Positions 1-64,000 of a DNA stretch of 64,000 nucleotides are shown here, in pieces. Numbering within the stretch: the stretch's first letter is position 1; every line of letters starts with the position of its first letter. This stretch comes from Chiloscyllium plagiosum (lineage: Eukaryota). The notes under the pieces are model-generated. The model did not search any database. It was given only the letters and a program-made list of their open reading frames with translations, and was not told the origin of the DNA. Made by a program: the position numbers and the translations under genes. The stretch is taken from NCBI RefSeq assembly GCF_004010195.1, contig NC_057739.1:44535734-44599733 (forward strand), written 5' to 3'.

Positions 1-457
1 GGCACTGAGGGAGACGGGCAGAGGATGGGAGATGAGTTGGTACTGAGGGAGATGGGCAGAGGATGGGAGATGAGTGGCACTGAGGGAGACGGGCAGAGGA
101 TGGGAGATGAGTTGGTACTGAGGGAGATGGGAGAGGATGGGAGATGAGTGGGCACTGAGGGAGACGGGCAGAGGATGGGAGATGAGTTGGTACTGAGGGA
201 GATGGGCAGAGGATGGGAGATGAGTGGCACTGAGGGAGACGGGCAAAGGATGGGAGATGAGTGGGCACTGAGGGAGACGGGCAAAGGATGGGAGATGAGT
301 GGCACTGAGGGAGACGGGCAGAGGATGGGAGGTGAGTGGGCACTGAGGGAGACGGGCAGAGGATGGGAGATGAGTGGGCACTGAGGGAGACGGGCAGAGG
401 ATGGGAGATGAGTGGCACTGAGGGAGACGGGCAGAGGATGGGAGATGAGTGGCACTG
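1..457. repeat. G-rich minisatellite, 37-38 bp unit (GGCACTGAGGGAGACGGGCAGAGGATGGGAGATGAGT[G/T]), about 12 copies, running off the window start; in TBC1D13 intron 1
   Basis: Unit read directly; second copy starts at 39. Confidence 0.95.
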
Positions 458-792
458 GGAGAGACAACCTGGCAGGCGGAAAGTAGGAGATAGAGAGTAG
501 AGTTCTGATGTCGGGGTCAGAAGGTGAATTTGGGAGTTAGTCGGACATGGAAAACTTTGCCAGCAATCTTGTGTGATTTGGAAGATTCCTCCACTGTGAG
601 TTAAGCAGCTGTTTCAGATGTTGAACTTTATCCTTTTGTGCTCGTTTTTCATGAGCTAGATGCAAAGTACTGTCTGTCCATTGAGAATATGTTTTTAATC
701 AGCTGAGTGGTTTTGGTCTTAAACTCCATGTGAATCACAGTGCAGACAGTACTAAATAGAGCTTTCTTATAGAATGTAGTCTTTTGTTGCAG

Positions 793-866
793 GATTGCAG
801 AGTTCAGAGTTGCTCTGACTGAACCAAAGATCAGCCTCCCCAAACTACAGGAACTTTGCTTCAATG
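793..866 (+). CDS. TBC1D13: TBC1D13 coding exon 2 (IAEFRVALTEPKISLPKLQELCFNG)
   Basis: ttgcag acceptor, gtaagg donor; resembles human IADFQDVLKEPSIALEKLRELSFSG; phase fits next exon. Confidence 0.9.
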
Positions 867-2173
867 GTAAGGAGAACCTTCCCTTGTTCTGATATCAGAT
901 TTTGTAAAGTGGGTAGCAAGTTCCACAAACACATGTGTATCATGTTCCTGCTGCAGACATGGGACCAACAGTTACGAATTGGTATGCATTTTGAAATTGA
1001 ACTCCTTTCAATTCCTGACATTTCTGATGCTGTAAGGGGTTGAGTCATGTTGAATCGTGAAAAATCTCAATGACTGTTAGAGTGTAGCAGGAGGCCGTTC
1101 AGCACATCACTGACTGCACCAGCTCCCTGCTTGAGCATTTCATTTGGTTCCTTTCTCCTGCCTTCTTGCTGTAACTCTTGCATTTCTTATATTTTAAATA
1201 AAACACCTTACTCCCTTTTGAAAACTTCTACCACATTCTGCAGTGCATTCTAGACTTACTGTGTGAGGATGCAAACATAAAGCTCCCCAACTCCCTCGCT
1301 ACTGGTCATCCATTTACAATATGTGTACATTTTTTTCTGTCTTGGAGGGAAATTAATCTCTGGCATACTTCCTGAAAAGATGGCTAAAGCAGAGTCCTTG
1401 AATTAAGGCAGAGGTAGTTAGATTCTTATTAAGTGAAGGGTGGGAAAGTTATTAGAGGTCACATGAACATGAATTTGATGTTGCGATCAGCTTAGTATGA
1501 CCTTATAAAATGCCTGAGCAGGCTTGGGAGGCTGAATGACGTACTCCTCCTTATCTATGTGTTCATATGACCTTGTCTGATCTTCCTGTAATTAGATAGC
1601 AATAAAAATAACTTTTATTGGAAACTACTGTCTCTAACAGTCGATCAAGTGCACAATGGATTAGACATCACCTGAAAGAAATTGGGATCTTAACAGGAAT
1701 GTTTTATCTCTTGTGTAATTTTTAATGTGTTTTGTTTTATGTTTCGCATTGCAATTTGATCCCCACTCAAGATTAAAGGTGTTATGTGTCTGCCTGAGAA
1801 TTGTCATATTGGAAGGTCTGTAATTTCTGGAATGTAGAGGACATGGGAGGGTGTATGATCTGTAACAAACCCATTGTGTATACAGACAATTCATCAGGCT
1901 GAATATCAAGGCAAATGCCATGGTGTGATCATGGAATAAAAGTAGCAATTATTTTTGTGGTTCATAAATATACGCCTTGCAAGTCTGATACTCGGAGTGC
2001 TGAAGAAGAGTCATGTCAGACTCAAAATATTAACTCTGTTTTTGTCTCTATCTCTGTCTCTCTCCTTTCATTTTCTGTCGCTCTCTCCTTTCTTCTTTCT
2101 CTGTCTCTGTCTCTGTCTCTCTCTCACTTCACAGTATTTTGCTTTTATCTGATATTCTCATTTCTACCCACAG

Positions 2174-2214
2174 GGATCCCATTTGAAGGGGGACTGCGTT
2201 CACTTTGTTGGAAG
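2174..2214 (+). CDS. TBC1D13: TBC1D13 exon 3 (GIPFEGGLRSLCWK)
   Basis: cacag acceptor, gtgggt donor; matches human GIPCEGGLRCLCWK. Confidence 0.93.
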
Positions 2215-3229
2215 GTGGGTTTTCATATGAGTTGCCAACTCTGGGCATTGCCCTGGAAGCTTCATCATATGATCCGACATTGAATAGATCAAATTCTTTT
2301 GATTTCTTGATATTTTTGTAACTGTATAGGCTGGAGGCTTCAAATTAAATAAATAAATAAAACATTTAGTGATTTCTCTGCCAAATATTATTCACAACAG
2401 TTTCTGAGAGATTAATCCTTCACTGGAGGCTCCAGGACAATCCCGGAGGGTTGACAGCTTGAGACTAAATTGAGTTCCCTGCTGTAATACCATTACTGAG
2501 TTCTGAGTGTGGAAAAGCTGTATCAGCAAGAACGGAACTGTGTATAACCCGTTTCTCAGGAATTTGACATGTTTTGGCAGCGTTCTGAGCTGTAGAGAGT
2601 CTTGCCAGTTTACCTGGGTCAGACACCTGTGATGTGAAACCAGGTGACTATCTTGAAGTAATGTTTTATACAACCCCTTTCTAAAATACATGGTACATTT
2701 TAAATTGTTTTCTTTTTATTCATTCATGAGATGAGACCACCGCCAGCAAGGCCAACATTTATCGTCCGTTCCCCCAGAGGGCAATTATATGGGGAATAGG
2801 GACCTAGGCATTTAAAGAAACACATTTCGTGGCTGTAGAAGTTAAGAAGATTGTTTTTTAAAAAAAAAAGGCAGGTATGATCCTTTTCACTTGAGAGTCG
2901 AGACAAAGTGTACCAAAACAAAGAAATGATTTTCAATCGTTTGTAGGTCACTGGCTAGGTCTTGGCTCTGTGTGGTTGAGGGGACCTGAAGCAGAGTCAT
3001 GAGTTGTGAGGGAGACATGGCAGCTGTGGAGCTCTGACCTGCTCTGTCTGTGTTCCCAGGCTAACAAACGAGCCTTCCCTCTCCCAGTTCCTCTTCTGCT
3101 TCTCCCCCGGCCCCACCAACCCATTCCAGAGGAAACTAAATGCATCCTCTGCTCATTTGGAGCTATTGCAAAGCTGGGCTGGAGGGTGAGCTGTGAACCG
3201 AATGCAGAGATGCTTTGGTGTGCTTCGTG

Positions 3230-3575
3230 GAATCATTGAATCCCTACAGTGTGGAAACAGGCCTTTCAGCCCAACAATCCACACTGACCAACCGAAGAGT
3301 AACCCACTCAGACCCATTCTCCTAACCTATTACTCTACATTTACCCCTGAAGAATGCACTTCACCTACATATCCCTGAACACAATGGGCAATTTAGCTTG
3401 GCCAACCCACCTAAACTACACATCTTTGGACTTTGGAAGGAAACAGGAACACCCGGTCAAAACCTATGCAGACACGAGGAGAATGTACAAACTCCACACA
3501 GCCCGAGACTGGAATTGAACCCAGGTCCCTGGCACTGTGAGGCAGCAGTGCTAACCACTGAGCCACTCTGCCACT
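3230..3575 (-). mobile_element. HE1-like tRNA-derived V-SINE
   Basis: Minus strand shows A box (GGCTCAGTGGTTAGCAC), B box (GGGTTCAATTCC), V-domain (TGTGTGGAGTTTG...GTCCAAAGATG) and CR1-type tail. Confidence 0.85.
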
Positions 3576-3577
3576 CC

Positions 3578-4420
3578 AGATTTAGACAAGATGAGTGTGT
3601 GGGCAGATGCATGGGAGATGCAGTTTAATGTGGATAAATGAGTAGTGTAAACAAAAGGAAGATTATCATCTTGCTATCAATAGAGAGAGAGAGAAATGCC
3701 CAATGAGACCTGGGTTCCTTGTGCACCAGTCACTGAAGTTAAGCATGCAGGCAGTGAAGAAGGCAAATGGTATATTGGCCTTCATAGCAAAAGGATTTGA
3801 GTGCAGGAGCAGGGACATCTTGCTGCAATTTTCAGGGCCTTGGTGAGGCCGCACCTGGGATTATTGTGGTTGTTTACCTGAGGAAGGATGTTCTTCTATA
3901 GATCGAGTACATTGAAGGTTTACCAGCCTGATTCCTGGGATGGATGTGCTGACATGAGGAGAAGTTGAATTGGGTAAGATTATAGAGCATAGAAGCAGAC
4001 ATTTTGGTCCAACTAATCCAAGCCAACTATAAACCCAAACTAAACTGGCTAAGGGTTCAGAAGAAATGAGGGCTACAGAAGTTAGATCATACCATAGAAG
4101 TGCATCAGGGTAACAGACCAGAATGCAAGATACAATGCAACAGCTGCCAAGAAGGTGCAGAGAGAAATCAACATTAAAGAGGTTGGTTCAAAAGTCTGAT
4201 AATAGCTGAGAAGAAACTGTTCTTGAATCTTGGAAAAAGGTGAATTGCAAAGGTCTTTTCCCAAAGGTGGGGATTTTAAAACTAGAGGGCATATCTTTAA
4301 GGTGAGAGGAGAAAGATTTAGAAAGGACATGAAGAGCAACTTTTTTTTAAAAAGAGTGGTTTGTGTGTGGGATGAACTGCAGAGGCAATGGTGGATGCAG
4401 GTAAAATTACAACATTTGGA
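3578..4420 (+). mobile_element. Degenerate CR1 ORF2 fragments with a short inserted piece (~4085-4230) resembling the Rex1-like 3' region at 22290
   Basis: TRGHIFKVRGERFRKD motif; decayed RT C-terminal sequence; boundaries approximate. Confidence 0.65.
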
Positions 4421-4422
4421 TG

Positions 4423-5575
4423 TTTGACAAGGTTCCCCACGGGAGACTGGTTAGCAAGGTTAGATCTCATGGAATACAGGGAGAACAAGGTAGAAGACAG
4501 AGGGTGGTGGTGGAGGGTTGTTTTCAGACTGGAGGCCTGTGACCAGTGAAGGATTGGCACTGGGTCCACTACTTTTCATCGTTTATATAAATGATTTTGT
4601 TGTGAACATAGGAGATATAGTTAGTAAGTTTGCAGTTGACACCAAAATTGGAGGTGTAGTGGACAGCGAAGAAAGTTACCTCTAATTACAATGAGATCTT
4701 GATCAGATGGGCCAATGGGCTGAGGAGTGGCAGATGGAGTTTAATTTGGATAAGTATGAGGTGTTGTGTTTTGGAAAAGCAAATATTAGCAAGACTTCTA
4801 CACTTAATGGTAAGGTCCTATGGAGTGTTGCTGAACAAAGAGACCTTGGAGTGCAGGTACATAACTCCTTGAAAGTAGAGTTGCAGGTGGATAGGATAGT
4901 AAAGAAGGCATTTGGTATGCTTTCCTTTATTGGTCAGAGTATTGAGTTTTGGTATGCTTTCCTTTATTGGTCAGAGTATTGAGTACAGGAGTTGGGAGAT
5001 CATATTGCGGTTGAACAGGACATTGGTTAGGCCACTGTTGGAATATTGCATGCAATTCTGGTCTCCTTCCTATTGGAAGATGTTGTGAAACTTGAAAGGG
5101 TTCAGAAAAGATTTACAAGAACGTTGCCAGTGTTGGAGGATTTGAGCTATAGGGAGAGGCTGAACAGGCTGGAGTTTTCCCTGGAGTGTCGGAGGCTGAG
5201 GTGTGACCTTATAGAGGTTTACAAAATCATGAGGGGCATGGATAGGGTAAATAGACATGGTGTTTTTTGCCTGGCGTGGAGGAATCCAGAACTAGAGGGC
5301 ATAGATTTAAGGTGAGAGGGGAAAGATATAAAAGAGACCTAAGGGGCAACGTTTTCACACAGAGGGTGGTGCATATATGGAATGAGCTGCCAGAGGAAGT
5401 GGTGGAGGCTAGTAAAATTGTAACATTTAAAAGGCATCTGGATGAGTATATGAATAGTTTGGGTTTGGAGGGATATGGACTAAGCTCAGGCGAGGGGGAC
5501 CAGTTTAGTTTGGGATTACAGTTGGTGTGGATTGGTTGGACGGAAAAGCCTGCTTCCATGCTGTATGACTCTATA
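4423..5575 (+). mobile_element. 5'-truncated CR1/HER1-like LINE (RT C-terminal half plus 3' UTR), disrupted
   Basis: FDKVPH, SKFAVDTK, WAEEWQMEFN, TRGHRFK motifs; tail tatgactctata. Confidence 0.92.
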
Positions 5576-6087
5576 AACCTATAAACTTCTAACATGACTG
5601 GACAGGGTAGATGAATCTTCCTGATGGTGGTGGAGTCCACACCTGGATCACAGTGTAAATAATGGGGTAAGTCATTTAGGACAGATGAGAAATTTCTTCA
5701 CCCAGAGGGTGGTGAGCCTGTGGACCACAGAAAGCAATTGAGGCCAAGATGTCTGACCTCGAGGAGGAGTTGGATATAGCATTTGAGACTAAAGAGATCA
5801 AAGGATATAATTGGAGAGCAACAGCAGATAATCAATGATAAAAGTTACAAGGATACCAGAGTTTCGGGTCTACAGCTGTAATGTAAAACTGAACAGCATG
5901 GTGATTACTCTACTAAAGAGAAAGCTGAGGGGCAGTGTGGGAGAGACTTTTAATTATGAAGGGAGTTGATAGGATTAAAAGATATTTCCACTTTTGGGAA
6001 AAATTAAAACATGGATCATTGATATGAGATGGTTGGGAATCAATCCAGTAGGAAGTATCTTTACCTAGGCAGTAGTGAGAATGTGGA

Positions 6088-6209
6088 GGAGAAAGTGAGG
6101 TCTGCAGATGCTGGAGATCAAAGTTGAAACTTTATTGCTGGAACAGCACAGCAGGTCAGGCAGCATCCAGGGAACAGGAGGTTCGACGTTTCGGGCACAG
6201 GCCCTTCTG
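6088..6209 (-). mobile_element. Penelope-like 3'-terminal fragment (family A), hammerhead core truncated
   Basis: Matches 36490-36615; TSD gaatgtgga at 6079-6087 and 6210-6218. Confidence 0.75.
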
Positions 6210-6454
6210 GAATGTGGACCTTGCTACCAAAGGAAGTAGTTAAGTGAACGCTGTAAACGTATTGAAGGGTGTGCAGCATAAATGTGGATGAAAGGATGAG
6301 ATGAAGAAGATTGGGATGTGGCTGGTGTGGGATGTAAACACTCCATGGGATGGTTAGGCCTGATGATTTGTTGACAGTGCATTAGGCAGTAATGAGTCAT
6401 TGCTTTGCTCTGTTTCAACTTTTTTAAAATCCACGGTTTCTTGTCTTCTCCCAG

Positions 6455-6516
6455 ATCCTTCTCAATTACCTTCCTGTTGAACAGGCCCAGTGGAGCTCTT
6501 TCCTGAAGAAGCAGAG
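6455..6516 (+). CDS. TBC1D13: TBC1D13 exon 4 (ILLNYLPVEQAQWSSFLKKQR)
   Basis: cccag acceptor, gtaagg donor; matches human ILLNYLPLERASW. Confidence 0.95.
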
Positions 6517-7428
6517 GTAAGGAACCAAATCTGTCAGTGTCTGTGAGTGACTTCATTGTTTGGGCCAACCGTATGATTTGGTGATGGGGACACGGGGAGA
6601 TTAACAGCCTAAAGGCTGAACTTTTCAGAGGTTTCGTTCTGTCGTGTAAGGGCGACGAAGAGTGCAAGAAACTTAAACCCTCTTCCAAAAGCCACATGCA
6701 ACTCTGCACCCACTTTCATCATCTCCACCCCAACTGTTATTAGACTTTCCGCAACACATGACCCAAATGGGTTGGTGTCCACACTAGGATTTTTTTTAAA
6801 CATCTTGTTATGACACACCTCTGGAATTGGTGAGAAATGAACCCAGCCTTCTGGTTCAGTGGTAGGGCTGCTACCACTGCACCACAAGACCCCCAAATAT
6901 TATTAGAGATTTTCACTTTATTCCCAATGTATATCAGTGTCAGTGTACTAGTCTCCATAGTTCCCTATAAGTCCAACACTGTCTCACAGTGAAGCAGATT
7001 ACTTTTTGAGGAGTCTGCTTGCATGTACTATAAGAATATAAAATATTGGTTCCTAATTATTCATCATCTAGTAAAAAGGTCGTTTGAGCTTTTGTCTGCC
7101 AATTCCTAGATATTTGCAATGAGCCTTTGACTAATTGAGCAAGATTTATTAAATAGACTGATTGGGTTGTGAGACCTCCTTCCATGTTGTAGGTATGGCG
7201 GGTAGAACACAGTATTAAAGTGCAAATTCTGACCTATATTACAATTTTCTCTATGTACCTTCTCCACAGAATGAAGCAGGATGGGAGGCAGAGTGGCCAT
7301 TGGGTTTTTTTTTGTTGGTGTCAGGACTCTCTAGGAAGTGTGTTCTGTCAGAGCTCCTAGACTTTGGACCTGCCTGGGCTTGACATTCCTGGGCTTAATT
7401 TGACCCCAAGTGGTTTATTTCCTTGCAG

Positions 7429-7528
7429 GGAGATATACGCACAATTCTTGAAGGAGATGATTATTCAGCCTGGAATTGCCAAAGCAAATCTGGGCTTTAT
7501 CCGAGAGGATGTCACGCTAGAAGATCAT
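7429..7528 (+). CDS. TBC1D13: TBC1D13 exon 5 (EIYAQFLKEMIIQPGIAKANLGFIREDVTLEDH)
   Basis: tgcag acceptor, gtgagt donor; near-identical to human. Confidence 0.96.
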
Positions 7529-8344
7529 GTGAGTTTCCTTCCTCCTTTCTGTCTCTCAATTTCAGTAGCGACAAGCTTTAGACATATTGGCTGAAAGTGC
7601 TGAACCTGTTGTGTTAGTTTCAGTTGGATTGCCAGGATTACTTAAAATTCCGGCCGAACATCCATCCCACATTTCGTAAATTTATCTTCCCCATTCCTTC
7701 CTTTCCACATTCAGGCCCAGTAACAGGGTGGATAGCGACATGTACTTATTGCTCAAAGTGTGATCCCACCAGCAGTGGTGATTTAATACACTGGATGACA
7801 TTCCTGAATAAATCCATCTTTTTAAAGTGCCTTTCACAGTGGTTAAAACAAAAGCAAGATCCTGGAAATCTGACACAAAACCAGCCAGCTCTGGGATGGA
7901 CTCAGCAGCATCTGTAGAAGAAGCCAGTATTTTAAGGTTCCAGGGCTTAGACCTTTTAACGACAAAGGCCTTGCCAATCATCAAGCACCTTCTTTTTTAA
8001 TCCCATTCTCCAGCACGTGGCCTGTAGCCTTGTATGCTCGTTTAAATATTGTGATGATTCCTGCTCTAAAATCCTTTCAGACAGAGTTTCAGATACCCAC
8101 ATCCATCTGGTTGAACGCATTCTTTCTTAATCTCCTCTAAAACTCCCTTTACCTAAAACTATGCATTTTGCTTATTGATCTCTCTCCTAAGATGAAAGGT
8201 TTGTGTCAACTATCCAACCTGTGCCCTTCAAACTTTGAACACCACAGTCAGCACCACCTTCACCCTGCCCTTCTGCTGTAAGGATAAGAGCCCCAGCCAA
8301 CCTGGCTATACTGAATTACCCCAGTCTGGGCAACATCCTGGTAA

Positions 8345-8875
8345 ATGAGGAGGCACTGGCCTAGTAGTATTGTTGCTGGACTATTAATCCAGAGATCCAG
8401 ATAATGTTCTGGGTACCCTGGTGTAAGCTGTCCTTACAAGTCTGACCTACATGTGACTCTGGACCCACAGAATTGGGATGACTTTTGGGCAATTAGGGAT
8501 GGGCAATAAATGCGGCCTAGTCAGTGACGTCTTCATCCCATGAATGATTAATTTTTAAAAATCCTCTGCAGCCTCTCAAGTGCAAAATCTCCTCTGTACT
8601 CTATCTAGCATGATCTTTGCTTGGAGCTCAATAAATATCTGGAATTAAGAGTTTAATGATACCATGAAACCCTTGTGAATTGTTGTTTTAAAAAAAACCA
8701 TCTAGTTCACTAATGTCTCTTAGGAAAGGAAGCTGTTGTCCTTATCTGGTCTGACTCCAGACCCACAGCAACGTGGCTGACTCTCAACTGCCCTCTGGGC
8801 AATTAGGGATAGGCAATAAATGCTGGGCCTAGCCAGTGATTCCACGTTCTGCAAGTGAATTTTAAAAAGAAAAAC
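8345..8875 (+). mobile_element. Two partial copies of a tRNA-type SINE with tail GGGCAATTAGGGATGGGCAATAAATGC (family unassigned)
   Basis: Tail repeated at 8487-8545 and 8797-8860; related copies on - strand at 12100-12410 and 58205-58650. Confidence 0.7.
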
Positions 8876-9556
8876 TGAAAAATATCAGATATTTAGTATA
8901 CACAACCAGGGGAAAATGAGTCTTCAGGATACAAGGGAGGGAAAAGACCTGTGATGGGTGGAGGGCAGGTGATCGAAAGTAAGAAGGGAAGCAGAAAGTA
9001 ATAAATGTGAATAATATGTCACTAAAACTTTATTGTGCAATCATCCTAACTCCAGTCCTAAATCCTGTTCACTCTCTGACCACCACTGACGTTCAGTCTA
9101 ATGATAATTCAATAACTGAGGTTGTATTTTTGTTTTTAAAGGTTTACATGGCCTTGGTGCACGTCCAGCAGCATCTGAGTTCTCTGCACTGAAATATCAG
9201 CGTCTTCTGGCTGTTTGTGTATTTATGCATTTGTTTTTTATTCTTTTGAGACATGTCACTGGCAAAGTCGGTGATCTGTTGCTCTTCAGTAATTAGCCTT
9301 TAACTGAGGGGATTGCTTGGCCATTTCAGAGGATGTGTGTATCAGTCCCTTTGCTGCAGGTCTGGAGGGGCGGGTAAGGTTGATTCCCTAAAGGACATTA
9401 GTGAACCAAGTGAGCTTTTGGTAATGGAGACAATCAAACAGAGACTGGCTTTTAATTCCAGATTTATTGGTTAATCATATTTAAATATCACCAGTTGCTG
9501 TGGTGGATTTGAGCCCAAGTCCCCATAGCATTAGCCTTTCCCACTTCTCCTTAAAA

Positions 9557-9704
9557 GTCAGAAGTCACACGCCACCACGTTATAGTCCCAACAGGTTTAT
9601 TTGAGTAGCGCTCCAAAAGCTTGTGATTTCAGAGAAACCAGTTGGACTATGATGGTGGTGTGACTTCGGACTTTGTCCATCCCAGTCTAACACCACCACA
9701 TCAT
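9557..9704. mobile_element. Family C inverted-repeat element (Penelope-like terminal repeats)
   Basis: Arms TTATAGTCCCAAC / GTTGGACTAT; 14 bp TSD acttctccttaaaa at 9543-9556 and 9705-9718. Confidence 0.75.
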
Positions 9705-10165
9705 ACTTCTCCTTAAAACCTAGCTTTCTGACCAAATTCTCTTCAGTCACCGTTCTAATACAATACTTCCTTATGTGTCTGTCATGGTTTGCTTGAAGTT
9801 GCTCTGTCAAAGCACTCTAAACACTATAAAATGCCCCAAGGTGCCTGGCAAATGCAGGTTGTTATTATTTTGGGTGGATTATTAATCATAGGGACAGGAG
9901 GAGGCCATTTAACCCTTCAAGTCTTGACTGTAATCAGTGACATCATAGCTGATCTGTGTCTTAACGTCATGTACCCATATTCCTTAATATTTTTTGTTAA
10001 TAAAAATATATCAATCTTTGTTTTAAAATTAGTAATTGATCTAGCTCGATTGAGTAGTGGAAATTGCTTCTATGAGAATGGTGATTAATTTCTGGCAAAG
10101 GTTCCCTTGTACCCTTTCCACTGTGTATTTCCTTTGCAATGTAAACTCTGCTTTTCCCCGAATAG

Positions 10166-10248
10166 CCATTGAATCCAAACCCTGACAGTCGATGGAACAC
10201 GTACTTCAAGGACAACGAGGTTCTCCTGCAGGTGGATAAAGACGTCCG
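10166..10248 (+). CDS. TBC1D13: TBC1D13 exon 6 (PLNPNPDSRWNTYFKDNEVLLQVDKDVR)
   Basis: aatag acceptor, gtaagc donor; IxxDxxR-type TBC arginine-finger motif. Confidence 0.96.
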
Positions 10249-12099
10249 GTAAGCAGAATGACGTGACAAAAGCAAATAATTACGTAACATCTTTCATGTG
10301 CATGGGACATCCTCCAAAGCATCTTCGCAGCTGTTAAGTCACTTTAGCGTTTGTGTGTTTGTTGGTATAACTTTGTAGTCCGTTTGTGTAGAGCAAGGTC
10401 ACTCATTTAACAATTGTTGTGGAATGTGGGATGAGGATGGAGCCTGTTCCACAATAGTTTATATCCTGGCTTCTCTGTGCCTCCACTGTGTCTGAACCGC
10501 TGCTGCCTAATCCTTCTGACCTTTACCAGTGAAACAAAGTATGATGATTCCAGCTGATGTTACTACTGGACAAATTGGTTTCCAGAATAAAGTTTGGCTT
10601 GATATATCATATTTTGGATTTTTAAAAAGTTAACATTGGCTTTTTCCTGAAACATAAGCAGATGAGGCTGCAGATTTTTAACAATAAAATAGAAGTTGAT
10701 TACACAAAAGAAGAAATAAAATAAACCGGACAAAGGTATCTAAATACAGTATCATTTGAAAGATTTCAAAATACAGGCAAAACAATATCTCCTCTGCTCC
10801 GAGCACCTTACATTTGATCAAAATGAGAAATTTGTGTTTCCTGTCTTCCAGTATATAACCTGATGGAATGGTTTCCTGTGAGCTGAAAAACCTATTCTTT
10901 GAATTTTATTTGAAATTTGAACAAAGAAGTTAGCCCTTAGACTTTCTCAGCTTGAATAACCAATGCAAGTTTCAAACGAACACTCCTGATCTGAAGATTT
11001 TCCAAACTGCTCTTTTTCATGGAGGTAACTTACCTTCGTAACTGCTCTGAACAATCCCTTTTCTCTTTCTAGTAGAGATTATACTTGCATCTGACCTCAG
11101 TCAGGTCCCTTTTGAACTGAACCCAAAGGTTTTTGAACTAAATTTATTTTTTTTTTAAAACTTGCTAATCCTAGATTTTGCTAAAGTTAATGGTCTAAAG
11201 CTTATTCTCTTGTGTTGTAAAACACGGTGGTATCAGCAAACATTCATTAACGCTCCAGAGTTTAGCTCTCAAGTGTTATCTAATACATACTAGTTTAAAA
11301 CGTCATGGTTTGAAATGACTGACCTAATTAATATTTAAATCTCTTCACAAATGTAAACCAGCACCCATATGCCACTGGTTTGAAATCCAAAATTTTAAAG
11401 ATTTTATTTTTATCTGTACATGTATAGATCTCTCACCATTAATCACAATATTAACTTCCATCTTGATGGCTGCAATTGTCTCCCAGTATTCACAACTTTT
11501 TGCAGAAGAGAATTTCGCATTTTTTTAAATGTGAGAAAGTTTGCTTTCCAATTTTCCTTCTAAATGATTAAGCTCTAATTTAAAACTCCCTTCATTCTTG
11601 ATTTCTCACCACACACCCCCAATATGTACCTGCATGCACCCACCCCACCCGAACCAGAGCAAATCACTTCTCTATATTGACCCTGTTGGATCCTTCAAAC
11701 ATTATAACTATCTTTTTCTGTTATTGGGATGTGGGCATTGACTTCTCCAACATTTGAGATAAGGGCCTGGGAAAGAGTGAAGCATTTGCTTGTAAGATTT
11801 GTCCTTGTTTTAGTTATTCATTATCTGGATGTGGGTGGCATTATCAATGCTGATATTTCCTGGTTTACCCAGGAAAGTGATGGAAATGCACCTTGAGCCA
11901 TTGCAGGCTGTGGTAACTTGCCAAAGGAGGGGTTGTGATATCTTGAGTTACAGAATTGTACAATGCAGAAGGAGGTGATTGGACTCCATACTTAGGCTAA
12001 CCAGTTCAGTTCCTCTGTACTTGCTACAGAGTCGATGATTTTTTCCTGTCATGTCCTGCATGTACATTTCTTATGTATTCATAATTCATTATTGCTCCT

Positions 12100-12410
12100 T
12101 ACTTCATGGGATCTGGGCATCACCTGACTAGACCAACATTTATTGCCCATCCCTAATCTCCTAGACGGAAGCTGTACTGGGTCTGGAGTTGCATGTAGGT
12201 CAGACTGGGTAAGGATGGCAGATTTACATCCCTGAATTTGTTAACCAGGCTGGGTTTTTGACTGTGGTTACATGGTCACTGTTAGGCTGGGTTTTTATTG
12301 AATTCAGATTTCACAATTTACCCGTGACGGGATCCAAACCTGTGTCCCCAGAACTTTAGCCTGAGTTCTCCAATTATTAGTCCAGTGACGTTGCCATTAC
12401 GCCACTGCTC
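12100..12410 (-). mobile_element. tRNA-type SINE, same family as 8345-8875
   Basis: Reverse complement of the same head and tail (atttattgcccatccctaat). Confidence 0.7.
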
Positions 12411-12747
12411 CCCATTCACACTGCCAATACTAGACCCGGAGCCATCAGTACCTCACCCAAGTGTTACCTCGCCAGTTTTGGATGGTTGGAAGCATATGCT
12501 CCCCGACGCATGGGAACAGAGTCTGTAAAATTCAATCTGTTTGTCATTTGATATTAAGGAAATTACATTGAAGAGCTGCAAGTCTTGAAATAGCTGGATT
12601 TTATTGAAATGCCAGTGACAACTCCAAATAACCTCCTTATTCTGATAAACCTTGAGTTTTGCTTGGAGGAAAGGGAGGATAGTGAAAATAAATAGGGGGT
12701 AAAATTGAAAATTTCTATCTCTCATAACTGCCCTCTTGTCTATTGTC

Positions 12748-12966
12748 GACAGGCAGGGGGCTGAAAGAACACCGTTAAGCCAGACAGCATCAGGAGGTGG
12801 ACAAGTCGACGTTTTGGGTGTAACCCTTCTTCAGGACTCCACCCCCAGTCCTGAAGAAGGGTTGCACCCGAAAAGTCGACTTCACCCTGATGCTGCCTGG
12901 CTTGCTGTGTTCTTCCAGCCTCCTGCCTGTCTACTTTGATTCCAGCATCTGCAGTGTTTTTGTTTC
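12748..12966. mobile_element. Inverted-repeat element with a hammerhead core in each arm (family A variant)
   Basis: Arms ~12748-12840 and ~12846-12931; core agtc-CTGAAGA-A-GGGT-tgc-ACCC-GAAA-ag-TC-gact at 12847-12881; imperfect TSD tgtct(a/g)ttgtc. Confidence 0.8.
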
Positions 12967-13053
12967 CTGTCTGTTGTCCCTGCATTGTGCTCCAATTTGT
13001 ACATGGTTAGCTGTACCCTTACCTGCAACCCTAACTTGTTTTCTCTCTCCTAG

Positions 13054-13213
13054 ACGCCTATACCCAGACATGGCATTTTTTCAGCGTCCCACTGATTACC
13101 CGTGCCTTTTGATCATGGACCCTCAGAATGAGTTTGAAACACTTCGCAGGCGGGTAGAGCAGACCACCCTGAAGTCTCAGACTGTTGCGCACAATCGGAG
13201 CGGCGTTACAAAC
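13054..13213 (+). CDS. TBC1D13: TBC1D13 exon 7 (RLYPDMAFFQRPTDYPCLLIMDPQNEFETLRRRVEQTTLKSQTVAHNRSGVTN)
   Basis: cctag acceptor, gtaagg donor; strong similarity to human. Confidence 0.97.
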
Positions 13214-13939
13214 GTAAGGTCCTCATTGTAGGGCAATCCTACTTTTAATAACCAAATAGCAACAATTTGCCTGTCTCCCTCCTCCCCTATTTGCATGTCT
13301 ATGCTACTGACCTCAGAGGCTCCATGTGAAAGGAAGTTCACTTTCTCACTGATTTCTGGGAAAAAACATTTCCCCTCATTCCCTTTTGGATTAATTGGTG
13401 TCTATTTTATAATTATGCCCCTTCCAAATTTTGGTTTCCTTTTCAGTGAAAGCACTTTGTCCACATCTAATCTGTCTTAACTTTTAAAGCCTTTGGGTTA
13501 TCCCGCCACCTTTAATGGAGACAAAACAAGGCTTAACCTGTTTAGTGCCCTTGTTAATTATACCTTCTTAGTATTTATATCAAACTCGTAAATCTTTTTG
13601 CCTCTTCATCGGTATTTCTGTAACCATTTTAGTCATATGGAGGTCAGAACTTTTCCAAGTGCTTTCTAGTGTGGTCTAACTAAAGTTTTACAAAGTTTAA
13701 CATAACTTCTGAGCTTTTGTAATCCCTCTGGAAAACAATCAAAGTGCTAAATTTCTTTTTATTGCCCAATGTATTTGTGTTCCTACCTAGTTTCTTGTGT
13801 ATCTATATCCCCAGATCCCTCCACTCATTTCATTGGCCTCTGGATTATTAGTCCAATGATATTCCCATATCACCACTTGATATAACTTCATTCACATTAA
13901 CACAGAAAACAGAATGTAAAACAGAACTATATTCTTACA

Positions 13940-14151
13940 CTGAAAAATGTGTTGCTGGAAAAGCGCAGCAGGTCAGGCAACATCCAAGGAGCAGGAGAAT
14001 CGACGTTTCGGGCATAAGCCCTTCTTCAGGAAGAAGAGCTTATGCCCGAAACTTCGATTCTCTTGCTCCTTGGATGCTGCCTGACCTGCTGCGCTTTTCC
14101 AGCAACACATTTTTCAGCTCTGATCTCCAGCATCTGAGTCCTCACTTTCTC
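13940..14151. mobile_element. Family A near-perfect palindromic element (~88 bp arms plus ~35 nt tail)
   Basis: 17 bp direct repeat ctatattcttacactga at 13927-13943 and 14152-14168; hammerhead core on - strand at 14001-14030. Confidence 0.85.
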
Positions 14152-14345
14152 CTATATTCTTACACTGAGCATTAAGTCTGATTTAAAATTGTAATTCCAA
14201 CTATCTGATGGGAGCTACACTGCTGTTGTCAAATTTTGTTACAGTTACTTTCAGGGGATCTCCCATTCTGCACTCTCCTACCATAGCTTTTATTCCATTT
14301 TCCCCCCTGTTGCTGATTCCCTCCCCATCTCCTTTCTTTGAACAG

Positions 14346-14547
14346 GTTTCCTCCCCTCGCAAGACAACCTCGGCTAATGAGTACGAAGTGCTTCCCAATG
14401 GTTGTGAGGCTCACTGGGAGGTGGTTGAAAGAATCCTTTTCATCTACGCCAAGCTGAACCCAGGAATTGCTTATGTTCAGGGCATGAATGAGATTGTGGG
14501 GCCGGTTTATTATACCTTTGCAACAGACCCTAACACTGACTGGAAAG
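14346..14547 (+). CDS. TBC1D13: TBC1D13 exon 8 (VSSPRK...YAKLNPGIAYVQGMNEIVGPVYYTFATDPNTDWK)
   Basis: aacag acceptor, gtgagg donor; YxQGM glutamine-finger motif. Confidence 0.97.
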
Positions 14548-14875
14548 GTGAGGTTCTGTTAAATAACAAAAACGTCTAGCCAGCCAGGGGCCTCACAAGC
14601 TCAGAATGATGACCAATTCTCCTTCATTTCTCGCCTGCCACCTCTTTTTTGCATTCTCCCCATTCCCACATCAGCCTTTCCTTCAATCCCTTCCCCCCCC
14701 TCATATGTTTTTGTAGCTTTCTCCTAGATGCATCTAAACTATTAGTATCTCTCTCTCTCTCTGGTATCACATGGCACCTTTTTGCCACTCTCTGGGTAAA
14801 GATTTTTTTTACTTTAGGGATTATTCATGGTACATTACAGCTCCTTGTTCTTAGCTTCCCCATACCTTCCAACAA

Positions 14876-15125
14876 GACCTGGTTTCGATTCCAACCTTGG
14901 GCAACTGTCAGTGTGGAGTTTGCACATTCTCCCCATGTCTGCGTGGGTTTCCTCCAGGTGCTCCGGTTTCCTCCCACAGTCCAAAGATATGCAGGTTAGG
15001 TGGATTGGCCATGGGAAATATGGGGTTACAGGGATAGGGCAGGGGCGTGGGTCTGGCTAGGATGCTGTTCAGAAGGTTGCTGTGGACTCGATGGGCTAAA
15101 TGGTCTGCTTCCACACTGTAGGGGT
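14876..15125 (+). mobile_element. 5'-truncated HE1-like V-SINE
   Basis: B-box remnant and V-domain GTGTGGAGTTTGCACATTCTCCCC...GTCCAAAGAT. Confidence 0.85.
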
Positions 15126-15508
15126 TCTCAGACTGTGAAGTTTATTGGTGTGTTTTAGGACACTAAGTATTGCAGACTGTTTGAGTCCAAATCCTGTCCT
15201 CATTGGCATGCCCACATTGATGTTGTCCTTATCAGGGTATCCCTGGATCACCGCCATCAGCAGCCCCAACTCCTACACCAACTATGGCCGCTAAGGTCAA
15301 TTCATCTTAGCCCCGAATGAAAGTTACAATCCATTACAGTCTGTGTCTGTATTCCCACTCCAGGAAGGGATTACATAAATAGTTTTCCAATCCTTTGACA
15401 AGTTGAACTGCGCTTAATATTATCCAGTAGTTTTTGTTTCATTGAGAAATTTTAAGGGGGAGAAAGTGCTTCGTTTTTAATATTTGTTTCTTTTCATGAA
15501 CTGTCCAG

Positions 15509-15672
15509 AACATGCAGAGGCAGACACGTTTTTCTGTTTCACAAACCTGATGTCAGAAATCAGGGACAATTTCATAAAGAGCCTGGATGACTCTCAGTGC
15601 GGGATCAGTTATAAAATGGAGAAGGTTTATTCAACGCTGAAGGAGAAAGACATGGATCTTTACCTCAAACTG
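15509..15672 (+). CDS. TBC1D13: TBC1D13 exon 9 (EHAEADTFFCFTNLMSEIRDNFIKSLDDSQCGISYKMEKVYSTLKEKDMDLYLKL)
   Basis: tccag acceptor, gtaaga donor. Confidence 0.97.
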
Positions 15673-16909
15673 GTAAGAAATTGTGCAATGAGAGAGGAGT
15701 GAAATCTGGGGAGTCCCATTCAATCATCACCCCTTAAGCTCGCTGACTCACACATGCTACTGACTGTCACATCTTTATAATTATATAATTTTTTTAAAAA
15801 TCTCCATCGTTTTGGTCTTCCCTGTCTCCATAATCTCCTCCAATTCTGGCCCAATATTAACAGTGCTCTCTTTGATGATTATACCTTCAGTTATTTTGCC
15901 CAGAACTCTGTAATTCTTTCCCTTAACTCCGTCTGTCCACCTGCTTCCTGAAATGTATATCTTTGGCCAAATTTCATAATGCTTCATGTAGCTCAGTCAA
16001 ATTTTGTTTGATATTCCTCTGAAGTAGCTTGGAAATGTTTTACTATGCTAATAGGGCTACATAATGCAGGTCATTCTGCAAAGGGACCAAAAAGGGGAGA
16101 CACCAATTTGTTGAGGGTTACTACAAACTGAATGTGAGCTCAAGCTTAGAAAAGAGAAGGGTCCTTGTGACACAATGCCCTACCTCTGAGCCAGAGGCCT
16201 GGGTTCAGGTTCCACCTGTTTTGGAAGTGAGTAATACCATCTCTGTGCAGGTTGGTTAGAAAATATCTTAAAAAAAAAAAAGATGCCTTTACTCAGTTAA
16301 CTATGCAGGGCTGGTTCGGATATAAAATTGGCTATTTGGAGAGCTGAATGAACATTTGAGGGAGTGAATGATTGAAGGCATCTGCTTTTCTATGCTAAAA
16401 CAATTCAATAAGTACTTTACTGACTTGAAAATGTTTTTCATGACATCTACTGTTTTGTGAAAATTGCTATATAAATGCAATTCTTCTTTAAGTTTCTAGG
16501 GTCACAATATCTGAGCTAGAAATAGCTGCCACGGAGCTCAGAGTGTTTATAGCTGCAACGTCCCTTTATGAACACTTTTTTTTTAAAATGTGCATAGCCT
16601 AACCAAAGTTTTTGATTTCAAGTTCTAATCCCTTTTCCCACAAAAGTTAGTGACAATCCCTGAAGATTAAACAGTTTGTGATTTTTCCTGGTCACCAGAT
16701 TAAGCACAAATACCGAATCCGCCCAAATACCCAAGACATGTAAACAGAATAATATGGCCATCATTGGACGTGATCCTGCTAATCAGCTTTTTATTAATTA
16801 ATCCAGACTGTGCTGAGAGCTTCACCAGAAACCAATTTGAGATCATCACTGCACCTTGTGGTGCAATGCAGTTGTGTACGCTAGAATCTACAATGTTTTA
16901 GACCCTGTT

Positions 16910-17012
16910 TTATGGATGTAAGTCTGCTGGTTGAGTTGGAACCTTCCAGCTCAGTGACCAAACTTACATCCAGAACCTCAACCTGAGCTACAAATCTTCT
17001 CAAAACTCGCTA
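16910..17012 (+). mobile_element. Penelope-like 3' terminus with a short inverted arm
   Basis: acctgagctacaaatcttctcaaaact resembles the tail at 52586-52620 (reverse complement); upstream part matches 21885-21915. Confidence 0.6.
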
Positions 17013-17523
17013 ACCCTGTTTAATGTCGATGAAAGGAATTTAGATATACATTGCACCTTTTTTAATTGGAGCAAAAAGATATTATGAGACTGCCAATCCC
17101 TGTTGCATTCCCATGGCAACACCCTGACCATTCAGAGTCTATTCACCTGGTCTGCAGTTAGCTGTTCCTGCTGCATCTTTATGCCAGTGATGGCTCAACC
17201 AGTCAGTACACTCTTCTGATGTTGTGCATGCTTTGTCCCATTTTCCAAATCCATTTCTTGCATAAGTGTTAGATATAGAGCTTCAACCTGTTTCTCCTCC
17301 TATTGATGTTATGTTGCTAAATAAATCTAAGGGCCAAGGCAATAGAAGGATATCTCAATACTGTTGGGTTTAAGTAAAATTGGAAGAAGCTTGTCTTGAA
17401 CATAAACATCAGACTGGCCCAAACAACCTGTTGCTGCTATACCATGAAATGAGTATTGTTTTATGATGAATAATTCAGCTGAGTGTCTTGTGCTGATGAG
17501 GGTCTGTACATTTTATGCTTCAG

Positions 17524-17684
17524 CAAGAGCAGAACATCAAGCCACAGTTTTTCGCCTTCCGTTGGCTCACGTTATTATTGTCACAAGAGTTCCTCCTCCC
17601 AGACGTCATTCGAATATGGGATTCCCTCTTTTCAGACATCCACAGGTTCGATTTCCTCATCCTGGTCTGCTGCGCTATGCTGAT
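17524..17684 (+). CDS. TBC1D13: TBC1D13 exon 10 (QEQNIKPQFFAFRWLTLLLSQEFLLPDVIRIWDSLFSDIHRFDFLILVCCAML)
   Basis: ttcag acceptor, gtaagt donor. Confidence 0.97.
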
Positions 17685-20254
17685 GTAAGTAACAAAACCT
17701 GTGGTTTCAGTTGTTGGTGAAAGATCAAGGGCAACTCTTGCCCCTTCGAGGGTGTAGACTACCCTTTTCTAACCAGCAAACCACCAGCTTTTGGGTGGGG
17801 TTGGTGGTGGTGCCAGGTTTGTCTGTCGATCAAATTCATTAGTGGGTTGCATGCTTGACCAGCAAGGCTGGAATTTGCCATTTATTTCCCCAGAACTGAG
17901 TGGCTTGTTAGGTCATTTCGGAGGGCAGTTAAGAGTCAACGACATTCCTGTGTCTCGGGGATCATGTCTAGGCCAGACTGGGCACGGGAACCATGGAACT
18001 GTTGTCAATTGTTGTGAAAAACCCAACTGGTTCACTAATGCCCTTCAGAGGGGGACATCTGCCACCCTCACCTGGTCTGGCCTACATGTGACTGCAGTCC
18101 CAGAGCCAAGGTGACTGACTCTCAACTGCCCTCTGAAATGGCCTTGGACGTCACTCAGTTGTACCAACAAAGAAATGAAATTGGACAGACCATCTGGCAT
18201 TTACCTAGGCATCGGGAAGATAACAGCAAAACAGTCCTGTCGACTCTGGAGAGTGATCCCAGAACTGGGAGAGCTGTCTCACAGAATCGTCAAGCCGCAG
18301 CCTGACTTAGTATACTCATGGAATCATACCTGACAATCGATGTCCCAGAAACCACCATCACCACCACCATCCCTGAATGTGTCCTGTCCCATTGGCAGGA
18401 CAGACCCAGCAGAAATGGCAGCACAGTGTTGCCTTGGGAGTCCACCAACTGGTGTAATGGGATTTGAATTCATGGCCTTGGGGCATTATCCTCAGGTTTG
18501 TTATTGCAGTGACATTACCATGGCGCCACCCAGTCTCACTGTTTCAGCAGAAGCTCCACATGTCACCTATCTGGCTCGGAGAATCCTTTGGCATGAATTG
18601 ACTGGCAGGTTCACTGAGAGGTGAAAGTGACATTTATCTCACCACCCCCTCAGCTCACCGCCTCATTCCTGATGAATTACTTTTGCCCGAAACGTCGACT
18701 CTCCTGCTGTTCGAATGCTGCCTGACCTGCTGTGCTTTTCCAGCACCACACTCTCAACTCTGGTTCATTGAGGTTAATGGCACCTCATGGAGAACCCCTT
18801 TAGCAACTGCTTCACTCTCATGCGGGTCGAAGCACAGAATGTGGTCTTATCAGTATGTGCTGGCCTGGAGAAAGGGAATTTTCCACCTCGCCCCATTCCC
18901 CTTCTCTTTCCATGTAGCCCTGAATAATACCCCTTTTGAGTTTATATCCAACCCAATTTGTCTGCTGTGGGTAACACATTTCCCTCTGAAATGGACCATG
19001 TGGGTTCACGTCCCATTCTTGCCCACATCCCATGAGTGAGTTAAAAAACCATCGGAGATGTTAAACCAGGACTTTGTCTCTGGATTACTAGTCTCCAACT
19101 GACAGTGTCACTAATTCAAAGAAGAGCTGGGGTGTTCTGCCTGGTGTTCAGGCCAAAGTGCTATTGCCTCGCTTCATGTGGAATCTTGCTATGTACATAT
19201 TGATTGGCTGTGTTTCCTCCATTGCAGTGGGGTTTGTCATTGGCTGTAAAACACTTTGGCGTGTTTTGTCTTGGTGAAAGTTGTTAATGAAATACAAGCA
19301 CTTCAATTTCTGGGGTCATTTCATTGAGATCAATTAAAGGGTGCTTCCTCCTATAATTTAGAGAATTATATATTTGAAGTGTGTGTCAGATTTGCACATC
19401 TGAGATTGGTCTCCTGTTTTGTGAGCAGGATTCTCCTTTGCTGACCGTCCCAGGTTGTAATTTGTGCTTTTAAGATGAGAATAGTCAGTCAGTTACGGAG
19501 TTGAACTAAATATGATTCTTAGGCAGCAGAGTTTTGTTGTTTTGTCTTTATCAGATTTGACCTGAAATGAAGTTACACAGGCAGAGTGCAGTTGAGTGTG
19601 TCCTAATCTCTTCAGATTCAGGTATTCTTGAGCTGTTGCACAACAGATCTGGGGATTGCCAATGAAAGTTCCCCCACCCTTCAGTCTCTTGTTATTATAC
19701 TGATTCCCTATTGGAAACTTTTTGCCTGTAAAATGTAATTGATCCAATCAACTGTTGGAATTTATGATTTTGTACTGCAGTTCATTTAATCAGATGTTGC
19801 TGTATCTCATTGGTTATGTTTCAACAATGCAAGAAAGCAAATTGCTTTAAAACTGGGTGCATTCAAATGGAAAACCGTGTAGAACTGGTACATTCTTGGA
19901 GTGACGGAATTGCAGCAGTTATTTTTTCTAAAAGAAATGAGGGCAGGATGTGGAGAGAGGAAATGTAAACAATCCTAACCTTCAGAATCCACGTTTGTGA
20001 AGGTTCAGACTTCATAAGTTCTTCATTTGCTTGGAGCTGCTCAATTTATCTCATTTACTATTTTTTTGAGAAAGTGGAGACTAGAATTCAATTAAATGGA
20101 ACCAGTGGTAAATAAATTTGATTGTTTTAAATAATTTTGGACATGTTTATGATAAATTTGACTGTCAATGAGAATGATGGGAGGAGCATGTCGGATCCAG
20201 AGTTTCCTTAATGGATTTATCACACCTTGATACCGTGACCTGTTTTTCTTGCAG

Positions 20255-20312
20255 TTTGATCCGGGATCAGCTGCTTGCTGGGGACTTCACTACAAACATG
20301 AGGTTGCTACAG
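20255..20312 (+). CDS. TBC1D13: TBC1D13 exon 11 (LIRDQLLAGDFTTNMRLLQ)
   Basis: tgcag acceptor, gtgagt donor. Confidence 0.95.
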
Positions 20313-20689
20313 GTGAGTCCATTTGTTCCTGTTATAAGTATAACCATATTCTACAACTGCATTTGAAGTTCTCTAGACTTGAAGTATCCTGTTACTTTAA
20401 TTGTCTTATCTTCACACTGCTTTCTAAGAGAGCAGTGTAAACAATCTGCAGGGTGGTTTAAAACGTCTGAGCCGTAATATGAATGCTTCATTCATGCCTG
20501 TAACCATTCCTTTATACTAGCTGATATGAGAGGTGTGGCTTCAGGCTTATTGGGTAGAAGGTTTTACAGGTTCTGTTGGCCTCCATGATGCAATGGGGTG
20601 TGTAACCCACATTCCCTGAACACAAGTCTCAATGTCGACTCAAAGCAGTTGTTATTGCAGATCTGTGATTTTGAAAAAATTAGTTCATG

Positions 20690-21275
20690 GGGTGTAGCAG
20701 TCCCTGGCTGCGCCAATATGTTGCCTATCTCATCTGTTGAGAAGATGGTTGTGAGTTTGCTTCTCAAACCTCATGGTGTGCTGCAGTACGAGCACCTGCA
20801 ATGCTGCTGTTGACCCAGCGACAGTTAAGAAATGGCGATTATACTTCCAAGACATGGAGGGGTGGGGAGCTTGCAGGTGGTGTGTCCCATATGTCTGCTG
20901 CCTTTGTCCTCCTCAATGCTCAGGGTCTTGGGTTTGGAAGGTGCTACCAAAGGAAGCTGGGGAGTTGCTGCAGTGGATCTTGTAAATAGTGTGCACTGCT
21001 CCAGTGGTGAAGTGAGTGAATGTTAAACATGGGTTCTGTGGTGCCAATTACATGGGCTGCTTTATCCTGGATAATGCTGAGCTTCTGGAGTGATGTTCAA
21101 GCTGAAGTCATCCAGGCAAATGGGGAATATTCTATCACACCCTGACTTGTAGCTGGAGATGGACAGATTTTGGGAAGACTGGGTGAGTTGTATGCTGCTG
21201 AAATCCCTGGCCTCTGATCTGTTCTTGTTGCTGTTTATATAAGTTGTCTTTATACAGGCTGGTCCAGTTCAGTTT
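20690..21275 (-). mobile_element. Degenerate L2/Crack-like LINE 3' fragment
   Basis: Similar to 56335-56700; boundaries approximate. Confidence 0.55.
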
Positions 21276-21627
21276 CCACTTACTGGCACTGTCTGGGGCC
21301 GGATTCTCAGGTGAGGATGCTGCCTCTGAGCTGGAAGCTTACTTCACTGCTTTAGTGCAGAGGGCGTGAGCTATGCCAGCACAAAGACCCGCCACTTTTT
21401 TTTGTTAAAGAGTTTAATGTGCTGCTACAGCTGACATTCCAGAATTTGAAGGCAGAGTTTCCGGTCCTCTGCAAAGGCTCAAATTAGCCTGCGGAGGGAG
21501 TTTCTACGCATGGAAGAAACCTGCTCCTTCTAGTCTGGAGACCGTAAGGGAAATCCTCACCTGTTTTTATATTGCTGTTCCCCAGGCTTTGGGAACAGAG
21601 TGAACTGTTGATGAGTTTTGACATACA

Positions 21628-21915
21628 CGAGAATTCCTAGAAGCAAGGCATTCCAACCAGAAAGCTATAAACAAACGCATTGACTTGGATTCCATTTACC
21701 AACCCCTGAGAAAAAGAACAGGAAATGAGATCACTATATGAAATGATGTTACCACAGGAAATGACACCACCAATCCAAGGAAACCCAAACATATAAATAG
21801 AAAGCGGGCTACACCACCAGTGCTTCATCCGGAGGCTCACTGAAGATGCTACCTAGTATGGTGACGAAACATCTGAGAATGAACGTTCCAGCTCAGTGAG
21901 CAAATCTACATCCAG
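21628..21915 (+). mobile_element. Penelope-like element 3' fragment with hammerhead core
   Basis: Translates as REFLEARHSNQKAINKRIDLDSIYQPL, similar to REFLEAWHS at the 52817-53077 ORF end; core ctca-CTGAAGA-T...GGTGAC-GAAA-ca-TC-tgag at 21836-21877. Confidence 0.8.
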
Positions 21916-22249
21916 AGTGAAATGTGTTAATACTCTGTTGGTGCAGAGTGTTTTCACTGTATTGGAGGCAGATTCAATGGTAACTTTCAAATGGACTAAT
22001 TGACTCTACCACCTCAGCCCTGCTGATGAGGTGTTTGCTTCTGGTTACCTCATTTACCATTACCAGACTGCCCCTTGTCTGTAGCTAGTACAGCAGGACT
22101 TCCTTCAAGAGGCCAAAACATTATATGGGGGAAGTCCAAGGACTGTACCACTTTTCACAGATATACCAATTTCTGTGCAGGGATGGTCGTGCTAGTAACC
22201 TCCTTCCCACCCCCCCAAACAAAATTGCTTGATTTGATTGATTTTTGTC

Positions 22250-22795
22250 ACACATATCAAGATTCAGTGAAAAGTATTGGAAAAATTATATCTTACAGTA
22301 TTACATCAGGTTAATAGAACAGAATGCAGAATATAGTGTTGGAGCTGCAGAGAAGGTACAGAGAAACATCAACTCTAATATATAAGAGATCCATTCGGAA
22401 GTCTGATAACAACGGGAAGTAAGTTGTTGGTATGTGTTTTCAAACTTCTGTATCTTCTGGAAGTGTGTATGACTGGGGTGGGAGATGTCTTTGATGTTGG
22501 TTGCTTTCCTGAGACAGCGGTAAGTATAGACCGTGGAAGCAAGGCTGGTTTTCATGATGGACTTGGCTGAGTTCACAACTCTCTAATTTCTTGTGGTCTT
22601 GGCCAGAGCAGTTGCCAAACCAAGCTGTGATGTATCTGGATAGGATGCTTCCTATGGTGCATCTATAAAAATTGTGAAGAGCCATTCTGGACATGCTGAA
22701 TTTCCTTAGCCTCATGAGGAAGTAGAGGCTTTGGTGTGCCTCTTTGACTGTAAGGTTGCCATAGATGGACCAGGACAGATTAGTGAACTGGTGAC
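22250..22795 (-). mobile_element. Rex1/Babar-like LINE 3' fragment
   Basis: RLRKFSMSRMALHNFYRCTIGSILSRYITAWFGNCSGQDHKKL is typical of the Rex1 RT C-terminus. Confidence 0.75.
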
Positions 22796-23567
22796 AGGTT
22801 GATTACTCTGTGGAACTCGCCTGCCCAGCAAGGGAAACAAACAAGGTGATGGGTGCATTCGATGAGAATTGAACCCACAGTTTTTTCTCAGACGTGGTGT
22901 CCTTCGGTCCAACTCTGAAACCACTTTGAGCTACAAAATCTGTCAAATCATGGAGTCTGTTCTTGACAGGGAGCTGGACCAGTAACTGTTCAATGGAGCA
23001 TTTTCTGATTGTACAGCTGTTATACAGAAACAATTTCTTCCTATTTATAATTTTGAACACCACTTACAGTACCGCTGAGATATAGGGGCTCTGTATGCTA
23101 TAGACTCAGAATGTAACAAACAGCATGCCCCTTTAGCCATTTGGAGCAGACACATTGAGGACCAGCCAGCACGTGCAAATTCAAAATCGTGTCCAACATT
23201 AGATGTACTTCAGAAACTGGGTAACATTTGTAAAGTAATCCCAAGTCTGGTAAGAATTAAGCTGACAACCAGTTTAAGATTGTTAGGTTCACAGTGTGGT
23301 GCATTTGTGTATATTGGATGCAGTAGATGACTGTGTATATTGGAAGCAGTAGATGACTGTGTATATGAGTACATGAGACCCTGCTCTTTGCAGACAGAAC
23401 ATGAGCACACACTGCACCTCTCCCTTTAGAATGAAATTTCTTGCAGATATCCTGATGAGTGTAAGATAATAAAGCTTTAACAAAATGTGTTTTCCTGCAA
23501 TATCACATCTTCCGTTAACCACCAACTGTCTCTAAGGAGAACGATCTTAAATAGATTCTGGAGAAAG

Positions 23568-23880
23568 AGTCAAAATGTGTGGTGCTGGAAAAGCACAGCC
23601 GGTCAGGCAGCATCCGAGAAGCAGGAGAGTCGACGTTTTGAGCATAAGCTCTTCGTCAACATCTGCAGTCCTCACTTTCTTTTAGGGTCTGGAGAAAGTC
23701 AGGTCTGGCAGCATCTGTGGAGAGAAACTGAGTTAACGTTTCAAGTCCAGTGACCCTTTTTCAGTTAAGACTTGAAATGTTAACTTTGCTTCTCCTTCAC
23801 AAATGCTACCTGCTGAGTTTCTCCTGAAATTTCGGGATTTTGTTTCAGATTTTCAGCATCCACAGTTCTTTGTTTTATTT
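23568..23880. mobile_element. Adjacent family A (deleted centre) and family B inverted-repeat elements
   Basis: tctggagaaag repeated at 23557-23567 and 23688-23698; B arms GAGTTAACGTTTC / GAAATGTTAACT. Confidence 0.65.
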
Positions 23881-26575
23881 CTAGAGAGCAATACCATATT
23901 TTTTGGTCTTGCCACATTACCAGATTCCTTTCTCCTCAGTAACATTCTAGCCTGCACCCTCTCCAAGGCCTTGACGTTGTCTCCAGTTCCTGAAGCTTTC
24001 AGAACAACATTCCAGCTGATGTCCAAGGTGGTGATTTGGTAAACGTTGAGCAGATCTTTCTTGATTTTGCACACTGTCTGTTTATAAAGCCAAGCGTTTC
24101 TACATGTTTTTAAAACAACTTTATCAACTTTATTAGGTTCTTTTTTTCCTGAGATTCTTACACTCTTGATGCAAATGCAACATGCCAACTTCTGTGAACA
24201 AGAAAAATTTATTAAGCACAGTACAAACCAAGCTTTGGAGAACCCCTCTTTGCCATGCTTGCAAGGTGTGTCCAGGGAAGCGCTCTGAACAAAAGAAATA
24301 GACCTTCCTTTATGCAAAATCTTTGTCACAGTCAGTAATGTTCACAAGACAACCCCCAGTCACTCCCTCACAGTCACATGTCACTCAAGACAATACAGTG
24401 ACCACATCACCTCCACAAACAATGTAATGTAAATCATCCCTTACTGGCCAGATCTGGTGTGAATTGTATTTTTTTAACTGTAGGGAATAGTCAAATTCCA
24501 ACTGTAATGTTCTTATCCCTTTCTGAATAGGGGATGAAAATGTAAATAGGCTTTTGAATGGCATGGAAATGACCACGTAAATGGTTCTGAATAATAGGAG
24601 ATGTCAATGTAATTTCTTGCAATCTATCTGTACGTCAGAGGCATCCCACCCTAGCTTTGGGACATCCAATTTCCTAAAGGTCAGCAGAGCCAGTTAACTC
24701 TTTAATATCACAACTTGGTCTGTTGCTTTTGGAAATTTGTTTGAGATGCTGGGGTTGCTTTTCCTCCTTCTCCCCTTCCTAGAAGAATTTAAGAAAAGGA
24801 ATATGTTGATATTTTGTTTGAAGGAGCACCAGGTGTTTGTTTTTTTTTTGCAAGATTGGAGAGAGGGTGTAGTCTGCAATGTAAGAGTCATTGGAATTGC
24901 TAAATGTGAAAGAGCAAGGTTTATCTTTATCGCATTCTGCCCTCCTGCTAGCAACTTGGATTGCTAATGGATTACTGACTAATCATGTTAATCTTATTCA
25001 AACATTTCATTTGAAAAATTAATTCAGATTCTCACAATGCCATTGTGTGACTTGAATGTGTTTTCTGGCTTATTAATCCAGGCCTCTGAATTACTGATTC
25101 GAAAGTGCACTAATAAATCGCAAAGGTTTAATGCGTGCATGTGCCGAATGGTCTTGCTTTGGTGTGTAAAATGACAGTTAATTTCAGTGAGTGGCTGTGC
25201 AAACCAGTGAATTCCAGGATTTATTTCCTGGTTATGGTGATTTAGCTGTTAGTCAGGATGTGACAGAGGCTTCTGAGCTCCTGGGGGCAAGCTGTTTGAT
25301 AGCATTCTCTATTTTCTGGCTGTCTGAGCTCCACGGTCTTTCTCCCACCAAGTGTAACAGTTGAACCAATTGTGGATGAACATGAAATGGTTGGTATCTT
25401 TCCTCTGTGTCACGTGGCATCATCTCTTTAATTCCTGTTTAGTTGTGTTCCTTTTCGCCATTTCAAAAGTGATTCAGTGAAGTAGTATTCTACAATAATA
25501 CAACTGCAGCTGGCGTTTGTTTTAAATCCATAAACGTCTAGAAATGTCATTTGCTTGGGTGCAGTAGAAGATGGAGCTCTCCAAGGTCCTGCTGTAAACC
25601 TGGCTCACTGAAGCATTTGCTTTTGTCTTTGTTTACTGATGAAAATTGTTTTGTCTTGAGTAACTTCAGTATTGATGTAGGTGTAAAAAGGTTGGAAATT
25701 TCTGCCACTGGATATGAGTGGTGACTGAATTTCCATCTCTCTTTTCTGGAGAGCTTTAGGGCCAATGAAATTGCTAGTTGTGTAGTACTGCTGGCAAAGT
25801 AGTGACCAAAGTTCAAAATTACCAGTACCAGACTGTAGATTTGTACTTTAATTATAGGCAAGATAACTAGCCCACTGCATTTGTCAGACACTGGAGAAAT
25901 CCAGCATTGATAGCAGCATCTATGGAGAGGAATAGTTAACATTTTAAAGTCTGATGTGATTCTTCTTCAGCATTGACACAGATGCAGTCAAACCTGCTGA
26001 GTATTTCCAACATTCTAGCATCCACTGTATTTTGCTGTGGTTCAACTTTTGGATGATTGACAAAGTAGCAGTTGATCATAAATGAGAGGTAATCGATAGC
26101 CAGAAGGCTCTAAAGAGTGTGAGGGGCTCAAGAGACCCGGAGATGCATGTGCTTAATGTTTGAAAATGATGAGACAATATTGAGTGGAAATACCAAGCCT
26201 GTGGACTCCTGGACTTCCATAAATGGAGCTACTGAGAACAAACGTAAGGAGATTCTGTTGAACCTTCATTAAAATCCTGGTTAGGCTGCTTCTAGAATAT
26301 TGCTTCCAGTTCCAGTCACCACAGTTTGACAAGGAAGTCAGACATACACAAGAGATGTGCCGAATGGTCCCAGAAATGAGGGATTTTAGCTTTGAGGTTA
26401 GGTTGAAGAAGTTAGTGTTCTTTGGAGGAAAGGAGGGTTAGACAAGACCTAATGAGGGGTGTGCAAGGTTATAATGGCTTAGATAAGGTCGGTAAAAGCT
26501 GTTCCCATTAGTTTATAGTGCAAGGACTAGGTATCACAGATTCAAGGATTTTGTTAAAGGGAAATGAAAAAGATG

Positions 26576-28180
26576 AGAGATGGTGTCTTGAAAAATGTCC
26601 ATACTACAGAGGAGGAAGTGCTGCTTGTCGTGAAACACATAAAAGTGGATAAATCCCCAGAACCTGATCAGATGGAACCTAGATCTCTGTGGGAAGCTAG
26701 GGAAGTGATTGCTGGGCCTCTTGCTGAGATATTTGTACCATCGATAGTCACGGGTGAGGTGCCGGAAGACTGGAGGTTGGCAAACATGGTGCCACTGTTT
26801 AAGAAGGGCGGTAAGGACGAGCCAGAGAACTATAGACCAGTGAGCCAAACCTCAGTGATGGGCAAGTTGGTGGAGGGAATCCTGAGGGACAAAATGTATA
26901 TGTATTTGGAAAGGCAAGGACTGATTAGGGATAGTCAACATGGCTTTGTGTGGGAAATCATGTCTCACAAACTTGATTGAGTTTTTTGAAGAAGTAGCAA
27001 AGAGGATTGAGGGCAAAACGGTGGACGTGATCTATATGGACTTCAGTAAGGCATTTGACAAGGTTCCCCATGGGAGATTGGTTAGCAAGGTTAGATCTCA
27101 CTGAATACAGGGAGAAGTAGCCATTTGGATACAGAACTGGCTCAAAGGTAGAAGACAGAGGGTGGTGGTGGAGGATTGTTTTTCACATTGGAGGCCCGTG
27201 ACCAGTGGAGTGCTACAACGATCAGTCCTGGGTCCACTACTTTTCATCATTTATATAAATGATTTGGATGTGAGCATAAGAGGGATAGTTAGTAAGTTTG
27301 CAGATGACACCAAAATTGGAGGTGTAGTGGACAGCGAAGAAGGTTACCTCGGATTACAACAGGATCTTGACCAAATGGGCCAATGGGCTGAGGAGTGGCA
27401 GATAGAGTTTAATTCAGATAAATGCGAGGTGCTATATTTTGGGAAAGCAAATCTTAGCAGGACGTATACATTTAATGGTAAGGTCCTAGGGAGTGTTGCT
27501 GAACAAAGAGACCTTGGAGTGCAGGTTCATAACTCCTTGAAAGTGGAGTCGCAGGTAGATAGGATAGTGAAGGCGGCGTTTGGTATGCTTTCCTTTATTG
27601 GTCAGAGTATTGAGTACAGGAGTTGGGAGGTCATGTTGCGGCTGTATAGGACATTGGTTAGGCCACTGTTGAAATAGTGCATGCAATTCTGGTCTCCTTC
27701 CTATTGGAAAGATGTTGTGAAACTTGAAAGTTTTTCAAGAATGTTGCCAGTGTTGGAAGATTTGAGCTATGGGGAGAGGTTGAATAGGCTAGGGCTGTTT
27801 TCACTGGAGTATTGGAGGCTGAGGGATGACCTTATAGAGGGGCATGGATAGGATAAATAGACAAAATCTTTTCCCTGGGGCGGGTGAGTCCAGAACTAGA
27901 GGGCATAGGTTTAGGGTGAGAGGGGAAAGATATAAAAGAGACCTAAGGGACAACATTTTCACCCAGAGAGTGGTGCGTGTATGGAATGAGCTGCCAGAGG
28001 AAGTGGTGGAAGCTGGTACAATTGCAACATTTAAAAGGCATCTGGATGGGTATATGAATAGGAAGGGTTTGGAGGGATATGGGCCGGGTGCTGGCAGGTG
28101 GGACTAGATTGGGTTGGGATATCTGGTCGGCGTGGATGAGTTGGACAGAAGGGTCTGTTTCCGTTCTGTACATCTCTATG
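26576..28180 (+). mobile_element. 5'-truncated CR1/HER1-like LINE (~1.6 kb, RT domain) with stops and frameshifts
   Basis: KSPEPD, PEDWRLANMVPLFKKG, NYRPVS, DFSKAFDKVPH, KFADDTK motifs. Confidence 0.95.
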
Positions 28181-28756
28181 GCCTGAACGTTCTCCCTGCA
28201 AGTGTGGTGGTAACGGAAAGGAAATCAGGTGTGCTCTTGAAGGAAATGAATTCACGGGGGCTATGTGGCTAGAGCTGGGGGATGGTAGGAGCTGGTGTGA
28301 ATTCAGTGGCTGCATGGCCGTCTTGCTGTAACGCCGTTGACTATGATGCATTTTTGAGCAGGGAGGGAATTGGCAGGAATTGAGGTTGGAGCCATAAGCA
28401 TTGAATAAGCTAGCAGCCTTCAAGGGCTAAATGGCCCCTTCTAATGGTCTTCGATTTCACAATGTACTGTTACGGTCAATGGAAATAACTTACACTTCAG
28501 ATTGTTTTAGGTTTATATATAGTTGTTTACCTCAATGTTGGTATGCTCCAGTTATAATAATAGTAACCTTCTTGTACTGCGTGTGATCCTTAAACCCATG
28601 AGAATATTGCAGCATCCTTTGCACAAGTCAAATAACCAGACTGGTTCCCTGGCAGTGTTTTCCCAGTTGTCTGCCCTACTCACAGACATCGACAGTAGCT
28701 CCGAATTCCCAGTAATAGTCTTTGTAATCCAGAAATAGTGTGTACAAACAGGCTCA

Positions 28757-28960
28757 AACAAAACAGAAATTGCTGGAAAAGCTCAGCAGGTCTGGCAGCA
28801 TCTTGGAGAGAAATCAGAGTTAACATTTCAGGGTCCTGTGACCCTTCCTCAGAACTGTTAACTCTGATTTCCCTCCACAGATGCTGCCAGACCTGCTGAG
28901 CTTTTTCAGCAATTTGTTTTGTTTGATTTCCAGAATCCGCAGGTCTTTCGGTTTTTATTT
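28757..28960. mobile_element. Family B inverted-repeat element with a hammerhead-like core on the - strand
   Basis: Arms ~28757-28826 and ~28856-28924 plus ~36 nt tail; reverse-complement core agtt-CTGAGGA-A-GGGTC-acag-GACCC-t-GAAA-tg-TT-aact. Confidence 0.75.
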
Positions 28961-29937
28961 AGTATGAACAGATCGTTGGAGACTGTTGTAGGATCATGTG
29001 TTTTTGGCTCCACTGGAAAGAGGGATGGGGAGGGTGGTTTGAAATTTTTACAGGACCTCGTCATCTTTACAACTGATGTAGAAAATAGGCAAGTGGCCCG
29101 TTCAAGTCAATTCAAGAAACACATTCACACTTTACAACAAACAGGTAATAGTTGGAAAAGTTGGCAGTTACTTCCCTTTTTTTTAATATTCTGTTTTCTC
29201 TGCATTTCATCTGCTTCAAATGAATCCTATTTGCCCGCAGGAGATTTTTTTATGTGGAACTGAACCTGTCATATACCTTTTTCAACTGTCACCTCAATAG
29301 TTGAATTACATGTTTAGTTGGATATGGAATAACAGTTGTCCTCAGCCCAGTTTACTGTCAATGGACCAAGATCTCTGACTTGTTTCACTATGGGTTAATG
29401 TTATACTGGATTTTTTTTTCTAAGCCTCTGCTTCGAATTGCTCTGTAGCAAGAGCAGACCTTATTTGTACTGGAGGTCAGATAATTCAACAGCACAGAAG
29501 AAGCACTTTGGCCCATCAAGTCTGCACCAACCTTTCTTCAAAAATCCCACTTTCCAGCACTTGGCCCACAGCCTTAATAGTTATGACATTTCAAGTGCCC
29601 ATCCATGTACCTTTTTTCTTTTTAAAAGGTTGTGAGATTTCCCACCTTCACTACCCTCCCAGGCAACAGATTCCAATTCCCACCAAATTCTGGCTGAAGA
29701 AGCCTTTTCTCAAATCCACTCTAAACCTGCAGTTTTTCATCTTATAATTATGCACACACCCCATTTCGATATTGACCCTTCAACTACCGGGAGCAGCTCC
29801 TTCCCATCCACCCTTCTTAATCTTATACACCTCCATCAGGACCCACTCAGTTTTTTCTCTTCTAAAAAGAGCAACGCTAGGCTATCCAGCCTCTCGTCAT
29901 AGCTAAAATACTTTTTCTCCGGCAATATCCTGGTAAA

Positions 29938-30320
29938 GTTAGAAGGATGAGGTGGGATCTAATTGAAACTTACAGAATACTGAATGACCTGGACAGACTG
30001 GATGTTGGAAGATATTTCCATTGGTAGGAGAGACTAGGACCCAAGAGTACAGCACTAGAGTAATTGGAAGACCTTTTAAAAATGAAATAAGGAGAAACTT
30101 CTTCAGCCAGAGGGAGGTGAATCTATGGAATTTATTCTTAGAGACTGTGGAGGCCACGTCATTGAGTATATGTAAGACTGAGATAGATGGGTTTTTCGTT
30201 GTTAAGAGATTGAGGGTTATGGTGAGAAAGCAGGTGAATGGAATTGAGAAACTTATCAACCTTGATTGAGCAGACTTGATGGGCTGAATGGCCTAATTTC
30301 TGCTCCTAAGTCTTATGGCC
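29938..30320 (+). mobile_element. CR1 3' fragment (older subfamily)
   Basis: RRNFFSQREVNLWN motif and CR1-type 3' UTR. Confidence 0.8.
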
Positions 30321-30925
30321 TTAATCTCCTGTGCACCCCATCCAGTGTCTACGCCTCTGCTTTCATCAGCCAGTCTGCTTGTGTTTGTGTCCGAGTTCTT
30401 GACTCTATCACTTTTCCTACACTATGTCCCTGCCTCTTAGGGAGGGTGTGTGGGTGTGTCTGCCTCAGTTTTCAGTATGAGTGTATGTGTGTGCGTGTGC
30501 CCAAGTCTGCCACTGACCTTGTCTGCCCAATATCTCTGCATACTCCTGTTTCTAAATATCCGACTTGTAACCTCAGCAAGTTCTCATAAACAACATGCTT
30601 CTATATTCATCCAACTTGATAAGTTGACTTCCTCTTATCAGACAGTGGGTTCCTTTCGAAAAGCAGCACGCTGGCAAGCATCTTTGTGCCCCATCTCCAA
30701 AGATCAGGTTGGGGCTGTCACTGTCCAGAAGCACCAGTGTTTGGTGAGTATTCGCAATCTGTATGACATGTCTTTTGAAAAGGGGCATGGGAGAGATCTT
30801 GAGCATTTTACAATTGATGAAGATGACAAAATGGTGTACCTCTCAAAAAATTTCAGTTCAAGGAAGTATCTCTATATTGTTTCTTACTGTGATGCTCACC
30901 CATTTTCTCTTTCTGTCTGTCTGGC

Positions 30926-30935
30926 ACTCACTCAC

Positions 30936-30975
<40 letters not shown>
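30926..30975. repeat. (CACT)n followed by (CT)n microsatellite
   Basis: Direct reading. Confidence 0.95.
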
Positions 30976-30978
<3 letters not shown>

Positions 30979-31464
30979 ATACTTTGCATAGGTCATCATA
31001 GTACAGTCATGAATCAAAGGCAAAAGCTGGGAAGGAAATAAGTAAGACTATCTAGAAAGTAAAATGTTCTAGGTAAACTAATGGGCCTAATACATTACTA
31101 AGGCCCCTAATGGATTACATCCCAGGATATAGAGGGAGAGAGACTTTGACACAGCTGATGCATATATAATAATCTTCCAAGAGTCTGAACAACTCCCAGA
31201 GGATTAGGAAGCTGCCAATGTAACTCCTTTATTCAAAAAGGGTAAGAGACAAAAAAATGTTAACTGTAGTCATTGGGAAAATGTTAATTTATAATTAAGG
31301 CTGTAATAGCACATTTAGAAATATGTTATATGATCAGCACAGTCAGTGTGGCTTTATGAAGGGGATATAATGGCTAACAAATGTATTGGACTTTCATGTG
31401 CTCTTAACAAACCGGATAGATAAAGGAGAGCCAATCAATGTAATAGATTTGGGTTCAATCAGGA

Positions 31465-31843
31465 ACTTATGGAAGTTTATAAAATCATGAGGAGCATGGA
31501 TAGGGTGAACAGCCAAGGTCTTTTCCCTGGAGTAGGGGAGTCAAAACTATGGGGCATAAGTTTAAGGTGAGAGGAGAAAGATTTCAAAGGGACCTAAGGG
31601 ACAACTACTTGTAGAGGATGGTATGTGTATGGAATGAGCTGCCAAAGGAGGTGGTGGAGGCTGGTACAGTTACAACATTTAAAAGGCATCTAGATGGGTA
31701 TATGAATAGGAAGGGTTTAGAGGGATATGGGGCAAGTGCTGGCAAATGGGACTAGATTAGATTAGGATATCTGGTCGGCATGGATGAGTAAGACCAAAGG
31801 GTCTGTGTCCATGCTGCACATCTCTATGACTCTATGATTCTAT
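31465..31843 (+). mobile_element. CR1/HER1-like 3' fragment
   Basis: Same 3' end as 27840-28180; tail ctctatgactctatgattcta. Confidence 0.88.
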
Positions 31844-31894
31844 AAACCACATGTACAGCCATTCAAAATGAGTCCATGGTCATAGTCATACAGC

Positions 31895-33765
31895 ATAGGC
31901 CCTTCAGCCCATTAAGTCTGTGCTGTCCTGTCTACACTAATCTCACCAGCACTTGGCCCAGAGTCTTGAATGTTGTGACATTTCAAGTGCTAATCTGTAT
32001 ACTTTTTAAAAGTTGTGAAGTTTCCTGCCCTTACTCGCCTCCCACTATTATATTCCACACTCCCACCATGATCTGGGTGAAAACATTTTCCTCCAATCCC
32101 TATAACTTCTTGATTGCCATCTTAAAAATTATGTTCCCTCATTATCAACTCATCATCTAGGTGGCTTCTCCTTTCTACTCTGTCCATGTCTCTCAATCTG
32201 ATGCACCTCAATCAGCCTTTTCTACTTTAAAGAAAACAACCCAAGCTTGTCCAGCCTCTTTTCATAGATGAAATGTTCCATTTCAGGCAATATCCTGGGA
32301 ATCTCCTTTGAACTCTTCCAGTGGAATCCCATCTTCCGATCGTGTGGCAACCACATTGTCCTTCCAGCTCTGGCCTAATCAAAGTTTTTTACAGCTCCAG
32401 TATAGCCTTCCTACTCTTATAATCTATGCCCTAATTGATAAAAAGCAAAGAACATTTATGCCACCTTAATCACACTGTTCACTTGTCCAGTCCCCTTCCA
32501 GGATCTGTAAACATTCTCCTCAAGGTTCCTCTGAGCTTCCTAGTGTCCTACCACTCATTGAGGGTTCCTTGTTACATCTTCCAAAGTGTATCACCTGAGC
32601 CCTATCTGGGTTAAATTCCATCTCCCCTAATCTGCCCATCTGACCAATCTGTCTATATCTAAGGCTGGGCGGGGGAGAACCTTATAGAGGTGTGTAACAT
32701 TTTGAAAGTGAGCAGCTATCCCTCTTAGTTTGAAGTGCCAGTAATGAGGATATTTAAAGTTAACCACTTGGCCAACTATCGTGTCATCCACAAGCTAACT
32801 TCTCATCCTCCCACCCACATTCTCACCTATATAGTGTATATATTTCACAAACAGTAAGGGACCCATCACTGATCCCTGTGCTACACCACTACACGCTGTC
32901 CTCCGGTAACACACCTTCCTACCACAAAGCCAGTTTTGGATCCAACGTGCCAAGTTACCCTGGACGTATATGCTTTTAGCTTCTTTATTGTTCTCTCATG
33001 GGGGACCTTGACAAAGGCTTTGCTGAAATCAATATAAATTACATCAGCTACACTACCCTCCTCTATACACTTGATCGCATCCTCACATTTAATCAAGTTC
33101 ACCCAGAGTGAAAAATTCAACCAGATTTGTTAGGCATGACCTCCCTCTGACAAAGGCATGCTGACTATCCCTGATCACCAAGCAGAGATTAATTCTGTCC
33201 TTCAGAACAGTCTTCAATAGATTCCCAACCGCCAATGTGAGACTATCTAATCTGCCTTTTCCCTGGTTTATCCCTACTATCTTTCCTGTAAAGTGAAACC
33301 ACATTAGCTGTCCTCCAGTCCTCTGGTACCTTCCCTGTGGCCAGAGAGGAATTGAAAGTTTGAATCAAGCCCCTGTAATTTCCTCCTTCACCTCCCATGC
33401 AACCTGGGCTGCATCACATCCTGACATGAGAATTTGTCCTTTTGTTTTTAAGTCTGCCAAAACCTCCAATACCACTTCACTCCCTATGTCAATCTATCTT
33501 TGAGAATCTCTGTCCTTCTCCCCAAATTCTGTATACATCTCCTACTCATGAGTAAAGACAGAGGTGTGTTATGCTTTTAACATAAAGTCCTCTGTCCCCA
33601 CACGCAGATTGTCCCTAATGAGTCCCACTCTCTTCCCTTACTTAGGATATCTTGAGATTCTCTCTAATCTTACCTGTGAGTGTTTGTCGTGCCCTCTCTC
33701 TCCTCTCCACATTGCATTCTTAGATTTCCCTCTTGCACTTCCTACCCTTCACCAGGACTTCCATT
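31895..33765 (-). mobile_element. Old degenerate CR1 LINE
   Basis: DSQHAFVRGRSCLTNL and DFSKAFVKVPH on the - strand. Confidence 0.8.
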
Positions 33766-33769
33766 GACT

Positions 33770-35421
33770 TGTCATTGAGTTGTAAAGATGTACAGCACGG
33801 AAACAGACCCTTCGGTCCAACCCATCCATGCTGACCAGATATCCCAACGCAGTCTAGTCCCACCTGCCAGCACCCGGCCCAGGTGAAGTCTAGTCCCACC
33901 TGCCAGCACCTGGCCCATATCCCTCCAAAGTCTTCCTATTCATATACTCATCCAAATGTCTCTTAAATGTTGCAATTGTACTAGCCTCCACCACTTCCTC
34001 TGGCAGCTCATTCCATATCTGTACCACTCTCTGCGTGAAAAAGTTGCCCCTTAGGTCTCTCTTCTATCTTTACCCTCTCACCCTAAACCTATGCCCTCTA
34101 GTTGTGAGCTCCCCAATCCCAGGTAAAAGACTTTGCCTATTTACCCGATCCATGCCCCTCATAAGAAGGTTACCTCAGATTACAACAGGATCTTGACCAA
34201 ATGGGCCAATGGGCTGAGGAGTGGCAGATGGAGTTTAATTCAGATAAATGCGAGGTGCTACATTTTGGGAAAGGAAATCTTAGCAGGACGTATACACTTA
34301 ATGGTAAGGTCCTAGGGAGTATAGCTGAACAAAGAGAGTTTGGAGTGCAGGTACATAGCTCCTTGAAAGTGGACCTCTATAAGGTCACCCCTCAGCCTCC
34401 GACACTTCAGGGAAAATAGCCCCAGCCTGTTCAGCCTCTCCCTGTAGCTCAAATCCTCCAACCCTAGCAGCATCCTTGTAAATCTTTTCTGAATCCTTTT
34501 CAAGTTTCACAACATCTTTCCGATAGGAAGGAGACCAGAATTGCATGCACTATTCCAACAGTGGCCTAACCAAAGTCATGTACAGCTGCAACATGACCTC
34601 CCAACTCCTGTACTCAATACTCTGATCAATAAAGGAAAGCATACCAAATGCTGCCTTCACTATCCTATCTACCTGCGACTCCACTTTCAAGGAGCTATGT
34701 ACCTGCACTCCAAACTCTCTTTGTTCAGCTACACTCCCTAGGACCTTACCATTAAGTGTATACGTCTTGCTAAGATTTCCTTTCCCAAAATGTAGCACCT
34801 CGCATTTATCTGAATTAAACTCCATCTGCCACTCCTCAGCCCATTGGCCCATTTGGTCAAGATCCTGTTGTAATCTGAGGTAACCTTCTTCACTGTCCAT
34901 GACACCTCCAATTTTGGTGTCATCTGCAAACTTACCAACTGTACCTCTTATGCTCGCATCCAAATCATTTATGTGAATAACAAAATGTAGAGGGCCCAGC
35001 ACCGATCCTTGTGGCACTCCACTGGTCACAGTCCTCCAGTCTGGAAAAACAACCCTCCACCACCACCCTCTGTCTTCTACCTTTGAGCCAGTTCTGTATC
35101 CAAATGGCTAGTTCTCCCTGTGTTCCATGAGATCTGACCTTGCCATGAGATCTGACCCAGTCTCCCAAGGGGAACCTTGTCAAATGCCTTACTGAAGTCC
35201 ATATAGATCATATCTACCGCTCTGCCCTCATCAATCATCTTTGTTACTTCTTCAAAAAACTCAATCAAGTTTGTGAGACATGATTTCCCACACACAAAGC
35301 CATGTTGACTATCCTTAATCAGTCCTTGCCTTTCCAAATACACGTACATCCTGTCCCTCAGTATTCTCTCCAACATCTTGTCCACCACCGAGGTCAGGCT
35401 CACTGGTCTATAGTTCCCTGG
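33770..35421 (-). mobile_element. 5'-truncated CR1/HER1-like LINE with an internal inverted duplication
   Basis: PGNYRPVSLTS, QHGFVCGKSCLTNL, SGVPQGSVLGP, KFADDTK; inverted copy at 34163-34373. Confidence 0.95.
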
Positions 35422-36265
35422 CTGTTGTGTTGGCTGCAGTGTATTAGCAGGGATAGAGAATGGGCTAACCAGTAGAAATCTAGGGGTAAAAGGGGGCATT
35501 TTCAGCCTGAGGGGGCCTTAGTGCCAGGGTCAATGTTCCCTCTAAACAACACCCACATGTAGCTGATGTGATGTTCCACGCTCTGTGTCAGCACATGGAT
35601 TTTGGTAGTGACTTCCAGCTCCAGAAGTTGCTGCTACACATGGACTTCAGAGACCTGTACAGCCAATAGGAATTTTAGATGGAATTCTTGCTGGAGCCAC
35701 AATAATTATAATGAATGTTAATGAGCTTGTTGATGGAAGTGAATGGTCGTAACCAAATTTGCATATGACACAAATGGGTGGGAAGACACGTGGTGAGGAT
35801 GATGCACAGTCTCTGAGGCAGGTTAACTCAGTGGGTACAAACTTGGTAAATGGGATATAATGTGGGCAAGGTGAAGTTACGCACTTGGTAGGAAGGATAG
35901 AAGCAGCTGAATATTATTTAAGTGGACAAAGACTGCAGAAAGTTGCGGCATAGTGGGATTTGAGAGTCATTGTGTGTCAATCACTGAAATGTAGCATCAA
36001 CATTCAGTGTATAATAGGGAAGGCAAGTGGATTCTAGGCTTTTATTTCAAAGGGAATGGTGTATAACTGGGTCACCACTCAGTCAAAGCAGAGATGAGGA
36101 GGGATTAGTTCTGAGGGTAGTGAATCTGTGGAATTCTTTACTGCTAGGTTGTTTAAGTATATTCAAGGCTGAGAGATTATTAATCAGTAAAGGAATTGAA
36201 GTTGTGGGGTAAGGGCAGGAAAGTGGAGTTGAAGATTATGAGATCAGCCATGAAACTGGTGAAAC

Positions 36266-36616
36266 TCATTTCCCCTCCCCCCACCTTACCTCAGTTCTAA
36301 CCTTCCAGCTCAGCACCATCCTCATGACCTGTCCTACCTGTCAATCTCCCTTCCCACCTATCCATTTCACCCTCCTCTCTGACCTATCACCCCCATTTAC
36401 CTATTGTACTCTTTGCTACCTTCTCCCCAGGACCCCCCCCCCCCTCCCCATTTATCTCACCACCCTGGAGGCTCCCTGCCTCTATTCCTGATGAAGGGCT
36501 TTTGCCCGAAACGTCGATTTTCCTGCTCCTCAGATGCTGCCTGACCTGCTGTGTTTTTCCAGCACCACTCTGATCTAAACTCTGGTTACCAGCATTTGCA
36601 GTCCTCACTTTTGCCT
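36266..36616 (+). mobile_element. Longest family A copy: pyrimidine-rich 3' region, hammerhead core and tail
   Basis: Core CTGATGA-A-GGGC-tttt-GCCC-GAAA-CG-TC at 36488-36515; tail gcatttgcagtcctcacttttgcc. Confidence 0.8.
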
Positions 36617-38089
36617 TTCTCCCTTATGTTTGTCCAGCTTCCCCATAAATGCATCCACGATATACCATTGCCATCAGCTACTCTCCATGACAATGAGTTC
36701 CATGTTCTAACTTGTTACTACTGGTAGCTAACCCTGCCAGGTAATCTGCCGTTATGCCATGCCACACTTGCCTGTCTTATGCCATCTTCACATTGTAGTT
36801 TGTCCACAAGCGCTCTGTGACGTCCACAGGCGGACTCCTGTTTAGTGGTAATCTCTTTAGCTTTCTAATTCTGATCAAATGGTCGAAATTTTCTTTTTAG
36901 GATGTCACTTTTTTTTAAAAAGAGTTCCTCTTGCTCTTGCAATTTCAAGCTTTCCTTTATTTGGCTTATGGTCTGAATTTGGAATTTTTAGCACATGCAT
37001 AGTACCAGCATTTCTAAAGATTCTTCTTTCTACTGATTGATCAGGTTTTTGGAGTGTGTAGGAAAAGTGGATAGAATGCAGCACCTTGAGCTTTTCCAAT
37101 GTTACCAGGTCAAGTTTTCTTCTTCAAGTATTTCCTGAATTTCTTCAATTCGTCAGTGAACATCTTATCATCTAGTTTTTGTCTAAATCCCACCTCTGCA
37201 CATGGAAGCGTTTTCTTGGTCCACCCTATCAATTCACGTGATACTGATGGCCTTCAAGGTTGATTTGTATTTGATCCTGTCTGAATAATTGGGAATTGTG
37301 GTGAATCCACATTGACTTAGAGTTGAGAACCAGGAAAGCGAATGCTGCCACCAATCGCTAAAAGGAAAGTTAATCAGCTCTGAAATCCTCTTCTGAACAT
37401 GTTGTTTTAATCAGTGAAAAGCTTTTTTCTTTGGAGGCTGATGCCACCAACTAATCTCTCCGTTGTGTGAGAGATGGAGAATTTATTTTGTGTGTTAGAG
37501 ATCGCGTGAGAAGTCGTGCAGCACACGAGACAGCATGTGAGAGACGAGATAAGAATTTTGTTTATACACTGAGTAAGGTGGATCTGGAACATGCCGCCCT
37601 TTAGAGGACTCGGTAATTTTAAATTGGGGAACTGGATAAATACTTGAAATGGAAAAGAGAGCAGCACCATGGGGAAAGGACTGGGGAGGGGGCATTGGGA
37701 CGAATTGGATAGCTCTTCCAAAGAGCTGGCACAGCCCTGATTGGCCACCTCTTATGCTGGATGATTCTGTGATCCAGACAGATCCAATTATGCACCAAGT
37801 GCTGGAGCAGCCATCCAGCAGCTGCACCTGGGCTGCAGGAAGCATTGGTTGTAACCAAAGTGATTTCACATGCACTTAACTACAACACGATACAGGCAAA
37901 GGAAACCTGGTCACATGGAGCAGAGGAGCGCCAGAGCTCAAGGGTTATTGAAACCTGGCAGCAGGAAATGAAAAAAAAACACACACAATGCTGGAAAAAC
38001 TCAGCAAGTCTGGCAGTATCTCCGGACTCCAAAGCGGTCTTACTCGACTCAGAATGTTGCCTGTTTCTCCCCACAGATGCTGCCAGATC

Positions 38090-38280
38090 ATAGAGTCCCT
38101 ATGGTGTGGAAGCAGGCCACACCAAGTCACCTCAAGTCCACAACATCCCTCTCGTGCATGTCACCTAGACCCACCCCTCTACCCTATCCCTGTAACCCCT
38201 GCATTCCCCATGGCTAATCCACCTCGACTGCACAGCCCTGGACACGACGGGCAATTTAGCATGGCCAATCCACCTGACCC
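38090..38280 (-). mobile_element. Partial HE1-like SINE inserted in a family B element (~37975-38345)
   Basis: ggcaatttagcatggccaatccacct and CR1-type tail. Confidence 0.7.
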
Positions 38281-38884
38281 AGATATGCAGAATCTCTCCA
38301 GAATTTTTGTTTGTATTTCAGTATCCACAATTCTTTGCTTTCAGCAGAAAATGTGGTTGGACCAGTAACAATATATGTAAATGCAGTTGTTCAAATTAAT
38401 GCCTGTTTGACGCAGGATGGTTCACTTGCAATGGTGTGATGTTTGTAGGTTAAATGTTTGTGTCAGTTGTTGATCAGTGGGGAGCAGCCTTAACTTTGAG
38501 ATTCTAGGTTTGAGACCCACTCCAGAGATTTGAATCCAGAAAACTGCCACTGCAGTATTGTGCTGCATAGAAGCCTTGCTCTCCACAGGTGAGTACAGAG
38601 TACACTGTGGCCATTATATTGAAGAGCAGGGGCTTTGTCTCCAGAATCCATTTAAACAATGCTACAAAAGTGATCTGGTTATTATCATCTTGGTGTTTAT
38701 GGGAGCTTGCTGAGTACAAAATGGCTGCATCTCAAAAGAATTACATAAGTGATTTTGCATGTGTTGAAAATAAAATACAAATTTGAAGGTATTGACATGG
38801 CCTCTATCATATTTTGATAAATGCAGATGTCCAAGTGTCACTTGCTTGTTATCACTGACTGTGTTCTCTTTTATTCAATGACAG

Positions 38885-38950
38885 GATTATCCAATTTCTG
38901 ATGTTGACCTGATTCTAAAGAAAGCAAAAGAACTCCAGGATTCTGCATAG
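38885..38950 (+). CDS. TBC1D13: TBC1D13 last coding exon 12 (DYPISDVDLILKKAKELQDSA*)
   Basis: gacag acceptor, TAG stop; matches human DYPITDVCQILQKAKELQDSK; the 11 exons splice in frame (1171 nt). Confidence 0.95.
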   Translation, partial: DYPISDVDLILKKAKELQDSA

Positions 38951-41900
38951 CGGCAGTGGAAAACTGCTCAGTATTCCAGGAAGCTACCGCCCCCCCTCCC
39001 CCACTGACATCTTCACATTCTTTGACAGACATACACGTGTGGACCCACAGGCACACACGTGACAATATGGTGGGAAAGTGACCAAACCTGCCTTTGCAGT
39101 GCCTTCTGGGAAAATGTCTCCACACCCACAGGGAAGTGTGTGGCTAAAGTTGTCTTTAACTTTGTACTGTGCAATCCTGTGACTCCTTACCCCACCTCTT
39201 CCCCAACCAAATCTTTCCATCTCCCTTCCTCCCTCCACTATCAAGGGATATGCACTAAAGGTGCTGAGCAAGACATGAGTAATTGCACTCTGAATGATGA
39301 CAATGGCATTTACTACAATGATAGAGTACAGTAGCAAGATAAATTAATAATTATGTGTCACTGAGCTAAAGAAGGAGAAGCCCAGTTCTGCCATGCTATC
39401 TTGGTTGTTTTCTGTTGTGCTACCTGTGTTAGAGTGGTCTAGTCCAACTTAACTTAACCTTAAAACAGTAGCTGAGAGCTCAATCATTTCAAATTGAATG
39501 ATCCAGTCCAAACCCAAACTGCAGTCCACCTTCCATTACTTTGAGATACTGTAAACTCCTCACTATATCCTGAGATACAGTGAGGTTTCCTGGATCTTCA
39601 GTATCACAGCATTATGACCTCCTGAAAGTTATGGTGGTGGTGTTGGAGACTGGGAAGTGACTGACCAAAATTATCTCTGGGACTGAGGGAAACATTTTGC
39701 AGGTTACTTGCTTTTTAGTACTGGCATCTCCACCCAGCGCCATAGGGATAAATGCAGAAACCTTTTTCAATTGCAGCAATATTCAAATAACTGGCCAGGC
39801 TTTCAGACTCGTTGCTGCTGATTCGAGCAAAGTGCAGAACACCTTGTTTCTTTAAAGTTTGAGGTGTTGCATCACAGCCTATGATTGATATTCAGTGCAG
39901 AAACTGAGAATCAGTATGCCTTGTTGAGTCAGAATCGATATCACTATTGTTAAATTTGTATTTAAGCTTTCTACAGTACTCCAGTCTCCCGTATGAAATC
40001 CCTTTTTTAATGTTGTAGGGAAACATTGTCTGAAATGATCACATCTGATCTTTAAAGATGCCTCTTAACTGCTGGTGATTTGTTCAGGAGTTCATACCAA
40101 CATTAGTCCATCACATAGGCTAAAAATAATTCAGCTGTCTTCAACCACCAGGACTCTTGCGTGTTTAGTGCTAAACCTTAATCTGTCCCCATATTTAATA
40201 CTAAACCATCCCAGCATTTCTCTAAAGAGACAACTTTTCTTTGTAGCAATAATGGTAGGACTAATGAGAAGACAACAGTTCAAATCTTTGTGTCGCCACT
40301 CTGTTACCTACTTGCACCCCTTGTGTTTAACACCTTTTGTTTTAATTGGGTTATCAAGCTAAACATCAACTAAATGTGCTCAGCATTCGCAACACTGTGG
40401 TCAGCAGTGATTTCAAGACTTGGTCAGGGTCATTCCAAATTTTGGAATTTATCACAACACTTATTACCCACATGTTTTTTTTTGGAAAGCTCATTAAACT
40501 TTAACATTATAACTGGGCAGGACCAACCCTTCAGTAATTCCTGTTCCTGTTATTCCCAGTGAAGCTGCATCCCCCGAAGATCACATTCTATAATTGAGTT
40601 TATCACACAATAGGCTGTTGATAATTAGCTGTTTGTGATAAAGAGTGCAGAAATGTCCCCACTTATATTTTCCCTGCATTCCAACAGAATTGTCTGAAGG
40701 TTGAATCCGTATCCAGTGTGTATAATTTGTTTTTGATAATTGGGTAAGTGATTTGTTGTATTGCAAAATGCTGGAAGCTGGGTTTTGTTGGGTCTGATAG
40801 TGCAACTTGGTTATGTGCTTTCCCCTGTACATTGCCAGTCATGTGTTTTAAAGTGTGAATTTCTTTCCTCCTCTTCACCCACCAAACATTGAAAGGTCTG
40901 CCTTTCTGGTCACTGAAGCTCTTGATCTGCTTGCATTCGGCCCATTGCAGTGCTAGTCCCTTGTGGCACTGTTCAAGTTTAAGAGAATCTGAGTGAAGCA
41001 GAGAGCTGCAAGTTCAGTCGAGCATTTTCTTCAGTGCGAGGTCAAGACAAAGAGGAACGTTGGTAATTAAACGTATAGTGTTAATTGGAATTAAAGTTGT
41101 ACTGACCGGGAGAAGCCATCCACATTCCTGCAGTGAAAATACCCATTGCTATAACTGCCCAGTGTCTTGGTGACTCACTTTTCTTACTGGTTATAGGTTC
41201 CCAGTCTGGCTTTGTGATGTGACGTCCAAGGTTTGAAGCTTTCTATGACACAGTTACTCTTCCTTTCTGCATTTAACCCCCAATGCACCTTTTTCTGACA
41301 ATTTCACCTCAGTTCCTAACAAAGGGAACTGTTGTTTGTCTTCTCATGGAGGAGGTGGATAATGGTAATTCCACTTTGTTCTGCCAAAAGTTAAGAAAAA
41401 GGCCTTTTTGCTTATTGCTGGTACTTCATACAGGCTATCCCAACACAAAGTAATTTTCCTGGGGAGGCCTGCGAACTGGGGAATCAAATAGTTCCCTCCA
41501 GACCTGTCCTGCAATTTTGGGTGTGGGGTATAGAGTTTAAATCTCCATTCCAACCAATGTTCATTTCTGATACCAACGGGTCAGGATTCTTCCACTAATG
41601 AGGGGGCAGCACTTAGAAACAAAACCACAATGTCCCAACCTCCCATAAGTCAAAGGAACACAGGAAGGCCATACAGCCCCTCGAGCCCTGACTTCAGGCC
41701 GTTTTTTTTTGGGGGGGGGGGAATTTCTGCTTCCATTTACGTAAATATTTTCTGAACCTGACACTTGAATTTCCAGTTGTTCCAGTTTTAAAATTAGCTC
41801 CCCCACCTCTGCTCTCTGAGTTGGATTGCTTTGAACTCGGGCAGTGTCCTCTGCCAATAACAAAGTGGAATTTTGGGCTCCGGGACTGAGCTATCATTCT

Positions 41901-44880
41901 CTCCCCACACCCATCCCACACATAAAGGGAACATTTCAATTTATTCTTTAAGTATCATTTTGAGTCACCACAATTTCTGTTCTTAGTGTGTCCTTTTTCT
42001 TTTCATGTTAGCCCAGCTTTTGCAGGACCCAACCTTATCCTTGCTTTCCCATTTGCTCCATTTACCCTGACCATGTGTGCCTTGGCATCTGACACCTCTC
42101 ATTGTGTGTGGGGTGGGGTGGGAAGGGAAGCTTGGAATAAGATTGGATGCCATTAAGGAGTCCCAGTTAGTTGGGAGATGGTTAAGGAGCAGTATCACAC
42201 TGCAGTGGCTGGATGGTTTTAGGGACCACCTTTGTCCCACATCACTCATGCAAAGGTTACTCACCATTACCACGCCACAGATTCTGTTCCCTAATGCTCC
42301 TAATTGTTGCTCGGTTGTGTATTCGCGTCTGCCATGTGACAAGATTGTATCAAAGATGAAAACCCTCCAGATTATGGACTGAGAAGTTGATTGTTTATTA
42401 GACTAAATTTTTCAAAATATTGATGTTTTGAGGGGGTTACATTGTTTCAGATAAGTGTTGATTCAGCTTATTATCATTGTATATGGAAATACTTTGGAAT
42501 GACATTATCAATGGATAAGTAGTATATAAGACAAATCAATGCAACTGATTAGGATCTAATGAATGGAATATTTTTTTCTGAACTAAAACAAATCCTACTT
42601 CTAATGTGGCTCTCCAATATTGGTTTCAAAAGTTTTTTTATAAATTAGTGGATCCTCCCAATTCTGGTAAACAGTCAACAGCAAAACTCTAGGGTTTGCT
42701 ATAATGCTCTTGCAAAGGAAACACTGCAGTAAAATGACAGTATTGATCCCAGATTTAGACCATTTCCCTTGGACTTTTATGCATGCACACACACACTTGC
42801 CTCCTGTGTATCTATCTCTTGTACCTTTCCCTCTCACACTCCATTTAGCCTTCTCCCATCTTCTATGAAAGATAATAAATTGATTGTCTCTCTTCTACAA
42901 TATCTGTTGGCATCTGCCAGCTTCTCATTTGTTGACAATCACAATCTATCTCTCTTTCTTTCTTCTCTGTCTCTATTATGCACATTCCTTACATTTGTTC
43001 TACGTCTCCCTTTCCACCCCATCAACAAGACATAACAAATAGACTATCTTGTGCACAGTCTGTCTGTTTGTACACTGTCACGTGTTCTCTCTCTCTCTCA
43101 CACTGCCCAACAATACCTGTTGGGAGAAGGATGCTTGGTAGAAAGCCAAGTATTAAAATAAGCGTGCAGCTGAAGGTGCTGTTTTTGACAATATTCAGTG
43201 TTATTTTAGAATTGATTTAATATAAATTGCGAATGCTTAGAACTATGGTGTTTATAACTAGATGTGGTGATCAGTGTTTTAATTGATATGACAGAACCCT
43301 GAAGGTCACAATGATACTATAGAGAGACTGAATAAATGCCTCCTATTTTCCCAATAATAGTTATTCTTATGTTATATATTTGCCTTATGATGAACTTTAA
43401 TTGCTTTTCTTAAATGTTGTAATAGATTTCTTTTTGATATTGGGATTGGAGTGCAAAAGTCTTAAAACGTGGTGCATCTGAGTATAGCTCAGTTGCACTT
43501 ATCCCAGTTTATGGGCAGATGGGGATTAGACTCTTGAATTGGAAGACTTTATTTGAAAGCCTTCCTTTCCCATGACATTTACAACCAGTGGCAGAGAGGT
43601 ACAAGGACGTGGCTAGTCTCTGATTGGCAGGCCAGTGATCCAACTGGGCAGTATTACATATCTGCCTGGCTCAGATAAGATTGTCCAGGCTCATGGAGAG
43701 GTAATGTACTTCTGTGCAAAGAGCAAATAGCAGCCTTAACGTGTTCTGCACAGCTTGATCCTTTGCAGATAGGGATGTGTGTGACCAAGAGGTGGTAGTT
43801 CAGAGAGGGAAAGGAACGAGACAGCAAATGATTGATTTTCCTTGCCAGCATTTGTGGCTGAAGTGGGGATGACATTTAGTGATCAGTACAAGAGCTAATC
43901 CCTTTGAAGCATGAATGACCAAAGCTAATGATGTTATTTCAACTGCCATAGGATCCTAATACGATGAAACTATATTGTTTGTGACTGTTGCTGCATATAA
44001 ACTGTAGCAAATTATGTGCCATCTGACAGCAGGACCGTGAGGGACAGATTGCCTGTTGTGGCTCTTTAGACATGGTTATGTCTCTCTAACTTATTCAGGA
44101 AAGGGTATGAAGGTAGCAACAAAACAGATCTCAACACTAAATTATAGTGCAGGAGGGATCGAATGATTACGAATGCATGATGTTGATCAACTGGAATGTA
44201 TTGCATGTGAGAGCCAGTGCAACTTATTTTTGCATTATGGTTTAGGCTCTTGTTTCATGACTGAGGCTGGCTGTTTAATCTGTGACTGGTTTATTGTATT
44301 TTCATCAAAAACTAAACCTCAATCAACTCTGTGTCAGAAATGCAACAAAACTTGGAAAAGACATATTTATCTGCTACAGCACAATTTTATTTTTGCTGGC
44401 CAGAAACAAGAGTAAATTATTTAATTCTTTTTGCTGTTGATTGTGATGTTTGATTTGAAATTTCTTACTAACACCTCCCCAGGTCATTGCCTGAATAATG
44501 GTATTCAATTACAGTAAAGAAAAGTGAGGTGCATTAGCCAAATTCCACCAAACTTTACCTGAAACCTCTGCATCTTCTACGAATTATAAGTCTCAAGCTC
44601 TTTATGAAGGTTTTTGGGGCCAACTCATTTAGGCTCCTTCTGTGATAAGCTTCTGATTGTGTGAATGTTTCAATAAAGGTTTACTTACTCTGTGTGACAT
44701 TTTGACTGTTAGTACTGTTTTCCAAAGGAAAATGTGCACTTGTATTTAAAATAATTTTACAAATTGCGCTCAATGTTGACACCTGAATTTTAGAATTAAA
44801 AAAATTTGATAGCATATTCTGTTCAAAGCGCATATTGTTGTTTATGTTTCAAAATAAAATTAATTTTAAAACTGTATGTA
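38951..44880 (+). other. Putative long 3' UTR of TBC1D13; candidate AATAAA signals at 43331, 44672 and 44853
   Basis: No recognisable copy of the local repeat families over ~6 kb; AT-rich end with clustered signals; true end not proven. Confidence 0.55.
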
Positions 44881-45089
44881 CTAATTGTTTTTACTCATCT
44901 GTTTCCTATGTTTGTCATCTTGAGCTGAGCTTCTGACAGTTGTTGACAAATCAATCGACTTCCACCAATATCCTTCCCTCAGTTCATCTCTTAAACATCT
45001 CTGTTTCTTTTTAGATTTATCTGCTGTAAATCTCTCCCTGTTGCCCTGCATTTTACAGTCCTCCATAAACTTGTGCTTGTTCAAAACTC

Positions 45090-45220
45090 GAGGAGAAAGT
45101 GAGGGCTGCAGATGCTGGAGATCAGAGCTGAAAATGTGTTGCTGGAAAAGCGCAGCAGGTCAGGCAGCATCCAAGGAACAGGAGAATCGACGTTTCGGGC
45201 ATAAACCCTTCTTCAGGAAG
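45090..45220 (-). mobile_element. Family A terminal fragment with hammerhead core
   Basis: Core at 45188-45217 (- strand); TSD ttcaaaactc at 45080-45089 and 45227-45236. Confidence 0.8.
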
Positions 45221-45809
45221 CCCTTATTCAAAACTCTGTATCCTCATTCTTATCAAGTCCCATCACAATTGCCCCTTGTTTGTGCTGATGTACATTGATT
45301 GATTCCTTTTGGCAATCCCTGTTATAAAATTCTCATCCCATTGTGAAATCCCTGCCTGGTCTTTTCTCATCAATTCCCCCCTTGCTCCCCACCTCCTCTA
45401 ATCCTTTGACCTTTGTGCTTCATATTTGACCAATTTTGCATCCCTCAGTTTTTCACCCTTCACCAGCAATACTTTAAGCTGCCTGGACTCTAAGCCCTAA
45501 ATCCCACTTCCTTTAAGATACTGCTTTAAAACCCCCACAATAGTGACCAAGTTTACAGTCATCTGTCCCAATATCTCCTTGGTGAGATTTTTAAGCATTT
45601 GCCAACACGTGTGAAATGCTTCAGGTTGTTTTGCTAAGTCCTAGATGCTATATAAATGCAAGTTGTCTCTTGTCATAGACATGAGGTTTAACATGGAAAG
45701 AGGTTCATTGTGTGCACACCAGTCTGGAATGCTGCTGACCTGCTGTGCTTTTCCAGCACCACACTCTCAACTCTGATCTCCAGCGTTTGCAGTCCTCACT
45801 TTCTCCTAT

Positions 45810-46920
45810 CCAACCATTCAATGTGTCTTCCCTTGCCTTGAGAGTGCTCCTGGAATGCATCACTTCTCATTTTTAAGGATTAAAATCCATTTGCTACTGA
45901 CCAGTCCATCTGAGGGTTTCTTTGTCACTGTTTACCACACCACCAATTTTCATGTCATTTGTGAATTTACTGATCAAAGCTCCTACCTTCTTATTTATGT
46001 CATTAATGTATACAACAAACAGCAAGGGACCCACCATTAAACCCTGTGGTGCACCACCGGACATGGGCTTCCAGTCACCAAGAACACCCTTCCACCATCA
46101 GCCTTTGCTTCCTGCCACTAAGCCAAATTGCACCAGATCCCATGGGCTCTTTGCTGCTTAATCAGTCTGCCATGTGAGACCTTGTCAATGGTATCAGTGA
46201 AGTCCATGTAGACTATAGCCCCTGCATTACCCTCATCTATTCACATCCTCACCACCTCCCAAAAAAAACCTGTCAGACATGATCTTCCCTTACAAAGCTA
46301 TGTTGACTATTCTGAATTTATCCTTATTTCTCCAAGTGGAGATTTAATTATGGAGGAGAAAGTGAGGTCTCCAGATGCTGGAGATCAAAGTTGAAACTTT
46401 ATTGCTGGAACAGCACAGCAGGTCAGGCAGCATCCAGGGAACAGGAGAATGCCCATTCTAATTGTTTCCCTTCCACAGAAGTTAGGTTCACTGGCCTGTA
46501 TTTCTTGATTTATCCTTACCAGTCGTTTTGAATAATGGAACCATGTTAGCTGTTCTCCCATCTGCTGTACTCCTCCAGTGGCAAGCGACGATTTGGAAAT
46601 TAACATGCCATCTCCTCCCTTCATTCCTGCAGCAGCCTTGAATAAGTTTTCATCTGGCCCTGGAGATATATTCACTTTTATTGCTGTTAGAACTGCTGAG
46701 ACTTCTCTGTTAATTTTCTAAGTGTACCACAGCCCCCTTCCTGATTTCTATACTTAGATCATCATCCTCCACAATGAGTACAGACGCAAAGTACTCCTTT
46801 AAAATTTGTCTTCTGACTCAAAATACAGATTGCCATTTTAGTCCCTAATGGGCCCTGCTTTTTTTCTCCCTTGGTTATCCTCTTACCCCTAACAGGCATA
46901 AAAAAAACCTTTGGGATTTC
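45810..46920 (-). mobile_element. Old CR1 fragment interrupted by a family A piece (46352-46450)
   Basis: SPGPD motif and decayed RT sequence on the - strand. Confidence 0.7.
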
Positions 46921-47200
46921 CCCTAATGTTTCATGTTTTTTTTCTTGCCTCCCATATGTTCTAATTTCTTTTTTTGAAGAAAACCCCTGAGTTTTCTATA
47001 CCCGAGGGCATCAAGTATTTTTGCACTGGTGTAACCTGATCTGGAGGTTTTGTGAATGTTGTGCATAATTGCACTTGACTGATAAAACATTGGATTGCAA
47101 TTACCATTAAATAAAGTAATTCTGCTAGGCTCTTCCTTTTGCTTAGGAGGCACAACTTATGGAATTATTATATCAGTTCAGTTTGAGCTAAACAAATGGA

Positions 47201-47415
47201 GTTGAAGAGTATGGCACTAGAAAAACACAGCCGGTCAGGCAGCATCCAAGAAGCAGGAGAATCGACATTTTGGGTATAAGCCCGATTTCTGATGGAGAGT
47301 TTATGTCCAAAGCATCGATTCTCCCTCTCCTCAGATGCTGCCTGACCTGCTGTGCTTCTCTAGCGCCACAGTCTTCGCCTCTGATCTCCAGCATCTGCAG
47401 TCCGCACTTTCTCCT
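47201..47415. mobile_element. Family A inverted-repeat element
   Basis: 15 bp TSD agctaaacaaatgga at 47186-47200 and 47416-47430. Confidence 0.85.
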
Positions 47416-47430
47416 AGCTAAACAAATGGA

Positions 47431-47611
47431 AATTTGTACAGCCAGTCACTGGCCTACAAATGGGTTCGTAACTTGATTTGTACGCAAAGCAGGGCAATAT
47501 AAAGCACAGGAAATTTCGATATGTCGAATCTTAATTACACCCCTGTATGCGATTGGATTCATAAGTACGAGAACTCATAAGTCAGATATTTGTAAATCGG
47601 GGATCCCTGTA
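47431..47611. mobile_element. Possible Tigger/pogo-like MITE right end hosting the 47201 insertion
   Basis: Terminus gtaaatcggggatccctg followed by TA; left TIR not found. Confidence 0.35.
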
Positions 47612-49079
47612 ATCTAAATCCTAATATTACAAATAACATCGAAACTGGGAACACAGGAGCAGGCTCTCTGGCTCCTCAAGCTTCTGTCATTCAATAATTT
47701 CATGGCTGATCTGGTTGTTCTCTCCATGTTCCTGCCTGCTCTTGAACAGGTCACTGCCTAAGGATACAATGTAGGCCATTTAAGACTCAGATCAGGAGAA
47801 ATGTCTTCACCCAGAGAATGATGAGCCTGTGGAATTCTCTTAACACATAAAGCAGTTGAGGCTAAACCATTGAATGTTTTCAGGAAGGAGTTAGATGCAG
47901 TTGCTAGGGCTAAAGTGATCAAAGAATGTGGGAAGAAAGCAGGAACAAGAACTGAGTGAACAATCAGCCATGATCACGTTGACAGCTGACTCCAAGAATT
48001 GAACGTTTCCCGATGAAGGGCTCTGGTCCGAAACATTGATTTTCCTGCTCCTTGGATGCGACCTGACCTGCTGTGCTTTTCCCAGCAACACACTCTCAAC
48101 TCTGATCTCCAGCGTCTCCACTGTCTCCAAGAACTGAATGGTCTACTCCCTCCTAGCTGTTGTGTTGACCAATATTACCAAACCCTCTGTTCAGCTGCAG
48201 AGCCCAATGAGTCACTGCTTTGCACTTTGAGCAAGTTAATGTTTGTTTAACTTAATTTAACTTCATTCTCAATAAGGTGATCAGCACTTGGGGCTTATCG
48301 ACCTCTCCCCATAGCTCTCCTGCTTAACCAAAATGTCGAAAAAAGATTTTTCAGTTAGCTCTGCTCCTTGAAATTTTTAATGGTCATTTTTATTTGTTGT
48401 CTACTTAAATTGTCAATTTATTTCTTTGGATTTTCCTAATTCCTGTGTACTGTTATACCAAACCTTGCATGACTTGAAATTGCTCATCAACTCTGAAGTG
48501 AGAAAAATTGAAAATTGGTAATAAGACTGGACAGCCTTGTTATAAAGAGTACTTTTTTTAACAGTTAACATTTTAAGTTCATAGACTTTTTCCCCCAGAG
48601 TTCCACAATCTGCACCTTGCTCCCTTCTCTGTCTATTAAAAAAATCCATTTACCAACACCATTCAGTTCTGAAGAGTCCTACCAGACGACATTAATTCTG
48701 TTTCTCTCTCCACAGACGCTGACAGACCTGCTGAGTTTCTACATTCTTCTCTGCATTTGTTTCGGATTTCCATAATTCACAGTATTTTGCCTTTTGCAGA
48801 TGGTGGAGAGGCTCAGCGCAAAAGTCAAAGGGCTTGTTAAAGGCTCTGAAGGGGTGTGGTGGGGAGAAAAAGATGTAAAATGTGTGTGAATGAAGGCAGT
48901 GTCTATCAATTTCTGAAGGCCCAGTTGATTCTGCACTGCTGTGAGGCTCAAGCTGAAATAAAGAACAGATTATGATGTGGTCAGTTTCTGAAATTACGGA
49001 ATTTGATGTTGAGACCTTAAGGTTGTAAATTGCCTAAACAGAAAATGATGTGTTGCTGAGTTTCTCTAGCATTAAAATA

Positions 49080-49620
49080 GACATAGAAAATAGGAGCTTA
49101 GGCCATTCAGCCCTTTGAGCTGCCTCTGCCACTCATTATGATCGTAGCTGATCATCCAACTCAATAGTATATTTTCTGCTTTTTGCCCATATAATGGGAT
49201 CAGGATCCAATCCTTTGAGCCTGTTCCTCCATTCAATGAGATAATGGCTCATCTGTGCCTAACTTCATATATTTGCTTTTGGCCCATATCCCTTAATACC
49301 TTCGATAATTTTTTGTTAAGCAATCTCAGATTTAAAACCAATAACTGATCCAGAACAACTGGCATTTGTGGAAGGGAGTTCCAAACCTCTCCCACCCTTT
49401 GTGTGTAAAATTGCTTCCTAACATCTCGCCTGAACGGTCTGGTCTTAATTTTCAGACTATGCCTCCAGTTCAAAAATCTCCAACTAGTGGAAATTATTTA
49501 TCAACTCAGTCTTTTTGTTAATATCTTGAAAACTTTGAACAGATCACCCCTAAACCTTCTAAGTTAGAAAACAAAAAGGCCATATTTGTCGAATTGATAC
49601 CAGTGGTGGTTGCTTTGGTA
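49080..49620 (-). mobile_element. CR1 3' fragments
   Basis: HSLKIKTRPFRRDVRKQFYTQRVGEVWNSLP. Confidence 0.75.
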
Positions 49621-50277
49621 GTGGTCTGGTCGGCCCAGTGTGGAGACTCCTGGAATAGACTGCGTGGGGAAAGCATGGCAAAGAGGAGGAGATCGAGCCC
49701 TTGCAGGAAGTGTGGTCACAGCATGGCTAAGCACTTTCAAAAGTCTGCAATGTTTGAATTTTAGCTTTATTTCTTTATTTTTCAACTTAAACATTGCAGT
49801 AATTCTTAATATTAACTTTTAACTTTGTTCTTTCTTCCTACTCTGTTCTTGTGATTCTGTACCTAGGTAATTGTAGCTAAGATGGTGGTTGTGTGACTAT
49901 CTAGAAAGTACCCTGATCTATCCTTTCTTTGTCCAAAATGGATACATTGAACTCCATCTGCACAGTTTTACCCATTCACTAAGTCTATCAATATCTCTTA
50001 GTAATTTTACGCTAAGATCTACGCTGTCTACAAAACTGTTTAACTGTGCCATTTAGATACATGACTTTCTATGCCATTATCTGAATCATTTTAATAAATA
50101 ATGTGAATAAGTGAGGCTTTAACACAGACCCTTACTCATTACCCCTACTTTCTCTCACTTACTGCACCACCAATCAGCCAATTCCATAGTCTGCAACACT
50201 GAACTCTAAAGACTAATTCTGCTTTCTTTCCTAGGTGCTGCCAGAGTTTCTCCAGAAATTTCCAGAGTTTATGATCC

Positions 50278-50465
50278 ATACACCAGATTATTGTCCAACA
50301 GATTTATTTGAAATCACAAGCTCTCAGAGTGCTGCCCCTTGATAAACCACTTCACCTGATGAAGGAGCAGTGCTCTGAAAGCTTGTGATTTTAAAATAAA
50401 TCTGTCGGGACTACAACCCTTGAGGTGTGACTTCTGACCTTGTCCACCTCAGTCCAACCACCTCT
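50278..50465. mobile_element. Family C inverted-repeat element with hammerhead core
   Basis: cac-CTGATGA-A-GGAGC-agt-GCTCT-GAAA-GC-TT-gtg at 50353-50387. Confidence 0.75.
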
Positions 50466-50967
50466 GTTTGTGATCTGGCTCAGTCGCCTGTTCCATAACT
50501 TGTTTGTGTGATTTCTTTAGCCCTCGAGTGCTTATAATACAACTCCTTGAAATCATACAATATTTTAGTATCAAAGCAAGCAAAACAAAAATCAGCAGTT
50601 ATTGAATTTGGCATCTGATTTTTTTGTAAATATATTTATTAGCAATTTCTTTAACTTTACAACCATATGAAATTATTGAAAAATACAATCAATAACAAAT
50701 ATCAGTATAATAAAGGGAAAAAACACAAATTACAATGCAACTACTGTCTACAAATTACGAACCTACCCTATAATACAAAACAAACCCTAACACTGTGCAA
50801 AGCAACACCAATAAATAAGTAATAACTAATAGATAAAAAAGAAAGAAAAGCAAAAGAAAACACAAAAAACAAAACAGCTATGCTCGGAACAAAGCTCCCA
50901 TACAAAAGAACTGATTTGGAGATGCCTGTGTTGGACTGGGATGTACAAAGTTAAAAATCACACAACA

Positions 50968-51293
50968 CCTCTTTTCCCTGGGGTCGGGGAGTCCAGAACT
51001 AGAGGGCATAGGTTTAGGATGAGGGGAAAGAAATAAAAGAGGTCTACAGGGCAACTTTTTCACGCAGACGGTGGTATGTGTATGGAATGAGCTGCTAGAG
51101 GAAGTGTTGGAGGCTGATATAATTGCAACATTTAAGAGGCATTTGGATGAGTATATGAATACGAAGGGCTTGGAGGGATATGGGCTGGGTGCTGGCAGGT
51201 GGGACGAGACTGGGTTGGGATATCTGGTCGGCGTGGACGGGCTGGACCAAAGGGGCTGTTTCCACGCTGTACATCCCTATGACTATGACCAGG
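50968..51293 (+). mobile_element. CR1/HER1-like 3' fragment inserted into a family C arm
   Basis: Family C sequence aaaatcacacaacacc (to ~50969) resumes as ccaggttgtagtccaacag (~51289). Confidence 0.85.
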
Positions 51294-51739
51294 TTGTAGT
51301 CCAACAGGGTTGAAAAGTGTGTTGCTGGAAATGCGCAGCAGGCCCCTGAATTTGTCTAGAGCGATTATTGAGAAGCGATTTTCGTTTCTAACAGACGGGT
51401 TGGACCAAAGGGACTGTTTCCGTGCTGTACATCCCTATGACTATGACCAGGTTGTAGTCCAACAGGGTTGAAAAGTGTGTTGCTGGAAATGCGCAGCAGG
51501 CCAGGCAGCATCCGGGGAGCAGGAGAATCGACATTTCGGGCATGAGCCCTTCTTTGGGAATGAAGAACCACCACCGGAAGAAGGAGCAGCACCCTGAAAG
51601 CTAGTGCTTCCATTTAACCCTGTTGGACTATAACCTGGTGTTGTGTGATTTTTAACTTTAAACAAAAGAACGGGTGCATTGTAGATGTACTAACTGGCAT
51701 CTGATTTCTAGCATCCATGCACGGTTTTGGTATTGATCT

Positions 51740-52370
51740 CCGAGCTGGGGTTTCCGGGTGCCCGGGGCACGCGAGCGCCTGCCCTAGTTACATTTTGGAG
51801 GGAAGCTTTAGCAACAAAGTAACAAGTTTCCATTGATACAGACAGAGGAAGTTACATTTGTCCCCGGGCTCGGGAATGTGGAAGCTGCTGAGCTCCCGCT
51901 GTCTTCTGGCCGGAGTCTCCCTGGCCGCCGGCACTGGCCTGGGTCTCACCCTCGGGATCCACCGGGATCCAGTGGATCGGCTGAGCGGCTTCCCGGTGAT
52001 CGCGGCCGAGAGCGGCCCCCCGGCGCTGTACCCGCCGGCGCCCGCCACCGAGATAGTGAAGTTCGGCTTCCCCGCCGTGCCCCAGCTCCGGAGCCGGGAG
52101 TCCTACGTGTTGGCCTACGACCCCCGGACCAGGAACGCGGCCTGGGTGCTGGAGCAGCTGGATGCCGGCCGCCTGCAGCACAAAGGCTCGGAGCGAGGCC
52201 GCTGCGAGTTCCGGGAGGACCCCTCGGTTCACGAGTACCACCGCGCCCGCAACAGCGACTTCAAGGGCAGCGGCTTCGACCGGGGTCACCTCGCCGCCGC
52301 CGCCAACCACCGCCACAGCCAGAAATGCATGGACGACACCTTCTACCTGAGCAACGTGGTGCCACAGGTT
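51740..52370. promoter_or_regulatory. CpG island covering the ENDOG promoter and exon 1
   Basis: High GC and CpG density against CpG-depleted flanks. Confidence 0.85.
51876..52367 (+). CDS. ENDOG: ENDOG exon 1 (N-terminal targeting-like peptide plus nuclease N-half with DRGH active-site motif)
   Basis: RSRESYVLAYDPRTRNAAWVLEQL and GSGFDRGHLAAAANH...TFYLSNVVPQ; ATG at 51876; donor CAG|gtttaa. Confidence 0.95.
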
Positions 52371-52585
52371 TAAAAAAGAAAGACCATTCAGGCCATCGTA
52401 CCCTCTGATTCAGGCCATTCAAGCCCCCTTGAAACAATCGGGTTCTGAACTAGAGGCATATGCCACTGGTACACTTGATGTGAACAGGGGTTTTGTCAGA
52501 AATGTCAAGGGAGAGATAGCGAGGACTGCAGATGCTGGAAAGACAGTGTAGATAGACTGTGGTACTGGAAAAGCACAGCAGTTCC

Positions 52586-53790
52586 AAGTTTGTGAAAAGA
52601 TTTGTAGCTCGGGTGCTCGTTGTTGTTCTGTTTGCCGAGCTGGGAATTTGTGTTGCAGACGTTTCGTCCCCTGTCTAGGTGACATCCTCAGTGCTTGGGA
52701 GCCTCCTGTGAAGCGCTTCTGTGATCTTTCCTCCGGCATTTGTAGTGGTTTGAATCTGCCGCTTCCGGTTGTCAGTTCCAGCTGTCCGTTGCAGTGGCCA
52801 GTATATTGGGTCCAGGTCAATCTGTGGATGAGTGCCATGCCTCTAGGAATTCCCTGGCTATTCTCTGTTTGGCTTGTCCTATAATAGTAGTGTTGTCCCA
52901 GTCAAATTCATGTTGCTTCTCATCTGTGTGTGTGGCTACTAAGGATAGCTGATTGTGTTGTTTCGTGGCTAGTTGGTGTTCATGGATGCGGATCGTTAGC
53001 TGTCTTCCTGTTTGTCCTATGTAGTGTTTTGTGCCGTCCTTGCATGGGATGTTGTACACTACATTGGTTTTGCTCATGCTGGGTATCGGGTCCTTCGTTC
53101 TGGTGAGTTGTTGTCTGAGAGTGGCAATTTCATCAACAGATGCCTAAGGGAAAGACAACGGAACGAGGACATGCCACAACCCAAAGGACTAGCCACACTA
53201 CCATACATCAAGAGCATTTCCGAACTGACAGCCAGATTACTGCGACCACTAGGACTCATAACAGCACACAAACCAACGGCCACTCTCAGACAACAACTCA
53301 CCAGGATGAAGGACCCGACACCCAGCATGAGTGTATAGTGTACAAAATCCCATGCAAGGACTGCACAAAACACTACATAGGACAAACAGGAAGACAGCTA
53401 ATGATCCGCATCCATGAACACCAACTAGCCACGAAACGACACGACCAGCTATCCTTAGTAGCCACACACACAGATGACAAGCAACATGAATTCGACTGGG
53501 ACAACACTACTATTATAGGACAAGCCAAACAACAAGGGAATTCCTATAGGCATGGCACTCATCCACAGATTCAATCCATAAGCACATCGATCTGGACCCA
53601 ATATACCGACCACTGCAACGGACAGCTGGAACTGACAACCGGGGAAGCGGCAGATTCAAACCACTATAAATGCCGGAGGAAAGATCACAGAAGCGCTTTA
53701 CAGGAGGTTCCTAAGCACTGAGGATGTCACCTAGACAGGGGATAAAACGTCTGCAACACAAATTCCCAGCTCGGCGAACAGAACCACAAC
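52586..53790. mobile_element. Penelope-like retroelement, inverted tail-out structure: - arm 52586-53125, + arm 53126-53790; GIY-YIG endonuclease remnant
   Basis: VVYNIPCKD...HYIGQTGRQLTIRIHEH in both arms; 14 bp TSD agcacagcagttcc at 52572-52585 and 53791-53804. Confidence 0.92.
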
Positions 53791-53817
53791 AGCACAGCAG
53801 TTCCTTCAAGCAAAAGC

Positions 53818-54224
53818 TAAAAATCACACAACATTAGGTTATAGTCCAACAGGTTTATTTGGAAGCACTAGCTTTCGGAGCACTGCTCCTTCATCAGGTC
53901 GTTGTGGAGTATAAGATCAACTTAAAGTTTATTTAAGAATGTAACTTTTAAATGTTCTGTGATTTACATATGAAAGAACTGAAACCAACATGTTCATTCT
54001 AAAAGATGAGAGACTTAACAAACAATCCAGGTCTTTTTCAATATATAATTTCAGTTACATCACACTGTAAACTTTTGCTATAAATTCTGTGTTGTACAAT
54101 CTTATTCTCCACAACCACCTAGCATTCCAAAAACTAGTGCTTCCAAATAAACCTGTTGGACTATAACCTGGTGTTGTGTGATTTTTAACTGTACATCCCA
54201 GTCCAACACCGACGCCTCTAAATC
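53818..54224. mobile_element. Family C inverted-repeat element
   Basis: Arms aaaatcacacaac...gtccaacaggtttatttggaagcactag and its reverse complement; hammerhead core at 53866-53900 (- strand). Confidence 0.8.
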
Positions 54225-54519
54225 AAAGAAAAGCATCCTTGAAGAGTCCTGCCCAACTCTGCTGCTCCTCAGATGCTGCCTGACCTGCTATACTTTCCCA
54301 GCACTACACTGTATCTACTCAGAAATGCAAAGTGAAAGAGACATTTGGATAAATACATGAAAAGGAAAGGTTTGGAAGGATATGGGTCAGGTGCAGACAG
54401 GTGGGACTAGTTTGGTTTGGAACAATGTTCGGTGTGGACTGGTTGGGCCGAAGTGTCTGTTTCTGTGCTGTATAAGTCTAAAATATGTGCAGGACTGTGG
54501 GGAACAACCAGGGTGGATA

Positions 54520-54725
54520 AAAAGAAAAACCGAAACCACTTCGGATGCGGTGAATTGGAAACAAAAACAGAAATTGCTCAATGCTCAGCAAGTCTGGCAG
54601 CATGTGTGGAGAGAGAACAGAGTTAACAGAGGTTTCTGAAGAAGGGTGACCGGACCAGAAACATTAACTCTGATTTCTCTCCACAGATGCTGCCAGACCT
54701 GCTGAGCTTTTCCAGCAATTTCTGT
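54520..54725. mobile_element. Family B inverted-repeat element
   Basis: Arms cagaaattgct...cagagttaac / ttaactctg...agcaatttctg; core CTGAAGA...GAAA at ~54636-54666. Confidence 0.7.
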
Positions 54726-55064
54726 CTGATTAAGAAGAAGCCTTGCGTTTCCATAGCATCTTACACAACTTGGAATGTTCCAAAAGACCTTTCCGTTGGA
54801 TAGAAATGGTGTGCAGGGATATGGAGAAAAAATATGAGGTTAGCACTAAGTAACGGAACTCAGTGGGTGAATGGCTTCCTTCTGTGATTCTGTAATTTAT
54901 AACCAATGAACTACTTATGAAGTGAAGTCATAATGTAAGAGAACTTCCCATGCCCTTTTTGGAAACTTTTTCTCTTTTTTTTCTTTTTTTTAAATGGTGA
55001 TGCTGCCAGCAAAATGTTTGCAGTCTGTCCCAAATTACTCCTTCAATTCAATAACTCATGGTAG

Positions 55065-55111
<47 letters not shown>
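55065..55111. repeat. (CT)n/(CTGT)n microsatellite
   Basis: Direct reading. Confidence 0.9.
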
Positions 55112-55114
<3 letters not shown>

Positions 55115-56329
55115 CCACCCCCACCAATAGATGCTGCCAGACCTTTTTGGGTTTTTCCAGCGCTTTCTGTTTTTTTAAATTTCCCTAAGTGCCCCTTCAG
55201 TCATAGTTGAGAGTGTGGTGCTGAAAAAGCACAGCAGGTCATGCAGCATTCTCGAGGAGCAGGAGAATCGACTTTTTGGGCGTAAACCCATATCAGGAAA
55301 TTATGCCCGAAATGTCAACTCCTCTTGACTTTGATCTCCAACATCTGCAGTCCTCATATTCTCCTAGTAGCCCTTTCAGTCAGAAGGTTCTGGGTAGAGT
55401 AGTATTCCGGGATAAAATACAATCCCAGCATGGTACTGAGGGAGTGCTGCAGTGTTAGACATACTGGCTTTCCATTCAGACACTAGGCCAAAACCTCTCC
55501 CTCCCTCCCTTCCTTAGGTGAATTGAAATCCTGAGGGGCTGGCTCACACTCTGGAGTTGAGTCCAAATCCCAATATGGCAGCTGTTGGAATTTAACTTCA
55601 ATTACTAAAATTCTGAGATGTAAAACTAATCACCGTGAAGGCGACTAACAATCTACCATCAGCTTCTGTAAAAGCCCATCTGGTTCATTGATTTCCTGAC
55701 GAACTCTGGCTGACTTATGACTCCAGCCCCAAAGCTAAGATTGACATCCAGCTGCCCCTCTGCAATGGCCTAACAAACCATTCAGTTTAAGGCGTCATGA
55801 AGCATGGACAATAATATTTTGATAGTGGCATAATCAAGGGAAAAAATAATAAAGAGAAAAAAGTTCAAAGTTTTCCTAAATTATAACAGCGATGTCACAA
55901 GAAGTTCATTTGCTGTAAAGAGCTTTCGCACACTCCAAGGTCATGAAAGGTGCTATGGAAATGCAATCCTTCTTTGTAATCCACTTAATTGTTCTCCAGA
56001 GAAGTGAGAAAACCAGGGAGCACAGATTTCAAGTCATTGTGGAATGATTAGTGGGGATGTGAGAACACATTTTTTCACCCAGAACGTAGTAAGCATCAGG
56101 AACTCATTGTCTGAAAAGGTGGTCGAAGTAAAAACCTTCATTTAAAACCTAATTTAAAAGTATTTTATTGTTTACTTGAAGGAGCGTGACCTGCAGGTCT
56201 AAAGACCAACTGCACAAAGCTGGGAGTAGCTGATTAGCTCATCACAAGCCATCACATATGATGGCCTGACTGTCTAGCTTCTATGCTGTAATTTTTCTGA
56301 TTCTATAATGATTAATTGTCCTTTTAAAA

Positions 56330-57100
56330 TTTGTTCATGAGATGTGCTTTGGTGGTGAAAGCAGGAAATGTTGAAGCTGGTGAATGGGATACCCAGTCAA
56401 GCTGGCTGCTTTGTCCTGGATAGTGTTGAGTTTATTGAGTGTTGTTGGAGCTGCACACATCCAGACAAGTGGGGAAGTACTCCATCTTGTGATTTGTGGA
56501 CAGGCTTTGGGAGACCAGAGGGGAGTTACTTGCTTCAGAATTCCCAGCTTCTGACTTGTTCTCGTAGTCAAAGTATTTTATGTAGATGGTCCTGTTAAAC
56601 TTCTGAGCAATGGTAACACCCCCAAGCTGTTGATAGTGGGGATTCAGTGATGGTAATGTCATTGAATGCCAAGGGGTGAAGATTAAATTCTCTCTTTTTT
56701 TTAAGATTACTTACAGTGTGGAAATAGGCCCTTCGGCCCAACAAGTCCACACCGACCCACCAAAGCGCGACCCACCAAAGCGCAACCCACCCAGACCCAT
56801 TCCCCTACATTTACCCCTGCCCCTAGCACTACGGGCAATTTAGCATGGGCAACTCACCTAACCTGCACATTTTTGGACTGTGGGAGGAAACCGGAGCAAA
56901 CCCACGCAGACATGGAGAGAATGTGCAAACTCCACACAGGCAGTCACCTGAGTCGGTAATTGAACCCAGGTCTGTGGCACTGTGAGACAGCAGTGCTAAC
57001 CGCTGTACCACCGTGCCGCTCTTATTGGAGATGGTCATTGCTTGACATTTGTGTGGCATCTTTGTGTCAATTGTCATCCTTAGCCTGGATATTGTCTCAA
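56330..57100 (-). mobile_element. L2/Crack-like LINE fragment interrupted by an HE1-like SINE
   Basis: KLGILKQVTPL...PLVWMCAAPTTLNKLNTIQDKAA; KCQAMTISNK continues beyond the SINE. Confidence 0.65.
56706..57018 (-). mobile_element. Full-length HE1-like V-SINE
   Basis: Head CGGCACGGTGGTACAGCGGTTAGCAC, B box GGGTTCAATT, V-domain, CR1-type tail. Confidence 0.9.
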
Positions 57101-57231
57101 TGTTTTTGGCTTCATGTTATGGTAGAATGATATCCTATTTTTATACTGTAAGGCAATGTATGTCCATAAATCATGTTTCCTTCAGGACTAATTTGTATTT
57201 ATTTTGCTTTATTTTTGATGATCCCCCGTAG

Positions 57232-57341
57232 AATCCTAACTTAAATCAAAACGTCTGGAACAACTTGGAGAAATACTGTCGGAGCCTGACCAAGTACAAC
57301 AAGAATGTGTACATCTGCACTGGACCCCTGTACCTGCCGAG
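57232..57341 (+). CDS. ENDOG: ENDOG exon 2 (NPNLNQNVWNNLEKYCRSLTKYNKNVYICTGPLYLPR)
   Basis: cgtag acceptor, gtatga donor; LNQNxWNNLE metal-binding helix. Confidence 0.96.
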
Positions 57342-57689
57342 GTATGACCCATCTATCTGTCGGGTTAAGTAGAAACAGTGACTAAAATACAGCTTTAATT
57401 CAGACGATTTCAACACACATCTTCATATGGCTGAGAAATGAAGCTGTTTCTTTGGGCTACACGGGCTGGGTAAGTCCCAGTGTCATTTGTTGGTTTATCC
57501 TGCGTTAGCTGATCACAGGCAGAGCAGCACATTGCTCCATCGCCTAAGGAAGATTTTCTTTAAAAAGTAAGTTAGCAGGAGCCATTGCAGCAGAGATTCA
57601 CCCATTCATAATGGGACACAGCCACGTTCTTTTGCAATCATAACACAAAAAGCTGTTTCAACACCTACAGCAAGAGCAGGCAGTTAGAA

Positions 57690-58195
57690 ACAAGGGAGAC
57701 ATGAATGAAGATTTCCAAGAATAGGGTGACAAGGCTAAGAAGTCTTGCTCCAGTTGTACAGGGACCACACCTGGTGTTCTGAGTACAATTTGATCTCCAT
57801 ATTTCAGAAAGGATATACTGGTGTTGGAAGCATTGAGGACACAGCTCACTAGGTTAGTGCCTGGGATGCGAACGGTGAGGGGTGTGTACAATTGAGGTGG
57901 GGAATAATCTCAGGATAAGGGGTTGATCATTTAACACAGAGATGAGGAGCAATGTCATCTCTCAGAGTGTGGTGAATCCTTAGAATGCTCCACCTAACAG
58001 CAAGATGCATGCTCCATCACTGAATACATTTAGGGTTGGGATAGACAGATTTTCAGTGTTTCAGGGAATCGAGGGATAAGGGCACTTTTGGGAAACTGGA
58101 GTTGAGGCAGCAGGTCGGCCATAATTATGCTGAATGTCAGGACACATTCAAGGGGCTGAATGGCCATAACTTGATCCTGTTTCTCATGTTCTTAT
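57690..58195 (+). mobile_element. Old CR1 3' fragment
   Basis: Decayed QFxSPY...RVVN motifs and CR1-type 3' UTR. Confidence 0.65.
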
Positions 58196-58204
58196 AAAAA
58201 ATGT

Positions 58205-58655
58205 CTTCTTGTAAATTTATTCCCGGATGTGGACATCACTGACTAGGCCACCATTTAATGCCCATCCCAGTTGCCCTGTTGAGAATCAACCACATCTCTG
58301 TAATGTGGAGTCACATATAGACCAGAGCAGAGATGGAAATGTGTTGCTGGAAAAGCGCAGCAGGTCAGGCAGCATCTAGGGAACAGGAGAATTGACGTTT
58401 CGGGCATTAGCCCTTCTTCAGGAATCCAGAGCAGGTAAGGACAGCAGTTTCCTTCCCAATGGATATAGTAAACCAGATGGAATTTTTCCAATAATTGACA
58501 ATAGTTTCAAGGTCATCATTAGGCTCTTCATTCCCATTTTTTATTGAACTTAAATTCCATTATCTGCCATGGTGGGATTTGAACCCAGGTTCTCAGAACT
58601 TTACCTTGGTGTCTGGATTAATAGTCTAGTGATAATACCACTACCATTGCCTCCC
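58205..58655 (-). mobile_element. tRNA-type SINE interrupted by a family A fragment (58331-58425)
   Basis: TSD ccagagcag at 58322-58330 and 58426-58434; core at 58394-58422 (- strand). Confidence 0.75.
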
Positions 58656-58731
58656 TGGCTCTCCTCAGGATGTGAAGAATGCTTTAAGAATTAAAGTTAT
58701 TTTAAAATTGGCATTTATTTTTTTTAAATAG

Positions 58732-59014
58732 GTTGGAACCGGATGGGAAGGTTTACGTGAAGTATGAGGTCATAGGGAAGAATCATGTTGCAGTGCCAAC
58801 ACACATTTTCAAAGTGGTGATACTGGAGAAGCACAGCGGAGAAATCGAATTGCAGTCATACGTGATGCCCAATCAGCCAGTGCAGGAGAACATCCCCCTC
58901 GAACGCTTCCTGGTGCCAATTGAAAGCATCGAGCGGGCATCGGGGGTGCTCTTTGTCAGTAATATTCTAAAAAGAACCAATAATCTAAAGACCATAACTG
59001 CTGGTAGTAAGTAA
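58732..59014 (+). CDS. ENDOG: ENDOG exon 3 (LEPDGKVYVKYEVIGKNHVAVPTH...IERASGVLFVSNILKRTNNLKTITAGSK*)
   Basis: aatag acceptor, TAA stop; total CDS 885 nt = 294 aa; ITAGSK C-terminus as in human. Confidence 0.96.
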
Positions 59015-60869
59015 CAGCACTTTGAACTGTGACTTAGTTCTGAATTGTTCAGGGGAAGAGTGTAAATCTGTTGTTGCTCAGTGAGATGCTCAAAATTGTT
59101 TTTTCCTAATTCCTTTGAATGTTTTTCAGCATTAAATATCCCCATAGACATATGATGTAATATATGTGTGATATATATTACATCCACCTTCGCTAATTCA
59201 CATTCATTTTTGAATAATTGAATGCTTTTCATTCCCAATGTATTATGGGAATGAACTATTATCAGAATATGTTAAGATTTCTCCTTAAAGTAACTTCAGG
59301 CTATCTTGCTGCAGCTTCGACAAAACAGAAAGCTCTGATTTTTAAAAAATTTGTATGTGAGATGTGGGTATCATTGGGATAAGACTGGCTTTAGTTTTCA
59401 TCCCTCATTAACAAGTTGGTGGGGGTTTACCTTGCCTGACTCCTGCAGTCAACACACGGTGTGTTTGCTGCTGTTTCCTACAACAAAGGCAAGTTCCAGA
59501 ATTTTGATCAAGGATGAGGATGAGGAACCTATTTTTTAAGTTAGGGTGATGTGTGATTGGAAATGTCCCTGTCTTCAAGTTACTGGAGGTTGTAAAAGCC
59601 TTGGCAAGTGGATGTGCACTATCAGGACGTGATGGCCAAAAGCAAAGGATTTCATCTGAAGGACGCATGTCTTGCTAGTGCTACCTTCCCCGAAGTGGAG
59701 AAAAGTCTCATCTGGCTCTCTGATTCCAGTTTCAGATCTTTGATGCAACTGAAATGAACTATGTTCCACAGGATCTTGATTGATGGTATCAGCACAGCCT
59801 ATTTACTGTTAATGTCTCATTGCCTGGGTTTGAACTATGAGACAATTATCACCATCCACACCCACTCAGTAAGAATGCAGTTCCTGTGGATCATGGGCAG
59901 GACACGAGTTTACATCAGGTGTCTTGCTACAGTGCTACGTTTGGAGAAAATACATGTGACAAATTCTCAAACTAACTTTTCTGTGGAATGGGGACATGAT
60001 AATGTTTGTAACAAACTTCTAACTTAATATTGGTTCTGGGTAAGCCAAATTGAATTTGGCAATATTTTAAGATTGTACTTAAGTAATGCACTTTCTGTAT
60101 GTTAATGGGGCAGGATCATAGGACACAGAATTTATGGTAAAAGATCAATGTATCATACAACTGATGCGATGTGTTGAACAAACCTAGATTGCTGTTAAGT
60201 CTTTAATCACTTAGAATGGGGTTGCAGGCTTTGATTGATTAATATGTAAATCCTGGAACTTCTTGGATGATCTCTCAGCTCATCTGGTTCTTATTTCCAA
60301 AGTAGGAATTTTTAAAACGTTACATAGACTGACTGCCGATAGATTGTGTGCATTTTGAACAAAATAGAATGTATCTGCAGATTTGTTTAACCTGGTGTTG
60401 TGTGATTTTTAAATTTGTCTACCCCAGTCCAACACTGGAACCTCCACATCATGTGTATTAATGGTTTATCCATCAGACTCGATCAAAATTGAAACTTAGC
60501 ATAATGTATTAAAAACAAAATAGTGGAAACACTCAACAGGTCTGGTAGTTTTTGTAGAGAGTTATCATTTCAGGTCAGTAATCTTTCATCAGAACAATGA
60601 TCAGGTGTCAAACAATAGAAGGATTCAGAGGATGGTCGAAAAGATTGATTTTGGAAGCTTTAAATGAAAACATGCAGAGCTAGCAACAAAGGGAACTTTG
60701 TAATCCATTAGTCATTGAGTCTTCTTGCTGCTGGTCAACCTACTGAAGGTAAATACACTGAAATCTTGTTGAGAAAAATATTTTACGTTTTGAAAGTATA
60801 TTTTACAAAAGATTGTTAATTATGATGTAAAATCCCCAGCATCATTACTGTTTATTTTAGTATTTATAA

Positions 60870-60875
60870 AATAAA
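60870..60875 (+). terminator. Candidate ENDOG polyadenylation signal AATAAA (alternative ATTAAA at 59131)
   Basis: Motif in AT-rich context about 600 bp before the next start codon. Confidence 0.45.
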
Positions 60876-61044
60876 CAAAGTTTAATCATAAATGTGTAAC
60901 TCTATCATTTTGCCTTGTGAAGCATCGTCCGTGAGTGTAAATATTTTAACTTGAACTCCATGAAGGCACTTATGGGTGATATACCAGAATATGCTTTATT
61001 CAAAGAATAATCTGCAATTTTAAAACAATTGCGTTGTATTTACT

Positions 61045-61350
61045 GGGATGCAGGGAAAGGGGTATTTGCTGGGCAGACCCAGGTGGGTGGATTTGCTGAG
61101 ACACTTGGAGAGGAAGTTATTTACAGGATCTCAGGGAGATGGGTATTTATAGGGAGGGGATTTTCCAGGGATAGGGTATTACAAAGAGGGGGTATTTGGG
61201 GTGTTTATAGAGGGAGGGGTTTTTTACAGGGAGGATGCTTTTTGGGGGTATATATAGAGNNNNNNNNNNNNNNTGGTATTTTGATAGGTCTATAGAGGGA
61301 GGGGGGTAATTAGGGGGATGGGGTTATTTATGGGAGGGGGTTTTCCAGGG
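61045..61350. repeat. Degenerate G-rich tandem repeat (~20 bp, GGGTATTTATAGGGAGGGG-like) containing an assembly gap (N at 61260-61273)
   Basis: Direct reading. Confidence 0.8.
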
Positions 61351-61351
61351 A

Positions 61352-61472
61352 CAGCGCCACCAGCTGGTTCCAAATGTTACAGCGGATGGACCAATAGGAG
61401 CGGAGCTTGTGGCTCTCGCCCAGCGGCCAATTGGAGCGGCCGTTACTGTGAGGTGGTGCGGCCAACATGGCG
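61352..61472 (+). promoter_or_regulatory. TATA-less CpG promoter: CTCF-like motif (61352-61367), CCAAT boxes (61391, 61427), YY1-like AACATGGCG overlapping the ATG
   Basis: cagcgccaccagctgg, ccaat, ccaattgg, caacatggcgg. Confidence 0.65.
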
Positions 61473-61502
61473 GAGAGGGAGAATGTGTGGACAGAGCGGA
61501 AG
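61467..61502 (+). CDS. SPOUT1: First coding exon (MAERENVWTERK) of the next gene, probably SPOUT1/C9orf114
   Basis: Strong Kozak gccaacATGG, AAG|gtgagt donor, CpG island; MAER start and TBC1D13-ENDOG-SPOUT1 neighbourhood recalled from human; only 12 aa are visible. Confidence 0.55.
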
Positions 61503-61730
61503 GTGAGTGCGGCCGAGAACCTGGGGCTCTCTCCCCTCCCCCCCTCCCCCCTCAGTCGGTCCGGGCTACAGGGAGAAGCTGTTTCCTTTCCGTCTCCCTC
61601 TCCCGGGGCCGGGATCACCCTGAAGCTGCTTTCCGAGAGAGTTTGATCCAGCGGCGCCTTGAGGGCAGCAGTGAGCCGGGGGGAGTGAGGGGGTGCTCAC
61701 ATTGAGATATTCAGTAATACTCTGCTCAGA

Positions 61731-61926
61731 GGTTAAAAAAACCACACAGCACCAGGTTATAGTCCAACAGGTTTATTTGGAAACACCATCCTTCGGAGTG
61801 CTGCCAGGTCGTCAACCACCTGAAGGAGCAGCGCTTCCAAATAAACCTGTTGGACTATAACCTGGTGTTGTGTCTTTTTTTTTAGACTTTGTCCACCTCA
61901 GTCCAACACTGGCACCTCCACATCAT
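61731..61926. mobile_element. Family C inverted-repeat element
   Basis: caccaggttatagtccaacaggtttatttggaa and its reverse complement, plus ~38 nt tail. Confidence 0.8.
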
Positions 61927-61993
61927 GTTCAGAGATTGTATTGCATCTTGAAGCTGGACCCCCTGGCTCAGAGGTAGGGACATTACCACTAGA

Positions 61994-62141
61994 TTCTGGA
62001 TCAATGCCTTTATTCCTGATGATGGGCTTTTGCCCGAAACGTTGATTTTGCTGAAGCTCCTCGGATGCTGCCTGAATTGCTGTGCTCTTCCAGCACCATT
62101 GATCCAGAATCTGGTTTCCAGCATCTGCAGTCATTGTTTTT
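61994..62141 (+). mobile_element. Family A element with hammerhead core and a 16 bp inverted arm
   Basis: TSD acattaccactaga at 61980-61993 and 62142-62155; core CTGATGA-T-GGGC-tttt-GCCC-GAAA-CG-TT from 62016. Confidence 0.8.
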
Positions 62142-62419
62142 ACATTACCACTAGAGCCACTCCCAGCCTCACGTTTGCAGACACAGCAAATGCAAGGCTT
62201 CTTTAAAGGTTAAACATGAAATACTTTCTAATCAACCTTCAGCTGGAGCAGGTGGGATTTAAACCCAGGCCTCCTGCTCAGTGGTGGGTATCTATCACCA
62301 TGCCGTAAGAACCTGGCCAAGGTAATGTCGCCATAGTCTTACCAAACCATACAGGTGTTATCTCCTGAGAGATGACTGGTGGTATTTTAACCTAATGGTC
62401 ACCACGTCTCGGGTAAGAA

Positions 62420-62940
62420 CTAGGAGCAGGAGTAGCCCATCTGGATCTTCAAGCCTGCTCCACCATTCAGTAAGATCATGGCTGATCTTCTTGTGGCCTC
62501 AGTTCCACTTACCTGCCCTCTCACCATGACCCTTAATTCCTTTATTGTTTAAAAAAATCATCTATTTTAGCTTATAAAAACATTTACTGAGGAAACCTCA
62601 AGCACTTCACTGGGCAGGGAATTCCATCGATTCACAACTCTCTGGGTGAAGAAATTCCTTTTCAATTCAAGGAATTGTAAATCTGTACCCTCTAATTTTG
62701 AGACTATGCCCTTTTGCTTTAGTTTCACCTGCCAGTGGAAACATGCTTTCTACTTCTGTTTTGTCTATACCCTTCATAATTTTATGTATTTCTGTAAGAT
62801 CCTCCCTCATTCTTCTAAATTCCAATGAATATAATCCCAGTCTATTTAGACTCTCCTTATAAGCCATCCTCCTCAACTTCAAAGTCAACCTGTGAACCAC
62901 CTCTGCAGCCCTTGTTGTGCTGTTACATCCTTTCTCAAAG
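62420..62940 (-). mobile_element. CR1 3' fragment
   Basis: YKESLNRLGLYSLEFRRMREDL...KGHSLKIRG. Confidence 0.85.
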
Positions 62941-63149
62941 GGTGGGGTTAAGAAGGAGAGTCCTTCCTGGTGACCCCAGCCAGTGCAAGAATTGAATCCA
63001 CACCATACGTATCACTCTGCATTGCAACTAGTCGTCCAGACAACTGAGTTTCATCCTTGGCAGACCCTCCCTCCGACAGCAGCAGAGGGATGCTCAATTT
63101 CACCAGAAAAATGAGAGCCATGGATTTCTATAGCAGTTGTTACAGCTCC

Positions 63150-63630
63150 TGAGATTTTGATCTTCGGTTGGTGGGGTTGTCTTTTGGATAAGACCTTAAG
63201 TCCTGCCTGCTTGGGTGGATGGAATGTTCCCATGGCATGTATTTTGAAGAGTAGGGGCCTGGTTCTATCCTGACCAATGTTTATCCATCAATCAAAGCAC
63301 TAAAAGCAAGGTGCTGAAGAATTTCAGCAGGTCTTGTAGCATTAGTGGAGAAAGAAATAATCCTACTCTCAGTGCAGTACTGAAAGAACGCTGCACTGTC
63401 ATCTGTATAAGTTGTTAAGCAGGATCCTGTTCACCCCTTCAAATGGATGTATAAGATCCCATTGTCATTCCTGTCAATTCTGACTCCCCTCAACCAACAT
63501 TATCAGTTTGCTGTCAGCTCAACCTTCCTGTGCACAAGTTGGTGATGCATTTCTGTGCTGTACAGTACAGTAACTGTACTTCAAAAGTATATTCTGAAGC
63601 TGTGAAAAATACTTCATAAATATGAGTTAT
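63150..63630 (+). mobile_element. Degenerate DeuSINE-like copies (similar remnants at ~19040-19300 and ~38470-38790)
   Basis: ggatgt...aagatccc(a)tggca...tttgaaga...cctgaccaat...ttatcc pattern resembles the Deu domain; highly decayed. Confidence 0.4.
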
Positions 63631-64000
63631 TTTCTTTGGAATTTGAAACCTTTTGTCCTATTCTTACACTTTCTTGTTTCTCCCTCTAATACATTCACTG
63701 TTTATTAACCTGGAAAATATGTTTGGTGTGATTGTGTATATCATAAATTTGATAGATATGTACCTCCCTCCCTTATCCCTTGCCCCTGTTTAGATCTTTA
63801 TTGTTGAGAACCTCCAGTGTGACTTCATCTCTCTCAATTTCCTTGCTCCTCTCTTGCACTCTAGCCTGTCTGCCTCTGAACTTGCAGCACTCTTACGTTG
63901 GCTCAGATCCTAACATTTTCATCAAATGTGCTGACAAGAGGATGCTGTTGTAATCTAGCAACTGAACATAACTTGACAGAAGCCAAGCACCATCTCTGAT

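Follow-up and report, generated by a model that had tools for sequence, protein, structure and literature searches.

Head-to-head Penelope-like element stubs with a one-sided tail in a shark genome

Layout of the elements

The window, a 64-kb stretch of the Chiloscyllium plagiosum genome, contains ~30 pieces of Penelope-like elements (PLEs) covering ~5.9 kb of 64 kb (hand-made list). A preliminary description had reported pairs of inverted arms with only one arm extended at ten sites. This tail-out layout is present at all ten, and seven additional two-armed elements were found in the window. The features are listed below (core, putative hammerhead core with its strand; TSD, target site duplication; additional, beyond the ten).

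9543..9718: family C two-armed stub (9557-9704), tail right, 30-33 nt; exact 14-bp TSD 9543-9556/9705-9718
12737..12978: family A variant (12748-12967), tail right, 36 nt; core 12851-12873 (+); 11-bp TSD, 1 mismatch
13927..14168: family A (13940-14151), arms 95% alike, tail right, 34-38 nt; core 14029-14006 (-); exact 17-bp direct repeat, 4 nt of which also fit the element
16902..17025: additional D-related element (16910), arms ~30 nt, tail right, 37-42 nt; 13-bp TSD, 1 mismatch
18608..18772: additional family A element (18618), inverted arm of ~13 nt that corresponds to the end of the tail, then a 140-nt tail-less arm; 11-bp TSD, 1 mismatch
23675..23877: additional family B element, old, tail right; 10-bp direct repeat, 1 mismatch
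28754..28961: family B (28757), tail right, 34 nt; core 28852-28826 (-); degenerate TSD, score 5
47186..47430: family A (47201-47415), tail right, 34-36 nt; exact 15-bp TSD
50267..50475: additional family C element (50280), shortened tail right; core 50356-50380 (+); 10-bp direct repeat, 1 mismatch
50902..51671: additional family C element, split by a LINE-like piece and by an A arm, with a 35-nt tail on the left; exact 10-bp TSD
52496..54332: additional outer family A element, tail left, hosting the 52586 and 53818 insertions; 14-bp TSD, 2 mismatches
52586..53125, minus strand: tailed arm of family D with a 33-nt tail, 52586-52618; the broken ORF end covers partner residues 309-463; core 52691-52662
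53126..53790, plus strand: tail-less arm of family D with a GIY-YIG motif; its broken ORF end starts at partner residue 258
53815..54226: family C (53818), tail right, 35 nt; core 53897-53873 (-); degenerate 12-bp TSD, 2 mismatches
54520..54725: family B, tail left; TSD not convincing
55191..55382: additional family A element (55210), tail right, right arm internally deleted; 13-bp TSD, 1 mismatch
61723..61937: family C (61735-61925, listed as 61731), tail right; degenerate 9-bp TSD, 1 mismatch
61980..62155: family A variant (61994), 13-16-nt inverted arm from the inner end and long tailed arm; core 62016-62039 (+); exact 14-bp TSD

For the ten listed elements, tail lengths are extensions relative to the sister arm, and their ranges reflect 2-4 nt compatible with both TSD and element. 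The remaining values are 29-32 nt for 61994, 43 nt for 61731 (inflated by a T-run) and, judged by eye, ~47 nt for 54520, or ~35 nt allowing a T-run deletion; for 50280 the length taken from the alignment is not reliable. Arms had been described as ranging from 16 bp to ~500 bp beside a nearly constant extension; the measured arms run from 13-16 nt (61994) to ~530 nt (52586). Eight of the ten have the tail on the right, whereas 52586 and 54520 have it on the left. In an unbiased self-BLAST list the tail is carried by exactly one arm in 12/12 PLE palindromes (P <= 0.5^12 = 2.4e-4 under independent choice per arm).

Single-arm copies with TSDs (6087, 45091 and 58324) indicate that the second arm is not obligatory, and two copies (48007 and 23553) end within the tail. 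Among other inverted pairs, 34163/34680 was set aside as a LINE RT region and 17894/18116 and 3982/5500 as non-PLE; 45091/45729 was rejected as an element with both tails, as a TSD of its own flanks 45091 and subfamily sites differ between the arms.

Target site duplications

The five TSDs singled out in the preliminary description proved exact in coordinates and length: 14 bp at 9543/9705, 17 bp at 13927/14152, 15 bp at 47186/47416, 14 bp at 52572/53791 (52572-52585/53791-53804, flanking the family D arm pair) and 14 bp at 61980/62142. Direct repeats scoring at least 7 (length minus 3 x mismatches) occur at both outer ends of 13/17 two-armed elements, compared with 10/272 swapped-flank and 12/600 random pairs, in a test that was not blind in that element boundaries were fixed after sequence inspection. 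At 28757, 53818, 54520 and 61731 the score is only 5-6, within the null tail (4/17 not above background). TSD length is variable, at 10-17 bp in the 13 above background and 9 bp in single-arm copies; GC content is 40% in the TSDs and 43% in the window, and an AT preference is not evident.

Families and coding partner

The listed elements fall into families A (12748, 13940, 47201, 61994), B (28757, 54520), C (9557, 53818, 61731) and D (52586). They had been described as unrelated. This holds for three groups, A+B, C and D, but not between A and B, which have 33 bp in common at 91%.

The preliminary description suggested, as a check, linking each family to an autonomous partner with RT and GIY-YIG. 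Such a partner can be named for family D, whose window frame shares 82% identity with P0002, a shark protein that carries an RT and, at its C terminus, a GIY-YIG-like motif. Profile matches to RVT_1 were obtained for P0002, P0007 and P0015, and matches to GIY-YIG were sub-threshold for both P0007 (E 0.024) and the family D frame (E 0.041). By eye, P0002, P0005 and P0007 have a C-terminal endonuclease (EN) and an RT-EN linker without a Cys zinc-knuckle, the absence of which is a criterion of the Penelope/Poseidon clade (PMC8557442). Judged from its predicted protein relatives in sharks, which join RT and GIY-YIG in one ORF, family D is a probable EN+ PLE, an assignment from coding sequence that is limited to this family, and its C-terminal EN and knuckle-free linker fit the Penelope/Poseidon clade. 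In a tblastn search for coding partners of A, B and C, three D-type proteins matched D copies only, and a metagenome scan for further family A copies gave 0 matches.

Putative hammerhead motifs and identity of the elements

Our own pattern scan detected a hammerhead core with stem II, a putative ribozyme, in families A, B, C and D; an Rfam search did not find the hammerhead and returned only sub-threshold miRNA-like hairpin matches. Short, palindromic, non-coding and flanked by direct repeats, the elements could pass for MITEs or other TIR DNA transposons. However, their ends are asymmetric (one arm 29-43 nt longer than the other) where TIRs would be symmetric, the TSDs span 9-17 bp where a fixed short length would be expected, the same arms occur singly with TSDs, and the elements contain hammerhead cores plus, in the case of D, the end of a retroelement ORF, leaving a DNA transposon origin a negligible prospect. 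The hammerhead cores, the ORF end and the asymmetric ends instead support the view, already taken in the preliminary description, that these MITE-looking palindromes are Penelope-like retrotransposition products.

The same description had suggested that ribozyme processing might set the offset between the arms. Most fold points have a hammerhead motif at or close to them, one arm of 28757 and of 54520 begins within ~4 nt of the cut, and the single arm 46354 begins 2 nt past it. Against this, the predicted cut lies 72 nt (D), 82-89 nt (C), 90-98 nt (A) or 102 nt (B) from the tailed end, while the offset stays at ~33-36 nt; the tail is found 39-102 nt past the cut, at a distance that differs by family. 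Moreover, 16/19 aligned A-family arms, counted by eye, extend through the cut site, so their template was uncut there, and in vitro hammerhead mutants leave insertion unchanged (PMC11167929). An offset set by self-cleavage is therefore barely credible: self-cleavage is refuted as the source of the tail, although it may account for some inner ends. A minority of inner junctions do lie at the cut site, where cleavage is indistinguishable from stem-I microhomology.

Two fixed 3' ends in public sequencing runs

Over many copies, contigs from public runs show the same pair of ends, separated by 33-37 nt. The points where contigs pass into unrelated flanks accumulate at 52582/52586 and at 52619 (89, 77 and 185 of 1419 partly fitting contigs in run X15), and run X3 places 169 of 1328 partly fitting contigs at 52619. 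This position is internal in the reference and matches the tail-less arm end at 53790. The fixed offset had been taken to mark a conserved priming or template-switch position; the two ends support the reading as a priming position, which is already published (PMC11167929). The A-family inner peak at 45131-45136 is shifted by subfamily differences and was excluded from tail sizing.

In run X3, a pile-up of 556 contigs behind 45219 coincides with the end of the reference used and is no clean sign of a truncation hotspot, and among the rows listed there is no truncation peak on the D reference, which extends past the hammerhead; clustering of 5' truncation is therefore claimed only for family A in the window. 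Of the poly(A) reads in run X21, 97% and 79% continue into unlike flanks, indicating copies inside other transcripts rather than element RNA ends.

Junctions and the relationship between the arms

All 13 junctions examined differ. At the tail-less junction, microhomology of at least 2 nt occurs in 5/13 (P ~0.002; a count that leaves out the misaligned 55210), and 7/13 tail-less junctions lack microhomology when set against the sister arm. The sister arm is the best match in 5/8 elements tested and not in 3/8.

Self-priming from palindromes at inverted junctions has been proposed (PMC3846280), and the tail has been attributed to EN-mediated resolution (PMC8557442), so that a single folded-back cDNA would yield both arms. 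Near-perfect palindromes such as 13940 fit this scheme, as do several fold points placed on stem I of the hammerhead, which is itself a short inverted repeat. Three elements do not. In 52586 the tail-less arm extends 153 nt further upstream than the tailed arm, and in 18618 the tailed arm measures ~13 nt, so that in both the longer arm is tail-less; in 61994 the tail-less arm of 13-16 nt is not contiguous with the fold point. Since a copy cannot hold sequence absent from its template arm, simple fold-back is excluded for these three, and the tail-less end is, in addition, a fixed site across many copies. We consider fold-back unlikely as the general route.

The palindromes might also be members of a miniature, non-autonomous PLE family, each being transcribed and retrotransposed in its entirety. 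Non-autonomous PLE derivatives are known, namely retrozymes (10.64898/2026.07.22.740005) and Chlamys-N4 (10.1101/2022.05.23.493040). A few junctions do recur, given an opposite-strand joint at 45187-45220 with a depth of 268 in run X3 (~15 on unique flank) and two such joints with depths of 77-125 in run X9. Yet the other four X3 opposite-strand joints among those listed are scattered with depths of 22-44, microhomology alone would predict a recurrent junction at stem I, the 13/13 junctions differ, and the tail changes side relative to the longer arm. Propagation as a unit appears highly improbable.

The arm and tail can form a stem of at least 7 bp in 13/20 tailed arms (a 7-bp stem is absent in 7/20), and D and its relative 16910 differ in it by a G-C to A-U change; single-strand folding z-scores range only from +0.6 to -2.6. 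The inner start position lies within the loop of this arm-tail hairpin.

Proposed origin

Probably, each two-armed element consists of two 5'-truncated PLE 3' ends placed head to head between TSDs, likely in one event, from two RNA start sites ~35 nt apart. Our data show the layout with its TSDs and hammerhead motifs, the GIY-YIG end of D and the two 3' ends 33-37 nt apart; cleavage and extension of both strands by a Poseidon protein, with internal starts at two sites bounding the tail, are reported in PMC11167929. Staggered nicks ~10-17 nt apart would generate the TSD, and both nicked target strands would prime reverse transcription, likely in a single event. One strand would begin at the outer site, giving the tailed arm, and the other at the inner site, giving the tail-less arm. 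Both cDNAs would end prematurely, for the most part at the hammerhead's front edge in the case of family A, and repair would link their inner ends. More tentatively, the arm-tail hairpin might position the two starts, and target-RNA pairing of 2-4 nt might aid some priming events. In this best explanation, the palindromes are dead one-off products rather than a self-copying unit.

A stronger version, for and against which we see the case as evenly poised, is that PLE integration is coupled asymmetric two-ended priming: each RNA start site is used once, one per target strand, the sites straddle the 3' strand of the hairpin (the loop holds the inner start, and the outer start is 15-20 nt beyond the stem), and the geometry is kept in three unrelated families. 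In the published in vitro data, start sites did not differ between strands and initiation occurred at RNA non-homologous to the cut DNA, so neither strict one-sidedness nor microhomology was seen there (PMC11167929). If coupled priming is correct, the inverted pseudo-LTR (pLTR), the one-sided tail and the TSD would be explained as one reaction, and thousands of shark stubs would form a ready data set.

Formation of the PLE inverted repeat and tail has been called an open question (PMC8557442), and steps after initiation were left unvalidated (PMC11167929). Concrete predictions for the existing in vitro system follow from strict one-sidedness, from arms of 13 nt that begin at either start site and from the geometry of the hairpin. 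For annotation, PLE stubs are common in this genome, and as short palindromes they are prone to mislabelling as MITEs or miRNA hairpins.

Comparison with known systems

In L1 twin priming, both target ends prime cDNA, yielding inverted, non-overlapping pieces with short microhomology, and the second priming site is variable. Here, by contrast, the second site is fixed ~35 nt from the first, so that an inverted duplication results. A literature search for the miniature form or a two-ended model, with most subscription papers and Repbase outside its scope, gave no match particular to sharks or to twin priming in PLEs.

Minimal hammerheads of metazoan PLEs (PMC4209133) and non-LTR retrozymes (10.64898/2026.07.22.740005) resemble the motifs here in their type I core, short stem I, bulged base before stem II and palindromic 4-nt stem III remnant. 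Retrozymes, however, are direct tandem arrays, whereas the elements in the window are head-to-head or single, with motifs on opposite strands in the pairs and often truncated. A few direct-tandem joints occur elsewhere in the genome.

The architecture itself is not new, as the layout of inverted pLTR, 30-40-nt tail and TSD is already published (PMC3846280, PMC8557442). The EN+ PLE unit Pen2a_Av, with a 31 bp tail, TSDs of 8-10 bp and a hammerhead in the pLTR (PMC3846280; scheme in PMC8557442), shares the adjacent inverted 5'-truncated copy, the 30-40-nt tail at one end, the variable TSD and the pLTR hammerhead. In contrast, most copies here are cut down to 150-250 bp without an ORF, hence their MITE-like look, and their TSDs are somewhat longer (9-17 bp). 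To the known layout, our analysis adds the one-sided tail in 12/12, three elements that exclude simple fold-back and the inner start in a hairpin loop.

Poseidon PAc of Anolis carolinensis (PMC11167929) shares with the family D partner a C-terminal GIY-YIG and a linker without a Cys knuckle. In vitro mapping identified its tail as the gap between two RT start sites, and the two internal 3' ends likewise bound the tail here; an AC-rich stem-loop downstream of the hammerhead and a template not cut by the ribozyme are further likenesses. The main text of that paper does not invoke two-strand priming to account for head-to-head insertions or TSDs and gives no strand difference in start site, whereas the genomic copies here use each start site once. 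They show no AT-rich target bias.

Two-armed Penelope-like elements and their TSDs

Self-BLAST for inverted pairs, together with a search element by element, confirmed all ten two-armed elements of the preliminary description, named here by their start positions in the window: families A (12748, 13940, 47201, 61994), B (28757, 54520), C (9557, 53818, 61731) and D (52586). The five TSDs quoted for them proved exact in sequence and position. Measured against the sister arm, the one-sided extension (tail) of eight elements spans 29-38 nt; that of 61731 reaches 43 nt, a value inflated by a T-run, and that of 54520 was judged by eye. Seven further two-armed elements are present (16910, 18618, 23688, 50280, 50912, 52513 and 55210), two of which have been split by later insertions; 52586 and 53818 are both inserted within 52513-54318. 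Element 50912 also contains a local direct duplication (51286-51342 / 51444-51500; at least 49 bp exact, spacing ~158) covering Penelope-like element (PLE) and LINE-end sequence.

With boundaries set by the analyst and not blind, direct repeats with a score of 7 or more flanked both outer ends of 13/17 elements, compared with 10/272 swapped-flank and 12/600 random pairs. In the same test, the TSD did not exceed background in 28757, 53818, 54520 and 61731 (4/17). The TSDs show no AT-richness (40% GC). Single-arm copies with TSDs also occur, either tailed (6087, 45091) or tail-less (58324), and a lone family A arm at 48007-48135 ends ~20 nt inside the tail and has a direct repeat of 14 bp carrying 1 mismatch.

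Counts rest on two sources, the window and the contigs of public sequencing runs. The window is rich in repeats, with ~43% GC, LINE RT pieces and a run of 14 N (assembly gap) at 61260-61273. One host exon lies close to the nested PLE cluster:

51837-52373, host exon for a DNA/RNA non-specific endonuclease (PF01223 match), ~140 nt before the cluster

We take this exon to be ENDOG; the open frame at 13055-13216 is presumably a TBC1D13-like host exon.

Two other inverted pairs were noted. An inverted copy of 211 bp, 99% identical (34163-34373 / 34680-34890), lies within a LINE-like element, in its 3' part, and represents either a recent inverted duplication or an assembly error. A non-PLE repeat (17894-17938 / 18116-18160) has a 9-bp direct repeat (1 mismatch) 9 nt to its left and 34 nt to its right, probably by chance, although the spacing resembles a PLE tail.

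Family relations and PLE identity

Families A and B have 33 bp in common at 91% identity; C and D are unrelated to A/B and to one another. A pattern scan for hammerhead-like cores that include stem II gave 11 matches, 10 of them in arms of A, B, C or D; the core at 63314 looks spurious. The cores have the same form as the metazoan PLE minimal hammerhead described in PMC4209133: stem I is short, a bulged base precedes stem II, and what is left of stem III is palindromic. Because the motif reads outward in every arm, both 3' ends point outward.

Element 52586 comprises two broken ORF ends meeting at 53125/53126, the left piece corresponding to residues 309-463 of a partner protein and the right piece beginning at residue 258. 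The related shark proteins P0002, P0007 and P0015 carry an RT, and the family D frame is 82% identical to P0002; named relatives come from Chiloscyllium, Hemiscyllium, Stegostoma and Rhincodon. By eye, the partners have a C-terminal GIY-YIG-like motif and a linker without a Cys knuckle; Pfam GIY-YIG matches fall below cut-off. These traits fit Penelope/Poseidon as delimited in PMC8557442 (C-terminal EN, linker without Cys knuckle). No coding partner for A, B or C was found within the window, and the grounds for their putative identity as PLEs are hammerhead, layout, tail and TSD. A D-related lone arm with an ORF end (21628-21918; 63% to P0002) is tail-less, with no TSD found.

Fixed ends across other copies

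Taking the tailed D arm as reference, we counted ends from contigs with long, mutually unlike flanks. In run X15, where 1419 contigs fitted in part, the matches listed include 89, 77 and 185 contigs ending at 52582, 52586 and 52619, respectively; in X3, 169/1328 end at 52619; 52582 is the sole end among those listed for X9. Position 52619 falls inside the reference and coincides with the end of the window's tail-less D arm; the contig ends give an end-to-end offset of 33-37 nt. For family A in X3, ends heap at 45091/45092 (1160 and 507 contigs) and again at 45131/45135 (388 and 504 contigs); subfamily differences shift the second pair. Contig ends cluster at fixed positions; the broad spread of offsets named in the preliminary description as contrary evidence was not found.

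Contig joints on window 45040-45270 include head-to-tail joints in direct orientation, which link the front edge of the hammerhead either with the inner end (45219 to 45123, 6 contigs) or with the end of the tail (45220 to 45091, 2 contigs), as well as a tail duplication (45125 to 45090). Elsewhere in the genome there are short tandem units whose joints lie away from the ribozyme cut. The family A copy at 23553-23680, whose left arm ends ~16 nt inside the tail and whose right piece is the tail's last 24 nt only, does not fit a two-site rule.

The offset and the ribozyme

The fixed offset had been proposed to record a conserved priming or template-switch position, possibly tied to ribozyme processing. 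The tie was not supported: the offset is constant across families, and the distance to the ribozyme varies. The predicted cut and the tailed end are 72 nt apart in family D, 82-89 nt in C, 90-98 nt in A and 102 nt in B; for the tail-less end the distances are 39, 54, 60-64 and 68 nt, respectively. By eye, 16/19 aligned A arms run through the cut site, and 14 of these end at the hammerhead front edge, ~20-41 nt upstream of the cut. The single arm 46354 begins 2 nt past the cut; in 28757 and in 54520, one of the two arms begins within ~4 nt of it. At the junctions examined, cleavage and microhomology joining yield the same junction, because the bases there are complementary to stem I. Hammerhead mutants insert normally in vitro, according to PMC11167929.

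An arm-tail stem of at least 7 bp is present in 13/20 tailed arms; in 11 of those 13, its 3' strand runs from 6-14 nt inside the tail to 15-20 nt short of the outer end. The stem surpasses 97% of tail shuffles in 8/20 arms. Kinship among the copies reduces these stem counts to three independent groups, and folding z-scores are modest (+0.6 to -2.6). Between D and its relative 16910, the stem differs by a compensatory pair. Fig. S1B of PMC11167929 (PAc; letters in file order, start-site marks not visible) contains a 7-bp stem round an AC-rich loop.

Proposed insertion mechanism

Exactly one tail occurs in 12/12 PLE palindromes of the self-BLAST list; independent choice predicts at most 0.5^12. 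The sister arm is the best match in 5/8 elements and all 13 printed junctions differ from one another, consistent with one-off events; contigs show a few opposite-strand joints more than once.

Simple fold-back of one cDNA would make an inverted arm, and is excluded by three elements. In 52586 the tail-less arm extends further upstream than the tailed arm, by 153 nt; 18618 has a long arm that is tail-less and an inverted arm of only ~13 nt, from the tail's end; and the inverted arm of 61994 consists of the 13-16 nt that immediately precede the inner end. The long arm can therefore come from either start site. PMC11167929 describes an Anolis Poseidon protein, a dimer by prediction, that cuts and extends both strands, with internal starts at two sites bounding the tail, one lying inside an AC-rich stem-loop. 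From these we infer that staggered nicks would generate the TSD, each target 3' end would prime one cDNA, and repair would then link both cDNAs. Microhomology of 2-4 nt between TSD and tail-less arm occurs in 5/13 elements (P about 0.002) and is absent in 7; at the tailed end of 52586, 4 TSD bases match other copies too. Against this two-strand proposal we count the four weak TSDs, the 48007 and 23553 ends inside the tail, single-arm copies, the lack of AT-rich TSDs and, from the in vitro work of PMC11167929, equal start sites on the two strands and initiation at non-homologous RNA.

Comparison with known systems

Our literature search, most subscription journals being beyond its reach, found no paper on twin priming in PLEs or on a miniature form in sharks. 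What is worth keeping are testable constraints, namely that an insertion has a single tail, that very short arms can come from either site and that hairpin geometry is shared. The architecture first spotted is real and already known: in PMC3846280, Pen2a_Av has an adjoining inverted pseudo-LTR, a 31-bp tail on one inverted copy and a 9-bp TSD, and PMC8557442 gives an inverted truncated copy and a one-sided 30-40-bp tail as general PLE features.

Follow-up and report, generated by a model that had tools for sequence, protein, structure and literature searches.

The 11 hammerhead motifs that we analyzed are real minimal hammerheads of a known kind, located in the ends of Penelope-like elements (PLEs) in a 64,000-nt sequence (the window) from the shark Chiloscyllium plagiosum (GCF_004010195.1, NC_057739.1, positions 44,535,734-44,599,733 of the forward strand). 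The ribozymes themselves are not new, in that the minimal hammerheads (min-HHR) of PLEs are already known. Our preferred reading, to which we assign a probability of roughly 0.68, is that these are the pseudo-LTR hammerheads of protein-coding PLEs and that, in the putatively Neptune-type elements, the ribozyme lies at the capped front of the element RNA, with most short copies being run-off cDNAs of uncut RNA and with only a minority of transcripts being cut. The question addressed is whether animal PLE hammerheads of this weak, minimal form cleave in vivo and, if so, for what purpose. In a genome that contains several hundred thousand copies, junction statistics can serve as a test: they yield a predicted start placed exactly at A-4, a cut placed exactly at +27/+28, a pair of priming sites and, in U6, a natural reporter of 5′-OH ends (positions are numbered with the C of CTGA as 0).

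All of the cores listed in a preliminary description of this DNA are present, at 12847-12881, 21836-21877, 36488-36515, 50353-50387 and 62016-62043 on the plus strand, and at 14001-14030, 28818-28858, 45188-45217, 52657-52694, 53866-53900 and 58394-58422 on the minus strand. At each of the 11 sites, CTGANGA and a single additional base are followed by a paired stem II, then GAAA, two nucleotides, T and H; the helix II pair G10.1-C11.1 is expected, and position 11.1 is T in two decayed copies among the 11. A strict descriptor gave 9 matches in the window versus a mean of 0.01 in 100 dinucleotide shuffles, no match in the reversed window, and 63 matches in 800 kb from 16 other contigs versus 0 in each of five shuffles. 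A covariance model trained on 15 examples, three of which are window sites, gave 26 window matches at E ≤ 1, including 10 of the 11 sites and approximately 14 further, mostly decayed, copies; the site that it misses, 53866, belongs to family D, which is not among the training examples. Our Rfam scan of the window identified no hammerhead family at E ≤ 1 and only chance microRNA-like hairpin matches, as is expected for forms without loop 3.

Our analysis also bears out the earlier proposal that helices I and II covary between families. Using eight family-level majority motifs, we counted paired cells: 21 of 24 at positions 1-3 of helix I, for which shuffles average 11.7, and 30 of 32 in helix II, for which they average 19.4; neither score was reached by any of 20,000 shuffles. 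Taken by itself, the palindrome pair shows no significant covariation (5 of 8, p 0.20). Among 15 real copies, 83.7% of cells pair, versus 59.5% when shuffled and 17-36% with slid partners, a figure that is not a probability since the rows are related; family D was left out of this alignment and of one alignment of the catalytic boxes, which are invariant across the lineages compared. Folding of monomers and dimers did not recover the hammerhead fold and gives it no support. Several details of the preliminary description needed amendment: the repeat families number six lineages (A-F), not five; the palindromic stem III is present in 8 of the 11 sites (majority form ACGT in A, C and E, and AGCT in D) but is lost at 12847, 21836 and 28818; and stem I of family A, given as about 2 bp, does have two pairs, but these are followed by a U·U mismatch and one more A-U pair. 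An origin in Penelope elements, a minimal type I fold and a palindromic helix III that needs a dimer are consistent with both our data and the consensus in the available sections of Cervera and De la Pena 2014 (PMC4209133), where min-HHR share with our motifs the core boxes, the extra base after A9, G10.1-C11.1, a palindromic 15.2-16.2 without loop 3, a short helix I, many consensus families per genome, and mostly single dispersed copies tied to truncated PLEs.

Detailed examination of each locus demonstrated that the motifs lie within inserted element ends. Family A accounts for five: a head-to-head insertion of subfamily A2 (13944..14153; 17-bp target duplication) with a minus arm of -3..+85 holding the intact core 14001-14030 and a plus arm of +2..+125; an A1 3′ UTR (36265..36616, plus strand, -235..+128) with an intact hammerhead at 36483-36520, and with relatives that extend upstream into GIY-YIG and reverse transcriptase (RT) coding sequence; a solo A2 copy (45087..45219, minus strand, -3..+129) with the intact core 45188-45217; a second solo A2 copy (58324..58426, minus strand) whose first base is exactly A(-4), preceded by a G that is also the last base of its 9-bp target duplication, and in which the first helix I pair of the core at 58394 is lost; and a solo A3 copy (61994..62143, plus strand, -22..+124) with a hammerhead at 62011-62048 and a 14-bp target duplication. 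Lineage B is represented by a head-to-head insertion (12750..12966) with a plus-strand hammerhead at 12846-12882, where the palindrome is lost, and an inverted minus-strand partner at 12803-12839, where G12 is lost, and family C by a head-to-head insertion (28760..28954) with a minus arm of -5..+92, containing a decayed hammerhead at 28817-28857, and a plus arm of +27..+130. Family D occurs as a head-to-head insertion (50280..50462; plus-strand hammerhead 50351-50389) and as an inverted insertion (53813..54202) with the minus-strand hammerhead 53866-53900 on an arm of -22..+84. The family E (putatively Penelope/Poseidon-type) inverted insertion (52586..53791) contains GIY-YIG coding remnants on both arms, an intact minus-strand hammerhead at 52653-52696, a plus-strand one at 53713-53756 with G12 lost, an approximately 37-nt tail on one arm and a 14-bp target duplication. 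Lineage F (Poseidon-like; 21586..21916, plus strand) consists of a putative GIY-YIG C-terminus remnant, judged by eye against family E, a 3′ UTR and a hammerhead at 21835-21878 with a decayed palindrome. The hallmarks of EN+ PLEs are present, i.e., a 30-40 nt tail at one end, an inverted 5′-truncated partner, partial tandems and target duplications. Family A has two preferred 3′ ends, at approximately +88 and +125, and 50 of 66 inverted arms pair a short with a long end, with one long-long and no short-short pair.

The 5′ ends carry the main argument. In family A, 84 of 171 copies start within -13..+8 (3.8 per base), whereas the density is 0.29 per base immediately upstream and 1.3-1.4 immediately downstream, and the start site is an initiator-like A at the 5′ edge of the ribozyme; a check for hidden upstream subfamilies flagged only two among the matches listed. 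Copies bearing an open reading frame (ORF) behave likewise, with 10 of 29 distinct loci starting at -8..+8 and none at +28. The putatively Poseidon-type families E and F have no 5′ pile-up at the ribozyme edge (2 of 15). The base before the start, for which G is expected in 27%, was G in 65, A in 18 and T in 17 of 100 A2 copies counted by hand among the matches listed; the same hand count of 100 among the matches listed gave G 64, A 20 and T 16 in family D, and G 45, A 25 and T 30 in family C. Among 100 A1/A3 copies from the matches listed, the G excess is weak (G 21, A 16, C 63), and the unique-flank family C loci have none (G 3, A 6, T 6). At the control junction, +28, we counted G 48 and A 52 (Fisher p 0.0015). 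Among 30 A2 loci, 15 solo and 15 inverted, the G is present in 11 of each kind. An extra G derived from the cap is found at L1 5′ junctions (PMC11702581), and starts at the 5′ edge with a non-native G are as expected from copying of capped, uncut RNA; it is therefore likely, judging from these copy junctions, that the ribozyme lies at the capped front of the element RNA. We considered but did not favor a splice-acceptor origin of the 5′ boundary, as there is no AG at -4 in family A and no shared upstream exon was seen, and family C counts at +34..+55 were discarded as artefacts of self-complementary family A arms.

The best-surviving alternative, which we nevertheless regard as unlikely, is that the 5′ ends are random truncations, with the pile-up caused by stalling or microhomology at the ribozyme edge, and with the G reflecting an endonuclease preference or untemplated addition rather than a cap. 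Such an origin would account for starts smeared over approximately 12 bases (-9..+2; exactly -4 in 13 of 171) and for the eight solo A2 copies whose target duplication ends at the G, so that the G belongs to the target duplication; several targets also continue with AT, giving microhomology, and the anole enzyme is described, in the available part of PMC11167929, as preferring ATT sites. Random truncation does not, however, give a start density that drops more than tenfold upstream of -13, and enrichment of the G is seen neither among other starts (25 of 91) nor at +28; it does appear at a shifted position (-9) in family D. It is also found at arm-to-arm junctions without target DNA: in five inverted junctions (L220, L234, L239, L243 and L268), the G, read by eye, does not continue the sequence of the partner arm, and target preference cannot explain it there.

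With respect to the source of these copies, five of the six lineages (A, C, D, E and F) could be followed back to the 3′ end of protein-coding PLEs, and the same ribozyme variants occur downstream of RT/GIY-YIG coding sequence in each, the link resting on translated homology or Pfam in A, C and E, and on short remnants judged by eye in D and F; for lineage B, we found no ORF-linked copy. No separate non-autonomous family is thus needed, and on sequence grounds the short copies are stubs of coding elements. The earlier wording, "mostly non-coding Penelope derivatives", therefore holds literally, since only 15 of 171 family A copies extend to the ORF, but not as a description of what they derive from. 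Less probable still than random truncation is a non-autonomous family, SINE-like or retrozyme-like, that sustains itself through ribozyme cleavage: the freed RNA, circular or of unit length, would be copied in trans. Such a family is compatible with the fixed ends, the target duplications and the very high number of copies, as well as with the vertebrate tandem retrozymes from pseudo-LTRs, one of them chondrichthyan, in the accessible part of bioRxiv 10.64898/2026.07.22.740005; solo copies retain the initiator-like start and both priming sites, and so some may remobilise. Against it, the copies do not start at the cut, the window contains no tandem array of ribozyme units, and all of the family A variants that we examined have copies that retain the native upstream UTR or ORF. 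The non-LTR retrozymes of that preprint are likewise type I hammerhead units from PLE pseudo-LTRs, but as described there they are defined as tandem arrays, whereas the window copies are solo or head-to-head.

Indirect evidence for cutting comes from fusions to U6. We found U6 joined to the family A pseudo-LTR in 5 of 40 examined copies, all at +28, with the scoring of U6 chimeras covering 48 of very many candidates. These five represent four independent insertions of different subfamily variants, three with a target duplication and two with the same fusion on both inverted arms; all four have their junction precisely at the predicted scissile bond, a position (+28) where only 2 of 171 ordinary family A copies start. 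A U6 fusion to family E (L372) lies approximately 4 bases off the predicted cut. In the available sections of PMC6789731, RtcB is reported to join U6 efficiently only to 5′-OH RNA, and fusion exactly at the predicted bond points to a ribozyme-made 5′-OH end; from this small U6 set, the ribozyme likely cuts in the germ line. We consider it very improbable that the fold persists solely for protein binding or as a promoter element, never cutting in vivo, and that U6 at +28 results from template switching at a structural boundary: the low in vitro activity published for minimal forms (available part of PMC4209133), the core mutants that did not block insertion in vitro (available part of PMC11167929) and a predicted A1 monomer fold that buries the core in another helix would suit it, but the catalytic boxes are invariant and none of the four U6 insertions is at the far commoner -4 end. 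Counts of ordinary junctions are less clear. A2 starts at +28 number 387, versus 156, 155 and 151 at +26, +30 and +32, but five bases of the 5′ end are repeated at +28, which confounds the excess; subfamily D2 has no clear excess at its cut (35 versus 21 at +26). A family D cut-site count of 17,524 was rejected as spoiled by D2; of the other family D junction counts, 73 mixes D1 and D2, and 26 is D1 only. Poly(A) single-cell reads under a related label showed no position where molecules begin or end, and 94-96% of the aligned reads continued into unrelated sequence, so that they report host read-through only.

Under our preferred reading, an initiator-like element would start transcription at A(-4) in families A and C and at A(-8) in D, upstream of an ORF start near +162. 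The element protein would then prime at one of two internal RNA sites and proceed as far as the cap, which would be read as an extra base, and priming of both target strands, one per site, would produce head-to-head pairs. The ribozyme would be unable to close helix III alone, so that cutting would occur only when two RNAs meet or the protein assists; the cut would remove the cap plus 32 nt and leave a 5′-OH that RtcB can ligate to U6, and the ribozyme would likely serve to remove the cap and take the RNA out of use, rather than to produce a template for insertion. We give even odds to the more specific proposal that the hammerhead of the shark's putatively Neptune-type elements is the first 36 bases of a capped mRNA and acts as a dimer- or protein-gated self-decapping switch, with both states recorded in the genome. 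If so, the genome would hold hundreds of thousands of cap-marked run-off copies as well as U6 ligated to cut-made 5′-OH ends, the latter being fossil proof of germ-line cleavage by metazoan minimal hammerheads, and one scheme would cover PLE tails, solo pseudo-LTRs, head-to-head pairs and partial tandems.

A close known system is the Poseidon element PAc of Anolis carolinensis (Frangieh et al. 2024, PMC11167929), which, in the available sections, likewise has two internal RT start sites giving the tail, priming of both strands, a ribozyme near the ORF start, and uncut RNA as the main template. Cleavage in PAc is protein-assisted and not needed for insertion, and those sections report no RNA reads ending at the cut site and no in vivo trace of cleavage, and do not place the transcript start at the ribozyme; unlike PAc, the main shark families are putatively Neptune-type, with an ORF start approximately 160 bases after the core. 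The available part of PMC4209133 contains no in vivo evidence of cutting and proposes cleavage to process the template, whereas the shark copies seem mostly to derive from uncut RNA. U6/LINE-1 chimeric pseudogenes (Moldovan et al. 2019, PMC6789731) similarly join the U6 T-run end to a 5′-truncated retroelement as one insertion unit, but as described there the L1 junctions are variable and need an unknown nuclease, whereas the shark junction has a set position, the predicted ribozyme cut of the element itself. In literature that excluded most subscription journals and Repbase notes, we found no evident account of hammerheads in sharks, and nothing on solo pLTR copies, cap-derived extra G or U6-ribozyme chimeras in Penelope; in the part of the PMC4209133 supplement covered (file 1 excepted), there is no chondrichthyan row, and "shark" and four genus names are absent.

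The Neptune clade, to which families A, C and D putatively belong, is marked by CX2-5CxxC between RT and endonuclease (available part of PMC8557442). We identified this motif, which is common to Neptune and Nematis, by pattern in 2 of 4 family A loci; it is degenerate in one family C copy and was not seen in family D. Families E and F are candidates for the Penelope/Poseidon clade, where GIY-YIG occurs but the linker motif does not; family E has no linker motif in three loci and a GIY-YIG match below the Pfam cut-off, and no solved structure matched the endonuclease region. The preliminary description had placed these among the most abundant short repeats, and a single family A pattern indeed has 49,884 exact matches. 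A rough extrapolation from 81 in 967 kb gives approximately 300,000 intact-looking cores, with such counts being far above the approximately 4,000 of coelacanth and 9,000 of Xenopus in the available sections of PMC4209133, where the descriptors differ.

All 11 minimal type I hammerhead ribozyme cores that the preliminary description had listed were found at their positions in the window (12847 to 62043), and the motif claim was borne out by a strict descriptor, which gave nine matches in the window vs 0.01 in shuffles, and 63 matches in 800 kb from other contigs vs none in shuffles. Clustering of 413 cores, drawn from 1.65 Mb of fetched DNA that was largely pattern-selected, resolved lineages A2, A1/A3, C, D, E and F, together with the small groups B and G. 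The covariation claimed for the stems was also confirmed: in the eight family motifs compared, pairing held for 21 of 24 cells at positions 1-3 of helix I and for 30 of 32 cells of helix II, both above all 20,000 shuffles; in the same test the covariation of the palindrome pair of helix III by itself was not significant. Among 15 real copies, both sides had changed in 8 of the 10 pairs, and paired cells dropped from 84% to 17-36% when partners were slid. The palindrome is gone in 3 of the 11 sites and the first helix I pair in one, and an Rfam search of the window did not detect the minimal hammerhead forms. We regard the 11 motifs as confirmed hammerheads of an already known kind. Absent among these sites are subfamily D2 (~17,500 exact matches, which exceeds the D1 count; loci L104 and L091), which differs from D1 in a 3′ helix I strand two bases longer and in its helix II loop, and lineage G, a further Poseidon-like hammerhead present as a head-to-head pair (L198, 8248-8410).

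The repeats had been described as mostly non-coding Penelope derivatives; the link to Penelope-like elements (PLEs) stands, and the non-coding reading needs correction, since families A, C and D, probably of Neptune type, and families E and F, probably of Penelope/Poseidon type, adjoin coding sequence or its remnants. Relatives of the family A copy at 36265-36616 continue, on the upstream side, into sequence that codes for GIY-YIG and RT with a cysteine linker; the upstream end of A2 is the same as theirs, and the ORF in A2 partial tandems starts near +162 (numbered with the C of CTGA as 0, the predicted family A cut lying between +27 and +28). With the family A RT as query, there were 48,979 first-look candidates, 150 of them scored. 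Upstream of family C copies there is GIY-YIG homology (same strand in 2 of 26), family D has an endonuclease C-terminal remnant and an adjoining inverted RT fragment, and in the window family E lies directly behind a GIY-YIG remnant and family F behind a similar one; the coding parent of lineage B was not traced among the loci examined. Exact pattern matches number 49,884 in family A and 5,172 in D1; a tight pattern for C has 210. The distribution of 3′ ends has two peaks, near +88 and +125 for family A and near +75 and +112 for family E; many arms (66 of 153) have an inverted partner, and window copies are flanked by target duplications of 9-17 bp. These features are published marks of endonuclease-bearing PLEs (PMC8557442, PMC3846280).

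Our census of 5′ starts covered 1.03 Mb that was not pattern-selected and included the window, and, with 14 copies adjoining masked DNA or locus ends dropped, comprised 171 uncensored family A copies. Starts fell in -13 to +8 in 84 of these, 15 reached beyond -300 and two were at +28; the pile-up was weaker in C (25 of ~50 true copies) and D (16 of 54), with hardly any in E and F (2 of 15). Ten of 29 ORF-bearing copies start at the same 5′ site. A second cluster of 5′ boundaries in the ORF-bearing copies (L283-L307), at +88 to +118, comprises insertions beginning with the tail only (~12 of 29). In A, B and C, the A at -4, with which helix I also begins, lies in a context like the initiator consensus, YYANWYY. 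By hand count, the non-native base before it is G in 65 of 100 A2 junctions (the first 100 of 3,867 matches) and 45 of 100 in C (first 100 of 360), and G precedes A(-8), the matching position in D, in 64 of 100 (first 100 of 293), against an expected 27%; the control junction at +28 gave G 48 and A 52. Of 15 solo A2 loci, 8 have a target duplication that ends at the junction G; at five inverted junctions the partner arm does not template the G. Such an extra G is a known cap trace at L1 junctions (PMC11702581). The excess is weak in A1/A3 and absent in 15 unique-flank C loci, and starts are smeared across a dozen bases, which counts against a capped start.

For A2 we counted 387 junctions at +28 that have two non-native letters, as against 156, 155 and 151 at +26, +30 and +32 and ~1,900 at -4; D2 has 35 at its predicted cut vs 21 at +26. 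The A2 excess at +28 is confounded, because the sequence of the putative capped start recurs there for five bases, and is not proof of cutting. Hammerhead cleavage leaves a 5′-OH end. RtcB ligates U6 to 5′-OH RNA (PMC6789731). U6 joins at +28 make the stronger test. We examined 40 of 48 scored U6 matches; the eight omitted were six from a single cluster, an overlapping match and the weakest one. U6 is joined to the family A pseudo-LTR, the element end carrying the ribozyme, in five of these 40, all five at +28, representing four insertions with differing subfamily variants, three of them with target duplications. Two of the four carry the same fusion on both inverted arms, ending near +90 and near +128, and the template was therefore already chimeric. 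Since ~2% of ordinary copies start within one base of +28, the chance of four in four is below one in a million; the -4 end, though commoner, was used by none. One U6-family E junction lies ~4 bases from the predicted family E cut. Fusion of U6 to a tRNA-like SINE or to LINE sequence is seen in many further copies (L358-L397); in two (L364, L385), by eye, the join seems to fall within the part of family A that codes for the endonuclease. We take the 5′ start junctions to point to a probable capped start, and the joins of U6 at +28 to be indirect evidence of probable cleavage in the germ line; in the literature searched, of incomplete coverage, we found no junction evidence for either.

The Neptune-type ribozyme would stand at the front of a capped mRNA, on which the element protein would prime at either of two internal sites and then run to the cap. 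The same priming at two internal sites was shown for an anole element (PMC11167929). In the shark families it would yield solo copies of 92 or 130 bases and head-to-head pairs with one arm short and the other long, a pairing seen in 50 of 66 inverted arms. The scheme would also yield partial tandems, in which, by eye, the new unit starts again at -4 after an ORF piece. Cleavage would need a partner RNA or protein and would strip the cap from a minority of transcripts; its proposed function is that of a decapping switch. Downstream of the ribozyme, A, B and C have a block in common (12889-12919, 14073-14103, 28880-28910, 36533-36563 and others), in which GATGCTG is complementary to CAGCATC at about +105. 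The block brackets the first priming site and may be the protein-binding structure.

The window, from an assembly of 3.56 Gb, contains LINE fragments and exons from two genes, one with a TBC domain and one endonuclease G-like. Two opposed LINE fragments (26558-27840 and 33770-35517) form a 551-bp inverted repeat of 92% identity with arms 6.8 kb apart, and positions 1-465 are a tandem array of ~12 copies of a 37-38 bp unit. The family E insertion (52586-53791) has a family A fragment on one side and a family D insertion on the other, which places three nested PLE families in 1.7 kb of a single intron of the endonuclease G-like gene.
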